A stretch of 64,000 nt of DNA from a virus. Every line of letters starts with the position of its first letter. Positions within the stretch are counted from its first letter, which is position 1. The stretch is taken from positions 26,470-90,469 of the IMG/VR virus record IMGVR_UViG_3300033145_000767. One strand, written 5' to 3'. The notes under the pieces are model-generated. The model was not told the origin of the DNA. It ran no database searches and saw only the letters and a list, made by a program, of their open reading frames with translations. Positions 1 through 64,000 of this stretch are shown here, piece after piece. A program made the translations under genes and the position numbers.

Positions 1-2
1 AT

Positions 3-245
3 ATAGCAACATACAAAGCAAGTTATGTGCTAGAGCCTAAGAAGTTAAAGAAGATTAAAATGCTTGCTAGTAAGAAGGGCGAGAGCAAGTCAAGGGTTAT
101 ATCTTTCTTCTTTGATAGTGATGAAGATATAGCTTTAGTAAGTAAATACTTTAATGTATCAGTACTAAACAATAGAGAGCCACAAGTAGGGCACTCAGAC
201 CTATTAATAGCTATATTAAAGGAATTAGATAAGTATGGTAAATAA
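3..245 (+). CDS. C-terminal part of a hypothetical protein, truncated by the window edge
   Basis: The frame of ORF 27..245 is open back to position 3; its stop overlaps the next ATG. Confidence 0.55.
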   Translation: MATYKASYVLEPKKLKKIKMLASKKGESKSRVISFFFDSDEDIALVSKYFNVSVLNNREPQVGHSDLLIAILKELDKYGK

Positions 246-813
246 ACTTTGCACTAAATGTAAATTAACAAAAAAGTTAAATGAATTTCCACCGCATAGA
301 AAATATAAAAGTGGAAGAAATTCTTGGTGTAGAAAATGTAAAAATCAATATATGAGGGCATTTAGAAAAAATTATCCTTGGCTTTGTTCTTATAAATCTG
401 CAAAGAATAGGTGCAATAACAAAAATTGTAATGATTATAAAGATTACGGTGGTAGAGGTATTAGATTTTTATTGACCAAGGAACAGATAAAGAAACTTTG
501 GTATAGAGATAAGGGTTATAAACTAACACAGCATAGTATAGACCGTATAGATAATGATGGAGACTATACATTTAATAATTGTAGGTTTATAGAATTAAGT
601 GAAAATTCAATAAAACAAGAACATAATAAAAAAGAAAAAGAGGTATATCAATACAGTTTGCAAGGAAAATCCCTTAACAAATGGAAGAGTATGTCAGAAA
701 TCTCTAATAAATTAAATTACGATATTAGTGGTATATCTAAGGCTTGTTCAGGAAAACAAAAAACATCTTATGGGTTTATATGGAAACTTAAAGAAATGGA
801 GAAATTAAAATGA
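235..813 (+). CDS. HNH-like homing endonuclease (YGGRGI / DRIDN type) with N-terminal Cys motifs and C-terminal NUMOD1-like domain; copy 1 of 5
   Basis: CTKC...CRKC, YKDYGGRGI, SIDRIDNDGDYTFNNCRF; C-terminal VYQYSLQG...ISKACSGKQKTSYGFIWK. Confidence 0.8.
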   Translation: MVNKLCTKCKLTKKLNEFPPHRKYKSGRNSWCRKCKNQYMRAFRKNYPWLCSYKSAKNRCNNKNCNDYKDYGGRGIRFLLTKEQIKKLWYRDKGYKLTQHSIDRIDNDGDYTFNNCRFIELSENSIKQEHNKKEKEVYQYSLQGKSLNKWKSMSEISNKLNYDISGISKACSGKQKTSYGFIWKLKEMEKLK

Positions 814-1107
814 AAAAACTAATTACAAAAAAATTAAAAAATATTGAATTTGAATATAATGAGGATGATACAGGGCTTGCTTTAAGAGTAACAGCGTATA
901 ATGGGCGAAGTTATTATTTGCACAAAAAAGAAGCTAAGGCTTTAGGTAAGTTTATTAATAAGGAGATAAAATGATATATAACATACTATATGTACTTATG
1001 TTGGTAGGTTTTATAGGGTGTTCTTTATACAGCCCTAGCCTTAGAATGAAAGCAATAGGGTTGCTTTTAGCACTTGTAAATGGTTTATTATTTTATAAAG
1101 GTTAGTT

Positions 1108-1680
1108 ATGATAACTAAAGAATTTTTAGTAGAACAATATATAAATCAAAAGAAGTCCACCAATTTAATAGGTAAAGAGATTGGTTCTTCTAGTGGGGAT
1201 GTATATTATTATCTAAAGAAATATGGTATAAAACTTAGGGATAAAAGCACATTAATGATGGGGAATACCAATTCAAAAGATAGGGTAGTTACAGAAAAGA
1301 CTAGAAAATTATTAAGCAAAATACATAAAGGAAAATCGAAATCAGAAGAGCATAAGAAAAAATGTAGCTTAGCACAGATAAAAAGATTTAAGGATAACCC
1401 TGAACATGGGGAACACCTAAGAAAAATTAGATTAGGTATTAAAATGTCTACAGAACAAAAAGAAAAAATTTCTAAAAGTGTACTTAAAAATAATAAAGTA
1501 AAACATCATATATTTGGAAAAGAATATAATGACCTAATAGATTTAACTAGAAGTAAACACATGAGTTTACACCATAGTGCTTACTTTTACATACTAGACA
1601 AACATGGCAAAGAAGGTATATTAGATTACCTTAATTGGTTTGATACAAAACATGGGCTAGGAGAAAATTATGGCGTGTAG
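1108..1680 (+). CDS. HNH endonuclease with HTH and NUMOD3-like repeats
   Basis: N-terminal HTH-like segment, SEEHKKKCS and STEQKEKIS repeats, VKHHI...LIDLTRSKHMSLH. Confidence 0.65.
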   Translation: MITKEFLVEQYINQKKSTNLIGKEIGSSSGDVYYYLKKYGIKLRDKSTLMMGNTNSKDRVVTEKTRKLLSKIHKGKSKSEEHKKKCSLAQIKRFKDNPEHGEHLRKIRLGIKMSTEQKEKISKSVLKNNKVKHHIFGKEYNDLIDLTRSKHMSLHHSAYFYILDKHGKEGILDYLNWFDTKHGLGENYGV

Positions 1681-3022
1681 TAAAGGATATACTTCCCCAA
1701 GAATTTCATCGGAGTATAAGGATTGCGGACTTATTTTGACTTTTGACCAATACAATATATGTGGTTTTGGTTTTGGGAAACAATGTGCAGGATGTTTGTA
1801 TTGTTTTAGTAATTCCCAGAAAATAAACCACCCAATGTACCAAGAAAAAGCATTTCAAGTAAGGTCAGTAAACCCTGATAAAGTAGTTGACATGCTTACA
1901 GGAAAAAGTAAGTCTAAATATTATGATAATTTCTTTAAATATAGATTCCCCTTTCATTGGGGGGGTTTAGCAGACCCATTCTGTTACATGGAGGAGAAAG
2001 AAAGAGTTGGTTTAAAAATATTACAAGGTGCAAGTAAAGTACAGTATCCTATAATATTCTCTACAAAAGGCACTTTTATGTGCTATGATAAAGAGTATCT
2101 TAAAGTATTTGAAAGTTATAAGAAAAGTAAAAACTTAGGGTTTAGCTTTAGTATAATTACTAATGAAGAAAGTCTTGCAAGTAAAATAGAAAAAGAAGTG
2201 CCAACTGTAGAAGAAAGACTTAAAGCAATGAAAATTCTTTCTGACATGGGCTTTTGGACAGTTCTTAGGCTAAGACCCTTTATGATTGGTATAACAGATA
2301 TTAACTTAGAAACCCTCTTAGAAAGGGCTAAAAAGGCCGGTGCAAGGGCAGTATCAACAGAGTTTTATTGCCTAGACCTTAGAAGTTTAAGCACCTTAAA
2401 TGAAAGACTTAAAGAAATGAATAAAATAACAGGTCTTGACTATAGAAAATATTATAAAGCTTTATCCCCAAGTAGCAGAGGAACTTACTTGAGATTGAAT
2501 AGGCTGGCAAAAGAGCCCTATATGAAAAGGTTACTAAAGAAATGTAAGGAACTAGATTTAAAGGTTTCTATATCAGACCCAGACTTTAAAGAGTTTAATT
2601 TTTCTGGGTGTTGCTGTGGCTACCCTGAAACTAAAGAAGAATATAATAGTGAAATTTGTAATTGGTCTAAAGGTCAATTAACATATCATTTAACAGAATT
2701 AAGAAAAAAGTATTGGTCTGGTTATAGACCTGCATTATTAACTTGGGACGAGGTTAAAGATACTATAGCTAATGATTGGGCAAGTGATGGGAGATACTTT
2801 AAAGATAGTATAAAATATTGGTCAACAGATTTTAGAAAGAAACAGCAATCACACATAGATGAATTTCTACAGTCATGGAATAGTACTAAGTCAAGTGATA
2901 GCCCATACAGTTATTTTGATGGGTTATTAGTCCCATATAAATTAGACGACAATGGTAATATAGTTTATAAATATGAACCTTCTGATTCTGAGCTTAGATT
3001 GCGTAAGGACGGAATTGTATGA
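1670..3022 (+). CDS. Radical SAM protein, spore-photoproduct-lyase-like family
   Basis: DQYNICGFGFGKQCAGCLYCFS Cys cluster, GGLADPF, FSTKG, SIIT...IEKEVPTVEERLKAMKILSDMG, LRLRPF, GCCCG. Confidence 0.8.
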   Translation: MACSKGYTSPRISSEYKDCGLILTFDQYNICGFGFGKQCAGCLYCFSNSQKINHPMYQEKAFQVRSVNPDKVVDMLTGKSKSKYYDNFFKYRFPFHWGGLADPFCYMEEKERVGLKILQGASKVQYPIIFSTKGTFMCYDKEYLKVFESYKKSKNLGFSFSIITNEESLASKIEKEVPTVEERLKAMKILSDMGFWTVLRLRPFMIGITDINLETLLERAKKAGARAVSTEFYCLDLRSLSTLNERLKEMNKITGLDYRKYYKALSPSSRGTYLRLNRLAKEPYMKRLLKKCKELDLKVSISDPDFKEFNFSGCCCGYPETKEEYNSEICNWSKGQLTYHLTELRKKYWSGYRPALLTWDEVKDTIANDWASDGRYFKDSIKYWSTDFRKKQQSHIDEFLQSWNSTKSSDSPYSYFDGLLVPYKLDDNGNIVYKYEPSDSELRLRKDGIV

Positions 3023-3105
3023 ATAAAAAAGAATATATGAAAGAATATAGATTAAATAACATTTATATGTTATACTTGTTTGCATAGGAGGAAAGAGGAG
3101 ATAAT

Positions 3106-3348
3106 ATGAAAAAGTTTATTACCATGTTACTAATGATACTAATGGTTTGGGTAGTTGTTGATAAACAATGCACACATAGCAGAAATTATTTTGTGTTAGA
3201 AAATAAAATAGGGGTTAGAAAAGTTTTCCATAGCCATGCCTCTAAGGATAATGAGGTTATTATTGGGGATAGAGTAAAAATTAAAATACCCACAAAAAGA
3301 TTAAAATGGTATGAAGATTCATATAAGTACTTAGAGGGGGTAATATGA
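3106..3348 (+). CDS. Hypothetical protein with hydrophobic N-terminus
   Basis: Strong GAGGAG RBS, ORF track. Confidence 0.5.
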   Translation: MKKFITMLLMILMVWVVVDKQCTHSRNYFVLENKIGVRKVFHSHASKDNEVIIGDRVKIKIPTKRLKWYEDSYKYLEGVI

Positions 3349-3899
3349 TAAACGAAAAAGAAGTTAGTAACTTATTACTAGAAAAAGTTGGTACTCATAG
3401 TAGTATCTTTATGTTCAAAGCAAAAGTTATATTCGATAAGAAAATAAAAACTTACTGTTGCTTAGAGTATAATGGGAAAAAAGGGTGTCCTAACTATGGT
3501 AAAAAGAAAGGGTGTCCACCAAACAATAGAGATATAGATGAAGTGCTAGATGTAACAGAAGACATTTATGTATTTGGTATGTCTTTTAACTTAAAGATAC
3601 ACGCAGATGAAATGAAAAAGAAACACCCTAAGTGGACACAAAGGCAATGCTATAATGTAATATATTGGCAACCAAAGCAGAGAAAGAAATTTAAGATGTT
3701 TATAGATAACTTTAAAAAGAAGTACCCTGAATTAAGGGTAGACACCTTGCCAGAGGGGCATGGGGTTGATGTAACTAAAATGTTAAAAGATGCAGGTGTA
3801 GGTATATCCTGGGACTACCCTTTGGACACAGTTTGGACAGTTGCAATAGCAGGTAAGAAGGCTAAATATAAAAGAAAAAAGAGGGTTAAAAATGTATAA
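3345..3899 (+). CDS. DUF2284-like predicted metal-binding protein (copy 1)
   Basis: YCC...GCPNYGKKKGCPP and PEGHGVDVTKML motifs. Confidence 0.7.
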   Translation: MINEKEVSNLLLEKVGTHSSIFMFKAKVIFDKKIKTYCCLEYNGKKGCPNYGKKKGCPPNNRDIDEVLDVTEDIYVFGMSFNLKIHADEMKKKHPKWTQRQCYNVIYWQPKQRKKFKMFIDNFKKKYPELRVDTLPEGHGVDVTKMLKDAGVGISWDYPLDTVWTVAIAGKKAKYKRKKRVKNV

Positions 3900-4686
3900 G
3901 GTATACATTCCTACAAAAGGCAGAGCAAATAACTTATACCTAAATAGGTTAGTAGATGTCATTAAGGTAAAACCTATATTAGTTGTAGAACCTCAAGAGT
4001 TAGAGGAGTATAATAAAGCATACAAGAATAAGGTATACTATGAGGTATTAGCTAAAGATAATATGGGGTATAATTACCTTATAAAAAAATTATATAAAAC
4101 TATAAAGCTATTTAACTTTAATGCTTTTATCATTGATGATGATATATGTAATATATACTTAAAAGAAGTGGGGAAGAAAAGGTTAAATCTAGGTATAGAA
4201 AACATAAATTTTGCACTAAACTATATATCCTGTTATACCCCATATGCCCTAACAGGTAGCGTATTTAAACAACACCAATGGGTGTGTGAAACAGATTTTC
4301 AAGACTTTGGCAGACCTTCAGCTTTTGTATATATAAAAGGCAATGAGATAACGGATGAAGTTTTGTCATATTTCAATAGATATGATATACTTAGTTATAG
4401 GCTTAAAGCAGACATTATGTTTGCCACAGCCTGCTTATATAACGGTTTAAAGATAGGTATGTGTGGTAGATATGGGTTTACTACACCCGATATGGCTAAA
4501 AGTAAAGGGGGTTGTTATGATGATTACCAAACAGACCAGCAATCTTTATGTAGTAAAGAAATACACAATATAGTAGGTAGTAATTTTTCATCAGTAATAC
4601 ATAGAAGGGGTAGAACAGAAGTAAAGATAGCATGGAAAAAGCTATATGATGCAAAAGTAAAAACTAAACAGAACAAACTATTTTAG
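3892..4686 (+). CDS. GT-A glycosyltransferase, TAGT/GREB1-like (phage DNA-modification associated)
   Basis: VYIPTKGRA, LVVEPQELEEY, FIIDDDI (DxD), KADIMF, SKGGC. Confidence 0.7.
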   Translation: MYKVYIPTKGRANNLYLNRLVDVIKVKPILVVEPQELEEYNKAYKNKVYYEVLAKDNMGYNYLIKKLYKTIKLFNFNAFIIDDDICNIYLKEVGKKRLNLGIENINFALNYISCYTPYALTGSVFKQHQWVCETDFQDFGRPSAFVYIKGNEITDEVLSYFNRYDILSYRLKADIMFATACLYNGLKIGMCGRYGFTTPDMAKSKGGCYDDYQTDQQSLCSKEIHNIVGSNFSSVIHRRGRTEVKIAWKKLYDAKVKTKQNKLF

Positions 4687-4695
4687 GAGGGTAAT

Positions 4696-4911
4696 ATGAG
4701 TGAATTAAATTTGGTAGCCACAGAAGATTTACTAAAAGAGTTGGTAAGAAGAACAGACAATATTGTTGTAGTAGGAGAAAAAGTTTTAGATGAGGGCACA
4801 TGCGAGGTTATTCACACAATTAACGGAGACCCCTTGAAGTGTTTAGGTTTAGTTGAACTTATAAAACTGTCAATAATGCCAGAGGCTATTAATACTAACT
4901 ACGAGGGATAA
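4696..4911 (+). CDS. Hypothetical protein
   Basis: AGGAGG RBS, ORF track. Confidence 0.55.
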   Translation: MSELNLVATEDLLKELVRRTDNIVVVGEKVLDEGTCEVIHTINGDPLKCLGLVELIKLSIMPEAINTNYEG

Positions 4912-4914
4912 ATT

Positions 4915-5133
4915 ATGTTAGGAAAAATATTACGAAAAATAATAGACTTAATAACAATGTTCACAATAAGTATTGCAGGGAGTTTATGTGTTTTAACCAT
5001 GCTTAAGCTAAAGGACTTTACTCTTACAAATATGACTGCTATGATATATCTAGGTGTCTTTATGGGTATGGTGAGCCTTTATGTGCAGGAAGGTATTAGA
5101 GAGGGAGAAAATGAATCCAATAAGGTTCGATAA
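4915..5133 (+). CDS. Small two-TM membrane protein (possibly holin-like)
   Basis: Two hydrophobic segments and a charged C-terminus. Confidence 0.45.
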   Translation: MLGKILRKIIDLITMFTISIAGSLCVLTMLKLKDFTLTNMTAMIYLGVFMGMVSLYVQEGIREGENESNKVR

Positions 5134-5746
5134 AGAAAAATTTAAAGATGGTTTTTTTACACTAAGGAGTAAAGTAGCATGGGCAAAGGATATTGTCTCT
5201 ATACTTAATGTTAGAAAACTTATTATATATGCTATAGTTATAGGGCTATTCATTGGTTATGGTTACTGGAAGGGGGTAAAAGAAAAACCAGTCCATTTAG
5301 ATTTAAAACAAAAAATTACAGTTCATTTAGATAAGAAAAAAATCAATGCTATGGAACAACCAACTATAGTTAAACAGGAGTTTGAAACTACATTTAACTA
5401 TACTGATTATATCAATGGTAAGAAACATGGTGTAGTTAAAGTAGATAAAATAGAAGAACTTAGAAAGAAATATAAACCATACGGCTTTACTAATAAAGTT
5501 ATAGGTGTAATGGGGTTAGGTGTAAGTGCTAATGATGTGTCTGGGGAATCAGGGGTAGGTTACAGGTATGCTAGATTATGGAAGTTTAGAACTGAAATAG
5601 TGGTTACAGATAAGGGATTTTATCCTATTAGCGTGTCTTATAAACCAGATTGGTTCTTTAGTAACACAAGTATAAATGTAGCTGGTGGAAAAGCGTGGGA
5701 AGACGGTTCAAACAGAGCCTTTTTAGGCGTAAATGTGGAGTTTTAA
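5111..5746 (+). CDS. Membrane-anchored protein with C-terminal amphipathic beta-strands
   Basis: Start moved to ATG 5111 after GAGGGAG; TM segment LIIYAIVIGLFIGYGYW; ends FLGVNVEF. Confidence 0.55.
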   Translation: MNPIRFDKEKFKDGFFTLRSKVAWAKDIVSILNVRKLIIYAIVIGLFIGYGYWKGVKEKPVHLDLKQKITVHLDKKKINAMEQPTIVKQEFETTFNYTDYINGKKHGVVKVDKIEELRKKYKPYGFTNKVIGVMGLGVSANDVSGESGVGYRYARLWKFRTEIVVTDKGFYPISVSYKPDWFFSNTSINVAGGKAWEDGSNRAFLGVNVEF

Positions 5747-6293
5747 AATGAGGTGTAAACGATGTGGAGATAGTCCTTGTATATATAAACATGGTAAAAT
5801 AAGCAGATGTATTGTTTGTGGATGCACTGTTTTTACTGATGGCGTAAAATTATATGGAAATGAAAAAGTTTAAATTAAAAGATAGAAAAATAAAAATCGA
5901 GCTTGAAGTTTGTAATCCAGATAATAAATTTTTTAGTGATTTTTTAAAGATGGAGAATTAAAATGACGCCAAAAGAAATTTGTCCGATTTGTTATAATGA
6001 TTCTTTAAATTTCGATATTAAAAACGAGAAAGTTATAATTACTTGTAGTAAATGTTATTATAAACATACTAAATATAAAAGTACATATGTCAGTCTTGTT
6101 AGTAATGAAGGGTGGAAATTAAAATGATAAATAAAGAATTTTTATTAGAAACCATGTTAGACATTTTAGTTAAAGGAAGAGAAATTAATAAGGAAGCCAA
6201 GAGATTAGATATTGACGATATGGAATTGAGGTATTGTTTTTGTACTCAATTAGACTGTTTAGAATAAAATCCACAAGGCAATAGGAGGGTAAA

Positions 6294-6740
6294 GTGATGG
6301 ATAAACCTAGATTGGTAACAGATAGGGAATATGGAGATTGGGCTAAAAAGAAGATAGAATCGCTGACTAAACAGGTTGAGGAGTTAAAAGAGGTAGTTAA
6401 GAAAACAAACTTCTTAATCAGAGAACCAAATACTACTGTTAATGTTGGTGCTTTAATTCAAGAAAACCAAGAGTTGAAAGATGAAATCCAAATTATTACT
6501 GCACCACAAAATTCAACAGGTAAGGTATATTTAGACCTCCAAGCACGCATTAAAGAACAGGGTAATGTTTTACAAAAGTCAGCAATTTCACAAGCTAAAA
6601 TCCAAGCCAAGTTATCAAGAGTAACTAAAGTAGCCAATTACCCAGAAGAGCCTAATGGTGCTAATATGAATAAAAGTTTAGTCTGGGATTATAAAGAAAG
6701 ATTAGATTCAATAGTCAACATGATAGAGGGTAAGAAATAA
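6294..6740 (+). CDS. Hypothetical coiled-coil protein
   Basis: GGAGG RBS, heptad-like sequence. Confidence 0.5.
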   Translation: MMDKPRLVTDREYGDWAKKKIESLTKQVEELKEVVKKTNFLIREPNTTVNVGALIQENQELKDEIQIITAPQNSTGKVYLDLQARIKEQGNVLQKSAISQAKIQAKLSRVTKVANYPEEPNGANMNKSLVWDYKERLDSIVNMIEGKK

Positions 6741-6745
6741 TAAAC

Positions 6746-6774
6746 TTGCAATTTCAACATTTATGGGATATACT
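6746..6774 (+). promoter_or_regulatory. sigma70-type promoter
   Basis: TTGCAA-17 nt-TATACT upstream of GGAGG and ATG 6791. Confidence 0.65.
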
Positions 6775-6790
6775 ATATATGGAGGATAAA

Positions 6791-7147
6791 ATGAAAAGAT
6801 TAATGGCGTGTGTGGTTTTGGTTATGGCAGTTATGGTAATATCACTTGGCAGATTAGGAAATAATAGAGAAAGTAATTTTGGGTCGGCAACTGTTGTGCA
6901 TTCTCCTGTAAATCAGGTTAAACCGCTTGATGTTCAAATAATAGAAATACAAGAAGCTATTGATGCTCAAAGTAAAGAATTAAGAGAATTAAAAATTAGA
7001 GTACAAGCTGATTTTATTCGTCAAGGTTATGGCAACAGGACTCTTTATGCGTATATTAAACAGCTAAAACAAGAAAATAGGAATATAAAACAATATTTAG
7101 AGTTAAAAGGTAAAGATGAGTGTAAAGGTGATGGTGATTGCAAATGA
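6791..7147 (+). CDS. Hypothetical secreted or anchored coiled-coil protein
   Basis: Start moved to ATG 6791 after GGAGG; signal-peptide-like MKRLMACVVLVMAVMVISLG. Confidence 0.55.
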   Translation: MKRLMACVVLVMAVMVISLGRLGNNRESNFGSATVVHSPVNQVKPLDVQIIEIQEAIDAQSKELRELKIRVQADFIRQGYGNRTLYAYIKQLKQENRNIKQYLELKGKDECKGDGDCK

Positions 7148-7623
7148 GTAAAGAACTAATAGTAATGGCTGGGAACATAGGTACAGGTAAGACCACTTAT
7201 GTTAAGAATTATCAGAAGGAAGGCTATATAGTTATAGCAAGAGATACCTTAAGATATGCAATAGGTGGGGGAACTTATGTATTTAACCTAGACTATGAAC
7301 CTATTGTACATGCAACAGAAAAATATTTACTTAGAAAATTTCTTGATTTAGGTGTAAACATAGTTATAGATGAAACAAATGTTACAGCAAGAAGTAGGAG
7401 AGTTTTGGATGTAGAGGCAAAACAGGGGGGTTACAAAGTAATATGCATAGTAATGCCTAGGCTATCTAAAAAGGATAGTGTTGATAGGCGTATGCAAAAC
7501 CCCCATGATTGCCCAGATAGAACAGTATGGGAAGGTGTATGGGGAAGATTTAATGACAAGTATGAAGAACCTAAGTACTCAGAAGGCTTTGATGAGATTA
7601 ATTTTATAACTGATTGGGCTTAA
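7144..7623 (+). CDS. P-loop kinase, polynucleotide-kinase / AAA_33-like
   Basis: Walker A GNIGTGKT, ARDTLR, VIDETN. Confidence 0.8.
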   Translation: MSKELIVMAGNIGTGKTTYVKNYQKEGYIVIARDTLRYAIGGGTYVFNLDYEPIVHATEKYLLRKFLDLGVNIVIDETNVTARSRRVLDVEAKQGGYKVICIVMPRLSKKDSVDRRMQNPHDCPDRTVWEGVWGRFNDKYEEPKYSEGFDEINFITDWA

Positions 7624-7924
7624 TATGCATAAAGTAATTATACTTTTAAAAGAGGGTAAAAAGGTTGAAAGCTCTTTTACCGAATATGATAAAGCTTGTG
7701 AGGCTGTATCTTTATTATGGTACGGTACAGGGGAGGTACACCCTTATATGATTGAAAAAATCTTCTTGGAGGCTGACAATGGAAAGAGAAAATAATTGTG
7801 ATATGAAAGAATTTTGTCAGAATAACTTTGAAAAGCATGGCATGTACACATGCTTTAACCAGATTTATTACTACGATAATTTATGTACTAGAATAGGTAA
7901 AAGAAAAAAGAAAGGCTATCAAAA

Positions 7925-8233
7925 ATGCGAGACAAAAGAGAAGAGGCAATTGAAGCAAAGGAAAGACTTGAAAGAGAGAACAGAAAAAAGAAGGGCAACA
8001 AAGAAAAGAGTAATGAAAAAGTACAGGACAAAGAACCACTAAAATTCTTTGTACAGATTGGGGACTGTAACCCTCATATATACAATATAGTTATAGGGTT
8101 CAACCCTGAAATTGATTATGCTGGTTTAAAATTTGATGAGAATTTATTAAAGGGTATAGTAGAAGATACAAATAAAGCATTAGTACCAGTACTTAAAAGA
8201 TATGTTAAACAACTAAAAAAGGCTAACAAATAA
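7925..8233 (+). CDS. Hypothetical protein
   Basis: ORF track; abuts the next gene. Confidence 0.45.
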   Translation: MRDKREEAIEAKERLERENRKKKGNKEKSNEKVQDKEPLKFFVQIGDCNPHIYNIVIGFNPEIDYAGLKFDENLLKGIVEDTNKALVPVLKRYVKQLKKANK

Positions 8234-8494
8234 ATGAAAAAAGAATTTAAAATCCCATTTTGGACATTCATGTTCTTTATTATATGCTACTCTAATCAAG
8301 GGTTAGCAGGTTTACCAGAACAATGTTTGTATTATTTAAAGAGGGAATCTTGGGGTTTGTCAGCTACATCTATAGGCCTTATTGGTATAATAACAGGTCT
8401 AGCTTGGTATACAAAGGTCTTGTGGGGCTATCTAAATGATTATACTCCGTTAAGAAAAATAAAAATAAGATTTAGAAAAAAAGGAAAGAAATGA
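8234..8494 (+). CDS. BT1 (folate/biopterin) family MFS transporter, N-terminal part (about TM1-2)
   Basis: YSNQGLAGL...YYLK...WGLSA...LAWYTKVLWGYLNDYTP resembles the BT1 N-terminal motif. Confidence 0.65.
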   Translation: MKKEFKIPFWTFMFFIICYSNQGLAGLPEQCLYYLKRESWGLSATSIGLIGIITGLAWYTKVLWGYLNDYTPLRKIKIRFRKKGKK

Positions 8495-9522
8495 TTATTA
8501 AACTACCTTATAAGTATGAAGTAACTATTGAAATAACAAAAGACAGGTACTTATCTAAGTACTATTTATATATAGCTTATTCATTGATTATAGCTTGTAT
8601 ACTATATATAGTTACATTTGGCTTAAATATTGTAAGCCTTATTGTAACAGGGTTACTAATTAATATTGGAATTGCTTTAGCAGATGTAGCAAATGATAAG
8701 CAGATGTGTTTAATAGAAAGAGAGCATAATTTAAAAGGGAAGGTTCAAGCTATTCAATGGGCATCATTAAGTGTATGTAGCTTAGTTGTATCTTTACTTG
8801 GGGCATACTTAGCTTCCACATTACCAGAACCTTTAAATTATAAACTAGCTTATGGTATTTGTATAATAATACCTATAAGTGCATTAATATATTTGAGAAC
8901 AAAATATTTTGAAGAGCCTGTAAAAGAAGTTAAGAAGTTTACTTTAAGTGTATTTAGATATTTGAAAAATAAAGACTTCTTACTTGGTCTAGCCTTTATA
9001 GTTTTACTTAGGTTTAGCCCATCCTTTGGTACAGGGCTTATGATTAAATGCAGAGAAGAATTATTTATTGGTAAGATGTTCCTAGGTTATGTTGGGGCAT
9101 TGGGTACAGTAGTAGGTATGGTAGGTTATGGCTTATATTATTGGAAAGCACATAAGTTTCCTATTAAAAAAATGTTATATTTTACAATAGTATTTGGGGC
9201 TATAACAAGTCTTTTCTACCTATATCTGCCTAGTAAGTGGTTTTTAGTTGCTTACAGTCTATTATTTGGGGCATTTGAGGGTATATCTTTCTTAGCTGTT
9301 ATGTCCTTCATGGTTAAGATATTACCTACTGGAAGTGAAGCTATGTTTTATGCATTAGTTACATCAGCTAATAACTTATCTAGTAGATTAGGTAGTGCAT
9401 TTGGTGGTATAATATATGATAACTTTGGCTATAATATGAATGTAGTAGTAGCAAGTTTGTGCACTTTTTTATGCATATTCATAATCCCACACTTAAAAAT
9501 AGAGGAGATACCTAATGAGTAA
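8491..9522 (+). CDS. BT1-family MFS transporter, C-terminal part (about 10 TM)
   Basis: IALADVANDKQM...KGKVQAIQW, PTGSEAMFYALVTSANNL, many hydrophobic helices. Confidence 0.75.
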   Translation: MIIKLPYKYEVTIEITKDRYLSKYYLYIAYSLIIACILYIVTFGLNIVSLIVTGLLINIGIALADVANDKQMCLIEREHNLKGKVQAIQWASLSVCSLVVSLLGAYLASTLPEPLNYKLAYGICIIIPISALIYLRTKYFEEPVKEVKKFTLSVFRYLKNKDFLLGLAFIVLLRFSPSFGTGLMIKCREELFIGKMFLGYVGALGTVVGMVGYGLYYWKAHKFPIKKMLYFTIVFGAITSLFYLYLPSKWFLVAYSLLFGAFEGISFLAVMSFMVKILPTGSEAMFYALVTSANNLSSRLGSAFGGIIYDNFGYNMNVVVASLCTFLCIFIIPHLKIEEIPNE

Positions 9523-9568
9523 GTTAAAAGTATTAAACTTATATGCAGATATAGGGGGTAAAAGATGA
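9515..9568 (+). pseudogene. Stub of a C5-cytosine DNA methyltransferase (motif I only)
   Basis: AGAGGAG RBS, then MSKLKVLNLYADIGGKR*, matching the KVLxL(F/Y)AGIGG SAM-binding start. Confidence 0.6.
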
Positions 9569-9867
9569 AAAAATTGTTAGCCAAACTAAACTTATGGTGG
9601 GCAGTAAAAACTAATAAGAAAGTGAAACAGCAGTATGAAGCAAAGAAAAAAATGGATTTCTTTTATAAGAGGTTAAAATTAGGCTTATGGGTACTTTATC
9701 TTGTTGATAATAAAATGAAAGAGTTAGGGTTTAGTAGAGAGCAAAAGAAACAAATGAGGAGAAGTTACTTTAAAGATGGTATATTATCTTCAACATTTAT
9801 GAATAAACTAATCAATGACACTAACATTATTGAGGAGATAAAGAATTATGAACGAAGAAAGGTATAA
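9565..9867 (+). CDS. Hypothetical basic protein
   Basis: ORF track, coupled to neighbours. Confidence 0.5.
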   Translation: MKKLLAKLNLWWAVKTNKKVKQQYEAKKKMDFFYKRLKLGLWVLYLVDNKMKELGFSREQKKQMRRSYFKDGILSSTFMNKLINDTNIIEEIKNYERRKV

Positions 9868-10192
9868 AACACCAGATGATAAGTTGACCTGTAAAGACTG
9901 TAAGGCAGTTATTGAAGATAAAGTGAACTGTTTAGCAAACATAATAATTCTTACAGAAGATGCAGAATCAATAATAACCCTTGAGATGAAACAAGCTTTA
10001 AACATAATAGAGGACTATAGTTATAAAAAATATTACCATTTAAGTGCCTCACAGATAGTATTATTTAGACCAGATATTGCAGTAAAGGCATTTAAAAGAA
10101 TATTTAAAAAACCTATATTCTTTGGGTTTGAGTTTAGCATACTTTGTAAGAGTTGCTATGCATTACATAAGGTTAAACACCCTCTCAAATAG
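9848..10192 (+). CDS. Hypothetical Zn-binding protein
   Basis: CKDC...CKSC pairs, GAGGAG RBS. Confidence 0.5.
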   Translation: MNEERYKTPDDKLTCKDCKAVIEDKVNCLANIIILTEDAESIITLEMKQALNIIEDYSYKKYYHLSASQIVLFRPDIAVKAFKRIFKKPIFFGFEFSILCKSCYALHKVKHPLK

Positions 10193-10223
10193 TTGTTGAG
10201 TTTTCATCCAATATGCTATAATT
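10189..10223 (+). promoter_or_regulatory. Extended -10 promoter (TGcTATAAT)
   Basis: Intergenic, upstream of the DeoC-like gene; resembles 34757-34790. Confidence 0.6.
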
Positions 10224-10264
10224 GAAGTAGAGGGTAGAAATAGGTAGAAACTTAAAAAGGAGAC

Positions 10265-10978
10265 ATGATGATACACATAGAGAGATTTATAGATAATACA
10301 TTTTTAAAGGGGGGCAATAGAGCAAAGTTGCTAGATGATTTTATGAGTACATATAAACATGCCTTTAGGTCATTATGTACCAATGAGGGTAACCTTGAGT
10401 TAGCTAAAGAGGCTAAAGTGTTATTCCCTTCATCCCCAACTAAACTGGCTATTGTTAGAAATTTTCCTTATGGAACATCTAGTAAGCCTGCACCTATAGA
10501 AGATAGGGAAATTGACGAATATGATGTAGTTATACCGCATAAGTTAATAGCAAGAAACAAAGTAGACAAGGTAAAGTTTTTCTTAGACGCCTACTACAGA
10601 ACAGGTAGAACCATTAAGTGGGTAATAGAAGAACCTCTATATGAAGACTATGAAATATCGGAGCTAGTAAATTTTATATACTCTCATTATATGGAGGGAA
10701 GATATAATAATAGAGTTTATATAAAATCAAACTCTGGGTTTGTAGACAGAAAGAGGGCATTTAATACAGTTGTTAAACTATTTCCAAGCCTTGTTAGAAG
10801 GGTTGCACCTAAAGAACACCTTGGGGTAAAGATTTCGGGTTGGGTATCAACACTAAAACAGGCGAGGAGAATTGCACAGCAAGATTGTATTATGGGCTCA
10901 TCTAAAGGTTTAAAAATATTTTATGAACAGCAGAACTTAAAATATGATACTGCAAATAAAAGAATTATAGAGGGGTAG
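10265..10978 (+). CDS. deoC: Divergent deoxyribose-phosphate aldolase-like protein (class I aldolase)
   Basis: IDNTFLK, NFPYGT, EYDVV, IKWVIEE, YIKSNSGF (Schiff-base Lys), GVKISG, MGSS follow the DeoC motif order. Confidence 0.7.
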   Translation: MMIHIERFIDNTFLKGGNRAKLLDDFMSTYKHAFRSLCTNEGNLELAKEAKVLFPSSPTKLAIVRNFPYGTSSKPAPIEDREIDEYDVVIPHKLIARNKVDKVKFFLDAYYRTGRTIKWVIEEPLYEDYEISELVNFIYSHYMEGRYNNRVYIKSNSGFVDRKRAFNTVVKLFPSLVRRVAPKEHLGVKISGWVSTLKQARRIAQQDCIMGSSKGLKIFYEQQNLKYDTANKRIIEG

Positions 10979-11110
10979 TATGAAGAAGTATAAACTTTTT
11001 GTAACCTATGGACTAATGGTGGCCAGTAATAACCCTTTGTACCTAAGAGTAGGGTTTCATAATAGGGGGGCAAAGTATGGGTTATACATTGATACCTTAG
11101 TAAGTAGAAC

Positions 11111-11356
11111 ATGGGTGTACCTGAAAAGAGGTTAGTTATGGTAAGAAAAAATAGTAAAAAGTATAGAATAGCTAAAAGACTAGGGGAAATATACTTAGCC
11201 TTAAAAGAACTCTCTGGAGAATTGCAGGAATTTGCAGAAGACCATGAACTAGGTAGTATAGGTAATATGCTTTTAGATGATATTAAAAAGATAGAGCAAG
11301 CAGACCACGATTTAATTCGGGTTGCTCACAAATTAATAAAAGAGGGGGGAAACTAG
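11111..11356 (+). CDS. Hypothetical protein
   Basis: ORF track. Confidence 0.45.
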   Translation: MGVPEKRLVMVRKNSKKYRIAKRLGEIYLALKELSGELQEFAEDHELGSIGNMLLDDIKKIEQADHDLIRVAHKLIKEGGN

Positions 11357-11949
11357 TGTTAATTAATAAAATAAACTCTATGAAAAATCTTGATGATTTT
11401 TTATATACTACTTACCTAATTGGTGCTATGGAAGAGAAAGCCGAAGGTGATAGTGGAGAGTCTAAAAGAGAGGTATTTTTTAATGGGTTAGTAAAAAGAA
11501 ATGTATTCCCTATAGACTCAACTAGAACTGAAGTTATGAGAACAGGTTTTACTTCTAAAGAACTTAAAGAAAAAATGGCAGGTTGGACAGCTTCAGGTAA
11601 TAAAGAACTAAGAAAAAAATATGCTAAATGTATCTGGGAAGGAAGAAATATGGTTGATGAAGATTTTAACCTAATATACATTCCAGGCGATTTTCATGCA
11701 GTTAAGATTTCTAATTGGATAACAGCCGTTATAAATGAAGGGGATAGACCTTGTGGTACATTTGGTGAAGCTGGTGTAGCTACAGATATAAAGATACCTA
11801 TTTATATAATAACTGAGCTACCAAAATATAAATTGCCAGGAAGCTTAATACAATGGATGGATATTAATGATGGGGAAGTATTTAAAACTCAAAGAGAGTA
11901 TTTTAACTTTATAGATAAAAAATATGTTTTAAAGGAGAAAAAAAGATGA
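11356..11949 (+). CDS. Nucleoside 2-deoxyribosyltransferase / nucleotide N-hydrolase-like protein
   Basis: TYLIGAME, GDFHAVKISNWITAV, CGTFGEAGVA (GTxxE), IPIYII. Confidence 0.65.
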   Translation: MLINKINSMKNLDDFLYTTYLIGAMEEKAEGDSGESKREVFFNGLVKRNVFPIDSTRTEVMRTGFTSKELKEKMAGWTASGNKELRKKYAKCIWEGRNMVDEDFNLIYIPGDFHAVKISNWITAVINEGDRPCGTFGEAGVATDIKIPIYIITELPKYKLPGSLIQWMDINDGEVFKTQREYFNFIDKKYVLKEKKR

Positions 11950-12407
11950 GCAATGAAAAACCCACTAACCCAAAAGGTATTATTGGTAGTAGTAAACTAC
12001 CTTTTCACCTTTGCCCAACAACCTTTATAGCAGGGGTATCAATGGCTTTTCTTGAAGGTTGCTTAAAGTATGGCAGAAGTAATTTTAGAGCAGCAGGGGC
12101 AAGGTCTAGTATTTATTATGATGCAACAATGAGGCATTTAATATCATGGTTTGAGGGGGAAGATATAGACCCTGATAGCGGGATACATCATTTATATAAA
12201 GCAGGGGCTTGTTTAGCAGTAATAGCTGATGCTATGGAAGCAGATAAATTAAATGATGATAGAATGATTAAGGGAGGTTATGAAGATATAATTAAAAAAT
12301 TTACCCCTTTAATTAAAGAGATAAAAGAAAGGCATAAAGGTAAAAACCCTAAACATTATACTATAAAAGATAACAAAAAGGAGGAACAGGATGAAGTTAA
12401 AAGTTAA
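11946..12407 (+). CDS. DUF5664 dATP/dGTP diphosphohydrolase domain protein
   Basis: TNPK..IGSSKLP, EGCLKYGRSNFR, YYDATMRHL.SWFEGEDIDPDSGIHHL. Confidence 0.85.
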   Translation: MSNEKPTNPKGIIGSSKLPFHLCPTTFIAGVSMAFLEGCLKYGRSNFRAAGARSSIYYDATMRHLISWFEGEDIDPDSGIHHLYKAGACLAVIADAMEADKLNDDRMIKGGYEDIIKKFTPLIKEIKERHKGKNPKHYTIKDNKKEEQDEVKS

Positions 12408-12750
12408 AGAAGTACTAAGTATGAAAGAAGTTTTACAGAAACTAATAGGTCAAGATTTAGATACAGTAGTAAGTTATGATGTAGAGGAAATAGTTTCAAG
12501 TATTAATGAAGAATTAGCTACTTATAATAAAACTAAAACTAAACTTATAAAGAAACTAGGTAAAGAAGATAAAGATAAAAAGACTATTGTAGTTGAAAAA
12601 GAAAACATAGAAAAATATAATAAAGAGTTAGTTAAAATATTAGAAAAAGAAGTAGAAATAAAAGGTAACAAAATTAAAGTTTCAAGACTAGAGGGAAGTA
12701 AATTAAATGTTATAGAAGTTGCTAGAATTAAACCTATACTAGAAAGATGA
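12391..12750 (+). CDS. Hypothetical helical phage protein (DUF1617-like)
   Basis: General sequence pattern only; GGAGG RBS. Confidence 0.4.
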   Translation: MKLKVKEVLSMKEVLQKLIGQDLDTVVSYDVEEIVSSINEELATYNKTKTKLIKKLGKEDKDKKTIVVEKENIEKYNKELVKILEKEVEIKGNKIKVSRLEGSKLNVIEVARIKPILER

Positions 12751-13202
12751 AAATGAGCATTAAAAATGAGTACTACAAAAAGTATCCTTGGCTACACTCT
12801 TTAATGTTAGCTAAACAAAGGTGTAACAATAAAAAAAATAATAGGTATAAAACCTATGGTGGTAGGGGTATAAAACTATTTTTAACCAAGGAAGCCATAA
12901 AGAAACTTTGGTTTAGAGATAAAGCATTTAATATGATTAAGCCCTCTATAGACCGTATTAATAATGATGGGAATTATGGGTTTAGTAATTGTAGGTTTAT
13001 TGAAACATCCGATAATGTAATTAAATCTAAAGAAAAAATTATTAATCAATATGATTTACAAGGTAAATTTATTAAATCTTGGAAAAGCCAAATTGAAATA
13101 CAAAATACTTTAGGTTTTTTACAATGCTGTATTTCAGATGTTTGTAGAAAGAAACAAAAAACTGCTTATAGTTTTATTTGGAAGTTTAAAAAAGAGAGGT
13201 AG
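12747..13202 (+). CDS. HNH-like endonuclease with NUMOD1-like domain; copy 2 of 5
   Basis: YPW...AKQRC...YGGRGI...SIDRINNDGNY...NCRF; INQYDLQG. Confidence 0.8.
   Translation: MKMSIKNEYYKKYPWLHSLMLAKQRCNNKKNNRYKTYGGRGIKLFLTKEAIKKLWFRDKAFNMIKPSIDRINNDGNYGFSNCRFIETSDNVIKSKEKIINQYDLQGKFIKSWKSQIEIQNTLGFLQCCISDVCRKKQKTAYSFIWKFKKER
12909..12978 (+). repeat. 70-nt dispersed repeat shared by HNH copies 2 and 4 (partner 19631-19700)
   Basis: Direct comparison gives 69/70 identical bases. Confidence 0.9.
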
Positions 13203-13206
13203 TACT

Positions 13207-13671
13207 ATGGAAAAAGTCGTAACTTATAGTGAATTAGTAGACTTATGTAAATCAGAGGGGGGTATAGAACAGCTTAAGGGTTATATACAGGATGTAGCAG
13301 ATATAGTAAATGACTGTACTTTAGATTTTTTAAATGATGTAGCTTTTACTATAGACGAATACCAGAAGATACAGAAAACCTTAACAGGTTGTGTAATGTA
13401 TTTAAACCCTATAGTTAATTATGCTAGTACAGTTAAGAGAAATGAATCCTTAAGAAAGTTTGTATCTCTTAAAGACAACTTTATTCCTGCTACTGTAAAG
13501 GATAAGTTTGTAGCTACATCAGCAACTAATGAAGCAGAGCTTAGTGTAGCTAGTTTTAGGGAAGTAAGAGACATGGCAGAAGCTTATCTTAAATCTTCTG
13601 AAAGTGGTATATATACCTGTAAAGACAGAGTATTAGAGAAGAAGAAAGAATTTAAGGCAAGTAATGAATAG
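13207..13671 (+). CDS. Hypothetical helical protein (possible UvsY-like recombination mediator)
   Basis: Start moved to ATG 13207 after GAGG; all-helical pattern; function inferred from context only. Confidence 0.4.
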   Translation: MEKVVTYSELVDLCKSEGGIEQLKGYIQDVADIVNDCTLDFLNDVAFTIDEYQKIQKTLTGCVMYLNPIVNYASTVKRNESLRKFVSLKDNFIPATVKDKFVATSATNEAELSVASFREVRDMAEAYLKSSESGIYTCKDRVLEKKKEFKASNE

Positions 13672-13764
13672 TATATTTATTATAATAGTTATTAATTTGA
13701 ATACGCCATCTGAAGAAGATGAATACTGGCATAATCATTTTATGAAAAACCTGGAGGAAGATGA

Positions 13765-14085
13765 ATGAGTAACACTAAGAGAGGTAAATCAACAGATAAG
13801 TATAAAAAATATAATCATCACCATGAAATACTAAATGAACATAAAATAGTGGATTTTAATAATGGTAAATTTGTAGCTAATATTGAAGCTATACCTTTAT
13901 TAAAAGCACTTAATGAAATAGGTTTAAGAACAAGAACACATCACATTGGAAAAGAAAAAGAGGCTTTTATAAGTATTTTATTAGATAAAGATGTAAGTAT
14001 AGAAATAAAAACTGTATTTGAAAGAGATGCAGATAGAACTAAATACACTGGTAAAAAAGAATTATTAATTTCTTGGAGAAAATAA
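13765..14085 (+). CDS. Hypothetical protein
   Basis: GGAGG RBS, ORF track. Confidence 0.5.
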   Translation: MSNTKRGKSTDKYKKYNHHHEILNEHKIVDFNNGKFVANIEAIPLLKALNEIGLRTRTHHIGKEKEAFISILLDKDVSIEIKTVFERDADRTKYTGKKELLISWRK

Positions 14086-14687
14086 TGAGTAAAATAATAT
14101 TAGGGTATATAGCAGAAGAAGGTGATGCAAAACGAATGGAAGAATTTCAAATATCGCCTGAAACTAATGAATGTCTAAAACCTATTTATAAGAAAAATAA
14201 AATAATAGTAATAGATAAAATAAAAAAACAATTTCTAAAGAAGTATTTTCTTAAATACCCTTGGATGAAGCATTATTTCAATGCTAGAAGAAGGTGCAAA
14301 GATAAAAAGTTCTATAGCTATAAATATTACGGTAAACTTGGCATTAAATGTCTAATTAATAGGGTTGAAATTGAGGAAAGATGGTATAAAGATAAAGCAT
14401 ATAAAATGAAGAAACCGACTTTAAGTCGTAGTAGCCATGATAAAGATTACACTTTTAAAAATGCTAGGTTTATAGAGAATTCTAATAATATAGCGGAAAG
14501 AAATAAAAGAGTATGCTCAAAAAAAATAGAACAATATGACTTAGAAGGTAATTTTATTAAAGAATGGGAAAGCCAATCTCAAATAGAAAGGTGGTTAGGT
14601 TACGACCAAGGTAATATATCAAATGTATGTAGGGGCAAGTATAAACAGTCATATGGTTTTGTTTGGAGGTTTAAAGATGCCAAATAA
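14085..14687 (+). CDS. HNH-like endonuclease with NUMOD1-like domain, degenerate core; copy 3 of 5
   Basis: YPW...ARRRC...YGKLGI; core reads TLSRSSHDKDY instead of SIDRIDNDGDY. Confidence 0.7.
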   Translation: MSKIILGYIAEEGDAKRMEEFQISPETNECLKPIYKKNKIIVIDKIKKQFLKKYFLKYPWMKHYFNARRRCKDKKFYSYKYYGKLGIKCLINRVEIEERWYKDKAYKMKKPTLSRSSHDKDYTFKNARFIENSNNIAERNKRVCSKKIEQYDLEGNFIKEWESQSQIERWLGYDQGNISNVCRGKYKQSYGFVWRFKDAK

Positions 14688-15420
14688 AGTTATTGTGGTG
14701 GATCATGGATACGTTATGTTCACCGCCATACATGTATTTAGAAAGACATATGCTATGCCGGCTACTGACATGTATTTGTCCATGATACTAGGGTATTTAA
14801 GAATACTAGGAGCTACTCTTGATGATACTATAATCATAGCACAGGACAGCTTTAAAGGTTCTTGGCGTAGAAGCATATACCCTGAATATAAAGCCCAGAG
14901 AAAAGGAAACAGGGAGGCCCAAGAGGACAAAGACTGGTGGGATGAGGTATTCGGGGAGTTCAATGACCAAAAGAAAGTACTAGCTAGGGGTTTACCTTGG
15001 AATTGGGTAAGCGTAACACGCATGGAGGCAGACGATATAGCTAGTGTAGCTTGCAGATACTACAAAGATAGGGAAGTAGTACTCGTATCTAGCGATAGTG
15101 ATTGGGGCATGCTCCTACAATATCCGAATGTAAAGATTCTTAGCATTAAAACAAAGAAGTTTAAGGAAGTAAAAGACCCTTTAGCAATCCTCAAAGACAA
15201 AATAGAAAACGGGGACAGAGCAGACAACATCCTAAACAAGCCCAAGAGCGGAAGCGAGTGGGCTGTTAGGAAACAAATCGTGTCGTTGCTGGAATTGCCA
15301 GTTGAGGTAGAAAATGCTATTAAATGGGAATTATCAAACATTAATGTTAAGAGTGCAGATTTATCAGTAATTAGTAGTGGTATGCTTAGAAAGAGATTAA
15401 AAAAAATATATAACATATAA
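14677..15420 (+). CDS. 5'-3' exonuclease / flap endonuclease (T4 RNase H-like)
   Basis: VIVVD, AQD...SWRR.IYPEYKAQR, MEADDIA, VSSDSD, GDRADNI; start moved to ATG 14677 after GGAGG. Confidence 0.9.
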   Translation: MPNKVIVVDHGYVMFTAIHVFRKTYAMPATDMYLSMILGYLRILGATLDDTIIIAQDSFKGSWRRSIYPEYKAQRKGNREAQEDKDWWDEVFGEFNDQKKVLARGLPWNWVSVTRMEADDIASVACRYYKDREVVLVSSDSDWGMLLQYPNVKILSIKTKKFKEVKDPLAILKDKIENGDRADNILNKPKSGSEWAVRKQIVSLLELPVEVENAIKWELSNINVKSADLSVISSGMLRKRLKKIYNI

Positions 15421-15432
15421 GGAGGAATAAAA

Positions 15433-15516
15433 ATGGCAGGACGTAAAGGAGATTGTGGTGGAACACCAAGAACAGGAAGAAAAGGGGACGCAAAACCAAG
15501 AAGAGGCAGGAAATAA
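15433..15516 (+). CDS. 27-aa basic peptide MAGRKGDCGGTPRTGRKGDAKPRRGRK
   Basis: AAGGAGG RBS; fills the gap between two genes; below the ORF-track cutoff. Confidence 0.6.
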   Translation: MAGRKGDCGGTPRTGRKGDAKPRRGRK

Positions 15517-15535
15517 ATCATAAAAGGAGAACAAT

Positions 15536-16021
15536 ATGAGTAATGTTATAACAGGTCAACTTAAAGCTAAAGCTAGAACAAATAAAGCTTTCAAGCTAGA
15601 TGATAATAAATGGTATGAAGTATCAGGTAAGACAGAGGAATTTCTTGCCAATATGAATAAGCCTTACCCGCAGGTAGAGGTAACTTATGAACAGAATGGC
15701 TATAAAAGAAAAGTAACTTTTATTAAGCCTGTAGGGGCAGGGGAAGCCCCAGCACAGAATACAACAGTTGTAAATAATACTGTTGTTGATACAGGTAGTA
15801 AATCTAAACCTTCTTATGATTATAAGAAATCTGCAAAAAAGCAAGAAGATAAACCTACTCAAGAATATTGGGATAAAAGAGGTTTGGATATTAAAAAAGG
15901 TAATGCTTTAAATGCTTCAGCTTATGCATTATCAGGAACAGAGCCAGATGTAGAAGCATTAGCAGAGAAAGTTTTGTTTCTAGCAAATAAATTTTATGAG
16001 TATTTAACCTTAGAGGATTAA
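15536..16021 (+). CDS. Probable single-stranded DNA-binding protein
   Basis: Beta-rich OB-like N-terminus, linker, helical tail; lies between exonuclease and primase. Confidence 0.45.
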   Translation: MSNVITGQLKAKARTNKAFKLDDNKWYEVSGKTEEFLANMNKPYPQVEVTYEQNGYKRKVTFIKPVGAGEAPAQNTTVVNNTVVDTGSKSKPSYDYKKSAKKQEDKPTQEYWDKRGLDIKKGNALNASAYALSGTEPDVEALAEKVLFLANKFYEYLTLED

Positions 16022-16034
16022 TCAGGAGATAACA

Positions 16035-17906
16035 ATGGATATAGGTAAAAAGCTATTTGAGTATTTAGAGCTTAAATTGCCTGACTTCAATCAGACCAGA
16101 AATAAAAAGGGTAAGATACTATTTACTTGCCCTAATTATTATGGTCATAAGTTTAAAAAAGGTTCTCCTACCGCTATGTTTACTATGGGCGATAGCAAGA
16201 AAATATGTTGTCTCCAATGTGGCTGGAAGGGGGATGCTTATGATGCTGTTAGAACAGTTGAGGCTGATAAGAAAAATTCTGATAATGCAGGCATACTAAA
16301 GCATCTTATGGATATATTGGATTTAGATGTGTTCTCTGAACTTAATGATTATAAAAAACTTGGATTTTCAATACTACCTGTAGCTAGAAATGGTAAAGAG
16401 GCTATTGAACCTAAGTGGCAACAGATAACCCATTATGAAAAAGTAGATTGGATTAAATGGTTAAACAATGGTTTAAATATAGGTCTTAGGACAGGGGAAG
16501 TATCTGGTGTTACTGTAGTTGATTATGATATAAAAGGGGAAGAGACAGAAGAGCAAAAAGCAATTCTTAAGTCTTTACGGGATTCTGATACGCTTGTACA
16601 GAAAACACCAAGTGGGGGTAAACACTTTATTTTTAAGTTTGATGAAGAAGTACCTCAACAAGTAAACTTAGGTGGGATACACATAGATACAAGAAACACA
16701 AATGGTTATGTATTAGTTGCACCTTCTAAAAGAACAGAAGGGGATTATGCTATTGAAGACTTTGGTAAAGAGATTAAAGACATACCAAAGGAAATTAGAG
16801 AATTTATATTAGCTAATGCTAACAAGTCTAAAAAAGAGAAAGATGTTAAAATAATACTAAAAGATGGGGTAGATTTAGGTATAGACTTAACAGCAATAAA
16901 CCAAGTAAAAGAAGGGGACGGTAGAAATACTATAATCACATCTTTAGGGGGTTTATTAATAAAGAAATTTAATATACAACAGACTGCTGACATTGTAAGT
17001 ATAATCAATCATAATTTTTTTACACCCCCTCTATCTAAAAAAGAGATACTAAATACTTTACATAGTTTGGCTAAGTATCAAGATAGTGATGATTTAACGC
17101 ATGAGCAGACTGTATATGATTATTGTAAAGAAATGCAGAGTGATATTACTGCTAGAGATATGATGGATAGTTTACAGTTGCCAAGAGCAACAGTAGATAA
17201 GTATTTATCTAAGTTTAAGAAAGAACATATATTAATTAGGTGTGGCAGGGGGAGATACAAATTTAGAGAGGTAATAGAATGGTCTAAAGAATCTCCTAAG
17301 ACACTTGAAGAATACCCATATGAAATTAAATATTTTAGTGAATGTAACCATTTTCAAACAGGGGATATTCTACTACTTGGGGGTCAAACAAATATAGGTA
17401 AAACAACAATAGCTTTAAATATGTTAAAACATATGATTGCTCAGAATGTTACACCTTACTATATTTATTTAGAATCTGGTAGTAGGTTTCAAAAGACAAG
17501 CAAGATACTAGATATTTCACACAAGTACTTTCATGCCTATCATGCAGACCCAATGAGTATAGATATTATACCTGATAGCTTTACAATAATAGATTGGTTG
17601 CATATTAGTATGAAGGAATATACTGATACAGTATTTAAACATCTTAGTGATGAAATACAAAGAAAAGGTGGCATACTTGTAGTATTTACTCAGTTAAAAG
17701 AAACTAATGATTGGTTTGCCCCTAATTTAATTAAATCTTTTCCTACCTTTGCTTCTAGGTATTTTCAAGATAAAGATAATAAATCAGGGGGCTACTGGAA
17801 AATAGATAAATTAAAAGAACCTAAAGGTAATTATACAAGTTATGAGATACCTTGTCAATATAACTTTGAAACAAGAGAACTAAATAGGAAGGATTTACTT
17901 TACTAA
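16035..17906 (+). CDS. Primase-helicase: Zn finger, Prim-Pol (AEP), PriCT, wHTH and RecA-fold ATPase
   Basis: CPN...CLQC; NIGLRTG.VSG..VVDYD, TPSGGKH, GYVLVAPS; EGDGRN; GGQTNIGKT. Confidence 0.85.
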   Translation: MDIGKKLFEYLELKLPDFNQTRNKKGKILFTCPNYYGHKFKKGSPTAMFTMGDSKKICCLQCGWKGDAYDAVRTVEADKKNSDNAGILKHLMDILDLDVFSELNDYKKLGFSILPVARNGKEAIEPKWQQITHYEKVDWIKWLNNGLNIGLRTGEVSGVTVVDYDIKGEETEEQKAILKSLRDSDTLVQKTPSGGKHFIFKFDEEVPQQVNLGGIHIDTRNTNGYVLVAPSKRTEGDYAIEDFGKEIKDIPKEIREFILANANKSKKEKDVKIILKDGVDLGIDLTAINQVKEGDGRNTIITSLGGLLIKKFNIQQTADIVSIINHNFFTPPLSKKEILNTLHSLAKYQDSDDLTHEQTVYDYCKEMQSDITARDMMDSLQLPRATVDKYLSKFKKEHILIRCGRGRYKFREVIEWSKESPKTLEEYPYEIKYFSECNHFQTGDILLLGGQTNIGKTTIALNMLKHMIAQNVTPYYIYLESGSRFQKTSKILDISHKYFHAYHADPMSIDIIPDSFTIIDWLHISMKEYTDTVFKHLSDEIQRKGGILVVFTQLKETNDWFAPNLIKSFPTFASRYFQDKDNKSGGYWKIDKLKEPKGNYTSYEIPCQYNFETRELNRKDLLY

Positions 17907-18157
17907 TGAATGCTTTTTATAACTTTTGGATAAATCAACTAGGGTATTTGAACATTACTATATTATTAATAGCTGGGTTGATGATAGTTAGTACTAAAAG
18001 AAAAGTTAAGCTTATTGCTTGTTGGTTGTATATACTAAGTAATATTATTATCTTTTTAAGGGGTTATATGACCAATGTAGATTCTTTTATAAGTGCAAGT
18101 CTTATATTTGGTGCATTAACTGTGATAAATATGGTTAGAATATATAAACAAAAGTAG
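17906..18157 (+). CDS. Small three-TM membrane protein
   Basis: Three hydrophobic segments. Confidence 0.5.
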   Translation: MNAFYNFWINQLGYLNITILLIAGLMIVSTKRKVKLIACWLYILSNIIIFLRGYMTNVDSFISASLIFGALTVINMVRIYKQK

Positions 18158-18170
18158 AGGGGGTTTACTA

Positions 18171-18359
18171 ATGGATATTAAAAAAGGTTTAAAAGTTTAC
18201 ACAGATGATTTTTGGTATGATTTAGCCCATGGAGGGTATATACACCCTACAAGTATATGTGTAAAAGAAAGTGATGCTATGAAGGTATTAAACGCTTTAG
18301 CTATAATACAAGATTTTGAAGATTCTTGTGAAGAACAAATAGGGGGGTTTATTCAATGA
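18171..18359 (+). CDS. Hypothetical protein
   Basis: GAGG RBS, ORF track. Confidence 0.5.
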   Translation: MDIKKGLKVYTDDFWYDLAHGGYIHPTSICVKESDAMKVLNALAIIQDFEDSCEEQIGGFIQ

Positions 18360-19066
18360 GTCAAAAGAAACACTATAATATAGGTAGAAAAAACCCAAAT
18401 TGGGGAAGTAAAAGTTTTACCCCAAGTACTATACAAAAATTTAAGAAGTTAAGTTGTAAAGAAAATCATTCACGATGGAAAAAAATACCTAAAAAAATAA
18501 TAGAAGGTTTATATTTAAACCAAAAGCGGTCTATTGCAGAGATAGCTAAAATTCTTAAGTGTAGTACAACTGCTATTTACAATAAGTTACTCTATTATAA
18601 AATTAAGAGAAGAACACAATCAGAGGCTATGAAAGAAAAATTCTTGGGTAGAAAACTATCAAAAGAACATAAAGAAAAAATTAGTAAAAGTAGAATTAAG
18701 AAGAAATCAGCAAGAGGTAAGCATAACCCAATGTTTGGTAAAAAGCATAGCACAAAAACTAGAAGTAAAATGAGTATAATAGCAGGCGGCTCTGGCATAC
18801 CTTATGAAGATAAACAGTATACTTACTATTTTTATAGTATTCGTGATAAAATAAGAAAAGGGGATAAAAATATTTGTCAGTTATGTAAAAAAATTAAACT
18901 AAAGAATGGGAATAATTTAGATGTTCACCATATTGACTACAATAAGAATAATAATAAATTTATTAACTTAATTAGTTTATGTAAAAAGTGCCATCTTAAA
19001 ACAAATAGAAATAGAGAACTTTGGAAGGAAGTGTTTTTACCATGTCGCAACACAATAATTCTTTAG
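18356..19066 (+). CDS. HNH endonuclease with HTH and NUMOD3 repeats
   Basis: SKEHKEKIS, HNPMFGKKHS, CQLC...LDVHHIDYNKNNN...NLISLCKKCH. Confidence 0.85.
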   Translation: MSQKKHYNIGRKNPNWGSKSFTPSTIQKFKKLSCKENHSRWKKIPKKIIEGLYLNQKRSIAEIAKILKCSTTAIYNKLLYYKIKRRTQSEAMKEKFLGRKLSKEHKEKISKSRIKKKSARGKHNPMFGKKHSTKTRSKMSIIAGGSGIPYEDKQYTYYFYSIRDKIRKGDKNICQLCKKIKLKNGNNLDVHHIDYNKNNNKFINLISLCKKCHLKTNRNRELWKEVFLPCRNTIIL

Positions 19067-19377
19067 AGTTGGCTATAGCAGAAGAACTTAAGTCTAGGGG
19101 TTTAGACATATATGCAAGACCTACAAAGGCTAGTGGGGCTAGTACAGAGTTGGGGGATGTAGAGAATAAATTGCTCATGGTTGAAGCAAAGCAACAGCTT
19201 ACAAAGAAACACCTTACTATAAACAGTAATGTATTCCTAGAAAATGAAGCTTTGTTGCCATACAATTCCAAGAAAATAGCAATTATGGCTTTAGAGAATA
19301 AAACCCTAGGAAAGTTAATTGCCTTACGCATGAATGACTTTTTTGACCTTTTAGAAAGAGCAGAAAAAAATGATTAG
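19042..19377 (+). CDS. Holliday junction resolvase, Hjc-like PD-(D/E)XK
   Basis: LELAIA, ASGA...GDV...MVEAK; start moved to ATG 19042. Confidence 0.75.
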   Translation: MSQHNNSLELAIAEELKSRGLDIYARPTKASGASTELGDVENKLLMVEAKQQLTKKHLTINSNVFLENEALLPYNSKKIAIMALENKTLGKLIALRMNDFFDLLERAEKND

Positions 19378-19765
19378 CGAGAAGACAAAATACAACAAGC
19401 TATATTATAAGAAAAATAAAGCTAGAGAATTAGAGCGGGCTAAAAAATGGGCAGTAGATAATAGAGATAAAAGAAGAGCAAGCCTTAAAAAATACTATAG
19501 GGAGAACCCATGGATGAATGCTTATAGAGGAGCAAAGGCTAGGTGCAATAACCAAAATAACAATAGATATAACTCTTATGGTAAGAGGGGTATAAAGTTT
19601 TTATTAACCAAGGAAGAACTAAAGAAGTTATGGTTTAGAGATAAAGCATTTAATATGATTAAGCCTTCTATAGACCGTATTAATAATGATGGGAATTATG
19701 AGTTTAATAATTGTAGATTTATTGAATTAAAGGCTAATTTATTAAAAAGGCATAGTAAGATATAG
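19370..19765 (+). CDS. HNH-like endonuclease without NUMOD1; copy 4 of 5
   Basis: NPW...AKARC...YGKRGI...SIDRINNDGNY...NCRF. Confidence 0.8.
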   Translation: MISEKTKYNKLYYKKNKARELERAKKWAVDNRDKRRASLKKYYRENPWMNAYRGAKARCNNQNNNRYNSYGKRGIKFLLTKEELKKLWFRDKAFNMIKPSIDRINNDGNYEFNNCRFIELKANLLKRHSKI

Positions 19766-19774
19766 GTTATGTAT

Positions 19775-19892
19775 AAAATAGCCTTAAAAGTGCTTTGAGA
19801 ACAAGATTTTAGGTAAACTAATAGTACTTAGATTAGGCGATTTCTTCGATATACTAGAAAAAGCTATAAAAGGTGGTAATAATGATAGGTAA
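19775..19892 (+). pseudogene. Orphan duplicate of the Hjc-like resolvase C-terminus
   Basis: 19797-19865 reads ENKILGKLIVLRLGDFFDILEKA versus ENKTLGKLIALRMNDFFDLLERA at 19294-19362 (17/23 identical). Confidence 0.8.
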
Positions 19893-20319
19893 AATAGTAT
19901 TTTTATTTGTATTAGCTTATCTTCATGCCTTATGGGAAACAGAGATTGAAGGCAAAGATGGTTGGGCTAAGAATCTTCCTACATGGCGTATATCAAATCC
20001 CTATAAGAAAACATTTAATGGTAAAGATATAACAGGTTATCATACATTTATGGTATTAATATTTACTTTATTCTTCCATAGCTACTTTCTTTATAACTCT
20101 TGGAGCTTTGGTAGAGAATTAATATGCATAGGTACAATGTTAATCTATCTCATAGTAGAAGATTTTTTATGGTTTATTGTAAACCCATACTATGAAACAA
20201 AGAAATTCTTTGAAAAAAAAGTTAGATGGCATAAGAAATGGTTTTTATACTTACCTATAGATTATTGGGCAATGATAATTATTGGTTCATATTTAATTTT
20301 AATAGGGAGTAAAATATGA
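19873..20319 (+). CDS. Hypothetical membrane protein
   Basis: About four TM segments; EIEGKDGWAKNLPTW, TGYH, EDFLWFIVNP. Confidence 0.6.
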   Translation: MVIMIGKIVFLFVLAYLHALWETEIEGKDGWAKNLPTWRISNPYKKTFNGKDITGYHTFMVLIFTLFFHSYFLYNSWSFGRELICIGTMLIYLIVEDFLWFIVNPYYETKKFFEKKVRWHKKWFLYLPIDYWAMIIIGSYLILIGSKI

Positions 20320-20561
20320 TAAGAGGCTTTATATTAACAGGGCATCCCTGCCAATACAAATATTATATTAAACTTCAGAAACTTAAGAGTAAAGAGTTTC
20401 CTGAACTGAAAAGTATTAAACAACTTAGGGATAACCCTCAAGCAATATTAATAGAAGTAGGTACTTATTGGTTACACCCCATATATGAAAGGGTACAGAC
20501 ATGGCAAAGAAAAGAAAATCTAAAGAACCAGAAGTGGTTGAACAGGGTAAAGAGAAACTAG
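20316..20561 (+). CDS. Hypothetical protein
   Basis: ORF track. Confidence 0.4.
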   Translation: MIRGFILTGHPCQYKYYIKLQKLKSKEFPELKSIKQLRDNPQAILIEVGTYWLHPIYERVQTWQRKENLKNQKWLNRVKRN

Positions 20562-21481
20562 CTAAGTTAGCAATTAGGGGACTAAATAAAAAATTTGGTT
20601 ATGAAGCTTTAAAACCTGCCTCAGAAGAAAAAGAAAGAGAAAGAATACCTTTTGATTTAGATATTCTAAATGAATTGACAGGTGGGGGTATACCCCTTGG
20701 TATGTTTAGTATTTTATGGGGGAATAAGTCCTGTGGTAAAACTACTCATACTTATGGGCTAATAGCAAGGGCACAGAAAATGGGTAAGTTGTGTGCTTTT
20801 TTTGACTTAGAACATTCTTTTGATACACATTGGGCTAAGAAATTTGGTGTGGATATAGATAAATTATTGATAGGGCATTTTGATACTGCTGAACAAGCTA
20901 TGGATACATTTATAGAATTAGCAGATAAGAAAGCTATAGACTTTGTAGTACTTGATAGTGTTCAATCTTTAAGCCCTGAGGGGGAACAACATAAAAAGAA
21001 GAGTGAAAAGATTAAATCTACAAGTGATGATACAATGGCTCTATTAGCTAGAAAGCTATCACAGTTCTTTAGAATGAGTGGTAATAGGGCATATAAGGCT
21101 AATGTAGGTTTACTTCTTATAGGTCAAGCTAGAGTAGACCTAAGTGGTTTTATACCAATGCAGAAAATAAGTGGTGGTAATGCTTTAGAACATTGGTCTT
21201 CTTTAATTTTACATATAAGAAGGGGTACTAAAGCTAATGCCCCTAGATATAAATTTAATAATGAAGAAGGTAAAAAAAGAGAAATAATTATAGGGTTTGA
21301 TACATGTGTTGTTTTAGATAAAAAGAAACTACCTTTTTGTGCCCCTGAAAAAACAGAAGTTCACTTCCCATTCTTTGAGTCAGCTGGCTGGAATGAACCA
21401 ACAAGGGAACAGATAGAGGAATGCTACGGAGATTGGATAGAATTTGAAAAGGAGGCTGAATCTGATGAAGATAGCGATTAA
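20501..21481 (+). CDS. recA: RecA/UvsX-like recombinase
   Basis: GGGIPLG, GNKSCGKT, FDLEH, VVLDSV, LLARKLSQ, SGGNALEH. Confidence 0.9.
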   Translation: MAKKRKSKEPEVVEQGKEKLAKLAIRGLNKKFGYEALKPASEEKERERIPFDLDILNELTGGGIPLGMFSILWGNKSCGKTTHTYGLIARAQKMGKLCAFFDLEHSFDTHWAKKFGVDIDKLLIGHFDTAEQAMDTFIELADKKAIDFVVLDSVQSLSPEGEQHKKKSEKIKSTSDDTMALLARKLSQFFRMSGNRAYKANVGLLLIGQARVDLSGFIPMQKISGGNALEHWSSLILHIRRGTKANAPRYKFNNEEGKKREIIIGFDTCVVLDKKKLPFCAPEKTEVHFPFFESAGWNEPTREQIEECYGDWIEFEKEAESDEDSD

Positions 21482-22076
21482 ATCCTTAGAAAAAAAGCTA
21501 GGTAAAAAACTAAAAAGAAATCTTACAGTTCTTGGGATAGATTCAGCAAGTACAGCAGGTATGGCTTTATTAAAAGTAAATAGTAGAAGTATAGATTTTA
21601 CAACCCAGAAACTAAAATTTGGTACACATAAAAAAGGTACACCAATTAATAGTAAATTAGATACTGGGATTAAAGCAATTCAAGAATATATTGCTTTTAA
21701 CATACACAAACCAATGGATTTAATTGTCATTGAAAATGCTTATTTAAACTTAAATAAGTATACTTATGGTTTACTTAGAATGTTATCAGGTATATTTTAC
21801 TGTGAGTTTTCAGAGTATTCTAAGGATATTGTATTTTATTATCCTACTGAACATAGAAAGATTACAGGTTTTGATTCTAAAAAAATGAAGGGGGATGCAT
21901 TAAAGAAATTAGTTGTAACTTGGGTTGAATACCTGGGGTTTGGTAAACTATCGCATGATGAAGCAGATGCAATAATGTTAGCTTTAGCAGGCTTAGTTAT
22001 ACAACCCCCTGTGCAACAAGCACTTGAGAAGAAAAAGAAAGTAAAAGCAAAGAAAAAAAGAATTAAAAAAGCTTAG
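21465..22076 (+). CDS. RuvC-like Holliday junction resolvase
   Basis: VLGIDS, IVIEN, YPTEHRK, HDEADA; start moved to ATG 21465. Confidence 0.8.
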   Translation: MKIAIKSLEKKLGKKLKRNLTVLGIDSASTAGMALLKVNSRSIDFTTQKLKFGTHKKGTPINSKLDTGIKAIQEYIAFNIHKPMDLIVIENAYLNLNKYTYGLLRMLSGIFYCEFSEYSKDIVFYYPTEHRKITGFDSKKMKGDALKKLVVTWVEYLGFGKLSHDEADAIMLALAGLVIQPPVQQALEKKKKVKAKKKRIKKA

Positions 22077-22090
22077 TTTTTTCATACTTT

Positions 22091-22104
22091 ATGGTATACT
22101 TATA
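22091..22104 (+). promoter_or_regulatory. Extended -10 promoter (TGgTATACT)
   Basis: ATGGTATACTTATA is also present at 34780-34793; both are intergenic. Confidence 0.55.
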
Positions 22105-22125
22105 TTGAAGGGTAGGTGTTAATTA

Positions 22126-23085
22126 ATGAAAGATTTACGAAGGTATATTGCTGTAGTTTTGTTACTAACTGTTGTGGGGCTAAACTCTTATGGTATAAAC
22201 AAAAATACTGCACATGCTAATTCAAATGCAAGAGCTACAATTTCATTATCTGGGGGTGTTATTATATTAGCCGATTCTTTTTCTTATTTTATAAAAAATT
22301 ATATTAAAACTAGAGATTCATCTAATAGTGGGATGAAAGAACTAGCCCATAGAGAGCTTGAAAATCATGTAAATATCGCTAGAAATAAAGGAAGTATAAA
22401 AAGCAATAAAATAACAGCCATGATTAATAAAGCTTTTATAATACACAATGAGATTGAAATAGAAAATATAAACAAAAAACCTTCATACAAGTATCTTAAA
22501 TCAGTAACAGTATTTGTAGAGGGGTTACAGCTAGTTTTTAAAACAGAAGACACACCATTTGATGTAAAAAGATGGTCGGGAACAGGTGTAGTAGTTAAGA
22601 TAGATAATAAAAACACCTATATATTAACTAATAAGCATGTAGCTGGTGGTTATAGAGATGGGCATAAAGAAATCTATATTGCAACTGCAAATAGAAAGTA
22701 TACATGTGAAATAGTAAAATTACATAAATCACAGGATTTAGCGTTATTAAAAATAAACGCTGTTTTAAAAGGCAAAGAGGTTGTTAAGGGTTATAATACA
22801 CCTGCTATTACTGAACAGGTATTTACAGTAGGTCATTCTTTAGCCAGACCTTTCATGTATGGTGAAGGTATATTTGCAGGAACAACAATAGAGCATGATG
22901 TTTACCAGTTGCCTACAATCGGAGGTCAATCTGGGAGTGGGGTGTTCAATAAAAATGGTGAATTACTTGGGTTACTATATAGTATATCTGGTACACGAAA
23001 TGGCTTTGGTGTACAATGGGATTTTACTAGGGGTAATGTAGTTAAAAGCGTATATGTTAGAGAATTTTTAGAGGAGAATCTATAA
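22126..23085 (+). CDS. Trypsin-like serine protease with N-terminal signal or TM segment
   Basis: SGTG, LTNKHV, DLALL, GGQSGSG catalytic triad motifs. Confidence 0.9.
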   Translation: MKDLRRYIAVVLLLTVVGLNSYGINKNTAHANSNARATISLSGGVIILADSFSYFIKNYIKTRDSSNSGMKELAHRELENHVNIARNKGSIKSNKITAMINKAFIIHNEIEIENINKKPSYKYLKSVTVFVEGLQLVFKTEDTPFDVKRWSGTGVVVKIDNKNTYILTNKHVAGGYRDGHKEIYIATANRKYTCEIVKLHKSQDLALLKINAVLKGKEVVKGYNTPAITEQVFTVGHSLARPFMYGEGIFAGTTIEHDVYQLPTIGGQSGSGVFNKNGELLGLLYSISGTRNGFGVQWDFTRGNVVKSVYVREFLEENL

Positions 23086-23360
23086 TGAGTGAAATAAATA
23101 AATATAAGAAATGTAAATCAAAGAAGTGTAATAATAAAGTCCATGTTATGCATCCATCAGGGATATGTGCTTTTTGCCCTGTAAAACCATATTGGCAAGA
23201 AGAATTTGAAGATAAAATACAGTTTAGTAATTGGGGTGATTTAGATTTTTTAAGCACTGATTATAACATAGAAAGACTATGTGAAAAATTTATCGGAGAA
23301 GCTAAACAAAAAGTTAAAGTTAAATGTAAAGGTGGAATGATACAGATAGAGAGAATATAA
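23085..23360 (+). CDS. Hypothetical Cys-rich protein
   Basis: GAGGAG RBS, CxxxxC...CxxC. Confidence 0.5.
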   Translation: MSEINKYKKCKSKKCNNKVHVMHPSGICAFCPVKPYWQEEFEDKIQFSNWGDLDFLSTDYNIERLCEKFIGEAKQKVKVKCKGGMIQIERI

Positions 23361-25093
23361 TGGGATTATTTGATGCTATAAAGAAAAAGGAAGCTTTAGC
23401 AAATGGTATACTAAATAACATAGATGAAGTAGATTTTGTTGGGGGTAGAATAACCCTTGATATTGAAACTAATTCTCTTCAAGATAATGCAAAAATACTG
23501 GGGGTTGGTTTAAGAACAAATGACAAAAGTTATTTTGTACCTTTTGAAAGAATAATAGTTGATAAGTTAAGCAAGTTACTTATGAAAGCTGACCCTCTTA
23601 TTCTTCATAATGCTATCTTTGATTTAAACTTATTAAAAATAAATGGGGTAAACTTTACAGAAAATGTATTTTGTACTCAAGTAGCCTCATGGCTAGAAGA
23701 CGAAAATCAATCTCATAAATTAGTAGATTTAACCTTCGTTAAATTTGGGGAAGAGATTACAGAATATAAAGAATTTAGTAACCCTGATTTAATACAATTA
23801 GCTATACATTGTAAAAAGCAAATACCTGCAACAGAAATGTTGTATGATTACTATATGGAAAATCTAGATATACCTATGGATTTGATAAATCTAGAAATGA
23901 AGATTACTCCTATATTGTTACATATGCAGAGGGAAGGGCTATATATAGATGTTGATAAGCTCCTTGACTTAAAAAAAGAATATAAAGTAGAGGTAAAAAA
24001 GCTAGAAAAAGAAGTATTAGCCTTAATGCCTAGTAAAGTAGATATAATGTCCCCAAAGCAACTAAGTAATATGCTCTTTAATATTATGGGGTTTAGACCC
24101 GAGGGGGAGTTAAATAAGGCCGGTTACTATTCAACGGCTAAAGAAGTTCTTAAGAAGTTAGGATTAAAGCATGCAGTAGCAAAGAAGATTTTAGAATTTA
24201 GGGAAAAGATTAAAACTCAAAATACTTATATAGACCCCCTGCTTATTAAAAGATGGGCAGATGGTAAGGTACACACCCATTTTAAGCCTACAGGCACTAG
24301 GGTGGGTAGACTTTCTTCTAAGAACCCTAATGTTCAACAGGTTACAAATAAAGAGCCTAGAATTAGAAAGATATTTAAAGCCCCAAGGGGGTATAAGTTA
24401 TTGATTGCTGATTATAGCCAAATGCATTTAAGGATATTGGCTCACTTTTCACAAGAACCAAAAATGCTTAAAATATTTAATGACCCCAAAGGGGACATTC
24501 ACCAAACTACTGCTGACTTAGTAGGTGTTTCAAGGGATGAAGCAAAGATAGTAAACTTTGGTATACTATATGGATTTTCAGCCGGGAGTTTATCAGAGTT
24601 TTTGAAAGTACCTTATAAAAAAGGTAAGCAAATAATGAAAGAGTATAAAGAAACATATAAGTGTGTGTTTCAGTTTATGGCCCAGGTTATACAGTTCTTT
24701 AAAGCTAATGGTTATGTATATACGCTTCTAGGGAGAAAAAGAAGGTTAATATATGATAGTAGCTTTTCAGAAGGTAAGAAAGGTTATCTAGAAAGGGAAG
24801 CTTTTAACTCAGTAGTTATTGGTAGTGAAGCTGATATAATGAAGACAGGCATGGTTAATGTATATGAATTAACTAAACAATATGGCTTTAGTATGGTTAA
24901 TCAGGTACATGATGAATTAGTGTTACAAATTAAAGAAGAAGATATAACAAAAGAACTGCTATTAAAGGTGCAAGAAGCTTTAGATTATGATTTAGGTTCT
25001 GTTGTAGTTAATAGTGAAATTATAATAGCTGACAACTGGGGAGAGAAAAAGACAGGCGAAAAGTTTGATATAGAAAGCTATGAAGGGATATAA
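23360..25093 (+). CDS. polA: Family A DNA polymerase (3'-5' exo and polymerase domains) with atypical active-site residues
   Basis: LDIET, HNAIFD, GRLSSKNPNVQ, ADYSQMHLR, RDEAKIVNFGILYG, QVHDEL. Confidence 0.95.
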   Translation: MGLFDAIKKKEALANGILNNIDEVDFVGGRITLDIETNSLQDNAKILGVGLRTNDKSYFVPFERIIVDKLSKLLMKADPLILHNAIFDLNLLKINGVNFTENVFCTQVASWLEDENQSHKLVDLTFVKFGEEITEYKEFSNPDLIQLAIHCKKQIPATEMLYDYYMENLDIPMDLINLEMKITPILLHMQREGLYIDVDKLLDLKKEYKVEVKKLEKEVLALMPSKVDIMSPKQLSNMLFNIMGFRPEGELNKAGYYSTAKEVLKKLGLKHAVAKKILEFREKIKTQNTYIDPLLIKRWADGKVHTHFKPTGTRVGRLSSKNPNVQQVTNKEPRIRKIFKAPRGYKLLIADYSQMHLRILAHFSQEPKMLKIFNDPKGDIHQTTADLVGVSRDEAKIVNFGILYGFSAGSLSEFLKVPYKKGKQIMKEYKETYKCVFQFMAQVIQFFKANGYVYTLLGRKRRLIYDSSFSEGKKGYLEREAFNSVVIGSEADIMKTGMVNVYELTKQYGFSMVNQVHDELVLQIKEEDITKELLLKVQEALDYDLGSVVVNSEIIIADNWGEKKTGEKFDIESYEGI

Positions 25094-25126
25094 TGAGTAA
25101 AAAAGGTGAAAAACACTATATGAAAA

Positions 25127-25441
25127 ATGATTAAGTGGCTACCAATTACAATAATATATTACATAATTCACTCAGTAATCTCTTACAAAGTAAATATTGT
25201 AGGGGGTTGGAAGTGGGGGGCAATATGTTATGCTCTAGGTTTCATACCCCTGTGGTTATGGGTGTGCATGGTGTCAGATAACCTATTAAGAGATGGGTTA
25301 ATATTTGATACAGTATTAGTTGTTACATGTGCTTTAACATATGCTTATTTGGGTTATGGTAGTAAGTTTACAGTACTTCAATGGGTAGGTGTAGCAGTAG
25401 CAGTAATAGGGTTTTTAATCATTCAACTAGGGGGTAAATAA
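25127..25441 (+). CDS. Four-TM SMR/EamA-like small membrane protein
   Basis: Four TM segments; FTVLQWVGVAVAVIG resembles a DMT terminal helix. Confidence 0.55.
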   Translation: MIKWLPITIIYYIIHSVISYKVNIVGGWKWGAICYALGFIPLWLWVCMVSDNLLRDGLIFDTVLVVTCALTYAYLGYGSKFTVLQWVGVAVAVIGFLIIQLGGK

Positions 25442-25851
25442 TGTATACTGAAATGTACGCTAAGCTAGCTTTAGCATTATGCATTGGTTATTTACTTGGC
25501 ATTGATAGGGGAAGGTTTCAGAAACCTGCAGGACTTAGAGACCTTATATTCGTAACACTATCGGGGTGCTTATGCTCACTATTAGGGCTAGAACTACTAA
25601 AAATGGGTATGCCAAATGTAGATATGTCAAGAGTTTTATACGCCCCAATTATAGGGCTAGGGTTTTTAGGTAGTGGGGTTATTATACAATATAAACAAAA
25701 CATAGAAGGTATCACAACAGCTAGTCTTTTATTATTATCAGTAATTCTAGGGCTACTTTGTGGCATAGGCTCATATGAAATAGTCTGTGTAGCAACTTTA
25801 GTATCTTATATAGTTTTAAAAGGAAAGTTTGTGGAAGGGGTGAAAAAGTAA
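25441..25851 (+). CDS. MgtC/SapB family membrane protein
   Basis: LGIDR...KPAGLR, IGLGFLGSGVI, EGITTAS. Confidence 0.9.
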   Translation: MYTEMYAKLALALCIGYLLGIDRGRFQKPAGLRDLIFVTLSGCLCSLLGLELLKMGMPNVDMSRVLYAPIIGLGFLGSGVIIQYKQNIEGITTASLLLLSVILGLLCGIGSYEIVCVATLVSYIVLKGKFVEGVKK

Positions 25852-26399
25852 TGAGATTTTATTTTACTGCGGATTGCCATTTTAATCATGGGAATGTAAT
25901 TAAGTATTGTGGGAGACCATTCTCAGATTATACCGAGATGAACGAAACTATAATCAGGAATTGGAACTCAATAGTTAAGCCTGAAGACACAGTATTTCAT
26001 ATTGGGGATTTCATCTTCTATAGAGGTAAGGAGTGTCCTGAAGGGGAGGATAAGGCAAAGACAATACAGGATAGGCTAAATGGTACAATTATACATATAG
26101 AAGGTAATCACGATAAGAATAATACTGTTAAAGCAATTATACGAAGTTGTGTAATAAAGCTTGGTGGAAAATCTTTATTTCTAGTACATAACCCTAGCTA
26201 TTCAAATAAGAAATACCCTATCAATCTAGTAGGTCATGTGCATGAAAAGTGGCTAGTTAGAGAGAATGGTAATAATTCAGTATGCATAAATGTAGGGGTA
26301 GACCAGCATAACTTTCGACCTATTGACATAAACACTATTTTAAACATATACTATAAGTTTATAAAGGCAAAAGATGAAACACACAAATCTATACTTTAA
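25851..26399 (+). CDS. Calcineurin-like metallophosphoesterase
   Basis: ADCHFNH, HIGD, GNHD, GHVH, NVGVD. Confidence 0.9.
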   Translation: MRFYFTADCHFNHGNVIKYCGRPFSDYTEMNETIIRNWNSIVKPEDTVFHIGDFIFYRGKECPEGEDKAKTIQDRLNGTIIHIEGNHDKNNTVKAIIRSCVIKLGGKSLFLVHNPSYSNKKYPINLVGHVHEKWLVRENGNNSVCINVGVDQHNFRPIDINTILNIYYKFIKAKDETHKSIL

Positions 26400-26676
26400 T
26401 AAAAAAGTTAGAAAAACTTGGGCTGTCAACCCAGTTGAAAAAGTTAAGAGAAGTAAAAAGAAATACAATAGACAAACAGCTAAGAAAGAGCTAAGGAGAA
26501 TTAAAAATGATAGTCTATAATGTAACAATAGAGTATGTGGTGGATGGTGAAAAAATTTATGAAAATAAAACAATGAAAAGAAATGAAGAAATGGATGTAA
26601 TTAATGACCTTTATTATGAATACCCAGAAGAGGATTATGAACAATTTAGAATACTATCTATAGAAAGAATATTATA

Positions 26677-27567
26677 ATGAAAGTACTTATTTTCTCAGAC
26701 CTTCACATAGATAAAAATAGTAGAGAGGAATGCAGGAGTATCCTTGCTGAAATACTAAAAATTGCAGGGAAACATAATGTAGATGCCCTATGGAACTTAG
26801 GGGATACCTTTAATATGTATAGCCCAGCATCGGAATGCTTAGATATGTATGCATTATTTGTTTTCTCATGGGGAAAAGACATACTAAATGTAGTAGCTTC
26901 CTCACATGAAAGTACTGAATTAGGTAAGAGTGTTCTAAATCATTTTGAAATACTGTCAAAAGACTACTATATTAAACACCATGAGACAGAGTTATATGGT
27001 TATCTATTAGGTCATTATATGTTAAATGAAAGTTCATGTGGTTATAAGGTAAAGAGAAGTGTTAAGGAACTAAAAAAGTACAAAAGAGTATTCTTAGGGC
27101 ATCAGCATACTTCTCAAGAGATGGGAAATGCTATTCACATTGGTAGTTGTAGATATGTAAGCTTTTCAGAATACCTAGATACTAAAAGAGTTTTAATACT
27201 AGATTTAGAAACAGATATACTAGAAGAAATTATTTTAGAGTCCCCTATACCTATGTCTGTAGTTGGGTGTGATAAAGATAGTATAAATAAACTTTGGTGT
27301 GAATTGAAGATTTTAAACCCAAGGAACAAGGTAAAGGTAATATTTAACGACTTAGAAAGCTACAAAAATAGTATAAACTCTATGTCAGGGTGGTCAAACA
27401 AATTTGTAGAATTTAAAATAGAATTGAATTTTCAAATTAAAGGCACAGAAATTAAAGAAAATAATGATGATAGTTTTAGTAATGATTTTATAAAATGGCT
27501 AGATGATAATAACATTGACAAGGAGATTAAAGAGGTATTAAAGAAAGAAGTTGAAAATGTCAGATAA
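26677..27567 (+). CDS. SbcD/Mre11-like nuclease subunit
   Basis: FSDLH, LGD, SSHE, GHQH, HIGS; near the SbcC-like gene. Confidence 0.85.
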   Translation: MKVLIFSDLHIDKNSREECRSILAEILKIAGKHNVDALWNLGDTFNMYSPASECLDMYALFVFSWGKDILNVVASSHESTELGKSVLNHFEILSKDYYIKHHETELYGYLLGHYMLNESSCGYKVKRSVKELKKYKRVFLGHQHTSQEMGNAIHIGSCRYVSFSEYLDTKRVLILDLETDILEEIILESPIPMSVVGCDKDSINKLWCELKILNPRNKVKVIFNDLESYKNSINSMSGWSNKFVEFKIELNFQIKGTEIKENNDDSFSNDFIKWLDDNNIDKEIKEVLKKEVENVR

Positions 27568-27763
27568 AATTGTTAGGTGTTCAAACTGTAGAGAGGAAAT
27601 ATATGAATATATAAATCCCTATAAAAATGATGCGTGCGTATCCTCAGATTTTATGGGCATTAATGGTAATAGAAACCCTATAGAAGGGGAAGAAACTTCT
27701 TGCCCTAGGTGTAACTATAACATCTTTAACGATTTAGCAAAAATAGCAGGGGTGAATAGATGA
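27551..27763 (+). CDS. Small Zn-ribbon protein
   Basis: CSNC...CPRC. Confidence 0.55.
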   Translation: MKMSDKIVRCSNCREEIYEYINPYKNDACVSSDFMGINGNRNPIEGEETSCPRCNYNIFNDLAKIAGVNR

Positions 27764-29202
27764 GAGTAAAAAGATTATACCTTAATAATTTTAAACTATT
27801 TATAGAAGAAAATATAGAGCCTAAAGGTCTTAATATTTTTATAGGGGATAATAGGGATAATGAAAGTTCTAACGCTTCTGGTAAGTCTACACTAGCTTTA
27901 GAGGCTTTAATGTTCGTATTATATGGGTATACTACTGCTAAATTAGCAGATACTATTTCTAAAGGTAAAAATATGGCATCTGTAGAAGTTTTACTAGAGT
28001 TAAAAGGTATTGAGTATAAGATTAGTAGAGAAATACCAAGTAAGCTCTATATGGAAGTTAATGGCGAGGAAAAGCAATTTGCTACAGCTACTATAGCCCA
28101 AAAATATATTAACGCCATCTTTGGGGATGTTGACTTCTTTAAAAAGTTTAGAACTCTTGATATGCAAAGCGGTATAAACCTATTAGACTTAGGTAATACT
28201 TCTTTAAAGAATTTACTTATGCAATTTATACAAGATTACTTTACCAAGATAAGAAAATCTTTACAAGAGAAGAAACAAAACATGGCTAGATTTCACATCA
28301 AGCATAGAATATTCACACATTTTTATTCTGAGAAAAGAATAGCAGTACTTGACAAACAAATTACTAGGCTTAAGGGTGAATTTGGTTCTACTAAGGGAGA
28401 CCCTAATACACAAGCTAGAGAGATATATAGTGAGTTATGTGGAAGTAATACTGCAATTATTAATATAGCACAACATCTTGAAGAGATTAGTAGAAATAAC
28501 TGCCCTACATGCAATAGGAAACTTCCTAAAGAGATAAATAAGAAACTAGTAGATGAACTTAATGAAGAGTTAGATATAGCTACAGATAGGAGCCAAGAAC
28601 TTACAGAACAGTTAGGTAAAACTAATAAAGATATAGGAAATTATAACAAAAGGTTAGAAGAAGTACATAATGATTTAAACCATGTTCGTGAGTTAAAGCA
28701 AAAAATAGAGCATATGAAAATATTAAAAGACTATAAATATACTGATAGGGATGTATCAATCTATACTAGTTCCCTGAGGGTACTTGATAATTTCTCTGCT
28801 CTTTATATAGAAAATTGGTTAGCAAGTTTGAGTGTTATAATCAACGCATTGTTAAAAGAAATAAATATAAGTATCAAATTTGATGCTACCAAAGAATTTA
28901 TGACAATACAAGATGGTACAGAAACAATGAAGTATGACCAGCTTAGCACAGGTCAAAAAAGATTTCTTAACATAATATTTAAGTTATCAATATTAATGCA
29001 TAAAAATTTAGAAGGTATTATAGTAATAGATGAGGGAATAGATGCCTTAGATATTACTAATCTTAAAAGATTAATTAGAGTATTTGAATCTTTACCTTTT
29101 CAAGTATTTTTAATATCTCAACACTCTGACATAAAGAGTTTGAAAGATGTTAAATGTTTTAATATACTTAGGCAAAACAACAAGGCTAAGGTGGTTGCAT
29201 GA
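27760..29202 (+). CDS. SbcC/Rad50-like ABC ATPase
   Basis: NASGKST, Zn hook CPTC, LSTGQ, VIDEG. Confidence 0.9.
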   Translation: MRVKRLYLNNFKLFIEENIEPKGLNIFIGDNRDNESSNASGKSTLALEALMFVLYGYTTAKLADTISKGKNMASVEVLLELKGIEYKISREIPSKLYMEVNGEEKQFATATIAQKYINAIFGDVDFFKKFRTLDMQSGINLLDLGNTSLKNLLMQFIQDYFTKIRKSLQEKKQNMARFHIKHRIFTHFYSEKRIAVLDKQITRLKGEFGSTKGDPNTQAREIYSELCGSNTAIINIAQHLEEISRNNCPTCNRKLPKEINKKLVDELNEELDIATDRSQELTEQLGKTNKDIGNYNKRLEEVHNDLNHVRELKQKIEHMKILKDYKYTDRDVSIYTSSLRVLDNFSALYIENWLASLSVIINALLKEINISIKFDATKEFMTIQDGTETMKYDQLSTGQKRFLNIIFKLSILMHKNLEGIIVIDEGIDALDITNLKRLIRVFESLPFQVFLISQHSDIKSLKDVKCFNILRQNNKAKVVA

Positions 29203-29642
29203 GTGCGAAAGGTATAAGATTCTATAAAAGAAACCCTTGGTTAAGGCACTATTATAATGCTAAAACTAGATGCGAAAATATTAAATATAAAAATTATAAA
29301 AACTATGGAGGTAGAGGAATAAAGTTTTTATTAACCAAAGAAGAAATAAAGACTATATGGTTTAGGGATAAAGCATGGTTATTAAATAAACCAAGTATAG
29401 ATAGGGTAAACAATGATGAAGATTATACTTATGGTAATTGTAGGTTTATAGAGATAGAAGAAAACAGAATTAAAGATAGTATAAAGGGTGTAAATCAATA
29501 TAATTTAGAGGGTGTTTTTATCTGTAATTGGAAAAGTGCCAGACAGATAGAAAGAATATTAGGTATACCTAATAGTAATATTTCTAGTGTATGTAAGGGA
29601 AAAAGAATATCAGCACATGGGTATACTTGGAGGTTTATATAA
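29199..29642 (+). CDS. HNH-like endonuclease with NUMOD1-like domain; copy 5 of 5
   Basis: NPW...AKTRC...YGGRGI...SIDRVNNDEDY...NCRF; VNQYNLEG. Confidence 0.8.
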   Translation: MSAKGIRFYKRNPWLRHYYNAKTRCENIKYKNYKNYGGRGIKFLLTKEEIKTIWFRDKAWLLNKPSIDRVNNDEDYTYGNCRFIEIEENRIKDSIKGVNQYNLEGVFICNWKSARQIERILGIPNSNISSVCKGKRISAHGYTWRFI

Positions 29643-30157
29643 TGAGAAAAGAACCTAAATGGAAATATTTTGTAAGAATGGCTCACTTCTTAATGGGTAG
29701 GTTTGGTTTTGATAAGCCCTTAGTTGTGGTACGAGATAATAGAATTGATTGTCCCTGCTGTGTAGATGATTGGAATGACGCAGAAAAGATTAAAATTCAA
29801 TACCACTCAAGAAGACTTGGGCGGGTTCCTTACTGTTATGTACTTAGTTTCTTACTACACGAAATAGGTCATTTAGTTAATGAAATGCCTTATGCTACAG
29901 ATATGGAAGTAATTGAAAGCGAAAGGGAAGCAGAACGATTCTCTAATGAAACCATTAAAGAAGAGTACCCTGAAGTATACAAACAAATGATAAAGGAGAT
30001 GAGAAAAAGAAAAAGCTTAGTAAAAATATTTAGAGAAAAAACCTGTAGAAACCCATACTATTGGGCATACAAAGAATTAAAAGAGTATAAAATAACTACA
30101 TCAAAGGAGGATAAGAAATGGTTAAGAAAAAAAGAGAGCCAATTAAAATCCCTGTAG
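29642..30157 (+). CDS. HExxH Zn metallopeptidase-like protein (ImmA/IrrE-like)
   Basis: LLHEIGH...EREAERF; start moved to ATG 29642. Confidence 0.65.
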   Translation: MRKEPKWKYFVRMAHFLMGRFGFDKPLVVVRDNRIDCPCCVDDWNDAEKIKIQYHSRRLGRVPYCYVLSFLLHEIGHLVNEMPYATDMEVIESEREAERFSNETIKEEYPEVYKQMIKEMRKRKSLVKIFREKTCRNPYYWAYKELKEYKITTSKEDKKWLRKKESQLKSL

Positions 30158-30753
30158 AAGTTAGAAAAGCAAAAGAAAAAGAAGTAAATCACATCACTTT
30201 AGATTATGGGGATAAGGTATATTCAGCTATACTAAATAAGTATAGACGCGTATTTATGTATGGTAATATATCTACTACCTCAGCAGAAGAGCTTAACAAA
30301 AAATTAATTGCTATGTCTATTGATAGCCCTGAAAAACCTATTACCATAGAAATAAATAGTGGAGGTGGAAGTTGTATAGCAGGTCTTTCTATAATAGACA
30401 CAATTGAAAGTCTATCTTGCCCTGTGTACACAATAATAACAGGTGTTTCAGCCTCTATGGCAACATTTATTAGCATAGCGGGGGATAGAAGGTTCATCAC
30501 AAAAAATGCTTATTGGATGGCACACCCTATCAGCTTAATGAAAGCAGATTATATTGGGTTTTTAAAAGATAGTATGCCTTGGTTGAAGGGGCTAGAAAAA
30601 AGATGCTTATCCATGTATTTAAAGAAAACTAATCTACCTAAAGAAACCATTGAAAAATGCAAGCGTGGGGAAGTGTGGTTAAATGCAAAGCAATGCATTA
30701 AGTATAATGTAGCAGATGAAATTCTTAAAAAACAAGTAATAGTAAGGAGATAA
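30118..30753 (+). CDS. clpP: ClpP-like protease
   Basis: INSGGG, ASMA (Ser), WMAHP (His), WLNA...VADEI. Confidence 0.9.
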   Translation: MVKKKREPIKIPVEVRKAKEKEVNHITLDYGDKVYSAILNKYRRVFMYGNISTTSAEELNKKLIAMSIDSPEKPITIEINSGGGSCIAGLSIIDTIESLSCPVYTIITGVSASMATFISIAGDRRFITKNAYWMAHPISLMKADYIGFLKDSMPWLKGLEKRCLSMYLKKTNLPKETIEKCKRGEVWLNAKQCIKYNVADEILKKQVIVRR

Positions 30754-30755
30754 TA

Positions 30756-31448
30756 ATGCGGACAGCCCTCATAACAGGAAGTTCTAAAGGAATAGGTTAC
30801 CAAATAGCTAAAGATTTTTTAGCTAAAGGTTACTATGTTATTACGAACTCAAGAAAAATGCAGTATGATTTACCTGAAAATCAGCTACATTTATGTGGGG
30901 ATTTATCTAGCCATAAAGGATGTATGTCTTTATGTTCTAAAGTTAAAGACTTAGATACTAAGTTAGATAGCATTGTTCTAAGTGTAGGTGTAACAGATAG
31001 AACCCCTTTTGGGAATATTAAATACTCTAACTGGGGTAAAGTTATAGATACAAATTTAAACCTACCTTTTTTCCTAGTTCAGCAGTTGAAAGAATGTATC
31101 AAACGCAATGGTAGTATAATTTTTATTTCATCTGTTCTAGGTAGTCTCCCTAGGTCAAGAAGTATATCCTATGGGGTTTCAAAAGGGGCATTAGAACCTT
31201 TAATTAAATACCTAGCTGTAGAGTTTACATATAATAATATTACTGTCAATGGTGTAGCTCCAGGGTTTATTAACACAGATTGGCATAAAGGTAAAACAAA
31301 AAAAATACTTAATAGTATTAAGTATTCTATACCTATGGGTAGATTTGGTAGCACTAAAGAGATTAGCAGTACTGTAATGTTCTTAGCTAATAATAGGTAT
31401 ATTACAGGGCAGATGATTACTGTAGATGGGGGGTATAGCTTAGCATGA
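30756..31448 (+). CDS. Short-chain dehydrogenase/reductase
   Basis: TGSSKGIG, YGVSK, VAPGFINT, ITVDGG. Confidence 0.9.
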   Translation: MRTALITGSSKGIGYQIAKDFLAKGYYVITNSRKMQYDLPENQLHLCGDLSSHKGCMSLCSKVKDLDTKLDSIVLSVGVTDRTPFGNIKYSNWGKVIDTNLNLPFFLVQQLKECIKRNGSIIFISSVLGSLPRSRSISYGVSKGALEPLIKYLAVEFTYNNITVNGVAPGFINTDWHKGKTKKILNSIKYSIPMGRFGSTKEISSTVMFLANNRYITGQMITVDGGYSLA

Positions 31449-31933
31449 TTACCACTAAGGTAATAGAGCCTAAAGTATTAGTTAAGTACCTAAGTAATAA
31501 AGTTAGAGATTGGTGTAAAGGGTGTAAAAGGTATGCACAAAATTTGCCTTGTTGCCCGCCAAGCTTAATGCCTATAAAAAGGTATAAGCGTTTGATTCTA
31601 TCTTATAAAAACGCAATGCTAATAGCTGTTAAATTCGATATTGATAGTGAAATACATTGGAAAGTACAGGGCAGAGAATCAAGCAAACTATTAGTATCTA
31701 TACTAAAGTCTTATGCGAAAGAATTTAAAAACCATATAATCTTTGGGGCAGGGTCTTGCAAAAGCTGTGATATTTGTAGTAACCCCTGTAAAAACCTTAA
31801 AGGTAAAGTAATAGCAGTAGAAGCTATTGGTATCAATGTGGTTAAGTTAATGGCAGAGCAAACAGATATTAAACTATTTTTCCCTGTAGAAAAGAAGGGC
31901 TACTTTTATAGAATAGGGTTATTATTATGGTAA
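31445..31933 (+). CDS. DUF2284-like metal-binding protein (copy 2)
   Basis: VRDWCKGCKRY...CCPP, GAGSCKSCDIC...PC, EAIGINV. Confidence 0.8.
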   Translation: MITTKVIEPKVLVKYLSNKVRDWCKGCKRYAQNLPCCPPSLMPIKRYKRLILSYKNAMLIAVKFDIDSEIHWKVQGRESSKLLVSILKSYAKEFKNHIIFGAGSCKSCDICSNPCKNLKGKVIAVEAIGINVVKLMAEQTDIKLFFPVEKKGYFYRIGLLLW

Positions 31934-32379
31934 ATGTAACCAATTTATATGTTCCAGGCACTTTTGACCTATTCCATGTAGGGCATATTAGAATGTTTAA
32001 GTATGCATCTAAGTTTGGGAATGTAATTGCAGGGGTCAGTACTGATGAACTAGTACTCTCATATAAGAATTTAGCTCCTATATACCCATTTAAGGAGAGA
32101 TGGGAGACGGTTGATGCATGTAGATATGTTAATAGGGTAATTCCTCAGAGAAAATTTTTTAGTATTCCACAACTAAAGAAATTAAATATATGCTATGTTA
32201 TACTTGGTAGCGATTGGGAAGGTAAAGACTTCCCTGAATTAGACCAAGCCCAAAAAGCTTTAGGTTTTGAGATAATATATAAACCTTATACAGAAGAAAC
32301 AAGTTCATCAAAAATAAAAGAGAGAATTATTCGTAATAGCTTTGATATTATTAAAGCTCAACTAGAAAGAGACCTATAA
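31927..32379 (+). CDS. Cytidylyltransferase (TagD-like, HxGH)
   Basis: GTFDLFHVGH, GVSTDE, GSDW, YTEETSSS. Confidence 0.9.
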   Translation: MVNVTNLYVPGTFDLFHVGHIRMFKYASKFGNVIAGVSTDELVLSYKNLAPIYPFKERWETVDACRYVNRVIPQRKFFSIPQLKKLNICYVILGSDWEGKDFPELDQAQKALGFEIIYKPYTEETSSSKIKERIIRNSFDIIKAQLERDL

Positions 32380-34298
32380 TGAGCCACGAAAACTTTAGCT
32401 ACGATAACTATACACCATACTTAAGAGCTTTAACCAAAATAATGGCTACCTTTAAAGCTATTAATATTCCTCTTTGTTTGCATGGAGGAACTTTATTGGG
32501 TAGTGTAAGAGAAGGCGATTTCATCCAAGATGATGATGATATAGATATTTTCTATATTAGTAGAGGGAAAAACAAGTATCAGGTTAAAAAAGAGTTTGAA
32601 GAACTAATATTACCTGCTCTAAAGAAAGCAAGATATGATGTCAAACCAATTTCTTGGACTTTTCATAATGGTAAGAAAGAGATTTTTGGTCAGTACCATG
32701 TAACTAAAAATGGCATAACTTTAGATGTATGGATGGCATGGACTGATGAAAATGATAAATTCTTTTTATCCCCCTATATATCTGGTCAACTAGATAAGAA
32801 AGACATTTACCCTCTTAAAAAAGGTAAGATAAAAAATAACAAGTTTTTAATACCTAATAAGGCAGAAAAGCTTATAGAATTAATATATGGCAGTGAGTGG
32901 AAAATACCTAGTAAGTTTAGGGCAAGTTTAAATCGTTACTTTGTTAAGAAGAATATGCTAAAAATAATTGATGAATTTGGTTGGGCTTATTACTTTATAG
33001 CTAAAGAGCAACAAGTGTATACAGTACACAACATATCTTATATTAGGCTAAAAGATTATACTGATAGTATACTAAAAGATATTGACATAGTATACTTTCC
33101 ATCCCCAGGAATCCAAGCACCAATAGTTACCAAAGTATGCAAGGGTATAAGAGCTAAGTACCCTAAAATAAAAATAATAGGAGCGTATGCAGGGGAAAAT
33201 AGATTCATTTATACTGATGTTGACATAATAGTATCTATATCAGCTAAGTTTGTTCCCGTACTAAGGGATAGATACCCAAATAAGGAAGTTATCTTCTTAC
33301 CTGAATCAATTGACACAAACTACTTTAAACCTAATACTAAAAAGGCTAAGGAGTTTACTGTTGGTTACGCAGGAAGAAAAAACCCTTATATAAAGAGAAC
33401 GCCTTTACTTGAAAAATTAGATTACCCTGTTGTAAAAAAGATGAATCATGGTAAAGATTTCTTTGTAGAAGGCAGCGACCGTACAGAAATGATAAACTTC
33501 TATAATAGTGTCTCATGCTTGGTATTAGTTAGTAGAACTGAATGTATGCCAAGGGTTATACTAGAGGCTATGGCTTGTGGTAAAGCAGTTGTGTGTACTG
33601 ATGTAGGTAGTATTAGAATGTTATTAGACCTTGAATGGGTTGTACCTGTAAACCCAGATGAAGTTGTTATCTCAGAGGTAAATGCTAGATTAAATATATT
33701 AAACAAATACCCTAGTGTATTAAAAGCAGTAGGTAAACGAAATAGAGAATATATACACAAATACTTCTCATGGGAAAAGAATCAACACTTATGGGATTCA
33801 GTAGTAGATTATTTATACCTAGAGGACTATAAAACTATACTAGAGATTGACGACCAGTATTGTGAGTTGTTTAAAGATATTGAACCAGCATTGGTTGAGA
33901 AAGATGTTGTATCTGCTTTAACTATAGAAGTAACTACTAAAGTTATTGAGCCTCCTAAGGTTACTTACCTAGCAGACCCTATAACTTTTAATTCTAAAGG
34001 TATTAAAGACCCAATAGCTCTATCTATGGAATTAAACTATAGAGGAATAGATTTCTGGTTATTGTCAGATTCATGCCTATCTTTAGTTAATCATAAAGAG
34101 TTGAGGGGTAACAAGTTACATATAGGGGTTAGTAGTAAGGCATTAAAAGACAAGATAAAAGAACTCTATGCACATAAAAATTTATTTATTAAAGTAGAAC
34201 CTAAACGAAAAGTAAAATCATATGGGGCCTACAAAGTTCCTGTGCCAGTAGTTTCTTACCTACATGAGCTTTTTGGTAGCGAATGGGACTCTTTCTAA
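32379..34298 (+). CDS. Fusion: LicD/fukutin-type phosphotransferase, GT-B (GT4-like) glycosyltransferase and degenerate LicD-like domain
   Basis: GGTLLGSVREGDFIQDDDDIDI...YGSEW; SRTECMPRVILEAMACG...TDVG; C-terminal FWLLSDSCL...YLHELFGSEW. Confidence 0.85.
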   Translation: MSHENFSYDNYTPYLRALTKIMATFKAINIPLCLHGGTLLGSVREGDFIQDDDDIDIFYISRGKNKYQVKKEFEELILPALKKARYDVKPISWTFHNGKKEIFGQYHVTKNGITLDVWMAWTDENDKFFLSPYISGQLDKKDIYPLKKGKIKNNKFLIPNKAEKLIELIYGSEWKIPSKFRASLNRYFVKKNMLKIIDEFGWAYYFIAKEQQVYTVHNISYIRLKDYTDSILKDIDIVYFPSPGIQAPIVTKVCKGIRAKYPKIKIIGAYAGENRFIYTDVDIIVSISAKFVPVLRDRYPNKEVIFLPESIDTNYFKPNTKKAKEFTVGYAGRKNPYIKRTPLLEKLDYPVVKKMNHGKDFFVEGSDRTEMINFYNSVSCLVLVSRTECMPRVILEAMACGKAVVCTDVGSIRMLLDLEWVVPVNPDEVVISEVNARLNILNKYPSVLKAVGKRNREYIHKYFSWEKNQHLWDSVVDYLYLEDYKTILEIDDQYCELFKDIEPALVEKDVVSALTIEVTTKVIEPPKVTYLADPITFNSKGIKDPIALSMELNYRGIDFWLLSDSCLSLVNHKELRGNKLHIGVSSKALKDKIKELYAHKNLFIKVEPKRKVKSYGAYKVPVPVVSYLHELFGSEWDSF

Positions 34299-34472
34299 CA
34301 ATCTATGGAGGAATACAATGAGTAGTAAAATTAAGAGACAGTTTGCATTGATTAAAGAATATCAGCGTAAAGTAGACTTAGCTAGAAACGCATATGATAC
34401 AGAAGTTGATTATTTAGAAGACCATATTGCCAAATTGTTAAAAATGGTTAAAAAAGAATTGAGGTAAATCAA

Positions 34473-34673
34473 ATGACAGTTCGTAAACTAAGTTGTGGGT
34501 GTGAAGTTTGGAATAGCTACACAAAGAAAGAGTGTAAAAAGCATAAAGAGATGTGCCATTGGGGTAGTTGTACTAAAGTAGCTATAAAGGATAAGTTCTA
34601 TTGTGAAGTACACAAAAAGCTACTGGCTGACTTCAACTACGAAGGTGAAGGGCATTATAAGGGGGGTGTTTAA
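34473..34673 (+). CDS. Small Cys/His-rich protein
   Basis: CGC, CKKH, CxxxxC, CEVH. Confidence 0.5.
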   Translation: MTVRKLSCGCEVWNSYTKKECKKHKEMCHWGSCTKVAIKDKFYCEVHKKLLADFNYEGEGHYKGGV

Positions 34674-34681
34674 ACCCCTTT
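34660..34681 (+). terminator. Weak hairpin at the end of the operon
   Basis: GGGGT-GTTTAA-ACCCC followed by TTT, before a non-coding gap. Confidence 0.3.
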
Positions 34682-34756
34682 ACAAGCAGTTTAAGGCATA
34701 AATATGCTATATGTAGGGTAACCTATGGGTTAGTATATAAAAAGACCTTATACATA

Positions 34757-34793
34757 ATAGTTGGTGAGTTATAACAAATATGGTATACTTATA
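34757..34793 (+). promoter_or_regulatory. Extended -10 promoter
   Basis: TGGTATACT; upstream similarity to 10189-10223. Confidence 0.55.
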
Positions 34794-35592
34794 ATAGAGA
34801 GGATATAATATGCAAATAGTATCAATTAATACATTAGTTAAAAAGTATAGGTTTAAAATATGTAAATCTATAATGAGAAGTAAGAAAAGAGATGGGGGAG
34901 ATGTAGGGGCTATAAAGATAATAATACAAGTACCTTATAGAATATACAACATTTTTATAGGGGAATTTAACTTATCTAAAACATTTAAAATATAGAAAGG
35001 CTACCTATGAGTAAATTAATAGATAAAGCATGTGCAGTTACCCTTATAGTATTAATATCACTTGCTTTCTGGTGTGTAGCTATAAAAATAATAATGGAGA
35101 TTTTCTAATGAGTACATTAAAAGAGTGGGTAGTTATAATTTTAATAGTGGGGGGTTTAATAGCTTTAGTGTTTGGTCTTGGTGGACATGCTAAAGAATGT
35201 GGAATTGATATAATTAAAATACTTATAGATTCACCTTTAAGTCTTAAAGTAGCATCTGCTGGTCTTTTTTCTTTTGCAATCGGGATGAGTATATTAGATA
35301 TATAGAGGGAGTAAATATGAACATACTAAAAGAGTGGTTGATTAGAGTGGCAACTATTGTAGGCATAGTAATGTTTATTCATGTTATGTTCTACTTAGGT
35401 GAAATGGCTTATGTAGCAGGGGGGTTATTCGCACTATGAAAACATTGCATGAATGTGTAAGTAGCTGGTATTGTACTAATTATGTAATTTGCCCTATATG
35501 CAAATGTAGAGCAGGGTATGATGTGATGTATGATAGTGAAACAAAGAAGGTATTTAAGTGCAAATGTAATAAAGGGTTAAAACAAATAAAGG

Positions 35593-36357
35593 ATGAAAAT
35601 GCATAAAATAGCTATATGCTTAACTACTTTTATGAGAAATGAATTATTAATTGATACTGTAGATAGTATCATTAAGTACTTCCCAGAAAATAGTGTACTA
35701 TACATAGCAGACCAAGGGAATAAATCACAAGTTAAAGATAGATACTTTTCTTACCTTACCAGTAAAACTGGTAGGGTTTTTTACTTTAACCTTCCTTATG
35801 ACTGTGGTTTAAGCTATGCTAGAAATTACCTTGTTGATGTGGCTAAGCACGCTGGTATAGATTATTGCCTTATTACAGCAGATAGTTTAAGATTTATAAA
35901 TAAACTTAATCTTGAACCAATAGTAAATGGCATGGAAAAGAATGTAGATGCTCTTGTAGGTTTTGAGATAAAAGATAGAATACCTTGGGAGTGGAATATA
36001 GAACTAGTCCCTGAAAAACATTTCTGGTTATCTAAAATTAGCCCTGATGCTATTATACAGCATGAGGGTTTTATTATTAAGCGAGTAGAGCTATGTAGAA
36101 ACTTCTTCTTAGCTAAGACAGAGGCTTTACTAGATGTTAAATGGGACAATGATTTAAAGCTTGCAGAACATGAAGACTTCTTTTATAGGCTTAAGCTGAA
36201 GGGGTATAAGTGTATATGGACTAATATAGTGTCAGCAGAGTATATAGAAGATAAGCCAGAAGAATATAGAAAGATGCGAGATAGAATGTATAACCACTTT
36301 CAATACATAATGTTAAAGAAATATAATATTAAACAATGGATGAAATATGAGATATAG
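35593..36357 (+). CDS. GT2-family glycosyltransferase
   Basis: ICLTTFMR, YIADQG, GLSYARN, ITADS, EHEDFF. Confidence 0.8.
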   Translation: MKMHKIAICLTTFMRNELLIDTVDSIIKYFPENSVLYIADQGNKSQVKDRYFSYLTSKTGRVFYFNLPYDCGLSYARNYLVDVAKHAGIDYCLITADSLRFINKLNLEPIVNGMEKNVDALVGFEIKDRIPWEWNIELVPEKHFWLSKISPDAIIQHEGFIIKRVELCRNFFLAKTEALLDVKWDNDLKLAEHEDFFYRLKLKGYKCIWTNIVSAEYIEDKPEEYRKMRDRMYNHFQYIMLKKYNIKQWMKYEI

Positions 36358-37006
36358 TATAACTAAGTTTTTAAGACCGTTCACAGGTACAGGTGCAATA
36401 TTCTTTCCAGTTGGGCATCCCCCATTTGGGACGTGTGAAAATGCTACACCTGATTGTTACCATTATTGTTATGCAGTAGATAAGGAAGACTTAAACTTTG
36501 ATGAAGAATTAAGAATATCTAAAGTGGAAAAACGAGCAATATATAATTACTTTGTAACAACCAATAATAAAAAACTTAAATCAAGAATAATTAGAGAGCT
36601 AGATGGGCTACAAACACCTATACTGCATTGGTTTGGTACAGGTGATTGCCTTAATAAAGATTTACCTAAGATTAGTAAACTTATAGATGTTTTAAGAGGG
36701 GAAAATGTTATACAAATGGGGTTTACTAGAAATAAAAAATTATGGGAACTGCATAAAGATGTATTTGCATTAAGCATTGATTCAAAAAAAGAGGCTACAG
36801 ACCCTAATGCAATGTATTCCATACCAGATTATAAAAAACAAATATCTGTAATGTATTGCCCTTCATATCAAGTTGTAGGAGGTTATTGTGGGGCTCTTAC
36901 TTGCAGAGATAAAGATAAATCAAGAACTAATTTAGAACATTATATAAATTGTAGAACTTGTTTAAGAATGAAAACTGGATGTTTTGATAGGAGGAATAAT
37001 GTATAA
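36347..37006 (+). CDS. Gp88-like Cys-rich protein
   Basis: TCENATPDCYHYCYA, LHWFGTGD, GFTR, LSID, CRTC. Confidence 0.6.
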   Translation: MRYSITKFLRPFTGTGAIFFPVGHPPFGTCENATPDCYHYCYAVDKEDLNFDEELRISKVEKRAIYNYFVTTNNKKLKSRIIRELDGLQTPILHWFGTGDCLNKDLPKISKLIDVLRGENVIQMGFTRNKKLWELHKDVFALSIDSKKEATDPNAMYSIPDYKKQISVMYCPSYQVVGGYCGALTCRDKDKSRTNLEHYINCRTCLRMKTGCFDRRNNV

Positions 37007-37140
37007 AGTAACTGTTTATTTTAAAAATGGGGCTACAATAGTTAAATATATATCAGGATATAATTATGCTTGTGTTTATTCAACTAATGTATGGAAAGAA
37101 CTTGATGATGTAATTAAAACAGAATTGAAAGAGGTTAAAC

Positions 37141-37750
37141 ATGGAAAAATTTAACAGTAAGGTTAAAAAGAAAGTAGTAGAGAAGATTAAATGTGAAGTC
37201 TGTGGTAAGTTAAGAAGCTGGGAAGGTATGAAGTTATTAGATACTTGTGTTTGTTTAGATAATACAACTATTAAGTTTAAAACCAAAAGGCATAGGACAA
37301 GGCTTTCTAATATGAAACTTATTCGTAGGAGAAAAAAATAACAAGTAAGAAAGGTTAAAAAATGAGTAACTCATGTAAAGATTGTATATGTAGAAAAGAT
37401 AATAAGTGTATGAGATTCCCCCCAAGTATAGGAGAATTTGGTAATACAGTATCCGGTTACCCTACAATTAGGTATGAAAGAGTAATACCTTATAAACCAA
37501 CTGAAATTATTTATTGTTATGCATGTTTTGAATATAGGAGGAAAAAATAATGATATGCCCAGCTTGCAATAAAAAAATAGGGAACTTTCATAAAACCCCT
37601 AACGGCTTTCATAGAGATTGTTTTGCTAAATGGGTAAAAGGTTATAATACTGCTATGACATTTTGTAATAGTGAACTAAAGTTTGCAGGTATAGATTCAA
37701 TAGGTGTACTATATAGAAAAAGATGTAGTATAAAAAAGCAGGGGGTTTAA
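37141..37750 (+). other. Run of three small Cys-rich hypothetical genes (37141-37341, 37362-37550, 37550-37750)
   Basis: CxxC motifs, tight packing. Confidence 0.5.
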
Positions 37751-38174
37751 TAATGTTGACAGCTTTAATGTGTTATTTAGTAGTAATGGGTATAAAGCTA
37801 AAAGCTTCATTTATGGCTACAGCTATGATACTTGATTTTATTGTAATGTTTACTTATGTTATAGGAAAGGGTAAAAAATGAGATTTTTAAAATTTATTAT
37901 GTTTATAGGTATAGTATTAACTATTTTTACTATTACAGGTACTCAAGTACATCAAAATATAACTTATGTTTTAGTATGTTGGTTAGTTTATGATAGATTT
38001 ACAGGGGTGAATAATGGATAACTTATGTATGAGTTGTGGAAAACCCTTATATGAGGGTAAGAGTAGTACAGCAACCCCTGATTTATGTTCTTGTCAACCT
38101 TCAACGCATGAAGGTAAAATAATGCTTGAATACTTAAAAGATATTAAAAGATTAATAGAAGAAGGGTTCTTGAA

Positions 38175-38792
38175 ATGAACAAAAATAAGAGAGCTACAGG
38201 GTTAATAGAGCTTGATATATGCCTCAATGGGGGACTCCCTATAGGTCGGTTAATTCATATATATGGGGCTTCATCTATAGGGAAATCTACCCTAATCTAC
38301 CAAATGCTTGCTGAATGTGGTAAATACTCCTGCTTAATAGACACGGAGTCCTGTTTTGACAAGAGATATGCTAAGAAACAGGGGGTAGCTCTACACAACC
38401 TATTTATAGCTGAAATGCACAGTTCTACTAATATATTTAGATTCTTAAAGAAAACAATAGAATCAAATGTATTTAGATATATAGTAATAGATAGTATTGC
38501 AGGATTGCCAGTTAAAGACATATATGCTCATATAGCTAGCGAATTACCTGACATTATTAAAGAACTAGAGAAACATGATACTATTCTTATATTTGCAAAC
38601 CAAATAAGAGCTAAAGGTAAAAAGACTAAACCTGCTCATGGCTCAATGATTAATGCTCTATCTAGTGTAGTACTAGAGGTTTGTGATAAACATAAGACCA
38701 AAGAAGGTTATGAATCTACCATTAAAGTAATAAAGAATAAATATGGTATGCCATTAGGTGAAGCTAAATTAAAATTAAGGGGTGTACAATGA
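38175..38792 (+). CDS. Second, shortened RecA-fold ATPase
   Basis: ATG..ELD..LNGGLPIGR, GASSIGKST, IDTE, VIDSIA, ANQIR, KNK. Confidence 0.85.
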   Translation: MNKNKRATGLIELDICLNGGLPIGRLIHIYGASSIGKSTLIYQMLAECGKYSCLIDTESCFDKRYAKKQGVALHNLFIAEMHSSTNIFRFLKKTIESNVFRYIVIDSIAGLPVKDIYAHIASELPDIIKELEKHDTILIFANQIRAKGKKTKPAHGSMINALSSVVLEVCDKHKTKEGYESTIKVIKNKYGMPLGEAKLKLRGVQ

Positions 38793-38995
38793 AAGTAAGC
38801 GAAAAAATAATGGAAATAGCTAGAAAAAGAAGGCATGAGACAGAGGGGATAAATAAAAATCAAGAAGATGTAGAATTTTGCCTTAGAAATAGAACATGTC
38901 CTAAGTGTGGTTCTATTATAAGATTTGTATTTCAACCTGAAGATGGGTATTATCATTATGTTTGCATACATTGTGAATTTAACTGTATAGCCTAA
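38789..38995 (+). CDS. Small Zn-ribbon protein
   Basis: CPKC...CIHC. Confidence 0.5.
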   Translation: MKVSEKIMEIARKRRHETEGINKNQEDVEFCLRNRTCPKCGSIIRFVFQPEDGYYHYVCIHCEFNCIA

Positions 38996-39007
38996 GGGGG
39001 ATAAATA

Positions 39008-39262
39008 ATGAAAGTTGTACATTGTAAAAAAGAATACTATGATGTATATATAGGTCGCCCTAGTAAATGGGGTAATCCCTTTACAATAGGTAAAGATGGT
39101 ACTAGAGAAGAAGTAGTAAGAAAATATCGTAGTTATATTATGAATAAACCTGATTTATTAAAAGACATACATAAATTAAAAGATTGTATACTAGGTTGTT
39201 GGTGTTCACCTAAAGCATGTCATGGGGATGTAATAATAGATTTAATAGGGAGAGGTTTTTAA
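39008..39262 (+). CDS. DUF4326 family protein
   Basis: DVYIGRPSKWGNPF, LGCWC.PK.CHGDV. Confidence 0.9.
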   Translation: MKVVHCKKEYYDVYIGRPSKWGNPFTIGKDGTREEVVRKYRSYIMNKPDLLKDIHKLKDCILGCWCSPKACHGDVIIDLIGRGF

Positions 39263-39381
39263 TGGAAATTATAATGACAATAATTTGTGGGTTTATATTA
39301 TTAATAATATGTTCTCCTGTAATCATTGCAGGTACTTGTGTAGTAAGAGTTATGTTAGACATACTAACTAGGAGGTAATTA

Positions 39382-40068
39382 ATGTTTAATCAAATAATTA
39401 TTATAGGTGGGGGCGAAAGTATAAACATAGGGTGTAAAAATGGTTTATATGATAAACTTAAAAATACTCTAACTATAGGCTGTAACTATGCTTACAAAAG
39501 TTTTAACACTACCTTTAATACATTTGTGGACATTGAAACATATGAGAAAAATAGAAAAATATTACAGACTAGATTATGTGCATGCCATTATGCAAACCTA
39601 GATGAACCTTTAAGATTCCCAGAAGCTTATTGGTTACCACATGAAAAAGATTACATAGGGGTTGCAACAACAGGTAAGGTATATAACCCTATGTTGGTAG
39701 GTATATGGTCGCTAAGTTTAGCCCTTTATATGATGAAAGGGGTAGGGGAAATATACCTCCTTGGTTTTGACTGGACTAAAAAGGGTGAAGGTAATACTCA
39801 TTTCTATCAAGGTAAAATAGACCATTCAGGTATTAATAAAACAGATTTCTATGATGCTCAAGACCCAGATAAATGGTTTTCCCCTTTCTTAAAAGAAAAA
39901 GGGGTCAACATATATAATGTCAACCCCGAATCTAATATTAATACTTTTACTAAACTAAACTATGGTGAGTTCTTTAGCAAACTTAAAGATGAGCCTTACT
40001 CACAAGATTATTTAAAAAGGTATATTCAAGCAAAATTAGAGCCTATTAGGATAATACAGACCCAGTAG
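39382..40068 (+). CDS. DUF115/Maf/GT42-like glycosyltransferase-fold protein
   Basis: IIIGGGES, TIGCN, EIYLLGFD, THFY. Confidence 0.65.
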   Translation: MFNQIIIIGGGESINIGCKNGLYDKLKNTLTIGCNYAYKSFNTTFNTFVDIETYEKNRKILQTRLCACHYANLDEPLRFPEAYWLPHEKDYIGVATTGKVYNPMLVGIWSLSLALYMMKGVGEIYLLGFDWTKKGEGNTHFYQGKIDHSGINKTDFYDAQDPDKWFSPFLKEKGVNIYNVNPESNINTFTKLNYGEFFSKLKDEPYSQDYLKRYIQAKLEPIRIIQTQ

Positions 40069-40873
40069 AATCTAAGATTAACCATCTATTATTACCAAGT
40101 CCTCGAATTATAAGTATATCATCTAGTGTCATTAATGCTGATGTACTTACCCCATCAAAAGTATCTGCCCCATTTACATTTACAGTAACATGATTACCAC
40201 TTGATACTGTCTTAACATAAATAGTAAATTCATACCCTATATATGCCGAAACTGCTGGTAATGTTATAGTTATACCATTTGAAGTGGTATTACATACAAT
40301 AGTATTATGTGTCTCGTCTAGTGTTAAAGTTGATGTAGTTTGGTCTATTACTGCAACAGGTAATACTGTACTACCATCATCTATTGCATCTAACCTCTCT
40401 TCTAAGGTATCGAATGTACCTCTAGCATCAATTATCTCCTGATAAGTAGCTAAAACAGTCCTATCTGCTTCTGTAACAGAATCAAAACCTGCTCCATTCC
40501 ACACAACTGTACTCAAATTTGTTCTTACTGGGTCTTTAGCTGTATAAATAGCAATAGTACCAGCTGCTATACCCTCTACATAATAGGTATCAGCCCCTTG
40601 ACCAGCAAAATCTACTAATAATGTTGTACTAAAAGTATAGACAAAGGTGTTTATAAAACCTCCACCTGAATACTGTAACTCTGTACCAACTTGAGATGCA
40701 GATAAGCTGCCGGAGAAAACACCATTCCCGTAAGTCCGTGCATCTACTGTAAGGTTGTTAATTACACTTTCCATAGATGCTGTTCTTACATCTAGTCCTT
40801 CAAAATTACCTAATATCTCCTCTGCCGATACATCTTCCCCTGCTGTAGGTTTCCCTGGATTTGCTAGTGCCAT
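40046..40873 (-). CDS. Virion structural protein, tail or fibre-associated
   Basis: T/G/V-rich; EIIDARG...TLEERLD; ITITLPA beta module; last gene of the tail operon. Confidence 0.6.
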   Translation of the reverse strand: MALANPGKPTAGEDVSAEEILGNFEGLDVRTASMESVINNLTVDARTYGNGVFSGSLSASQVGTELQYSGGGFINTFVYTFSTTLLVDFAGQGADTYYVEGIAAGTIAIYTAKDPVRTNLSTVVWNGAGFDSVTEADRTVLATYQEIIDARGTFDTLEERLDAIDDGSTVLPVAVIDQTTSTLTLDETHNTIVCNTTSNGITITLPAVSAYIGYEFTIYVKTVSSGNHVTVNVNGADTFDGVSTSALMTLDDILIIRGLGNNRWLILDSTGSVLS

Positions 40874-41126
40874 AACTTTCCTCCTTAATTAATAATCCTT
40901 TTCTTGTGCCAATTCTATCTGTTAAAGACAGAACCTTTTTACCTGCCATAAGTGTTATCTCAATTACCTGCTTAATTACAGGCATGTTTATTAAAAATCT
41001 TAACAATGGGTTAGAAGTAAGCCTATTCTGATAGCTTTTAACAACTGTAACCCTAGACATCCTTCTTACCTTATTTTTTAAGGCATTGGGGTCGTACACT
41101 TTAGTTATATCATATTTAACTATCAT
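40806..41126 (-). CDS. Hypothetical protein in the tail module
   Basis: GAGG RBS, ORF track. Confidence 0.4.
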   Translation of the reverse strand: MIVKYDITKVYDPNALKNKVRRMSRVTVVKSYQNRLTSNPLLRFLINMPVIKQVIEITLMAGKKVLSLTDRIGTRKGLLIKEESYGTSKSRETYSRGRCIGRGDIR

Positions 41127-41133
41127 TATTTCC

Positions 41134-41487
41134 TCACTTCCATTGGTATCTTACGCCGTCTTTTTTCCATGTACCTGAACCTGCATCAGGAGCCCATGTA
41201 ATATTTCCTCTGGGATTAAATGTTGTACTAGCTATAATAACATCAGATGCCCCAGTTATAACATATTTTTGTCTTTGACCGTGTGTTTCTGTCATTTTAA
41301 CAGGTTGTTGAACCCTTCTCAGCCTACCGTTAGCAGCCCTAAAAGGTATTTGATATAAAACTGTACCACCCTTTAGCTCCACATTACACCAGTTTTCATC
41401 CGCATTTACAAATATTATTATACCTATTAGCGTTTCTCTATTATAAGATATGCTTTTGTTTATTTTTCTTCTTAAAGGTCTAGCCAT
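41134..41487 (-). CDS. Tail spike / OB-fold-like protein
   Basis: Follows the tail tip gene; beta-rich. Confidence 0.4.
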   Translation of the reverse strand: MARPLRRKINKSISYNRETLIGIIIFVNADENWCNVELKGGTVLYQIPFRAANGRLRRVQQPVKMTETHGQRQKYVITGASDVIIASTTFNPRGNITWAPDAGSGTWKKDGVRYQWK

Positions 41488-41496
41488 TATAGCTCC

Positions 41497-44400
41497 TTAA
41501 GTTATTAAAGCACAAATCAATTGGTCTACATCTTCTTCGCCTCTTGTATATGTCCTTCTTATTTGTTTAACATATAACTTATATATTACCCCTGTTACAG
41601 GGTTATAAGCTTCAATAACATCTTGAGTTTGATGAGCCATGTTAGCAACTATTTTTATTTTCGGCTGATACCTAAACCATGAAGCTTTTTCAAGTTCATA
41701 GTTAGCTAAAGTTCTACATTTTAAAGATGTCTCTAAAAAGGGGTTATCTATTTCTTCCTCAATAACACCATATTTTTCTATTAAGTCATCATCTGAAACT
41801 GTTTCAGTAATAGAGTTAGGGGCTGGTTCCCCTATAGGTTGAGCAAGGATTTCATAATAAAAATTACTTATCTGTCCAATAACTGTTAAAGCTATAGCCA
41901 TAACAGGGGCTAACCCGTTGTAAACTGAAATAAAACCAAAACCTCCACCCCAAAGAATAGTCCAGATTAGACATCCAGCTATTAACGCATATAGAAAGGA
42001 TGTTAGGTTAGATACATCTTGATTTATAGAACAATGTAATTGTTTACCTGCCCCAGCAGTTGTTAAATTTTCTCCCCCACCAAAAAACCTATTCCCACAA
42101 GAATCAGTAACAGATAGTCTTGGGTTTATAGCTTGTAAAGTTTTATCTTCTGAAAAATAAAATGTAAGGCTATTATGAGAAGAAAACCAACCTGCTGCTC
42201 CTTGTATAAAGCCCATAAACTCTTCATCAAATTCTGTTTCAAAAGTTTCTTCTGTTTGACCTATTACTGTTACCTGATTTACAAGTGTATCGTCTGACCA
42301 GCTATGGTCATATTCCATAATGTTAAATGCAGGGGCTTTGTTATAAGCTACACTATCAGTACCATCTTCAAAGTAGGTAAAATCTGTTGTTGCATCTATA
42401 TTTACTTCCCTAGCTTTTAATATACCCTCTTCATCAAAATAAGGAAAGTACCCATAAGCCTGATATAACTTATAAAGAATATCCATTATGTATTCTTCTA
42501 TAAACTGTACCTTTGGTATAGTTTCTGTTATTGTAGGTAAATCATAGTCCCCACCTGATAAATCTCCATAAGTTGTTATTATATCTTCAACTATAAAACT
42601 TATTGTTTTATTTTCATAAAAGCTTGAAGTAATTTTTGATTTAAACCAGTTTTTTGCTTTGTCATAAACCTTTATATTATATAGGGTTTGAGCTCCTCTG
42701 GTGTACACAGAAGTACCAGAGCCTATAAGACCCGTAAATGCAGGTGTATTCCCCCCTGCGTTACCTTTTGATATTTTTATTATGTTATTTTCTAGTAAAT
42801 AATCATATTTTAAAGAATTATAGTTTAAAGGATTAAATAAACCTTCTTTATCTGCGAAAGACACAGAAGCATTATTAGCCCCAGTTTCGTCTGACATATC
42901 TATCTCAAAGTTATGTACATACTCAGACATATCTAACTCCCCGCCCAAATCTTCATCCCATTTTAATTCTGAAGTACCTTCAACGCTTCTCTGCCAAAAC
43001 GCCTTTAAACGAGAATCAGAATAAGCTAAAACACAATAAGAATCTTCAGAATTAGTTGTTAAGTAAGTTGCAGTTGAAAAAGATGAATCATCAGATGTTT
43101 TTCTATAGTAAATCCTTTGGTCTGCTGCTTCTGTATAAATAAGTAACTGAGACCTTGTGTTTATTAAAAGAGCAAAAACTACCTTTAAATCATTAGATAT
43201 AATTTTACCTGTACCATAACCTATGTACCCAACTAAAGCTTTTATAAGAGATGAATCTATAACAGGGAAGTTAGCTAAAAATCTTGTATCCCCAGTTTTA
43301 GCATAATGCTCTAAGGCTACCTTTGTAACTGCATTTATAACAGTTAGATAAGAGTTTACACCACTATTACCACTAAAGATATACAACCTATTTGTATCTA
43401 CATTAAAATGCATTTCAATAATATATTGGTACTGATAACCTCCATCTAAAGGGTTAGGCAATAACCCGTATGGGTTACCAATTTCATTGCTCCAGTAAGA
43501 GGAAAAAGTAGCATCAGAAGTAGTTACATTATGTAAGGCTATACCAAAATCATAAGAAGTATTGGTGTCTTCTGCTGCAATATATAATACTCTATTTATA
43601 CTATCATAAGCATTTAACATTAACTTAGAAGCCCCAACTACTTGATATGGTTTATACCTAGCTGTACCTAAACCGCTTTGTGTCCAGTAAGTAGTTAAAT
43701 CTTCCTTATTAAAATAACCTAAGTAAAATCTAGTTGGGTAATCATTACTGCATTGAGCACAAACTAGTATTCTAGTACTCTCTAGAAATATTTGAACAAC
43801 CTCAAAATTAGTAATAGCTACTAAATTATCCTCAAAACTAGTTACTTCCTCTAAGGTAACATTAATTTCCTGCAGATTGGCTGTTAAACTACTACCACAA
43901 GATATGTAGGCTTTACCACTCTTCACATTCAAAGCTTGAATGTTACTAGTGGCTATAGCAGGTGTAGTTCCTGTATTGTAGTTTTTCCAGATTAAAGTAT
44001 CTTCATTATAAACTATAATACCGTTTGCAATTGTTCCTGCAATTATTGTATTATTAGTTGAATCGTATGCTATATGTGTTACGTTTATTATAGAAGCATT
44101 ATCAGTAGAATCATAAGAATCATAAAGACCTGATGCTTCATTATATATAACTATTTCATCCTCAGTACCATAAAATATTCTTCCATTTACAGAATCATAA
44201 TACTGTGATTTATACACATGAGAACCATAATCTAAATTTTGGACTTGGCGTTCTAGAGTATAGTTAATATACCTAAAGGTTGTAATGTCCACTATAGATG
44301 TTTGAACTGCACTTCCTTCCCCAGCCACCAAAGAAGTTATAGCAATAGGTGAACCCCAAGAAGAGCCATTATCTAGTGAAAGAATATAGTAAGCATTATA

Positions 44401-45078
44401 AACTACTGGGTCTGATACTGCATCTGTAACTCTTTCAAAGGTTACCCAAAGTTTATCATTAGTATCATAATATACATAGGGCTTTGCGTGGTCATTAGCT
44501 AAACCTGTTTCTGTATTGAAATTAGTTTCAGCAGACCAAGTAGAAAAATCTGTACAGGTTCTATAGTATATAACACCACTTCTCTCATAAAATAACCAAT
44601 ATGTTGTGTTGATTTTTGTTAAAGAAGGGTTAGTACCATTAATGGTTGTATCAGACATAGATATTTGAATTACCCCATCTTCATCTATAGTGCAAGAGTA
44701 TAACTCTGTATCATTTCTACTAACAACTATACCTAAATTGGTACTACTATTTAATTGTATAATAGCAGGAGCAAACCAATCGTAAGTAGACCCTGTAGTT
44801 ACTGCAATAGGGGCATTCCAAGAGTTTCTTGTTATATCAGAGCTCTTATAGTAAAGCTGATATTTTGAATCTCCTGTACTATACTTTGAAAATACTAAGG
44901 ACATCCTACCATCACTATGCAAAACCTGTTTAATTGTTTTTTCATTAGTACCTGTACTTTGTAGAAATTTACCCTCAAAAGGTATAGAATCATAATTCCG
45001 TTGTACAGTTACAACAGCATTAGGGTTTCTTGCTACATCATCAAATATATTATATTGCCCACTTGGTAGTGTTTGCAT
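41497..45078 (-). CDS. Tail tip / baseplate hub protein with beta-propeller-like region
   Basis: 1193 aa; Asp-box-like SLDNGSSW; hub-like C-terminal half; downstream of the tape measure. Confidence 0.65.
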   Translation of the reverse strand: MQTLPSGQYNIFDDVARNPNAVVTVQRNYDSIPFEGKFLQSTGTNEKTIKQVLHSDGRMSLVFSKYSTGDSKYQLYYKSSDITRNSWNAPIAVTTGSTYDWFAPAIIQLNSSTNLGIVVSRNDTELYSCTIDEDGVIQISMSDTTINGTNPSLTKINTTYWLFYERSGVIYYRTCTDFSTWSAETNFNTETGLANDHAKPYVYYDTNDKLWVTFERVTDAVSDPVVYNAYYILSLDNGSSWGSPIAITSLVAGEGSAVQTSIVDITTFRYINYTLERQVQNLDYGSHVYKSQYYDSVNGRIFYGTEDEIVIYNEASGLYDSYDSTDNASIINVTHIAYDSTNNTIIAGTIANGIIVYNEDTLIWKNYNTGTTPAIATSNIQALNVKSGKAYISCGSSLTANLQEINVTLEEVTSFEDNLVAITNFEVVQIFLESTRILVCAQCSNDYPTRFYLGYFNKEDLTTYWTQSGLGTARYKPYQVVGASKLMLNAYDSINRVLYIAAEDTNTSYDFGIALHNVTTSDATFSSYWSNEIGNPYGLLPNPLDGGYQYQYIIEMHFNVDTNRLYIFSGNSGVNSYLTVINAVTKVALEHYAKTGDTRFLANFPVIDSSLIKALVGYIGYGTGKIISNDLKVVFALLINTRSQLLIYTEAADQRIYYRKTSDDSSFSTATYLTTNSEDSYCVLAYSDSRLKAFWQRSVEGTSELKWDEDLGGELDMSEYVHNFEIDMSDETGANNASVSFADKEGLFNPLNYNSLKYDYLLENNIIKISKGNAGGNTPAFTGLIGSGTSVYTRGAQTLYNIKVYDKAKNWFKSKITSSFYENKTISFIVEDIITTYGDLSGGDYDLPTITETIPKVQFIEEYIMDILYKLYQAYGYFPYFDEEGILKAREVNIDATTDFTYFEDGTDSVAYNKAPAFNIMEYDHSWSDDTLVNQVTVIGQTEETFETEFDEEFMGFIQGAAGWFSSHNSLTFYFSEDKTLQAINPRLSVTDSCGNRFFGGGENLTTAGAGKQLHCSINQDVSNLTSFLYALIAGCLIWTILWGGGFGFISVYNGLAPVMAIALTVIGQISNFYYEILAQPIGEPAPNSITETVSDDDLIEKYGVIEEEIDNPFLETSLKCRTLANYELEKASWFRYQPKIKIVANMAHQTQDVIEAYNPVTGVIYKLYVKQIRRTYTRGEEDVDQLICALIT

Positions 45079-45090
45079 TATTCTCTCCTA

Positions 45091-45459
45091 TTAAGAAACT
45101 ATTTCTAAACTCATCCTTACAGAAAATCCATCTGCATCTGTAGTACCTAACCTATTAGCTACAAAATCAGCTACAATAACATTATATGAATTATTATAAA
45201 CATCAGTAAATACATAATAAGCATAGTCAGCTTCATCTAAAGTAGTTAAATCATCTACTTCTGATTTATTCATATTGTCCCATTCCATGTTTAAAAATCT
45301 ATCACTTGACTTCTTCTGCCAATGTTGTTTAACAGTTTTAGTCAAGGTTACTAACTTAGCTATCTTCTTTTCAGCTTTTGGCAAATCAGACCTTGAAGGG
45401 TTGATAGTTGCAGTAAAGCTATCAAGAGTAATATAATAATATCCAGATTCTAATGGCAT
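45091..45459 (-). CDS. Distal tail (Dit-like) protein
   Basis: Size and position directly after the tape measure. Confidence 0.45.
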   Translation of the reverse strand: MPLESGYYYITLDSFTATINPSRSDLPKAEKKIAKLVTLTKTVKQHWQKKSSDRFLNMEWDNMNKSEVDDLTTLDEADYAYYVFTDVYNNSYNVIVADFVANRLGTTDADGFSVRMSLEIVS

Positions 45460-45472
45460 AATTTAAACCTCC

Positions 45473-47998
45473 TCATACATTTCCTGTTGCTACATCTTCA
45501 TCTTCGAGAGTTCTCATTAAATCTTCTCTCATTAGTTCAGCCATCTTTTTAGCTGATTCCCTAATTGTTTCTTCATCATTTATTGAAGCCCCATCTAATA
45601 TAAAAGTAGGGGATATAGCTATATTTGTTACCTTTGCTACAGTTGTTGACCTTGTTGAAGCCTTAGAAGTTTCAGTACCAAGGGAAGTTTTAAATGCTTG
45701 ACCTGAGGAAGACTGTCCCCCAAAGCCCCCACTTAGTAATAAGCCAAAGCCAGCCATTGAAGCTAGTCCGCCTAAACCCCCCATCTTATCAAATAAACCT
45801 TTGCCTTTTTGAATTAAAGACTGAGGTTGACCTTGTGCTGCGAACTCTCCGGGTTTTGCTATAGGAATGTTCATGCCAGTCTGCATACTAGTTAATCCGG
45901 GAGTTGGTATTGTCAGCCCTGATAAATCTGGTGTAGATAAACCTTGAGTACCAGCCCCAGCCCCAGTTGTCAATGCAGTTTTTATAGCATTAGCATGATA
46001 GTCTGCCCCTACAATTATAGCCCTTTGTATTTTTAAACCATCTAAAGATGAACCAAAGACTAAATCTAAATTTGTTAAGTTAAAAAATGCATTAGTCATT
46101 CCTTCTGCAACATTATCAATAATGGTTTCCTTAATTCTTTCACCTAATATTTTAGTAAAAGAAGATATATCCCCCTCTTTAAACGCTTCACTTAAAGAAG
46201 ATGATACTAAGTTTCTAAATTCTTTTGCCTGTTTAGTAAGTATCTTTAACTCCTCTGCTTGTAGCTTATTTCTTGATTTTAACACCTCATTAGTATCTAT
46301 TGCCATATCTCTTTCTATTTCATAATAATAAAGTGTCTCTTTTGCTATATCTAGATTTGTTGCCCCACCAGCCTTTAACAGCTTTAGGTCTCTAGCAAAT
46401 TCATCATCTGTTCTAATTGTTCTTTTTGGGTCTTTTCCGCCTTTTTCCCCTTTTTTCTCTTCTTCTCTAGTCTTTTTTAATAATTCATAATATGTAGAAA
46501 GAGCTTTAAAATTACCTGTCATTACTAAGGTCAACCCTGCAAAAGCATCTTTCATCCCTATACTTCTGAGGTCATTAATAAATTCTACAAATTCAGAATC
46601 CGTAACCAAATCATCTAATCTATCCATTGAGCTACCAACTTTATCAAACTCTTTAAGGAACTCTTCTACTGAGTGAGCCGACCCTGAATAAGCTACTGAT
46701 ACTGCCAAGGCGAACTTCTCTACATCTGGTTTATTAATTAGACTTATTATAGCCCCGAAAGATGAGTTCATACTTTTAATAGCAGGCAAAGCAACATTAG
46801 TTGTTTTATTAGCTATTGCTGTGGACATTTCTCCATATTTTTGACCTAACTCTTCTACTTGAGCTCCTACATTATCTTCAAAAGCCCCTCTCATATCTTC
46901 TGCTGCATCCTTAACATTTCCTCTGTTTCGTGCAAGAGCTTCTTCCCATTCATCCCATCTCTGAAGAATTGATTTAACTGCTCTAACACCCCTGATACCA
47001 AAGGTTTGTATTAATTTAACATCATCATTTAGAGCTAGTTTTCCTTCCCCAAATCTTTTATTTAAAATACGCATTGTATCTACAAATTCTATTGGTTTTG
47101 TAGGGTCAAAAGCTTTACCTGTAGCTGATTCTAATAAATCAGCATTTTTAGCCATCTTAATTAAAGCATTAGTTAAAGATGTACCAGATTTGCTACCTTT
47201 TAACATACCAGTATTTAAGAAGCCTATTGTAGCTGTTAAATCCTCAAAAGAAAAGTTTATAGAATTAGCGGCGTTTGCAGCGAACCCGAAGGCTGTTGCA
47301 ATCTCAGATAATTCAACCTGCTGAGTTTTAAATGTTGTAGCTAAAACATCAGCTACATGTTGCATCTTTTCAGCAGTACTTAAAGTATTATCCATCTCTT
47401 TACCAAATAGGTTAAAAGCTCCAGCTACTAACTTACCTGTTTGGTTAACATCTGTCATTGTAGCTATAGAAAGGTTCATTACATGCTCAAACCCCGCTAT
47501 AGATTCTTCTACGGATAACCCAGCAGTACCTAACTGGTACATAGCTGTAGCAGTATCTTTTAAAGTAGCAGTTGAACTTGAAGCAAAAGACACTACAGCA
47601 TCTTCTAAATCTTTAAACTGTTCTGCTGTTGCCCCTACAGTTGTAGTTACAGTAGCTACCCTACCCATTTCTTTTTGAAACTCATTAAAAGCCTTACCTG
47701 CATCATCAAAAGTTCTAGTTATTCCTTGTACGATGGAACGAAAAATCATCCATATAGGAGAAACTACAGCAACTCTAGCAAGTGCTTTAGTAAAATCTTT
47801 AACAGAGAAAGATAGACCTAAAAACCCCTTACCTACTTGCTTTTGGTCTTTAACCATTTGTTTACTAGATTTTCCTTGTTTCTGCATTGACTTTTCAAGT
47901 TTATTAAACTTACGGTCTAATTGGTCAGCAGTAGCTCCAGCTTTTACAGCCTCTCTAGCATCATTAATCCATTTTATAATAAATTCTGTTGTTGGCAT
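45473..47998 (-). CDS. Tail tape measure protein (TP901-family core)
   Basis: Ala/Thr-rich helical; AMYQLGTAGL, ADVLA, GMLKGSKSGTSL. Confidence 0.9.
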   Translation of the reverse strand: MPTTEFIIKWINDAREAVKAGATADQLDRKFNKLEKSMQKQGKSSKQMVKDQKQVGKGFLGLSFSVKDFTKALARVAVVSPIWMIFRSIVQGITRTFDDAGKAFNEFQKEMGRVATVTTTVGATAEQFKDLEDAVVSFASSSTATLKDTATAMYQLGTAGLSVEESIAGFEHVMNLSIATMTDVNQTGKLVAGAFNLFGKEMDNTLSTAEKMQHVADVLATTFKTQQVELSEIATAFGFAANAANSINFSFEDLTATIGFLNTGMLKGSKSGTSLTNALIKMAKNADLLESATGKAFDPTKPIEFVDTMRILNKRFGEGKLALNDDVKLIQTFGIRGVRAVKSILQRWDEWEEALARNRGNVKDAAEDMRGAFEDNVGAQVEELGQKYGEMSTAIANKTTNVALPAIKSMNSSFGAIISLINKPDVEKFALAVSVAYSGSAHSVEEFLKEFDKVGSSMDRLDDLVTDSEFVEFINDLRSIGMKDAFAGLTLVMTGNFKALSTYYELLKKTREEEKKGEKGGKDPKRTIRTDDEFARDLKLLKAGGATNLDIAKETLYYYEIERDMAIDTNEVLKSRNKLQAEELKILTKQAKEFRNLVSSSLSEAFKEGDISSFTKILGERIKETIIDNVAEGMTNAFFNLTNLDLVFGSSLDGLKIQRAIIVGADYHANAIKTALTTGAGAGTQGLSTPDLSGLTIPTPGLTSMQTGMNIPIAKPGEFAAQGQPQSLIQKGKGLFDKMGGLGGLASMAGFGLLLSGGFGGQSSSGQAFKTSLGTETSKASTRSTTVAKVTNIAISPTFILDGASINDEETIRESAKKMAELMREDLMRTLEDEDVATGNV

Positions 47999-48376
47999 TT
48001 AGTCCACCTTCTCTTTACTTTTAAATACTATTTTTAACCCTGGAATTGTAACCTTCCCAGTTTTATCCTTAGGCTGTTTAACATTCTCTTCTTTAGCCTT
48101 AGCTTTTTCCTTCTTTTCTTCCTTAAGTTTATAGTGCATAAAAGCATCTATATATAAGTCGTTTTCATATGCCCATTCGGGCATTGAACCATCCTCTAAA
48201 TAAAAATTTAAGTTATTGTAGTAAGCTAACCAATTTATAAAGCTTAGTTGTATGTTAGTAAAGGTTGTTTTGTTATTAAATAACTCTATACCCCCAAGCA
48301 TTTTACTTGCAGAAAAAATTGTCTGCCAATGTTTTGATTTAGCTAGCTTTCTAAGCTTACGAGTTAAATCTGTCAT
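47999..48376 (-). CDS. Probable tail assembly chaperone (downstream ORF)
   Basis: Immediately upstream of the tape measure. Confidence 0.45.
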   Translation of the reverse strand: MTDLTRKLRKLAKSKHWQTIFSASKMLGGIELFNNKTTFTNIQLSFINWLAYYNNLNFYLEDGSMPEWAYENDLYIDAFMHYKLKEEKKEKAKAKEENVKQPKDKTGKVTIPGLKIVFKSKEKVD

Positions 48377-49001
48377 GGCTATCCACCAATGCTATTAAGG
48401 TTAATGCCTCATTTGCCTCTTCTTCTTTTACATCAGATAAGAACTCCTCATAGTTTGTAAAAGCTTTTATCCAGCGTATTGATTTTTCATTGCCCTCTAA
48501 ATCACTCTCTACTATTTTCTTCTGTAAAGATAGATAAGAAGCATATCTATACATTTTGGATATAAATTGTGTCTCAAAGGAAGTAAGTAAGGCATCTGTT
48601 TTTTTAAAGCTTAAAACTTTTTGTTTGTCTCTAATAATTAAAATCTCTACTTCTAACTCTTCAATTAAATCTTTTCTTCCATCCTTGCTTATTAACTTAC
48701 CTAGCTCTTTCATTTTTTTCCAATATTTGCGTTCAAGTGTCTTAAACTTTTCTGTCATTTTCTCTATATCAACGCCCTTCTCTTTCCAAGAGGTTATAAG
48801 TTCTTTTTCAGTTCTAACATCAGGGTTTGATATTAACCTAGTTTTAACTCCACTTAAATATTCTGTCATATCTTCTTTTTGTGAAAAAGACAAGCCAGTT
48901 ATTCTCATATCACTATTACACTCAAGTACTATATAACTGTTTTTTAAATACTCATGCAATTTCTCTAAACCTAAAAAATCTTTATTTAAAATTTCGTTCA
49001 T
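48357..49001 (-). CDS. Probable tail assembly chaperone
   Basis: Between tail tube and tape measure. Confidence 0.45.
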   Translation of the reverse strand: MNEILNKDFLGLEKLHEYLKNSYIVLECNSDMRITGLSFSQKEDMTEYLSGVKTRLISNPDVRTEKELITSWKEKGVDIEKMTEKFKTLERKYWKKMKELGKLISKDGRKDLIEELEVEILIIRDKQKVLSFKKTDALLTSFETQFISKMYRYASYLSLQKKIVESDLEGNEKSIRWIKAFTNYEEFLSDVKEEEANEALTLIALVDSHDRFNS

Positions 49002-49044
49002 TACCTTCCCCTTTCAATAAAAAAACCCTTAAAAAGTAGACAAA

Positions 49045-49263
49045 CTACTTCGTAGGGGTCTTAAACTGTATCAATAAGCCTTCGTTAAAAGTTTTAATTG
49101 TTTTTTCAAATTCTCTGAAATTAGCATAAATAAACTCTTTGATAAGACCTTTTACTAGCTTCTTATCATTATGGTTATCTATAACTTTCATTACTTCAGT
49201 AACTAAAGCCTTTGCTCTTTCCTCTTGTGTTTTACTTAAAAATCTTTCCGTAATATTTAACAT
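49045..49263 (-). CDS. Hypothetical protein
   Basis: ORF track. Confidence 0.5.
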   Translation of the reverse strand: MLNITERFLSKTQEERAKALVTEVMKVIDNHNDKKLVKGLIKEFIYANFREFEKTIKTFNEGLLIQFKTPTK

Positions 49264-49302
49264 AGCCTTCCCTTTCTTTTCTTCTCTTCCCGTCCAATGG
49301 TA

Positions 49303-49334
49303 GAGGGTGGGAAAGACAAGCTCCCCCTACCCTC
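49303..49334 (-). terminator. GC-rich stem-loop after the major tail gene
   Basis: Minus strand GAGGGTAGGGGG...CTTTCCCACCCTC imperfect hairpin, no U tract. Confidence 0.4.
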
Positions 49335-49351
49335 AAAATCGTTATAAGCTA

Positions 49352-50539
49352 TTAAATATCTGATGTATCAATAGTCATATTGTCTGCCTCAAGAACCATG
49401 CCCTGAGTAATATAATCATCTACTGGTCTTCCACCAGTTAATGACATAGCTGTACAATTAAGACATTTATATGTAAGTTTATGATTTGTTTTAGCCTTCT
49501 CACCATAAATTCTAACATAAAATGTTACATCATCAGCAAACTCTCTTGCATCAAGTATACCATAATCAACTCCTGCGTCTCTCATAGCCTCTTCCAGAGT
49601 AAATACCTCAAGATTCCTTCCTAGAGTAATTCTTACAGTTTTTTCTCTAGCTCCGAATTTTACTTTGTCTGTATTACCAAGTTCCCCAATATCAAACCTA
49701 TCTAAAGTGGCATCAATAGTGCAACTCTGAATACGATATAAATATGTACTTGTTGCTACATATATACTTGCATTTTCACAAGGATAAGCTCCAACATCAG
49801 AATCATTATCAGTCCATACTGTAGGTGTAGTAGCTGCTGAATAATAAGCTGTAACTATATCACCTGTTGTATTGCCTGTTACTGTTAATTCTTTTGCTCC
49901 ATCACTATAAGTATAATCATCAGTCTCTACTAAATAAGTTGTATCTGTACCATCATATCTAGTAACTTTTAACATATACTTACCAGCATCATCTGGATTT
50001 TCTACAGGGGCGTAAGAACTTAAATCTATAACCTTAGTAGCTTCACCAGAAGCAACTGTACTTCTATTCTGAATAAAATACTTATTTCCTGCATATAAAA
50101 TCTTGTAATCTTCTCCAACTAAATCGAAACTTCTTTCAATATCTGCCTCTGGGTCGCTAAGATTTATTGAAAAACCAGCAACACGCAGTTTAGGCATCCA
50201 TATAGTACCACGAAAAGTATCGTTATCATCAGTTAAGAATACAGCAGTATCACTAATAGATGTTTTAAAATCATTTAGAGTTACGGAAGTTATGGCATCT
50301 CCTACATTGCCTAATCGTCTATAAATATCAATGTTTCCATACTCAAATTGTCTTAAGGTATATCTTGCTGAAGGACTACCTTTTTTATTATCTACTTTAC
50401 CGTCTCTACCGACTTCGTTTCGTTTTGTACGGTTTAAAGTAATATCCTCAGAAATATCTTGTATTCTATCTAACTGAGCCTTAGTACTATTCCCATTAAT
50501 AGGGTAAATTATGGGTTTTGCTAAAGACGAATGTATCAT
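49352..50539 (-). CDS. Major tail (tube) protein
   Basis: 395 aa, beta-rich; LDRIQ / LYRIQ suggests internal duplication; follows connector genes; AAGGAG RBS. Confidence 0.6.
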   Translation of the reverse strand: MIHSSLAKPIIYPINGNSTKAQLDRIQDISEDITLNRTKRNEVGRDGKVDNKKGSPSARYTLRQFEYGNIDIYRRLGNVGDAITSVTLNDFKTSISDTAVFLTDDNDTFRGTIWMPKLRVAGFSINLSDPEADIERSFDLVGEDYKILYAGNKYFIQNRSTVASGEATKVIDLSSYAPVENPDDAGKYMLKVTRYDGTDTTYLVETDDYTYSDGAKELTVTGNTTGDIVTAYYSAATTPTVWTDNDSDVGAYPCENASIYVATSTYLYRIQSCTIDATLDRFDIGELGNTDKVKFGAREKTVRITLGRNLEVFTLEEAMRDAGVDYGILDAREFADDVTFYVRIYGEKAKTNHKLTYKCLNCTAMSLTGGRPVDDYITQGMVLEADNMTIDTSDI

Positions 50540-50573
50540 AGTGTTTCTCCTTTTCTATTTATTTTTTTATTGG

Positions 50574-50786
50574 TTAATTTACTTTGCCTTCTATCTTGGC
50601 GATTCTTTCCGAGTTCTTTCCAATTTTATCTTTTAACTCATCTTGACCTTCTAATAAAGCCTCAACATTTTCCTTTAAATGTAATAGATGGTTATCCTTT
50701 ATAGTTATGGTTTTTACAATGTTGTAAAAAATACCTCCAACTAAGACTAAGAATCCAGCTATTTGAACTAAATCTCTCATATTCAT
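50574..50786 (-). CDS. Small TM plus coiled-coil protein (holin/XhlA-like)
   Basis: One TM segment, then NHLLHL...ERIAKIEG. Confidence 0.5.
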   Translation of the reverse strand: MNMRDLVQIAGFLVLVGGIFYNIVKTITIKDNHLLHLKENVEALLEGQDELKDKIGKNSERIAKIEGKVN

Positions 50787-50800
50787 ACCTTTACACCTCT

Positions 50801-51274
50801 TTAATTAGTCTGTACTTTGACTGTAAAAGATAATTTATGCCTAAATCTATCTCTAGCGTCTAAACCTTCAACGCCTTCTAACTCTTTTGCATTTTCAGTA
50901 AATTTTAAAATTCTTATAACCCCTGAATCTACCTTATTAGATACTACCCCACTAGTTATAGTATATGCATAGTAAGTTAAGGTATCTTGAAGTTTCTCTA
51001 CGAGCCATTTAGCTAAATCTAATCTTTGACCATCACTTTTAGCAAAGGTACGAATTATAATCATTTCCTCATCCTCTAGTGTAGATGCCCCTACCTCTCT
51101 TCTTTTTAGGTTAGAGGTTACTAGTTGAACAACTATAACAGGTAACTCTCCATCCTCTACAGCAGTAAAAGTTTTTCCAACTGATATACCTGACCAACTG
51201 TCTACTATTAATTGTGCCTTTATATAATCTATTAAACTGGCTTCTATATTTCTATATTCTCTATATACGCCCAT
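50801..51274 (-). CDS. Probable tail terminator
   Basis: Synteny; LPVIVV motif. Confidence 0.5.
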   Translation of the reverse strand: MGVYREYRNIEASLIDYIKAQLIVDSWSGISVGKTFTAVEDGELPVIVVQLVTSNLKRREVGASTLEDEEMIIIRTFAKSDGQRLDLAKWLVEKLQDTLTYYAYTITSGVVSNKVDSGVIRILKFTENAKELEGVEGLDARDRFRHKLSFTVKVQTN

Positions 51275-51286
51275 TGTACTCTCCTA

Positions 51287-51838
51287 TTAAAATCCTGTGG
51301 CTAATCCTTGTTCTATTCTTGTTAATGCTGTCCAAAAATTAGTTCTAAGCCCTTCCATGGTAATATCAATATAGTTAGTTGGTTCAATAAATTTTTTAGC
51401 TTTAAAAGTATAATTACCTGAACCCTTTAACCAAGTGCCTCCTGATGCCCCTACAACGGGTCTACCTCCACCGTCTGAAAATTCACCATAAGGTACACTT
51501 TTACCCATATAAGGTAAGAACCTTTGACCACTTCGTGTAAAACCGCTATTTAAAACCTGCCAGTACTCTGCTTCTGTATTTAGTAACTCTATGTTTCCTA
51601 CACCTATTTCAAAATAAGCTGCACCAAAACCCCCTACAGATTCTATTGTTAATGCATCCTCTAACTTAGTAGTACTAGCCCTTTTCTTTTTGTTTGCTAT
51701 AATGCTTCTCATACTGTTTAAAGCCCATTCAGCTAAGTCCATCATAACAGCTTGTGTTTCAAAATGAGAAGACCTTTTAATTAATTTAGCCCAAGCTTTA
51801 GGTCTTGCCCCTCGTATTATTAAGGTATTTCTTATCAT
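51287..51838 (-). CDS. HK97 gp10-like neck / tail-completion protein
   Basis: TKLEDAL, AEYWQVLNSG, IEPTNYID; synteny. Confidence 0.5.
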   Translation of the reverse strand: MIRNTLIIRGARPKAWAKLIKRSSHFETQAVMMDLAEWALNSMRSIIANKKKRASTTKLEDALTIESVGGFGAAYFEIGVGNIELLNTEAEYWQVLNSGFTRSGQRFLPYMGKSVPYGEFSDGGGRPVVGASGGTWLKGSGNYTFKAKKFIEPTNYIDITMEGLRTNFWTALTRIEQGLATGF

Positions 51839-52215
51839 TAGGCTCTTTCTAATATAACTACAAGGTATTTACCTTTAATGGTAATTGAAGAACGCTTACC
51901 ATTAGCTCCTTTATAAACTAAGTACTGTTCATCCTTATAGTATAAATTACTAGCCCTTTCAAGCAAAGACTTGTGTTTTTTATCACAGATTAATTCAATT
52001 GCCCCTTTTTCTTTTAGCCCTACCATCTCCCATACTAATGTAGATGCTTTTACTTCTCTAACAATACCTTCAATATACTTAGGGTTAAAGGTTATAGAAG
52101 TTGTTTTAGTCTTTTCATAGGGGTCGTCTACAGTTTCTTTTTCAACAACAACTTTTAATTTAACCATTTCATCCCTGCTATGGTTATAATCTAGAGGTGA
52201 AGGTCTGTTTTTCAT
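51838..52215 (-). CDS. Probable head-closure protein
   Basis: Synteny and size. Confidence 0.45.
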   Translation of the reverse strand: MKNRPSPLDYNHSRDEMVKLKVVVEKETVDDPYEKTKTTSITFNPKYIEGIVREVKASTLVWEMVGLKEKGAIELICDKKHKSLLERASNLYYKDEQYLVYKGANGKRSSITIKGKYLVVILERA

Positions 52216-52808
52216 TCTAAATCTCCATTATAAGCTATCCAAGAAAAACTACCCAGACTTGAGTTGTACCCAGAAATTAATTTTCTAATTTTCTGTTCTG
52301 GTGTAAGTTCTACTTGGAACTGCATTGCAAATTCTTTTGTCTTATATGTTTTTAAACTACCGTCCACTAATATTGAGGCTATTAAAGCTATAAGCCTTCT
52401 TTCTGATACTGACGGTTGTGGTACAATAACATCACTATCATTAGCATCCCAATCATTTACTTTTAATGTAGACAGCCATACAAAAGCTCTAGTAATATAC
52501 GCATCTACTTCATTTGTAGAGTACTTTCTATAAGCATCATAAGAAATTCTAATTTCATCTGTTAAAGTAAGTACAGCATTTTCAAAAACTATATTATTTG
52601 TATCGGAATCAAAGGTATAGTTACTCTCTGAATTCTCTACTTCGTTTACATAAACATCAATAGTGGTCGAAACAGGGTTTTCCTCAGAAAGTGTAAAGGT
52701 TCTTCCTGCTAATGTTGCTGTTTCATATGTAGCATAATCATTTATACCTTCTTGTATATCTTCGATTAACTGTCTAACTAATAGTCTTGTCTTAGTCATT
52801 TTATACAA
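52212..52808 (-). CDS. Probable head-tail adaptor with inserted beta domain
   Basis: Helical ends (VRQLIED; YSTNEVDAYI) around a beta insertion; synteny. Confidence 0.5.
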   Translation of the reverse strand: MYKMTKTRLLVRQLIEDIQEGINDYATYETATLAGRTFTLSEENPVSTTIDVYVNEVENSESNYTFDSDTNNIVFENAVLTLTDEIRISYDAYRKYSTNEVDAYITRAFVWLSTLKVNDWDANDSDVIVPQPSVSERRLIALIASILVDGSLKTYKTKEFAMQFQVELTPEQKIRKLISGYNSSLGSFSWIAYNGDLE

Positions 52809-53232
52809 CCTCTCTTGCTAATAGTATTTCTTTGCCTCTTCCACCCTTAAAGGTAAACCCCCTATACAAAAATACAGCTTTTAAAGGGTTATCTTTTTTT
52901 ATTTTAGTGTACCAATTTTGCTTACCATGTTTATCTAAAAAGCTTTGTAGCATTTGTAAAGCTATAGAAGGGTTATCAGAAACTATTTTTATATACTTTC
53001 TATATGCTTTATCTGCTAATCCCCATGTAAAAATAAAACCGTCTTCTTCATAATTACCTAGTACTATTTCGCCTCTCTTTATTTTTCTAAAGTAGCTACT
53101 TAATATTTTAGGGTCAGTTATAAATACTCGTTTGTTGTTTACGGTTATATACCATTCTTTATACTCATCTTCTACTTCTGAAAGAAAGCCTAATATTTTA
53201 GTCATATCTTTACATTTTAATTTGTAAACCAT
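52801..53232 (-). CDS. Hypothetical protein, possibly GNAT-fold
   Basis: Start moved to ATG 53232 after GAAGGGA; NWYTKIKKDNPLKAVFLYRGFTF resembles a GNAT C-terminal motif. Confidence 0.45.
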   Translation of the reverse strand: MVYKLKCKDMTKILGFLSEVEDEYKEWYITVNNKRVFITDPKILSSYFRKIKRGEIVLGNYEEDGFIFTWGLADKAYRKYIKIVSDNPSIALQMLQSFLDKHGKQNWYTKIKKDNPLKAVFLYRGFTFKGGRGKEILLAREVV

Positions 53233-53254
53233 TATCTTTCCCTTCAAGTTTTGG

Positions 53255-53278
53255 AAGGGGAGAATAAATTCCCCCCTT
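53255..53278 (-). terminator. Stem-loop after the major capsid gene
   Basis: Minus strand AAGGGGGGAAT-TT-ATTCTCCCCTT. Confidence 0.5.
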
Positions 53279-53290
53279 ATAAAATCAATT

Positions 53291-54262
53291 CTAAGCTTCA
53301 GCAGTCCAAGTACTACCACGATAAAAACCAGCAAACGCTTTTGTATTAATTGCAACAGCAGCGATTGATTCAAACCCACAAACACCAACAGCAGGTTTAC
53401 GGTTAGAACCAACAGGCATAATCGCAGGAGATACTATAATAGCTCTCTGCTGTATAACCTCCCCACCAACTAATTCAACTCTATCAAGCAATTTTCTACT
53501 GAAAGCTAAAGGTTTTCCTGCTTCAGTATTAAGAGCTACAAGAAGAGCTTTGTTAGTGTTAAGAATAGCTTTACTAGAACCATCAATTGAAACATTACCA
53601 ACAACTCTAACTATCTGAATGTTCAAGTCAGCAAGAGCCTGTTTCAAAGAATGATACTTGTTCTCATCATAGTCCCATAATATAATATCATGGTCAATCT
53701 GAGACCCAACAACTAGAACGAAGTTATCGCCATAGTCTTTTACATATTCACGCATCTGAATCAAATTACTATAAGTAAACTTAGTTGTACCAGAAGCAAG
53801 AACTACCCTATTGCCAGAAGCAACAGCTGCATCCGTAATCAACATAACTTTCTTAATTTCATCAGCGTTTAATGCTCTATTAACAGTCTTTTTCTTCCTA
53901 GCAATAACATCATACTTGGCTGTCAAAAGGTCTGTAAAAGAAACATAGTATTCTTTCGTTAAAACATCTACGAAAGGTACAGAAGCTACTGCATTAGGCG
54001 TTACCTGAGTTGAAGTAACATTATCATTAGTGTCAATATGATAAACTTCTTTTGCATCTTCATCAGTATCGAAACTATATGTGTTCTCTCCAGCTTCAGT
54101 CGTATCTACGCTACACAGTAATTCTACTACTCTCGGATAAGGGCGTAGTGGGTCAAGTGGTTCTCCCCAAATCTTTGCAAGTTCAAGAAACATATTGCTT
54201 GATTCTACAGCTGCCTTCATCTGAGATTTTGCTTTCTCAATCATACCTCTATTTTTTTCCAT
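53291..54262 (-). CDS. Major capsid protein
   Basis: 323 aa after protease/scaffold; AAGGAG RBS; downstream hairpin. Confidence 0.75.
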   Translation of the reverse strand: MEKNRGMIEKAKSQMKAAVESSNMFLELAKIWGEPLDPLRPYPRVVELLCSVDTTEAGENTYSFDTDEDAKEVYHIDTNDNVTSTQVTPNAVASVPFVDVLTKEYYVSFTDLLTAKYDVIARKKKTVNRALNADEIKKVMLITDAAVASGNRVVLASGTTKFTYSNLIQMREYVKDYGDNFVLVVGSQIDHDIILWDYDENKYHSLKQALADLNIQIVRVVGNVSIDGSSKAILNTNKALLVALNTEAGKPLAFSRKLLDRVELVGGEVIQQRAIIVSPAIMPVGSNRKPAVGVCGFESIAAVAINTKAFAGFYRGSTWTAEA

Positions 54263-54301
54263 TTTCTTATTCTCCTTAATTAAGTTATAGTTTACGAGGC
54301 T

Positions 54302-55726
54302 TTACTTACTTTCCCAACATAAATTATCTATGGCAGTCCTTAAATCGCCATATGTGGATTTTTCAGCTTTAGCTACCTCTACGCTATCGTCATTGCCTAC
54401 AACCAAATCAGCTTTTTCTTCTTTATCTGCAATAGAGGAGGCACTTTCTAGCTCCACTACTTTTCGTTTAAGCTGAAGGTTCTCGAATTTAGTATCATCA
54501 GCTAAATCTGCTTCCGCTATATCTTTGGAGGCATCACCAAGTGATATTCTTCGAGCCGTAATTTTTTCGGCATATTTTTTTGCTTCTACTACTTCTGCTT
54601 CAATTTCTTTTGCATGAGCAACTTTTAAATCTTCAAGTTCTTTAGTATGAGCAGTTTGCAAATCCTGTACATATTCATAGGTATAAGTTACTACATTATC
54701 TACTTTCTCTTCTGTAGTTACTTTTACTCCATCATCATATACAACTTCTTCTTTAATCTCTGCTTTTACTTCAACCTTTTCTGAGGCTCCTGATTCGTCA
54801 GAATCCATTGTTCTAACAGTCTCTACTTCTTCAGTAGTAGTAATAACTGTTTTGGCTTCTTCCTTACCATCTTCCTCTTTAACTTCAATAGCTTCTTTTT
54901 TAATCCCATCAGCTTCAGCTATTTTTGGGGCTTCTATTTCTTCTTTTACTTCCTCTTCTTTAGATTCCTTAACAACCTTTATAACTTCTGCTATTGATTT
55001 TTCATCAATTACCTCTTCTATTTTTTCATCAAGAGGTTTTTTAATTTTCTCTGACATATTATCCTCCTTTAGTAACTCTGCATAAACTAAGTCTTCTCTT
55101 AATACCTTATTATCTTCTTGTATGTCAACTTTACTCGCTAAAGCTTTTGCAGAGGCTAAAAGTTTTAAAACCTGAGCTTTAGGACAAGCAGGGTCTTCTT
55201 CTATTAAAAGACCACAACCTGCAAAGTGAATTGTATTCATTTTAAATGTTCCATCACTAAGGGCTTCAACTACTAAATCTCCATTATCATCAAACCTATG
55301 AATTTCAAAAGAGACAAATAATTGACCTTTTTCAAATTTAGCTTTAACTTCATCAAATTCCTCACTAAACATGGATTTAAAGAACGCTCCATATACAACT
55401 ATATTATTCCCTTCTATCTTTCCATCAAGCATGTAACCACATATGTAGTTACTTCCTTTATGGTCGAAGTTAATCTGTTTACCAACTATTGAAGGTAAAC
55501 CATCTTCAACAGCTTCCCTAGGTAATCTAACTCTATTCCTGTTAGGTTTTTCTAATTCTGCGTAAATAGTTTTAAATACTGCTAAATCAGGAGAAGGAAG
55601 GGATAACCCTCGTTTCTTTGCTATCTCCTTTAATTCATCACTAGCTGTGATAAAAGTGGTCTTTGAATCTTTAGTCCACTCCAGCATTGCTTTTGCTATT
55701 AGTATTCTATCATTTAATAGTCCCAT
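54302..55726 (-). CDS. Prohead protease fused to acidic scaffold
   Basis: NRN, INFDH, VSFE, FAGCGLL...PA; E/K-rich C-terminal half. Confidence 0.75.
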   Translation of the reverse strand: MGLLNDRILIAKAMLEWTKDSKTTFITASDELKEIAKKRGLSLPSPDLAVFKTIYAELEKPNRNRVRLPREAVEDGLPSIVGKQINFDHKGSNYICGYMLDGKIEGNNIVVYGAFFKSMFSEEFDEVKAKFEKGQLFVSFEIHRFDDNGDLVVEALSDGTFKMNTIHFAGCGLLIEEDPACPKAQVLKLLASAKALASKVDIQEDNKVLREDLVYAELLKEDNMSEKIKKPLDEKIEEVIDEKSIAEVIKVVKESKEEEVKEEIEAPKIAEADGIKKEAIEVKEEDGKEEAKTVITTTEEVETVRTMDSDESGASEKVEVKAEIKEEVVYDDGVKVTTEEKVDNVVTYTYEYVQDLQTAHTKELEDLKVAHAKEIEAEVVEAKKYAEKITARRISLGDASKDIAEADLADDTKFENLQLKRKVVELESASSIADKEEKADLVVGNDDSVEVAKAEKSTYGDLRTAIDNLCWESK

Positions 55727-57306
55727 ATATATCTAACTCCTTGCCCTGTTTCTTCCGTTACAAGTTTATCTATTATTTTCCATGCTGTATTCACAGCTAT
55801 ATCTTGCATAAGTGTAACTTCATATATATTCCAATATATCTCTAACCAAAGGTCTTGATATTTCTTTGATAAGTATTTTTCAACTGGCTCTGGCATCCAC
55901 TCTTCATCTCTAGTAGCATTTGTGTATTTTTGTGATTCTGTACCAGACTTGCCATCTTTTTCATTTTTCTCTTCTACTTCTTTATCCTCAGAAGAAGTTG
56001 AATCAACTTCTTGGTCTGCTGTTATCTTATGAGGTGATAATAATTCAGTAACACCGTCTTCATCCTCTTTTTCTCTTCTCTCTATTTCAACAGTTGGGTC
56101 TAACCTTAAAGCCTGTTGCATTGTTGCAATTGATACAAAACCTCTATCATAACCAGACCGTAAAAAGTCAAGTAAAGAATCTACATCTAATCTTATAGGG
56201 CTACTTACTATTCTAATAGATTCTAGGTCTTTAAAATATTTTCTATGCCCAGTTCTATTTTTAAGTATAATCTGTCTTACAACATCATTTAACATGGATT
56301 TAAAACCCGCTACACCAGAATTTACCTCTGTTATAAAAGGTTTAGGGTTCATAACACTTTCTCTCCTGCTTGTAGTTACAGCACTTACTACTTCAATAAA
56401 CCCAAGCCCGGCTAAAATACTTTTGTCTGCTTCTGCATACAACTCTTTATTTAGGATGTTCTTCATATCTGGTATGATATGGTTTAAATCAACATCAAAA
56501 GGTGTTGTGAACATTGGAGCAAACTTCTGTTTAGCATCATAGTTATTTAAAAAGGTCTTAAAGTTAGTTTCTAAAGTTGTCATATCATTATCATCATACG
56601 TTACGCCTTCTTTAACTAAACCCTCTGAGCCTTTTTTTAACATTATTAGATAAGGTAATAGTTTGTCTAAAACTTTTTCTCCCTGAGTTTTTAGAGTGTT
56701 TACCCCATAAAAATTCCTATATACACCCTGTCTTATAAGATAAGGTGTTGGGTATGCTTCATACCATCTAGAAAAAGGCTTTTGAATTATAAAATCGCCC
56801 TGTACTTTATGTAAGTACTTTGCATCATAATAATACTCAAAATTACCTATGCTTCTTGCATTTTTAGGTGTAGGTTTAATATATAAACTAGACCCATCTA
56901 AAAACCATATAGCATCAGGTATAGAAAATCCTTTTACTGTTGCCCAATGTATTTTCATAACGCATAAAGATGAGCCTTTCCATCTTTCTTTTAAGTACTC
57001 TTTAGATAGCTGATTAACACCCACAGGTACTTTACCCATATACGCAACATTTAATGTTTGCAACCAATCGTTTAAAAGTGATTGTAGAGTATCATTTTTG
57101 GTCTCTATTTTATAGTTTACTTCTGAGGCACTATTCACAGCAAAGTCTGTTAAAGAATTTATAACCCCACTTGAATCACTTTGTAGCATTGATTTAACTG
57201 CTAAACATCTTTTGTGATAGTCTTGTGGTACAATAATAGTTCCGTCATCCTGCAAAAACTTAAGTATTGAATACCAAGACATGTAATTACTATTTAGGTC
57301 TCCCAC
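55714..57306 (-). CDS. Portal protein
   Basis: 530 aa between terminase and protease; GTG start after AAGGAG. Confidence 0.7.
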   Translation of the reverse strand: MGDLNSNYMSWYSILKFLQDDGTIIVPQDYHKRCLAVKSMLQSDSSGVINSLTDFAVNSASEVNYKIETKNDTLQSLLNDWLQTLNVAYMGKVPVGVNQLSKEYLKERWKGSSLCVMKIHWATVKGFSIPDAIWFLDGSSLYIKPTPKNARSIGNFEYYYDAKYLHKVQGDFIIQKPFSRWYEAYPTPYLIRQGVYRNFYGVNTLKTQGEKVLDKLLPYLIMLKKGSEGLVKEGVTYDDNDMTTLETNFKTFLNNYDAKQKFAPMFTTPFDVDLNHIIPDMKNILNKELYAEADKSILAGLGFIEVVSAVTTSRRESVMNPKPFITEVNSGVAGFKSMLNDVVRQIILKNRTGHRKYFKDLESIRIVSSPIRLDVDSLLDFLRSGYDRGFVSIATMQQALRLDPTVEIERREKEDEDGVTELLSPHKITADQEVDSTSSEDKEVEEKNEKDGKSGTESQKYTNATRDEEWMPEPVEKYLSKKYQDLWLEIYWNIYEVTLMQDIAVNTAWKIIDKLVTEETGQGVRYIWDY

Positions 57307-57317
57307 AGTTTTTCTCC

Positions 57318-58922
57318 TTAGCTAAAATTACCTAGTGATAATTTTTTAATCTTTTTTACAGGATTTATTGACGCTAGTGTAACATGCCATTGTGCTATAG
57401 CGAAACATTGAAACGCTTGAACCAAGTGGTCTTCACTAGTTGAATCAAAATGAACCCTATTACCTTTAACCAACTGTAAAAAGCTTGAAAATTGGTCTTC
57501 AAACTTATGAGAATTACTGGGTATTTTTATTAACCCATCATAAAATAAGCTTCTTAATCTTTGTATAGAAAACACAGATGTTTTTTCTACAGCTTCTATT
57601 GGTTTACCACTTTTGTCAAAGACAAACTTGCCTTCATCATCTTTTTCAAAACCTATTGTTACATTTTCATTAAAAGAACACCATATAATATTATCTTTAT
57701 TATTTTTTTCTACTAGTTGACGATAAACTGGAGCCCCCATGATTGTACAATCTATACAGCAATAATCACCTTTAACTGTTTTAAATATCCAATCTATCAG
57801 TTCTGCAAGCTGTTTATCATCTAATCTATACGCCGTAATATTATAGGCAAAGTTGTAACTCTTGTTATTGTATTCATTTATAACAATTATCTCGGTAGCA
57901 GCTGTTGAGCCTATATCAGCGGATACAAAGACCTTTGAAGCATTTTTTGCGTGGTCAAGAATAAGTCTACTCTTGTATTCATTAAAAGTCTTATCAGTAA
58001 TTTCAAACTCTTTTACTATTTTGTCTTCACGGTAACAAAGACTTCTAATACGCTTCATATCGAAAGCCCCGAAAGCTCCGTCAACAGTTTGTGCTGCGAC
58101 ATTAATAAGGTAGTTAGCTGAGTTTTCTCCACCGTACTCTTCGATTCTTTCTTGCTTTATTTCTTCATTCCAATATGGCGAAACGAATTGAGGTATTCTA
58201 ACAACGGTTTTCCTATACTTTTTAGCTTTTAAGAATTTTGATAACGGAGTATTTTCAGATATTAAAGGTATACCAGCTAGTACTTCTACGCAGCCCTTTT
58301 CTCCACGAGCATCAATTTTCTTTTCATACGCCTCATTTGTAGTAGCTTGAATCTCATCTTGAAAGTTAAAGTGTGTATGATGAGACCACCACTGCTTACC
58401 AACATTTCTTCCTGCTATATTTTCATTTACGCTTTGTAATTGATTACCATTCCTAGTTCTTATATCATAAACTGGGGAACGATTTATATTCTTTTTAAAC
58501 TGTCTAAAAAATAAATGAGTGTCAAAGAACTCACATAAATCATCAGCCATTTTCTTAACATGTAGTAAATCATAACATGATAAGGTCATTTCGTACCCAT
58601 TATATAATACTAACTTGGTAAGGGCATTTCTAACTAACCCTATGTATGTTTTTCCTATTTTTCTAGCACTAACTAATACTAGTGTACCTGCTTTTTCTCT
58701 CTTCTTAAAATTTTCATAGTCTGATAGTCTCTCATCATCCTCTAAGCAAACATCAAACTGTACAAAAGGTATTTGATAGTTTCTTATTTTAATACCTTTA
58801 TCAAGCTCTAAGTTATCCCAAGAATCCATGTCGGTTGCAGGGGAAGTACATTCTATAAAACAAATTGGGTTGAATAAGCATTCAGCAAATTCAAGCTCTT
58901 CTTTAGTAAGTACTTTTATCAT
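57318..58922 (-). CDS. terL: Terminase large subunit
   Basis: SARKIGKT, FQDE, SADIG, CID, DHLVQA. Confidence 0.85.
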   Translation of the reverse strand: MIKVLTKEELEFAECLFNPICFIECTSPATDMDSWDNLELDKGIKIRNYQIPFVQFDVCLEDDERLSDYENFKKREKAGTLVLVSARKIGKTYIGLVRNALTKLVLYNGYEMTLSCYDLLHVKKMADDLCEFFDTHLFFRQFKKNINRSPVYDIRTRNGNQLQSVNENIAGRNVGKQWWSHHTHFNFQDEIQATTNEAYEKKIDARGEKGCVEVLAGIPLISENTPLSKFLKAKKYRKTVVRIPQFVSPYWNEEIKQERIEEYGGENSANYLINVAAQTVDGAFGAFDMKRIRSLCYREDKIVKEFEITDKTFNEYKSRLILDHAKNASKVFVSADIGSTAATEIIVINEYNNKSYNFAYNITAYRLDDKQLAELIDWIFKTVKGDYCCIDCTIMGAPVYRQLVEKNNKDNIIWCSFNENVTIGFEKDDEGKFVFDKSGKPIEAVEKTSVFSIQRLRSLFYDGLIKIPSNSHKFEDQFSSFLQLVKGNRVHFDSTSEDHLVQAFQCFAIAQWHVTLASINPVKKIKKLSLGNFS

Positions 58923-59266
58923 TATTCCTCACTAGGGTCTACAAATATTTTAAAATATCCTTTTTTAACATTAGCTGCAGAAAAAGTTATTTTTAATAGT
59001 GCCCAATACTCTCCTTGTATATCAAGGTTTGTGCTTGTTAAAGGGCAAGACACCTTACCATTAGCTTCGAGAGCTTTATCAAAAGAACTATCTTCTACTG
59101 TTATTGTATAAGTAGTAGTATCCTTTGCACTCTTAACTGTTAATTGTAAAGTTGAGCCTGTTAAGTCTACATTCCCCCCTTGTGAATTTTTTAAATGTAG
59201 GTTTAAGGTTAAATACTCTTTTTGTATAATATATGCTGTTGGGGCATTGTCATATTTTGTAGCCAT
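58922..59266 (-). CDS. BppU-N-like small structural protein
   Basis: VDLTGSTLQLTVK...NGKVSC.LT..NLD..G.Y. Confidence 0.55.
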   Translation of the reverse strand: MATKYDNAPTAYIIQKEYLTLNLHLKNSQGGNVDLTGSTLQLTVKSAKDTTTYTITVEDSSFDKALEANGKVSCPLTSTNLDIQGEYWALLKITFSAANVKKGYFKIFVDPSEE

Positions 59267-60648
59267 TAGTCTACCTCTACTGTTATGTAAATTGGGTCTG
59301 TATCTATATCTAATTGAACATAATTATGAACTTCTGTTCCTACTGCTAAATGCCCTTCATATTGAGTGCCATTAGCTCCGTAAAATGTGCCATCTCTTAC
59401 ATCTGCTTCAACAGGGGCTTCAAAAGTACCTGTCTTAGTGGTATTATCAAATACTACATCTTTTTCTACATCATCAATAGAAGGTAAATCTAAAGAACCT
59501 TCATATTCTGTACCATTTGTACCATATTGAGAATTAAGTCTTACATCAGCTTCAGCTGGAGATTTAAATGTTCCTTCTTTAGTAGTGTTATCAAATTGAA
59601 CTCCCCTTTCAACATCATTTATAGAAGGAAGGTCTAATGTTCCATTAACACCGTCACCTCTATCTGTGCCATCTCTTACATCAGATACATCTGCATAAGT
59701 AGGAGTAAGCCCTTGAAAAATTCCTAAGTCTATAGCATAATTAAGCGAATCGTTAAAATTTCCTATTTTTGTAAGCTTATCATTTAAATTTGAGCCAGTT
59801 CTTGTAAAGTTATCAAGAACTCTATTAGTGTACTGTGGGTCTAGTTCCCAATATTCCCTAAAGTCTGGTGGGTCTTGAGTTGATAATACATTATTTTGAT
59901 AATAATTATTTCTGTCTGTATATGGGTTTCCACTTACAAGATATTGAGCTTGTGCATTATTTGTATATATACATCCTATTTCAAAACCATACCTATTAGC
60001 ATCAGAACCATAAGCAGATGCACCATCTATAATGCAGTTTGTCATATAACTGCCATAATTACCTGCATCAAAACCGTTTACTCCATTTTTTGATACACAA
60101 AAAGTAGATATAGTACGAAAATAATTTGTTCCATTGTTTTTAGAAAAACAATACCAAGTGCTACAAATATAAAATCCTACAGTGCAATCTTCTGCATGAC
60201 AGTTATGATAGTATGCCGTAGAAAAACCTCTATTACAGTTAATAGCTTTACAATTAATTGTAAATGTATAACCCGATTGTATAAATCCATGACAACTATT
60301 ATCTACCCCATCAAAAATTAAATTCTCATAATGAACATACCCTTGAGTACCATGCCATATTGTTAACCCACCGCCTGTACTTTGTATAGTAGCTTGTCCT
60401 CTATCTCCTGTAACTGTAGAATAACCCCTAATGTGAGCAAATTTATATACACCGGCGTTAGTTCCCATATTAGTCCAAACAAGACCAGCAGTTTGATAAA
60501 TACCATCAGCTTTTATCCAGAGAGTATCTCCCTTAACCCATGTAGTATTAGCTACTACATCAGCATTAGCTTGAGCCAAAGTCCAAGGGTCTCCCTCTGA
60601 ACCAACACCAGTACCGCCCGCTAATGCACTTACATAATATTCTGCCAT
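59266..60648 (-). CDS. Virion protein with beta-helix-like domain and C-terminal tandem repeats
   Basis: YYVS...GSEGDPWTL, GDTLWIK..G.Y, Cys/Asn ladders; repeats LDLPSIxDVE...FDNTTKxGTF. Confidence 0.65.
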   Translation of the reverse strand: MAEYYVSALAGGTGVGSEGDPWTLAQANADVVANTTWVKGDTLWIKADGIYQTAGLVWTNMGTNAGVYKFAHIRGYSTVTGDRGQATIQSTGGGLTIWHGTQGYVHYENLIFDGVDNSCHGFIQSGYTFTINCKAINCNRGFSTAYYHNCHAEDCTVGFYICSTWYCFSKNNGTNYFRTISTFCVSKNGVNGFDAGNYGSYMTNCIIDGASAYGSDANRYGFEIGCIYTNNAQAQYLVSGNPYTDRNNYYQNNVLSTQDPPDFREYWELDPQYTNRVLDNFTRTGSNLNDKLTKIGNFNDSLNYAIDLGIFQGLTPTYADVSDVRDGTDRGDGVNGTLDLPSINDVERGVQFDNTTKEGTFKSPAEADVRLNSQYGTNGTEYEGSLDLPSIDDVEKDVVFDNTTKTGTFEAPVEADVRDGTFYGANGTQYEGHLAVGTEVHNYVQLDIDTDPIYITVEVD

Positions 60649-60816
60649 AATTAACCTCGGTTACATCTAAGTATTATTTTTTTTTAATTCATCCATAATT
60701 TATCCTTAATTTTGTTTTTCTTTAAAATACCCAGCCATCTTCTTAAATTTCTTCTATAGACATTCTTTCTCCTTTTATAATTTTCGTGAAAGATATTGAT
60801 GATTTCCTTTCTTTTT

Positions 60817-63800
60817 TTATATTTGATATGTTAATGAAAACCATAGCTGAGAATTATCTACAAAATTAGCATTTGTAATTGCTGAAGTTACTCCTCCTTC
60901 TGTGCATCCTTGTAAAGAAATTCGAGTAACGCCTGCTTCTACTAAACAGCCATTTTGATTTGCAAAAGATACATTGGACAGCCATATACTTGCAGCACTT
61001 TGTAAATTCCCACTTGCAGTAGTAAATGGTAAACCTTCAATAAAAGCAGCACCTATATCTGTTCCTTTAGATGATAATAAAATTCTACCTTCTACAGTAA
61101 CAACTCTTCCGATTTTAGTATATCTCCCTAATGTATGAGTTCCAATATATGTTATCCCTGTAGTACCACCCCCAAAAGAAACACTAGGAGTAAAAGTTCC
61201 CTCTTCATAACCATCTAATGTATTTACATCTGCACTCGGATTTTGAGTTGCAGGGAATTTAATCTGCCCTGTTGGTAAATCTAATAATCCATTTATATCA
61301 ACACTTACATCGGCGGTTAAATCAAGATGTCCGTCATCCTCTGAACCAATATATAATCCGGCATCTCTAAAATAAATATCATGGTCTGTTAACACTATTA
61401 ATCCTGTATCATCAATTTTTATTCTATCATCAAGTGACCCACTATGCTTCTGAGTTTTAAATATAAAATAAGCAGAATCGTCATAACCATTTCTAAATAT
61501 ATCCAAAAAAGCAACAGAATCATCATTATTATAACATCTCAATGAAGATATTTCTTGGTCTGCTGTCTTGTGTGCATAAAATCTAAGAAATGCAGTTGAA
61601 CCATCAGTAGGTGCAATTATTTTAAGTTCAGCATTTCCAGATGAGTTTTCGATATTTAATATTGGTGAATTAACATCAATACTAACATCAGCAGTGAGGT
61701 CTAAATGTCCATCATCTAAAGAAGCAAGGTGAATAGCTGCATCTCTAAACTGTATTGGTATATTTGTAAGTAATGATATTTTTCCATCACTTCCTAAAAC
61801 TACATCATCTAACCAAGCATGTAATTCTGTATGTTCTGCCGCTTCAAAATGATAATATTCATCTGTTGTTCCACCCTGTAATCCAGTTAATATATTATGA
61901 TTATCTGTTGATAAAGCCACTCTTGATATAGTTTCACTTCTCCAATCAATATAATTATCACCTTCATCTGTGGTTCTAATTCTAGCGTTAATATCGTTTG
62001 TATAGCCACTATTAGCCTGATAAATTAGTGATGCTATTGGTCTGGATTCTGGAAACAATATATCATTCATAACCAAAGATAAAATTTCAGTTTTTGCACC
62101 AGTTCTAGCTTGACCAATCGTTGAATAAATAGCTTGACCCATTATCGCTATAACCGGATTGTCTTTTTCAGTAGTCGCAAATATATGATATAAACAATAA
62201 TCATTATTTCCAACTCCTGTTAATTGCCATGCCCCACCAGTATATTGGTTGTACGCAATATTTGTTCCGCTAGTTCCATCAAGAGTTCTTGCAGAAAAAC
62301 CACTTTCTATATGTTTAAGCCAACGCTCTGAATTTTCCAACATGTAATATATAGGAAGACCAGTTGTTGAATTAATAGCTGATATAGATTCATAAATATC
62401 TTCATCTGAAACACCACCGGTATCAACACCAAATTGTACATCGACTGTTATACCACTACCATTAACACTCATAGTGTTTAATCCTAAACCACTAAGATAT
62501 ATTAACCCCTCTTTAAAATGTAAATAAGCATGGGTTGATGGCGACATTGAATAACCGTGTCTTTCCTCTCCAACATAAATTCCTTCACCTGCATCTGCAT
62601 TCCAATATATGATAGAAACCAATGCTTTTGTTCTAATATATGTATCTATATTTGCTGATGTTGGGTTTGCGGTAGCTGTTAAAGTAGAACCATCATAATA
62701 TATAGCATGAATTCCTTCACTACCATCAATAACTACTGTATCTCCAGTAGATGTATACTTTACTCCAGAAATGAAATAGCTAAAATTTGTAGCCACCGGT
62801 TGAATCGATAATGTTAAACTTCCATCCGTAAATGTTAAAGTAGAATCAGTTCTATTTTCAAATCCATTTTGATTCCATTCTGCTCTAATAGGATGAATGG
62901 GATTAGTTGTAGTTCCAGCCCCAATTTCAGCTAAAGCGGTTTCTACTTCTGTTCCTGTATAATATACACCTGCATCGGTAATAGGTAAATGTGATGCATT
63001 TATTTGATTAGCTCCTGTTCCCCAATCCATTAAAGTAGTATCTATACCCTCTATTTTTATTTGTAAATTATTTCCACTTAAAGCAAAATGATTACTGTCA
63101 TAATTAAAAGTTATTTCTTGTGTAGATAAAGTTAAAGGAGCTGCTGCAACCGTAGTTGCAACATGTTCATTATCTATTGCAGTTTCAAGGGCAACTTCTG
63201 TAATCTTTGTAGTTGCTCTAATCGAATCGCCATTAGAACTTGGTACTGATAAAGCTGTTAATTTATGTGTACCCATATTTATATCAGCAGCCAGTGTTCC
63301 AAGTTGAGTATCACCATTTTGTGTATGTTTTAAAGAAATAGCACTGCCAACATCGGTATCAGCTTTAACTGTGGCTAATGCAGCAGCATTGATTTCAATA
63401 GTATCTAACTTAATTCCATCTATTGAAATATCTCTACCATCTATTTTAAATTCTACGTCTACAGCTAAATTAGTTTTTAATGTTCCATTATCAAATATTG
63501 AAACACTAGACATTTCTATATATGTTTGAAAATAATAATTATAAGTATTATATATTGCCCAATTTTCAATACCTTTATCCGCATAATAATGACCACCATC
63601 AGCATATGTATCTGCGTTATTATCATTTCCAATAAAATATTTATCACTATCTATAGTTCTTAATACAACAGCATATGTTGTTCCAGTCACAACGGATGCA
63701 GGTGTGTTAAAAGTTATAGAAGTATTAGTCCATGTTGTATTACTTGGAATTTCAGAGGCTTGCATAGTATAAGTTGCTAATACATTCGCTGTTGGAACAC

Positions 63801-63999
63801 CCGCTGAAGTAGACCTTATTTCAACAATTAAGGGGTCTGTAGAACCATCTTTATATAATTTTAATACAACTCTTGTTAAGTCACCAGTTTGCCCTGCTAT
63901 AAAAGTTTGTGCAGAATCATAAGCAGAATTAGCATAAACATTCCAGTTCTCACTCGCAGTTAATTGTTCTTGGTCTAATATTTCTCCTGAACCTTTTAA
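60817..63999 (-). CDS. Large mosaic tail fibre / receptor-binding protein, 5' end outside the window
   Basis: Frame is open from 63999; AQTFIAGQTG.LTRV domain; C-terminal YEEGTFTP...GRYTKIGRVV...GLPF. Confidence 0.75.
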   Translation of the reverse strand, partial: LKGSGEILDQEQLTASENWNVYANSAYDSAQTFIAGQTGDLTRVVLKLYKDGSTDPLIVEIRSTSAGVPTANVLATYTMQASEIPSNTTWTNTSITFNTPASVVTGTTYAVVLRTIDSDKYFIGNDNNADTYADGGHYYADKGIENWAIYNTYNYYFQTYIEMSSVSIFDNGTLKTNLAVDVEFKIDGRDISIDGIKLDTIEINAAALATVKADTDVGSAISLKHTQNGDTQLGTLAADINMGTHKLTALSVPSSNGDSIRATTKITEVALETAIDNEHVATTVAAAPLTLSTQEITFNYDSNHFALSGNNLQIKIEGIDTTLMDWGTGANQINASHLPITDAGVYYTGTEVETALAEIGAGTTTNPIHPIRAEWNQNGFENRTDSTLTFTDGSLTLSIQPVATNFSYFISGVKYTSTGDTVVIDGSEGIHAIYYDGSTLTATANPTSANIDTYIRTKALVSIIYWNADAGEGIYVGEERHGYSMSPSTHAYLHFKEGLIYLSGLGLNTMSVNGSGITVDVQFGVDTGGVSDEDIYESISAINSTTGLPIYYMLENSERWLKHIESGFSARTLDGTSGTNIAYNQYTGGAWQLTGVGNNDYCLYHIFATTEKDNPVIAIMGQAIYSTIGQARTGAKTEILSLVMNDILFPESRPIASLIYQANSGYTNDINARIRTTDEGDNYIDWRSETISRVALSTDNHNILTGLQGGTTDEYYHFEAAEHTELHAWLDDVVLGSDGKISLLTNIPIQFRDAAIHLASLDDGHLDLTADVSIDVNSPILNIENSSGNAELKIIAPTDGSTAFLRFYAHKTADQEISSLRCYNNDDSVAFLDIFRNGYDDSAYFIFKTQKHSGSLDDRIKIDDTGLIVLTDHDIYFRDAGLYIGSEDDGHLDLTADVSVDINGLLDLPTGQIKFPATQNPSADVNTLDGYEEGTFTPSVSFGGGTTGITYIGTHTLGRYTKIGRVVTVEGRILLSSKGTDIGAAFIEGLPFTTASGNLQSAASIWLSNVSFANQNGCLVEAGVTRISLQGCTEGGVTSAITNANFVDNSQLWFSLTYQI

Positions 64000-64000
64000 A

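What the first reader, a model, noticed from the sequence alone, without database searches (positions are those of the whole stretch)
1670..25093. Synthesis: candidate undescribed genome-chemistry system
Inference from independent observations in one genome: altered PolA pocket, a nucleotide-removal trio, a radical SAM / DUF2284 / TAGT cluster, a kinase, a phosphoesterase, a folate/pterin-type transporter and a lost C5 methyltransferase. No marker of the known pathways (PurZ, DpdA/QueCDE, dCMP or dUMP hydroxymethylase, TET/JBP) is recognisable in this window, so the chemistry may be new, or the key gene may lie outside the window.
Basis: inference. Interest (0 to 1): 0.7.

Follow-up and report, generated by a model that had tools for sequence, protein, structure and literature searches.

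The report
Phage radical-SAM/glycosyltransferase DNA modification cassette
A three-gene cassette in this uncultured phage, made of a radical SAM enzyme that resembles a DNA-repair enzyme, a small metal-binding protein and a DNA-type sugar transferase, probably decorates the phage's own DNA by a route lacking the usual starter enzymes, while the other genes listed in the finding look unrelated to it.

Summary
The seven observations do not form one system. The real core is window 1670-4686. It holds an SPL-like radical SAM enzyme (rSAM), a DUF2284 protein and a TAGT-family GT-A glycosyltransferase, placed just after the clamp-loader genes of a complete 90,469-bp phage genome.

The rSAM family anchors a variable cassette in 58 IMG/VR loci. 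28 loci carry TAGT, 7 carry an amino-acid:DNA transferase, never both, and others carry P-loop kinases, further rSAMs or ParB-like genes. These are the partners known around phage TET/JBP-type thymine dioxygenases.

The genomes largely lack the known starters. Thymidylate-synthase homologues occur in 3 of 28 records, C5 methyltransferase in 0 of 29, and TET/JBP in 0 of 28 (that search had no positive control).

Best reading (about 0.5): post-replicative pyrimidine, probably thymine, hypermodification in which the rSAM acts at the C5 substituent. The bolder step, that it supplies the glycosyl acceptor without oxygen, is inferred (about 0.3).

The PolA His/Ile variant is real and clade-specific (6 of 120 homologues) but independent. 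A syntenic relative has it without the cassette, and cassette phages keep Glu/Gln. The "lost C5 methyltransferase" was not found. The "trio" is only partly confirmed and not conserved.

The parts
1670..3022 (+). SPL-like (COG1533-type) radical SAM enzyme, 450 aa; the conserved anchor gene of the cassette
   Evidence: Searches give weak rSAM family hits; at least 340 homologues, the 120 listed at 39-100% identity; invariant C31, C42, Y44 and C45 (CxxxCxYC in most members; a 7-residue insert in this clade), plus C315, C316 and the SDPD motif; model pLDDT 91; the best fold match is spore photoproduct lyase 4fhc (Z 18.0, rmsd 3.4, 264 residues aligned, model residues 1-303); distant homology to M6 gp53.
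3106..3348 (+). 80-aa ORF with a hydrophobic N-terminus, between the rSAM and DUF2284 genes; function unknown, may not be a gene
   Evidence: translation. It overlaps the DUF2284 start by 4 nt. jackhmmer found no homologue in the 58 loci.
3345..3899 (+). DUF2284 metal-binding protein, 184 aa; accessory member of the cassette
   Evidence: PF10050, 33 bits; three invariant Cys (C38, C48, C57) and a near-invariant His94; present in 9-10 of 58 loci, always near the rSAM; model pLDDT 79, no confident fold match.
3892..4686 (+). TAGT-family GT-A glycosyltransferase, 264 aa; overlaps the DUF2284 stop by 8 nt
   Evidence: invariant R11, D82-D84 (DDD) and G206-G207, near-invariant D174. This corresponds to the R...DDD...EDY/F motif described for phage DNA GT-A enzymes and JGT. 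In this protein the residue before D174 is Ala, not Glu.
3..245 (+). C-terminal part of F1 (115 aa, starts 102 nt before the window). This small conserved protein lies directly upstream of the rSAM in relatives; it is context, and its function is unknown
   Evidence: in 50 loci, no Cys, no Pfam family.
235..813 (+). HNH endonuclease gene inserted between F1 and the rSAM (context, selfish element)
   Evidence: phrog_3377, 5.6e-19
1108..1680 (+). HNH/homing endonuclease-like gene whose stop overlaps the rSAM start by 11 nt (context)
   Evidence: phrog_8446 and phrog_314, about 1e-5

Best explanation
Window 1670-4686 is a DNA hypermodification cassette. The rest of 1670-25093 is an ordinary, if gene-rich, phage replication and repair region that is not mechanistically tied to it.

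The cassette's anchor is a radical SAM enzyme of the spore-photoproduct-lyase fold. The two members of this fold with known chemistry work through a thymine C5-methyl (thymidyl) radical in DNA: SPL, as I recall it, and M6 gp53, in the mechanism its authors propose.

Shown: this rSAM family is a conserved gene in a large clade of uncultured phages. It sits between the clamp-loader genes and the DNA polymerase. It is followed by alternative, mutually exclusive sets of enzymes that elsewhere tailor 5-hydroxymethyl-pyrimidines in DNA: TAGT-type GT-A glycosyltransferases, or amino-acid:DNA transferase plus P-loop kinase.

Inferred: after replication the rSAM acts on the C5 substituent of a pyrimidine, most likely thymine, because no C5 cytosine methyltransferase is present. 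The TAGT enzyme then transfers a sugar, giving a base-J-like glycosylated base that shields the DNA from host nucleases.

Most speculative step: the rSAM itself makes the acceptor (5-hydroxymethyluracil or an equivalent activated methylene) without oxygen. It would then fill the slot held by TET/JBP-type dioxygenases or thymidylate-synthase-like hydroxymethylases in known systems. DUF2284, with its three-Cys-plus-His metal site, would be an optional redox or cofactor helper.
For: (1) Fold and family. The model has pLDDT 91. SPL is the top match by Foldseek (E 3e-5, TM 0.58-0.60 on the target) and by VIA-align (Z 18.0, next class 15.6). The family is homologous to M6 gp53 (hhalign 95%, E 3.6e-8, 225 columns; family HMM 63.9 bits). 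gp53 is the experimentally shown glycinyl-thymine isomerase acting on DNA (PMC8989533, passages).

(2) Conserved anchor with a variable cassette. There are 58 IMG/VR loci with 48 distinct rSAM sequences. The synteny is F4, clamp loader, f9/f24, F1, rSAM, [variable], PolA, SSB-like, RecA. 44 of 58 loci carry at least one modification-type gene nearby.
- TAGT is in 28 loci. It starts within 100 nt of the rSAM stop in 14 of the 28, and 6 of those overlap it.
- ADDT is in 7 loci, P-loop kinases in 11 (f20) and 3 (f116), rSAM-SPASM in 17, B12-rSAM in 4, and ParB-like in 6, directly upstream of the rSAM.
- Pfam supports these names: ADDT 8e-11, SPASM rSAM, B12-rSAM, FkbM, APS kinase 1.6e-57, ParB_N. 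The f116 HMM hits M6 gp54 (5-hmdU DNA kinase) at 1e-16, and the f31 HMM hits M6 gp51 at 4e-7.
- TAGT and ADDT never co-occur: 0 of 58 loci, and 13 against 7 of 29 whole records with no overlap.

(3) Missing starters. Thymidylat_synt occurs in 3 of 28 records and in 0 of 9 that are at least 90% complete. C5 DNA_methylase is in 0 of 29 and Tet_JBP in 0 of 28. The own complete genome has none of these. G001 is 100% complete and has ADDT (2e-16) and the rSAM but no thymidylate-synthase homologue.

(4) Same neighbours as known starters. Phage thymine dioxygenases co-occur with GTs (31%), ParBs (27%), P-loop kinases and AADTs, and only 6% co-occur with a C5 methyltransferase (PMC13229309, passages). 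A ParB-like gene also precedes a 340-aa subfamily of this rSAM in 47 of 80 cellular, prophage-like loci.

(5) Phage GT-A enzymes with the R...DDD...EDY/F motif transfer sugars to hydroxymethyl bases in DNA and resemble trypanosome JGT (bioRxiv 10.1101/2023.12.21.572611, passages). The motif residues R11, DDD and D174 are present here.
Against: - No chemical evidence exists that any of these DNAs is modified.
- The rSAM sits in the replication module and is kept whatever the cassette holds, so it could serve replication or repair.
- Of the 14 loci with no recognised modification gene near the rSAM, about 10 still have more than 5 kb of downstream sequence.
- Both known SPL-fold activities are a lyase and an isomerase. 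I know of no hydroxylation by this fold.
- The Tet_JBP search had no positive control; the controls were silent.
- Pfam-level absence of a thymidylate-synthase homologue can miss divergent ones. 3 of 28 records do have one, including one ADDT record (G012) and one TAGT record (G025, with an internal stop).
- DUF2284 is in only 9-10 of 58 loci, so it is not required.
- The window TAGT scores only just over its Pfam cut-off and lacks the Glu of the EDY/F motif.
- The oxygen-independence rationale is untested. I obtained no habitat data, and distant cellular homologues occur in genera I recall as aerobic, such as Chryseobacterium, Pedobacter and Mycobacterium.
- The cassette is absent from the syntenic relative G029. 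That fits an accessory module but also shows it is dispensable.
Confidence: 0.5

Rival explanations
1. The cassette does modify DNA, but the rSAM is a late tailoring enzyme like M6 gp53, an isomerase or rearrangement enzyme working on an adduct already attached to the base. The hydroxymethyl or other acceptor would come from an unrecognised phage enzyme or from the host.
For: The family is homologous to gp53. Homologues of gp51 and gp54 lie next to the rSAM in some relatives. The only demonstrated DNA-modifying activity in this fold is an isomerase (PMC8989533). Several cassette families have no known function and could hide a starter enzyme: f30, f34, f50 and f105 and f49.
Against: The rSAM is kept unchanged in position while the adduct-forming enzymes switch between sugar and amino-acid types and never co-occur. 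The own genome has no ADDT, no HMUDK and no gp51/gp54-like gene. No single unknown family is shared by all loci apart from the rSAM and the replication genes.
Confidence: 0.2
2. The rSAM is a DNA-repair or replication-associated enzyme of the replisome module, an SPL-like lyase for UV or other thymine lesions. The stretch between it and the polymerase is simply a hot spot where accessory genes accumulate. On this reading the TAGT enzyme acts independently, possibly on a non-DNA acceptor.
For: SPL is the closest solved structure. The gene sits among clamp, clamp loader, polymerase, SSB and RecA genes. JGI names members 'DNA repair photolyase'. The genome has a separate sugar and teichoic-acid-like cluster at 30756-36357. 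14 of 58 loci show no recognised modification gene.
Against: In 14 of the 28 loci that carry TAGT, its start lies within 100 nt of the rSAM stop or overlaps it. The cassette contents are specifically DNA-base-modifying families: TAGT, ADDT and a gp54-like kinase. ParB-like partners match the pattern seen for DNA base oxidases. This reading leaves TAGT and ADDT without any acceptor source in complete genomes.
Confidence: 0.13
3. One reading: the PolA His/Ile pocket, the dNTP-removal trio, the kinase, the phosphoesterase, the transporter and the cassette together build and replicate one new kind of DNA chemistry.
For: All of these are present in one genome. The PolA variant is conserved down to 46% identity, so it is selected: 6 of 6 clade members against 0 of 114 other homologues. 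The nearest relative's PolA (P0125) and rSAM (P0002) both come from a contig of 90,813 bp, probably the same one. A MazZ-like domain hints at dNTP pool editing.
Against: G029 has the variant PolA, kinase, MFS, 197-aa ORF and small metallophosphoesterase but no cassette, no DeoC-like gene and no MazZ-like gene. Cassette phages have canonical Glu and Gln. The MFS is in 2 of 29 records, the DeoC-like gene in 1 of 29 and MazZ-like in 6 of 29, scattered. The kinase is PNK-like and the small phosphoesterase PdeM-like, that is, end-repair types. No C5-methyltransferase remnant exists.
Confidence: 0.07

Closest known systems
Pseudomonas phage M6 gp53, the radical SAM glycinyl-thymine isomerase of the 5-NedU pathway (PMC8989533)
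   Same: It is SPL-like rSAM of similar length (480 against 450 aa) and acts on DNA. Detectable homology covers the rSAM core (hhalign 95%, 20% identity over 225 columns). In some relatives it lies with gp51-like and gp54-like genes.
   Different: The C-terminal 150 residues do not align. The own genome has no AADT, no 5-hmdU kinase, no thymidylate-synthase-type hydroxymethylase, and none of its ORFs matched M6 gp52, the PLP decarboxylase, in phmmer. Here the rSAM is the conserved anchor, not one optional tailoring step.
Phage 5mYOX (TET/JBP-type) dioxygenase clusters with GT-A glycosyltransferases, ParB activators, AADTs and kinases (PMC13229309; bioRxiv 10.1101/2023.12.21.572611; PMC8256090 seen only as a listing and abstract start)
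   Same: The set of partner genes is the same: TAGT/GT-A, AADT, P-loop kinase and ParB-like. C5 methyltransferases are likewise rare or absent.
   Different: No Tet_JBP domain was found in 29 records (control silent). An SPL-fold rSAM occupies the corresponding place, and oxygen and 2-oxoglutarate would not be needed.
Trypanosome base J (JBP1/2 hydroxylase plus JGT glucosyltransferase)
   Same: The proposed logic matches: oxidation of thymine in DNA, then a GT-A glucosyltransferase. Phage GT-A enzymes resemble JGT structurally.
   Different: Base J is eukaryotic and oxygen-dependent. There is no sequence relation to the rSAM, and the product here is unknown.
Spore photoproduct lyase (PDB 4fhc)
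   Same: It is the best structural match over model residues 1-303 (Z 18.0). The cluster motif is of the CxxxCxYC type with the same Tyr, judged against the CMGHCHYC motif quoted.
   Different: No sequence-level hit was found. The rSAM has an extra conserved C-terminal domain with an invariant CC pair, and its gene context is modification rather than sporulation or repair.
T-even phage hmC glucosylation (dCMP hydroxymethylase plus glucosyltransferases)
   Same: A sugar is placed on a hydroxymethyl pyrimidine as an anti-restriction shield. phrog_842 names a T-even-type enzyme.
   Different: That route makes hm-dCTP before replication with a thymidylate-synthase homologue, which is absent here. 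The statement that the T4 glucosyltransferases are GT-B enzymes is recalled, not tested.

Membership tests
Radical SAM superfamily | Three-Cys [4Fe-4S] motif (CX3CX2C) in a partial TIM barrel | tested here: met
   C31, C42 and C45 are invariant in 34 sequences. Most read CxxxCxYC; the window clade has a 7-residue insert carrying an extra Cys39. All top fold matches are rSAM enzymes. The Pfam score of 26.3 is under the 29.5 cut-off.
Spore photoproduct lyase (SPL proper) | Sequence membership and the H-atom relay Cys140 / Tyr98 | tested here: inconclusive
   The fold match is best of all chains (Z 18.0). No sequence hit to SPL chains was found with the protein or the profile. I could not map Cys140, because no model coordinates or residue alignment were available. 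The Tyr of CxYC is kept, and the next residue is an invariant Phe.
M6 gp53-type glycinyl-thymine isomerase pathway | Co-occurrence with an amino-acid:DNA transferase and a 5-hmdU DNA kinase | tested here: not met
   The own genome has no ADDT and no HMUDK at E<=1. Local HMMs of f31 and f116, and phmmer with the M6 proteins, gave no hit. Homology of the rSAM itself to gp53 is met.
TAGT (PF20691) / phage DNA GT-A | Pfam score over the gathering cut-off | tested here: met
   28.1 bits against a 27.5 cut-off, N-terminal 90 residues only. 22 of 23 family members match, best 5.6e-24.
TAGT (PF20691) / phage DNA GT-A | R...DDD...EDY/F active-site motif | tested here: inconclusive
   R11, D82-D84 and D174 are present. 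In the window protein the Glu before D174 is Ala and the following residue is Ile. The motif is as described.
TAGT (PF20691) / phage DNA GT-A | Association with a TET/JBP dioxygenase or a thymidylate-synthase-like hydroxymethylase | tested here: not met
   Neither is present in the complete genome. The Tet_JBP search had no positive control.
DUF2284 (PF10050) | Pfam score over the cut-off and a conserved Cys metal site | tested here: met
   33 bits against a cut-off of 25, partial match. C38, C48 and C57 are invariant and H94 near-invariant. A second full-length copy lies at 31445-31933 (75 bits).
2-aminoadenine (Z) genome system | PurZ (adenylosuccinate-synthetase homologue) together with MazZ | tested here: not met
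   A MazZ-type domain (PF18909) is present at 2.7e-21. Adenylsucc_synt gave 0 matches at E<=1 in the whole genome, with controls 14 of 14.
7-deazaguanine (DpdA/QueC) DNA modification | TGT-family DpdA and QueC | tested here: not met
   0 matches at E<=1, controls 14 of 14.
Family A DNA polymerase | Motifs A, B and C with the steric-gate Glu and the minor-groove Gln | tested here: not met
   It is a clear member of the family (PF00476, 7e-94) and keeps motifs B and C. However, the Glu is His and the Gln is Ile. The same holds for the 6-member clade only.

The most novel reading that the evidence does not exclude
The SPL-fold radical SAM enzyme is an oxygen-independent thymine C5-methyl hydroxylase or activator. 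It would be a non-homologous replacement for the TET/JBP-type dioxygenases. It would make 5-hydroxymethyluracil, or a thymidyl intermediate trapped directly, in replicated phage DNA, which TAGT then glycosylates to a base-J-like nucleobase. The same enzyme would feed amino-acid transfer in sister phages. ParB-like partners would play the activating role shown for ParB-dependent T-dioxygenases.
Probability: 0.3. Interest if true: 0.85.

Novelty: new variant of a known kind. Interest (0 to 1): 0.6.

Why it matters
The known routes to hydroxymethyl-pyrimidine-based phage DNA hypermodification, as far as I know them, start in one of two ways. One is a thymidylate-synthase-like hydroxymethylase acting on nucleotides. 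The other is an oxygen- and 2-oxoglutarate-dependent TET/JBP dioxygenase acting on DNA.

Here a large clade of uncultured phages carries the downstream tailoring enzymes without either starter. In that place it carries a conserved radical SAM enzyme of the one fold known to handle thymidyl radicals.

If that enzyme is the starter, it would be a new enzymatic way to oxidise or functionalise thymine in DNA without oxygen. That has uses in epigenetic tooling and in understanding how phages of anoxic habitats evade restriction and CRISPR.

Even if it is only a tailoring enzyme, the cassette marks a set of probably new modified bases. The claim can be tested directly with three genes and a mass spectrometer.

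Tried and rejected
- Near-identity DNA search of 1670-25093 against GenBank phages found no match. tblastn of the rSAM against the same collection found no match at 1e-5. The PolA's best hit among cultured phages is 31% identity.
- The search for related loci with the single rSAM protein found nothing. It worked only with the alignment.
- Sequence searches of the rSAM protein and profile against PDB gave only chance-level hits. The TAGT profile against PDB gave only a weak GT2 hit (E 0.033).
- DUF2284 fold. Foldseek's best E-value was 0.19. VIA wide search's best Z was 6.5, inside the range the tool calls uninformative. The top rows were nitroreductase-like, MetH activation domain, epoxyqueuosine reductase and CblC/CblD. 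I draw no function from this. Only two papers mention DUF2284, and neither gives a function.
- Complex prediction of rSAM with DUF2284 gave no verdict (score 0.00). I do not use it either way.
- The look-up of sequencing runs listed no run, so I have no habitat or expression data. The listing of cluster members gave no useful names beyond one sediment-archaeon MAG label.
- Promoter and terminator scans were at chance level.
- A regex search for PolA motifs in relatives failed because of divergence. I replaced it with an HMM alignment in which only 14 of 40 rows aligned at motif A. A search for the window-type PolA in G001, G002, G023, G026 and G027 found nothing (no positive control), so the PolA state of those closest cassette relatives is unknown.
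- The HMUDK Pfam model found 0 of 29 records (controls silent). Yet the family f116 matches M6 gp54 locally, so that Pfam-based absence is unreliable.
- Readings considered and rejected: a Z-genome (no PurZ), 7-deazaguanine (no TGT or QueC), and T4-like hmC (no thymidylate-synthase homologue).
- Literature. No paper holds 'TET-associated glycosyltransferase' together with 'radical SAM'. None holds 'spore photoproduct lyase' + 'phage' + 'DNA modification' + 'glycosyltransferase'. The query 'radical SAM' + 'thymine' + 'hydroxymethyluracil' + 'anaerobic' + 'phage' returns only PMC8989533. The GT preprint has 0 occurrences of 'radical SAM', and PMC13229309 also has 0.
- PMC8989533 does say that metagenomic contigs encode combinations of rSAM enzymes with T-hypermodification genes. 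They may already list contigs of this clade.

Full report
WHAT THE WINDOW IS
The window is bases 26,470-90,469 of a 90,469-bp IMG/VR virus record with 114-bp direct terminal repeats. CheckV rates it 100% complete. G+C is about 31% and no tRNA gene was found. It has no near relative among GenBank phages, and its PolA reaches only 31% identity there. I laid the whole genome in the script box and also annotated the 26 kb that precede the window.

CHECK OF THE SEVEN OBSERVATIONS
The cluster is real.
- 1670-3022 encodes a 450-aa radical SAM protein. Pfam Radical_SAM gives 26.3 bits, under its cut-off. NCBIfam PA0069, Rv2578c and 'mobile pair B' rSAM models score 4e-16 to 2.5e-7, far under their cut-offs. 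phrog_13321 scores 2.4e-15.
- 3345-3899 is DUF2284 (33 bits).
- 3892-4686 is TAGT (28.1 bits against a 27.5 cut-off; phrog_842 1e-15).

PolA (23360-25093) aligns to Taq polymerase. DYSQMHLR stands where Taq has DYSQIELR, and NSVVIGS where Taq has NMPVQGT. The steric-gate Glu is therefore His, and the minor-groove Gln is Ile. Motifs B and C are intact.

Other items:
- The kinase (7138-7623) is a PNK-like P-loop kinase.
- 8491-9522 is an MFS/BT1-type transporter.
- Of the 'trio', 11946-12407 is a dGTP_diPhyd_N (MazZ-type) domain at 2.7e-21. 10265-10978 is DeoC-like at modest scores, with the Schiff-base lysine region aligned.
- 11356-11949 matched nothing in Pfam, PHROGs, NCBIfam or PDB sequences. 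It has only an ESM-Atlas feature lead to viral clusters partly annotated as nucleoside deoxyribosyltransferase-like.
- The metallophosphoesterases I found lie just outside the stated range. One at 25851-26399 is PdeM-like. The other at 26677-27567 is followed by an SbcC/Rad50-like gene.
- A six-frame search for a C5 DNA methyltransferase at E<=1 found nothing anywhere in the genome, so the 'lost methyltransferase' is not confirmed.

The statement that no known pathway marker is present holds for the whole genome. Tet_JBP, ADDT, HMUDK, Thymidylat_synt, Adenylsucc_synt, TGT and QueC all gave 0 matches. The Tet_JBP and HMUDK searches lacked a working positive control.

WHAT THE RADICAL SAM ENZYME IS
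A search of the 5.8-billion-protein collection gave at least 340 homologues. The 120 listed are all full length (about 440-480 aa) at 39-83% identity. Many come from contigs of 60-113 kb, a few carry inteins, and JGI calls several 'DNA repair photolyase'.

An alignment of 34 members shows the invariant cluster cysteines C31, C42 and C45 (CxxxCxYC; this clade has a 7-residue insert). It also shows an invariant CC pair (C315, C316), an SDPD motif and a conserved C-terminal domain of about 150 residues.

The AlphaFold model is confident (pLDDT 91, pTM 0.92). Spore photoproduct lyase is the top match by Foldseek (E 3e-5, TM on target 0.58-0.60). It is also top by VIA-align (Z 18.0, rmsd 3.4 A, 264 residues aligned, model residues 1-303; the next enzyme class scores 15.6).

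The literature search led to Pseudomonas phage M6 gp53. This SPL-like rSAM isomerises N-alpha-glycinyl-thymine in DNA. Its authors described it as the first rSAM enzyme shown to install a DNA modification (PMC8989533, passages read). I fetched M6. The family profile aligns to gp53 with hhalign probability 95% (E 3.6e-8, 225 columns, 20% identity), and a 56-sequence family HMM scores 63.9 bits on gp53. The window enzyme is therefore a distant relative of a known DNA-hypermodification rSAM. The relation covers the core only.

GENOMIC CONTEXT IN RELATIVES
With the alignment as query, 58 IMG/VR loci were fetched (48 distinct rSAM sequences). ORF clustering shows a conserved order: F4 (about 250 aa), clamp loader, f9/f24, F1, rSAM, a variable stretch, PolA, f8, a gp32-like protein, then RecA.

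The variable stretch is where the interest lies.
- TAGT homologues occur in 28 loci at a strict threshold (30 by jackhmmer), sometimes as tandem pairs. They start within 100 nt of the rSAM stop in 14 of the 28, and overlap it in 6. 22 of 23 aligned members hit Pfam TAGT, best 5.6e-24.
- Other loci carry an amino-acid:DNA transferase (Pfam ADDT 8e-11; its HMM hits M6 gp51 at 4e-7).
- Others carry P-loop kinases. The f116 HMM hits M6 gp54, the 5-hmdU DNA kinase, at 1e-16. f20 has a Walker A motif in 7 of 7 members.
- Also present are an rSAM-SPASM protein (17 loci), a B12-binding rSAM (4), an FkbM methyltransferase (3), an APS kinase (1.6e-57; 5 loci), DUF2284 (9-10), and a ParB_N-like protein directly upstream of the rSAM (6 loci).

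In all, 44 of 58 loci have at least one such gene. Of the 14 without, four have little or no recorded sequence after the rSAM. TAGT and ADDT never share a locus (0 of 58). They also never share a record: 13 strong TAGT records and 7 ADDT records among 29, with no overlap.

THE MISSING STARTERS
Over 28-29 whole records that hold the rSAM:
- A thymidylate-synthase-family match occurs in 3 of 28, and in 0 of the 9 that are at least 90% complete.
- C5 DNA methyltransferase occurs in 0 of 29, with working controls.
- Tet_JBP occurs in 0 of 28, with silent controls.

G001 is a 109-kb complete genome with ADDT at 2e-16 and the rSAM, but with neither known source of 5-hydroxymethyluracil. The own complete genome has TAGT and none of the sources.

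COMPARISON WITH KNOWN SYSTEMS
Recent work on phage thymine dioxygenases reports two subclasses. ParB-independent enzymes associate with glycosyltransferases. ParB-dependent ones associate with P-loop kinases, amino-acid:DNA transferases and glutamine amidotransferases. Across its mining, GTs (31%) and ParBs (27%) were the commonest neighbours, and only 6% had a C5 methyltransferase (PMC13229309, passages).

Phage GT-A enzymes with an R...DDD...EDY/F motif put sugars on hydroxymethyl bases and resemble the base-J glucosyltransferase (bioRxiv 10.1101/2023.12.21.572611, passages). The TAGT family here has invariant R11 and DDD and a near-invariant D174. The window protein has Ala in place of the motif's Glu.

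So the rSAM of this clade keeps the same company as the thymine dioxygenases, in genomes without a dioxygenase.

The ParB link extends further. In cellular genomes, a 340-aa subfamily of the rSAM is preceded in 47 of 80 loci by a protein homologous to the viral ParB-like family (E about 1e-45). It is followed by large genes in a prophage-like order. A representative matches Noc, ParB and Spo0J N-terminal domains weakly (E 0.008-0.06). These cellular loci have no TAGT or DUF2284.

MECHANISM
Shown:
- the fold and family of the rSAM;
- the conserved anchor-plus-variable-cassette architecture;
- the identity of the tailoring families;
- their mutual exclusivity;
- the scarcity of known starter enzymes.

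Inferred:
- The cassette modifies the phage's DNA after replication.
- The base is a pyrimidine, and probably thymine, because there is no C5 methyltransferase and because of the gp51-, gp54- and gp53-like relatives.
- TAGT adds a sugar.

Speculative: the rSAM abstracts a hydrogen from the thymine methyl group. The thymidyl radical is the species that, as I recall, SPL handles and that the authors propose for gp53. The oxidised intermediate would then be trapped by water to give 5hmU. The four extra conserved cysteines (C19, C292, C315, C316) might hold a second cluster that takes the electron. I could not test this without model coordinates.

DUF2284 has three invariant Cys and a near-invariant His but no assignable fold. 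Because it is present in only about one locus in six, it can be at most a helper.

The PolA variant is genuine and selected. Among 120 homologues, His occurs in 6, Glu in 113 and Asp in 1. Ile or Val occurs in the same 6, and Gln in 114. The six form one clade reaching down to 46% identity.

One of them lies on G029, a 73,555-bp contig that is 42% complete. I fetched it whole. It is syntenic with this genome from the structural genes to the sigma-like gene. It shares the variant PolA, primase-helicase, RecA, FEN, SbcCD, the PNK-like kinase, the MFS, the 197-aa ORF, the small metallophosphoesterase and a GT2.

G029 has no clamp, clamp loader, F1, rSAM, DUF2284, TAGT, DeoC-like or MazZ-like gene. 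Its sigma-like gene lies 1.7 kb from the homologue of ORF 5081-5746, where this genome has an 8.7-kb block. The contig is incomplete, so relocation of the block into the missing early region cannot be excluded.

Conversely, the polymerases next to the rSAM in other phages have Glu in all 14 rows that could be aligned at motif A (of 40 rows). They have Gln in all 5 rows alignable at the second site.

Across the 29 whole records, the MFS occurs in 2, the DeoC-like gene in 1, and the MazZ-type domain in 6 spread over TAGT, ADDT and neither-type records.

The clamp-loader-rSAM-TAGT block therefore looks like a module joined to a different backbone. The PolA variant belongs to the backbone.

NOVELTY AND VERDICT
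SPL-like rSAM enzymes in thymidine hypermodification are known (M6 gp53). So are TAGT/GT-A DNA glycosyltransferases, and the authors of PMC8989533 noted rSAM genes in metagenomic T-hypermodification clusters.

I did not find the following in the searchable library: a conserved SPL-fold rSAM as the anchor of TAGT or AADT cassettes in genomes without a 5mYOX or thymidylate-synthase-type starter, or its pairing with ParB-like proteins. Supplementary files were not opened and may bear on this.

I file the finding as a new variant of a known kind. The overall synthesis of seven parts is not supported, but its core is a good, directly testable lead.

Noticed in passing
window 23360-25093: PolA with His at the steric-gate Glu position and Ile/Val at the minor-groove Gln position. 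The variant is conserved in a 6-member clade down to 46% identity and absent from 114 other homologues. The nearest cellular relatives (about 33% identity) are Pol I enzymes, several of them labelled Campylobacterota (Sulfurimonas, Sulfurovum), which may hint at the host.
   Followed up: partly
window 30756-36357: A second, full-length DUF2284 (31445-31933, 75 bits) sits inside a sugar or polyol-phosphate cluster. The cluster holds an SDR (FabG-like), a glycerol-3-phosphate-cytidylyltransferase-like gene (8e-20), a 639-aa LicD + GT4 fusion and a GT2. It is teichoic-acid-like chemistry in a phage, and its target is unknown.
   Followed up: partly
genome 8799-15696 (L001; upstream of the window): Three tandem Amidoligase_2 paralogues (440, 342 and 647 aa; only the 342-aa one passes the Pfam cut-off) lie next to a RimK-like ATP-grasp ligase. 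PMC8989533 mentions amidoligase domains in T-hypermodification contigs, but I did not test any link to the cassette.
   Followed up: no
L090-L140 (cellular genome loci): A 340-aa subfamily of the SPL-like rSAM is preceded by a ParB_N-like gene in 47 of 80 loci. It is followed by large genes in a prophage-like order, mostly in MAGs labelled Clostridia, Collinsella and Bacteroidales. A separate subfamily of 405-430 aa in Bacteroidota, Acidobacteriota and Actinomycetota has other conserved neighbours (c8, c60, c61, c31).
   Followed up: partly
L009-L011, L021, L043 (about 13929-14534 in L009): An APS kinase (1.6e-57) lies inside the cassette in the order rSAM, TAGT, f34, rSAM-SPASM, APS kinase, PolA. 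This raises the possibility of a sulfated DNA glycan.
   Followed up: no
window 235-813, 1108-1680, 14073-14687, 18356-19066, 29199-29642; also P0003, P0006, L040, L042, L059: The genome carries many HNH/NUMOD homing-endonuclease genes, two of them wedged between F1 and the rSAM. In relatives the rSAM gene itself carries intein domains or is greatly lengthened (779-1121 aa ORFs).
   Followed up: no
genome 22842-31550 against G029 69951-71502: The block running from the weak metallophosphoesterase-like gene through clamp-like F4, clamp loader, f24, F1, rSAM, DUF2284 and TAGT (8.7 kb) is missing at the syntenic place in relative G029, where one unrelated 361-aa ORF sits. This suggests a mosaic origin for the block.
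   Followed up: partly
genome 6248-6742 (L001): A small 164-aa rSAM/Fer4_12 protein gives only weak hits (HxsC, MoaA, viperin, NrdG-like). The genome has no QueC or TGT, and I saw no NrdD-sized candidate ORF, so its role is unknown.
   Followed up: no
window 8491-9522, 22126-23085, 25441-25851, 30118-30753: The genome carries unusual auxiliary genes for a phage: an MFS/BT1-type transporter (shared with G002 and G029), an MgtC-family protein (2e-25), a ClpP-family protease and a trypsin-like peptidase.
   Followed up: no

What the first reader, a model, noticed from the sequence alone, without database searches (positions are those of the whole stretch)
23360..25093. Family A polymerase with a remodelled sugar gate, minor-groove network and ExoIII motif
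Seen: motif A reads DYSQMHLR (His356, codon 24425-24427) where PolA has DYSQIELR. The N-x3-Q motif reads NSVVIGS (Ile487, 24818-24820) instead of NxPxQG. TGRLSS is VGRLSS, NLQNIP is NVQQVT, and ExoIII YxxxD reads HCKKQ (23807-23821). Both catalytic Asp, the GRLSS Arg and motif B K/F/Y are intact. Established: the motif A Glu (Klenow E710, Taq E615) is the steric gate against 2'-OH nucleotides, Klenow Q849 works with R668 and N845 on the minor-groove face of the new base pair, and the ExoIII Asp (D501) is a metal ligand for proofreading. Inference: several multi-base substitutions clustered in one pocket of an otherwise intact gene look like adaptation to a non-standard substrate (2'-substituted or other sugar, or a minor-groove-modified base), not decay.
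Basis: partly seen in the sequence, partly recalled or inferred. Interest (0 to 1): 0.85.

Follow-up and report, generated by a model that had tools for sequence, protein, structure and literature searches.

The report
Phage DNA polymerase with histidine sugar gate
This uncultured phage copies its DNA with a Pol I-type polymerase in which four normally fixed residues around the incoming nucleotide have changed together as one linked set, a natural redesign that also arose separately in a very large group of other uncultured phages and whose effect on the enzyme has never been measured.

Summary
ORF 23360-25093 (+) is an intact 577-aa family A polymerase with His356 for the steric-gate Glu, Ile487 for the motif-6 Gln, VGR for TGR, NVQQVT for NLQNIP and HCKKQ for ExoIII YxxxD. 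All catalytic residues are kept.

New here:
- The changes are fixed in all 6 members of a small isolated clade (46-100% identity).
- A fourth linked change exists, Ala to Glu490 (Klenow A852).
- The same quartet (Thr to Val/Ala, Glu to His, Gln to Ile/Val/Leu, Ala to Glu/Asp) occurs in two other groups: 120 of 120 listed clusters of an uncultured ~42-kb phage family, and a 4-member group.
- It occurs in 0 of 377 other PolAs examined.
- Tree tests show at least two independent origins.
- A 96%-complete genome of the large family shows no nucleotide-modification gene.

The core set therefore looks like a compensated re-wiring of the Arg-Glu-Gln cluster. It is not, by itself, a sign of exotic DNA.

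Specific to this clade are the ExoIII loss, Asp105 to Cys, NVQQVT, and nearby MazZ-like, NDT-like and DeoC-like genes. These keep a modified-nucleotide reading open.

The scan has already noted His-gate PolAs in other genomes. I found no paper describing them.

The parts
23360..25093 (+). Family A DNA polymerase gene, 577 aa (3'-5' exo-like domain plus polymerase domain). It is the only PolA in the complete 90,469-bp genome.
   Evidence: no PolB; no RNase_T-type exonuclease
23459..23467 (+). ExoI D34-x-E36, kept
   Evidence: invariant in 6 of 6 clade members
23609..23623 (+). ExoII N84-x3-D88, kept
23672..23674 (+). Cys105 at a column that is Asp in 483 of 483 other PolAs with a residue there (the 'DT' position after ExoII)
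23807..23821 (+). ExoIII position reads H150-C-K-K-Q154 instead of Y-x3-D. Clade members have HCK[KR]Q.
   Evidence: Only 2 of 427 other PolAs that keep the ExoI and ExoII acids lack the ExoIII Asp.
24302..24310 (+). TGR motif reads V315-G316-R317 (Klenow T666-G667-R668). The Arg is kept.
24329..24346 (+). N324-V-Q326-Q327-V-T329 in place of NLQNIP. N327Q and P329T are specific to this clade.
24410..24433 (+). Motif A D351-Y-S-Q-M-H356-L-R358. His356 (24425-24427) stands at the steric-gate Glu (Klenow E710, Taq E615).
24545..24571 (+). Motif B K396, F400 and Y404 intact
24806..24829 (+). Motif 6 N483-S-V-V-I487-G-S-E490. Ile487 stands at Klenow Q849. Glu490 stands at Klenow A852 and is the newly noticed fourth linked position.
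24908..24916 (+). Motif C H517-D518-E519 intact

Best explanation
This is the phage's active replicative DNA polymerase, working on ordinary dNTPs. Its nucleotide pocket carries a compensated re-wiring of the conserved polar cluster under the nascent base pair.

In canonical PolAs the minor-groove Arg (Klenow R668), the motif-A Glu (E710), the motif-6 Gln (Q849) and the motif-C Asp lie together and interact electrostatically. Here:
- The Arg and both catalytic Asp are kept.
- The Glu is His356.
- The Gln is Ile487.
- The Thr two residues before the Arg is Val315.
- A new acid, Glu490, appears three residues after the lost Gln.

Inferred: the negative charge that partners the Arg has moved from motif A to the motif-6 helix. 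The imidazole now forms the floor under the sugar and still blocks a 2'-OH, as aromatic gates do in other polymerase families. The template-side minor-groove hydrogen bond of the Gln is lost.

Shown: the four changes are linked, are under selection, and arose at least twice.

Not shown: any change in substrate choice.

Separately, and only in this clade, the proofreading site has lost the ExoIII Tyr and Asp and a universal Asp (to Cys105). Yet the domain stays as conserved as the polymerase domain. Proofreading is therefore probably weak or works differently (inferred).
For: (1) Intact gene with all catalytic and dNTP-binding residues. It is the only PolA and there is no PolB in a complete genome with terminal repeats.

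(2) 6 of 6 clade members (46-100% identity) carry V/H/[IV]/E.

(3) The same quartet occurs in 4 of 4 g3 proteins (A/H/L/E). Among the 120 listed clusters of family g2 (52-100% identity), 117 carry it complete (V/H/[LI]/D) and the other 3 have V/H/L with a gap at the fourth column. Alignment of g2 to Klenow confirms E710 to H, Q849 to L, A852 to D and T666 to V.

(4) Among 377 other PolAs: 0 His, 0 non-Gln, 0 Glu/Asp at the 490 column, and 1 Val at the 315 column.

(5) Trees built without the four columns need 3 changes of state. AU tests reject all three groups as one clade (p 0.0004), this clade plus g2 (p 2e-17) and g3 plus g2 (p 6e-35).

[quoted passage not shown] Linked change at these sites is therefore expected from contact.

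(7) The 96%-complete g2 genome G002 shows no nucleotide-modification gene among the ORFs scanned, 20 by Pfam and 10 of those also by PHROGs. Thymidylate-synthase-family and PurZ-family searches were negative there, with positive controls.

(8) A cryo-EM paper on PolAs of phages with hypermodified thymine reports that the major groove stays solvent-exposed (PMC13697223, passages). Major-groove base modification, the common kind in phages, therefore would not call for these changes.
Against: - No biochemical or structural data exist. That this segment is helical is recalled, not tested.
- Only one g2 genome was annotated, several of its ORFs have no family, and its plus-strand block (about 20.7-41 kb; I assumed it is structural and did not test this) was not scanned.
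- This genome does carry a MazZ-like dATP/dGTP diphosphohydrolase domain (PF18909, 2.7e-21; phrog_801), a DeoC-like protein (Atlas structure TM 0.79-0.83), an NDT-like protein (weak evidence) and glycosyltransferases. These fit a manipulated nucleotide pool.
- The clade has extra minor-groove-motif changes (N327Q, P329T) not seen in g2. P329 is Gln in g3.
- A single origin of this clade and g3 is not rejected (p 0.51). Convergence therefore rests on two events, not three.
Confidence: 0.55

Rival explanations
1. One reading: the pocket is adapted to a non-standard substrate. The phage replaces or modifies a nucleotide (altered sugar, or a purine with a changed minor-groove face). The polymerase has lost the Glu and Gln contacts that would reject it. 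Proofreading is altered so that the new nucleotide is not excised.
For: - The same genome has a MazZ-like dATP/dGTP diphosphohydrolase domain (2.7e-21, phrog_801 5.7e-20), directly after an NDT-like ORF and near a DeoC-like ORF.
- It also has an AAA_33 kinase, an MFS/BT1 transporter, glycosyltransferases and a radical SAM/DUF2284 pair.
- The distant clade member's contig G001 shares the kinase, the transporter, the NDT-like ORF, a metallophosphatase and GT2. It also has weak MazZ and NDT profile hits.
- Changes specific to this clade sit in the minor-groove-tracking motif (N327Q, P329T) and in the exonuclease site.
- Major-groove modifications would not need pocket changes (PMC13697223 passages), so a pocket change would point to the sugar or the minor groove.
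Against: - The core His/hydrophobic/Val/acid set is not specific to such genomes. It is fixed in the large g2 family, whose near-complete genome shows no such genes.
- PurZ and thymidylate-synthase-family genes are absent from this complete genome, with positive controls. The TET/JBP search also found nothing, but its control rang nowhere, so it is not evidence of absence.
- The radical SAM, first DUF2284, TAGT-like and DeoC-like genes have no blastp match at 1e-5 in G001, which is only 42% complete.
- A His side chain would still block a 2'-OH sterically (inference).
- No natural DNA with a modified sugar is known (recalled).
Confidence: 0.2
2. The quartet changes enzyme behaviour without any change in genome chemistry. 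Examples: relaxed sugar or mismatch discrimination (a faster, lower-fidelity or lesion- or ribo-tolerant replicase), altered metal or pH dependence, or resistance to a host-made nucleotide analogue. Phages select it for that reason.
For: - It recurs at least twice and is fixed in a very large family. That is more easily explained by an advantage than by drift through deleterious intermediates.
- Review passages report that mutations of R668, E710 and N845 in Klenow decrease fidelity, and that Q849A alters misinsertion (PMC10520511).
- In this clade ExoIII is also lost.
Against: - No data on activity exist.
- g2 and g3 keep the ExoIII Asp, so low fidelity is not a shared trait.
- A 90-kb genome needs reasonable fidelity (inference).
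- No defence or counter-defence link was found.
Confidence: 0.17
3. Artefact or decay: sequencing or assembly error at these codons, or a polymerase that is no longer functional.
For: Read support could not be examined. The ExoIII catalytic residues are missing.
Against: - Six contigs from different sources carry the same residues.
- The frame is open for 577 aa and all polymerase catalytic residues are present.
- It is the only PolA in a complete genome.
- Both domains are conserved equally across the clade.
Confidence: 0.03

Closest known systems
Bacterial DNA polymerase I large fragments (Klenow, KlenTaq, Bst LF)
   Same: - Best solved relatives by sequence: KlenTaq 4e-64, Klenow 1e-58, Bst 1e-54.
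- The nearest sequences outside the clade are bacterial Pol I at 34% identity.
- Same domain order (exo-like plus pol), and the same motifs A, B and C, TGR Arg, motif-6 Asn and Q677 equivalent.
   Different: - No 5'-nuclease domain; a separate FEN-like gene lies at 14623-15420.
- Steric-gate Glu to His, Q849 to Ile, T666 to Val, A852 to Glu.
- NLQNIP to NVQQVT.
- ExoIII YxxxD to HCKKQ, and the universal Asp105 to Cys.
Uncultured phage PolA family 'g2' (for example IMG/VR UViG_3300033153_002310, locus L035 / P0388) and group 'g3' (P0154, P0269-P0271).
   Same: They carry the same linked quartet at the same four columns: V/H/L(I)/D in g2 and A/H/L/E in g3.
   Different: - Only 26-34% identical to this protein.
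- g2 is a separate origin.
- Both keep the ExoIII Asp, Asp105 and the motif Asn (N327 here). g2 also keeps the Pro of NLQNIP; g3 has Gln there.
- The g2 genomes are about 40-46 kb, and G002 has 46% GC.
- No g2-type polymerase is found in cultured phages at E 1e-30.
DpoZ (2-aminoadenine-specific PolAs of Z-genome phages)
   Same: A phage family A polymerase in a genome that also has a MazZ-type (PF18909) domain.
   Different: - No PurZ-family gene.
- Czernecki et al. 2023 report that both DpoZ clusters carry Phe at motif-B position B4 (PMC10201439 passage). Here that position is Tyr404.
- No sequence affinity to DpoZ was seen among the nearest relatives. This was not specifically tested.
Aromatic steric gates of other polymerase families (Tyr in family B)
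   Same: A ring side chain under the sugar of the incoming nucleotide. This is 'works like', by inference only. The family B Tyr gate is stated in the abstract of PMC10639073 (search listing).
   Different: Different fold position and family. The gate here is His rather than Tyr/Phe. It was not tested.
PolAs with degenerate proofreading domains (Taq Pol I; APEX clusters of Czernecki et al. 2023)
   Same: An exo-like domain is retained while catalytic residues are missing (PMC10201439 passages).
   Different: - Those lose the DxE motif. Here DxE and the ExoII Asp are kept and only ExoIII (plus Asp105) is changed, a combination seen in 2 of 427 comparable PolAs.
- The domain is as conserved as the polymerase domain.

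Membership tests
Family A DNA polymerase (Pfam PF00476) | Profile match above the curated cut-off | tested here: met
   315.3 bits against a cut-off of 34.3; 316.9 bits in the genome search
Family A DNA polymerase (Pfam PF00476) | Catalytic Asp of motif A and the His-Asp-Glu of motif C | tested here: met
   D351, H517, D518, E519
Family A DNA polymerase (Pfam PF00476) | Motif B Lys / Phe / Tyr (Klenow K758, F762, Y766) | tested here: met
   K396, F400, Y404
Family A DNA polymerase (Pfam PF00476) | Steric-gate Glu in motif A (position A2 of Czernecki et al. 2023) | tested here: not met
   His356. The 377 background PolAs have Glu in 370 and Asp in 7.
Family A DNA polymerase (Pfam PF00476) | TGR motif (Thr-Gly-Arg) | tested here: not met
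   The motif reads Val-Gly-Arg. The Gly and Arg are present; the Thr is Val315. Czernecki et al. state that only their cluster 14 replaces the Thr, by Ala (passage).
Family A DNA polymerase (Pfam PF00476) | Motif 6 Asn-x3-Gln | tested here: not met
   Asn483 is present; the Gln is Ile487.
DEDDy 3'-5' exonuclease domain (Pfam PF01612) | Profile match above the curated cut-off | tested here: met
   40.4 bits against a cut-off of 23.6
DEDDy 3'-5' exonuclease domain (Pfam PF01612) | ExoI D-x-E and ExoII N-x3-D | tested here: met
   D34, E36, N84, D88
DEDDy 3'-5' exonuclease domain (Pfam PF01612) | ExoIII Y-x3-D | tested here: not met
   H150-C-K-K-Q154, aligned without gaps to YAKKD, YSCSD and YAAED of outgroups
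DpoZ | Co-occurrence with PurZ (adenylosuccinate-synthetase family) | tested here: not met
   PF00709 absent from the complete genome; the control rang in 14 of 14 genomes.
DpoZ | Phe at motif-B position B4 (Czernecki et al. 2023) | tested here: not met
   Tyr404; paper passage
His-gate PolA (informal: the linked quartet seen here and in earlier scan notes) | Thr to Val/Ala, Glu to His, Gln to Ile/Val/Leu and Ala to Glu/Asp at Klenow 666, 710, 849 and 852 | tested here: met
   V315, H356, I487, E490
His-gate PolA (informal: the linked quartet seen here and in earlier scan notes) | Altered nucleotide selectivity | not testable with these tools

The most novel reading that the evidence does not exclude
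The linked quartet really changes what the pocket accepts: a 2'-substituted sugar, or a purine with an altered minor-groove face. In this clade it works together with a rebuilt exonuclease site (Cys105, His150, Gln154 beside the retained Asp34, Glu36, Asp88, possibly a different metal centre). It also works with a phage-encoded route that hydrolyses a canonical purine dNTP (MazZ-like), removes its base (NDT-like) and degrades the sugar phosphate (DeoC-like). The virion DNA would then carry an undescribed nucleotide made without PurZ, thymidylate-synthase-type or TET enzymes.
Probability: 0.13. Interest if true: 0.9.

Novelty: new variant of a known kind. Interest (0 to 1): 0.58.

Why it matters
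The motif-A Glu, the motif-6 Gln and the TGR Thr are treated as fixed in family A polymerases. The Glu is the textbook reason these enzymes exclude ribonucleotides.

Nature has replaced all three, and added a relocated acid, at least twice, including in a phage family with over a hundred sequence clusters. That gives a ready-made, evolution-tested alternative pocket.

It can be tested directly with the wild-type enzyme against its revertants. The outcome bears on how sugar and minor-groove checking work in PolAs, and on engineering polymerases for modified nucleotides.

For phage biology it is a caution. A rewired polymerase pocket alone should not be read as evidence of exotic DNA.

This particular clade is still the best place to look for one, because of its extra exonuclease changes and its purine-dNTP-hydrolase neighbourhood.

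Tried and rejected
- Sequencing error: rejected. Six contigs agree.
- Gene decay: rejected.
- DpoZ / Z-genome: rejected. There is no PurZ and B4 is Tyr.
- hmC/hmU-type pathway: no thymidylate-synthase-family gene. The TET/JBP search was also negative, but its control rang in no genome, so it says nothing.
- More clade members with context. IMG/VR gave only L003. The GTDB genome scan gave none, so no prophage or host. The 1.84-billion-representative search gave one representative for the clade, with the next hit at 351 against 1124 bits.
- Cultured relatives: the polymerase is at most 33% identical to any INPHARED record. The protein of ORF 57318-58922 (- strand), which I took for the terminase without testing it, has no match at 1e-10. 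The PrimPol matches only at 30% over 40% of its length.
- g3 context: P0154 lies on a 2,337-bp contig and the longest g3 contig is 6.6 kb. It was not found in IMG/VR.
- Sequencing runs: none was listed, and no RNA holder was listed.
- Three independent origins: not established. This clade plus g3 as one clade is not rejected (p 0.51).
- Two further rows with a non-Gln letter at the 487 column (L110_8303, L114_330) keep Glu at the gate. They are divergent and probably shifted in the alignment there. I did not count them as His-type.
- Literature. I found no paper describing a natural His at the PolA steric gate. Searches: (E615H/E710H/E658H/E480H, 0 papers).
  - Passages read: PMC10201439, PMC13697223, PMC10520511, PMC11348598 ('histidine' and 'steric' occur 0 times).
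The motif logos of Czernecki et al. (their Figure 3 and supplements) could show a His minority that I could not see.
Full report
**Observation**

The window holds an open frame at 23360-25093 (+) of 577 aa. It matches Pfam DNA_pol_A (7.2e-94, 315 bits) and DNA_pol_A_exo1 (3.5e-10). Its best solved relatives are KlenTaq (4e-64), Klenow (1e-58) and Bst LF (1e-54).

The printed alignment to KlenTaq pairs these motifs:
- DYSQMHLR with DYSQIELR
- AFNSVVIGSEADIMK with AFNMPVQGTAADLMK
- TRVGRLSS with TATGRLSS
- PNVQQVT with PNLQNIP

The catalytic and nucleotide-binding residues are all present: D351, H517, D518, E519, R317, K396, F400, Y404, N483, Q326. So are ExoI D34/E36 and ExoII N84/D88.

**The clade**

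A search of 5.8 billion clustered proteins found five near relatives (81, 80, 79, 63 and 46% identity, each on its own contig of 18-91 kb). Identity then drops to 34% in bacterial Pol I (120 of 7,623 hits listed).

A profile search of 1.84 billion representatives gave one representative for the clade (1,124 bits). The next hit scored 351 bits, so the clade is small and isolated.

All six members keep TRVGR, DYSQMHLR, NSV[VI][IV]GSEADI, PN[VT]QQ[VI]T and HCK[KR]Q.

The exo-like domain is as conserved across the clade as the palm and fingers. Identity is 52% against 49% to the farthest member, and 81-86% against 79-86% to the near ones. This is selection, not decay.

The genome is a complete 90,469-bp virus record with direct terminal repeats. 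It has this one PolA, no PolB and no RNase_T-type exonuclease.

**A fourth linked position, and the same set elsewhere**

I aligned everything fetched to one profile and read the columns.

Among 377 PolAs that are not His-type (searches lists), the tallies are:

| Column | Residues found |
|---|---|
| gate (356) | Glu 370, Asp 7 |
| 487 | Gln 377 |
| 315 | Thr 368, Ser 8, Val 1 |
| 490 | never Glu or Asp |

His at the gate appears in three groups only:
- This clade: 6 of 6, V/H/[IV]/E.
- Group g3: P0154 and three relatives at 72-76% identity, 4 of 4, A/H/L/E.
- Family g2: first met as IMG/VR loci L028, L035 and L043 among the 80 loci. All 120 listed clusters (52-100% identity, many on 40-46-kb contigs) carry Val/His/Leu (Ile in 3); 117 of them have Asp at the fourth column and 3 have a gap there.

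The Klenow alignment of a g2 protein shows directly T666 to V, E710 to H, Q849 to L and A852 to D.

The unit of change is therefore a quartet. The acid at Klenow 852 (Glu490 here) is new.

**Independence**

Trees were built without the four columns. They place g2 inside a fully supported clade (100, starred) with Glu/Gln-type phage polymerases (L088, L021, and in the smaller tree also L012 and L016). They need three changes of state.

AU test results:

| Rows held together | p-AU | Outcome |
|---|---|---|
| all His rows (mixture model) | 0.0004 | rejected |
| this clade + g2 | 2e-17 | rejected |
| g3 + g2 | 6e-35 | rejected |
| this clade + g3 | 0.51 | not rejected |

At least two origins are shown. 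A third is possible: in the 57-row tree g3 sits in a starred set with seven Glu/Gln rows.

Caveats: these are quick searches. The last three tests use LG+G4 on 36 rows, because the larger test did not finish.

**What the quartet most likely is**

A review of Bst polymerase states that Q797, R615, E658 and D830 (Klenow Q849, R668, E710, D882) lie close together and interact electrostatically. It also states that R615 and the Gln hydrogen-bond to the DNA (PMC10520511, passages). Linked change at these sites is what direct contact predicts.

In the His-type enzymes:
- The Arg and Asp stay.
- The Glu becomes His.
- The Gln and the TGR Thr become hydrophobic.
- An acid appears three residues after the Gln position. 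That would be the same face of a helix, if this segment is helical as I recall for Klenow.

My reading is that the carboxylate partnering the Arg has been moved from motif A to motif 6. An imidazole now forms the floor under the sugar.

A ring under the sugar is how family B polymerases gate the 2'-OH (abstract of PMC10639073, search listing). I therefore expect ribonucleotide exclusion to survive, and the template-side minor-groove hydrogen bond to be lost. All of this is inference. Nothing here measures activity.

**Does it signal unusual DNA?**

The comparative evidence says not by itself.

G002, the 41,713-bp g2 record (CheckV 96% complete, 46% GC), shares only the polymerase with this phage. 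I scanned 20 of its ORFs with Pfam, mainly on the polymerase's strand, and 10 of those also with PHROGs. They gave two DNA methyltransferases, HHH, RNase H-like, AAA_24, AAA_25, PD-(D/E)XK and an endonuclease VII-like protein. Nothing for nucleotide synthesis or modification appeared.

PF18909, thymidylate-synthase and PurZ profiles are also absent there.

Structures of PolAs from phages with hypermodified thymine leave the major groove open to solvent (PMC13697223, passages). The common phage base modifications therefore do not require pocket changes at all.

Three changes are specific to it, at columns that are at least 95% conserved elsewhere:
- N327Q and P329T in NLQNIP.
- Asp105 to Cys. 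That column is Asp in 483 of 483 other PolAs.
- ExoIII Tyr to His and Asp to Gln.

Among 427 other PolAs that keep the ExoI and ExoII acids, only 2 lack the ExoIII Asp.

The genome also encodes:
- A MazZ-type dATP/dGTP diphosphohydrolase domain at 11946-12407 (PF18909 2.7e-21; phrog_801).
- Directly before it, an ORF (11356-11949) whose GTxGE-type motif resembles nucleoside deoxyribosyltransferases. The motif is recalled. Pfam found nothing for this ORF. The syntenic region of G001 gives a 20-bit PF05014 hit on a neighbouring ORF.
- A DeoC-like protein at 10265-10978 (Atlas structure TM 0.79-0.83 to DeoC clusters).
- A kinase, an MFS/BT1 transporter, two DUF2284 proteins, a weak radical SAM hit, a cytidylyltransferase, and LicD/GT1, GT2 and TAGT-like glycosyltransferases.

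The distant relative G001 (73.6 kb, 42% complete) is syntenic. It shares the kinase, the transporter, the NDT-like ORF, a metallophosphatase and GT2. At 1e-5 it does not share the radical SAM, first DUF2284, TAGT-like or DeoC-like genes.

This is suggestive of nucleotide-pool manipulation, but nothing ties it to the polymerase.

**Comparison with what is known**

The enzyme is a family A polymerase by profile and catalytic core. It fails three of the family's 'conserved position' features (steric-gate Glu, TGR Thr, motif-6 Gln) and the ExoIII motif of its DEDDy domain.

It is not a DpoZ: there is no PurZ, and B4 is Tyr rather than Phe.

Czernecki et al. 2023 sorted PolAs into 19 clusters. They treat A2 (the gate) and the TGR Thr as conserved, and note only one cluster with Ala for the Thr (passages). 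Yutin et al. 2024 do not mention the gate.

Five literature searches found no description of a natural His gate in PolA. Figures and supplements were not available to me.

Earlier notes of this scan report His-gate PolAs, some with a 'relocated acid', in several other phage genomes. I saw these notes after finding g2, g3 and column 490 myself. They agree, but they are not independent evidence.

**Verdict**

This is a real, selected and at least twice-evolved re-wiring of a textbook active site. It is a new variant of a known kind of enzyme.

The best-supported reading is a compensated network swap in a working replicase (0.55). Adaptation to a non-standard nucleotide is possible for this clade (0.2). 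A change of selectivity or fidelity without exotic DNA is also possible (0.17).

Noticed in passing
window 10265-12407: A DeoC-like ORF (10265-10978; Atlas structure TM 0.79-0.83 to DeoC clusters), an NDT-like ORF (11356-11949; a recalled motif only, with no Pfam or PHROG hit) and a MazZ-type dATP/dGTP diphosphohydrolase domain (11946-12407; PF18909 2.7e-21). Together they could take a purine dNTP apart. The NDT-like and MazZ-like genes are syntenic in the distant relative G001.
   Followed up: partly
window 235-813, 12747-13202, 14073-14687, 18356-19066, 19370-19765, 29199-29642: At least six HNH/NUMOD-type homing-endonuclease-like ORFs are scattered through the replication module. Five of them hit the same single ORF of G001 (72118-72555) in blastp, so they are a paralogous family that has spread within this genome.
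   Followed up: partly
window 30118-36357: ClpP-like protease, SDR, a second DUF2284, a cytidylyltransferase, a 639-aa LicD + GT1 fusion and a GT2, all in one block. This looks like a CDP-activated sugar- or alditol-phosphate transfer pathway (teichoic-acid-like chemistry) carried by a phage. The target, DNA or cell surface, is unknown.
   Followed up: no
window 1670-4686: A weak radical SAM hit (26 bits, below the cut-off), DUF2284, and a glycosyltransferase hitting TAGT (28 bits) and phrog_842 'beta-glucosyl-HMC-alpha-glucosyltransferase' (1e-15). The genome has no thymidylate-synthase-family gene. A TET/JBP search was also negative, but its control rang in no genome. These three genes have no blastp match in G001.
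   Followed up: partly
window 25127-25851: Directly after the polymerase come a 104-aa membrane-like ORF and an MgtC-family protein (2e-25). MgtC is unusual cargo for a phage replication module. Neither had a blastp match in G001.
   Followed up: no
window 23085-23360: A 91-aa Cys-rich ORF ends on the polymerase's start codon (TAATG overlap), which suggests translational coupling. It and the trypsin-like peptidase before it (22126-23085) are absent at this place in G001, where the homologue of window ORF 21444-22076 abuts the polymerase.
   Followed up: partly
window 20501-21481 and 38175-38792: Two RecA-family genes in one phage genome: 326 aa (RecA 2e-37) and 205 aa (RecA 4e-25).
   Followed up: no
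genome 8799-15696 (before the window; L001): A cluster of three amidoligase-like ORFs plus a RimK-like ATP-grasp ORF. An earlier scan note likens this combination to phiEco32-like phages; I did not check that.
   Followed up: no
L121 (G002) 4376-5173 and 17732-18349: The g2 phage with the convergent His-gate polymerase carries two DNA methyltransferases (N6_N4_Mtase and MT-A70).
   Followed up: no
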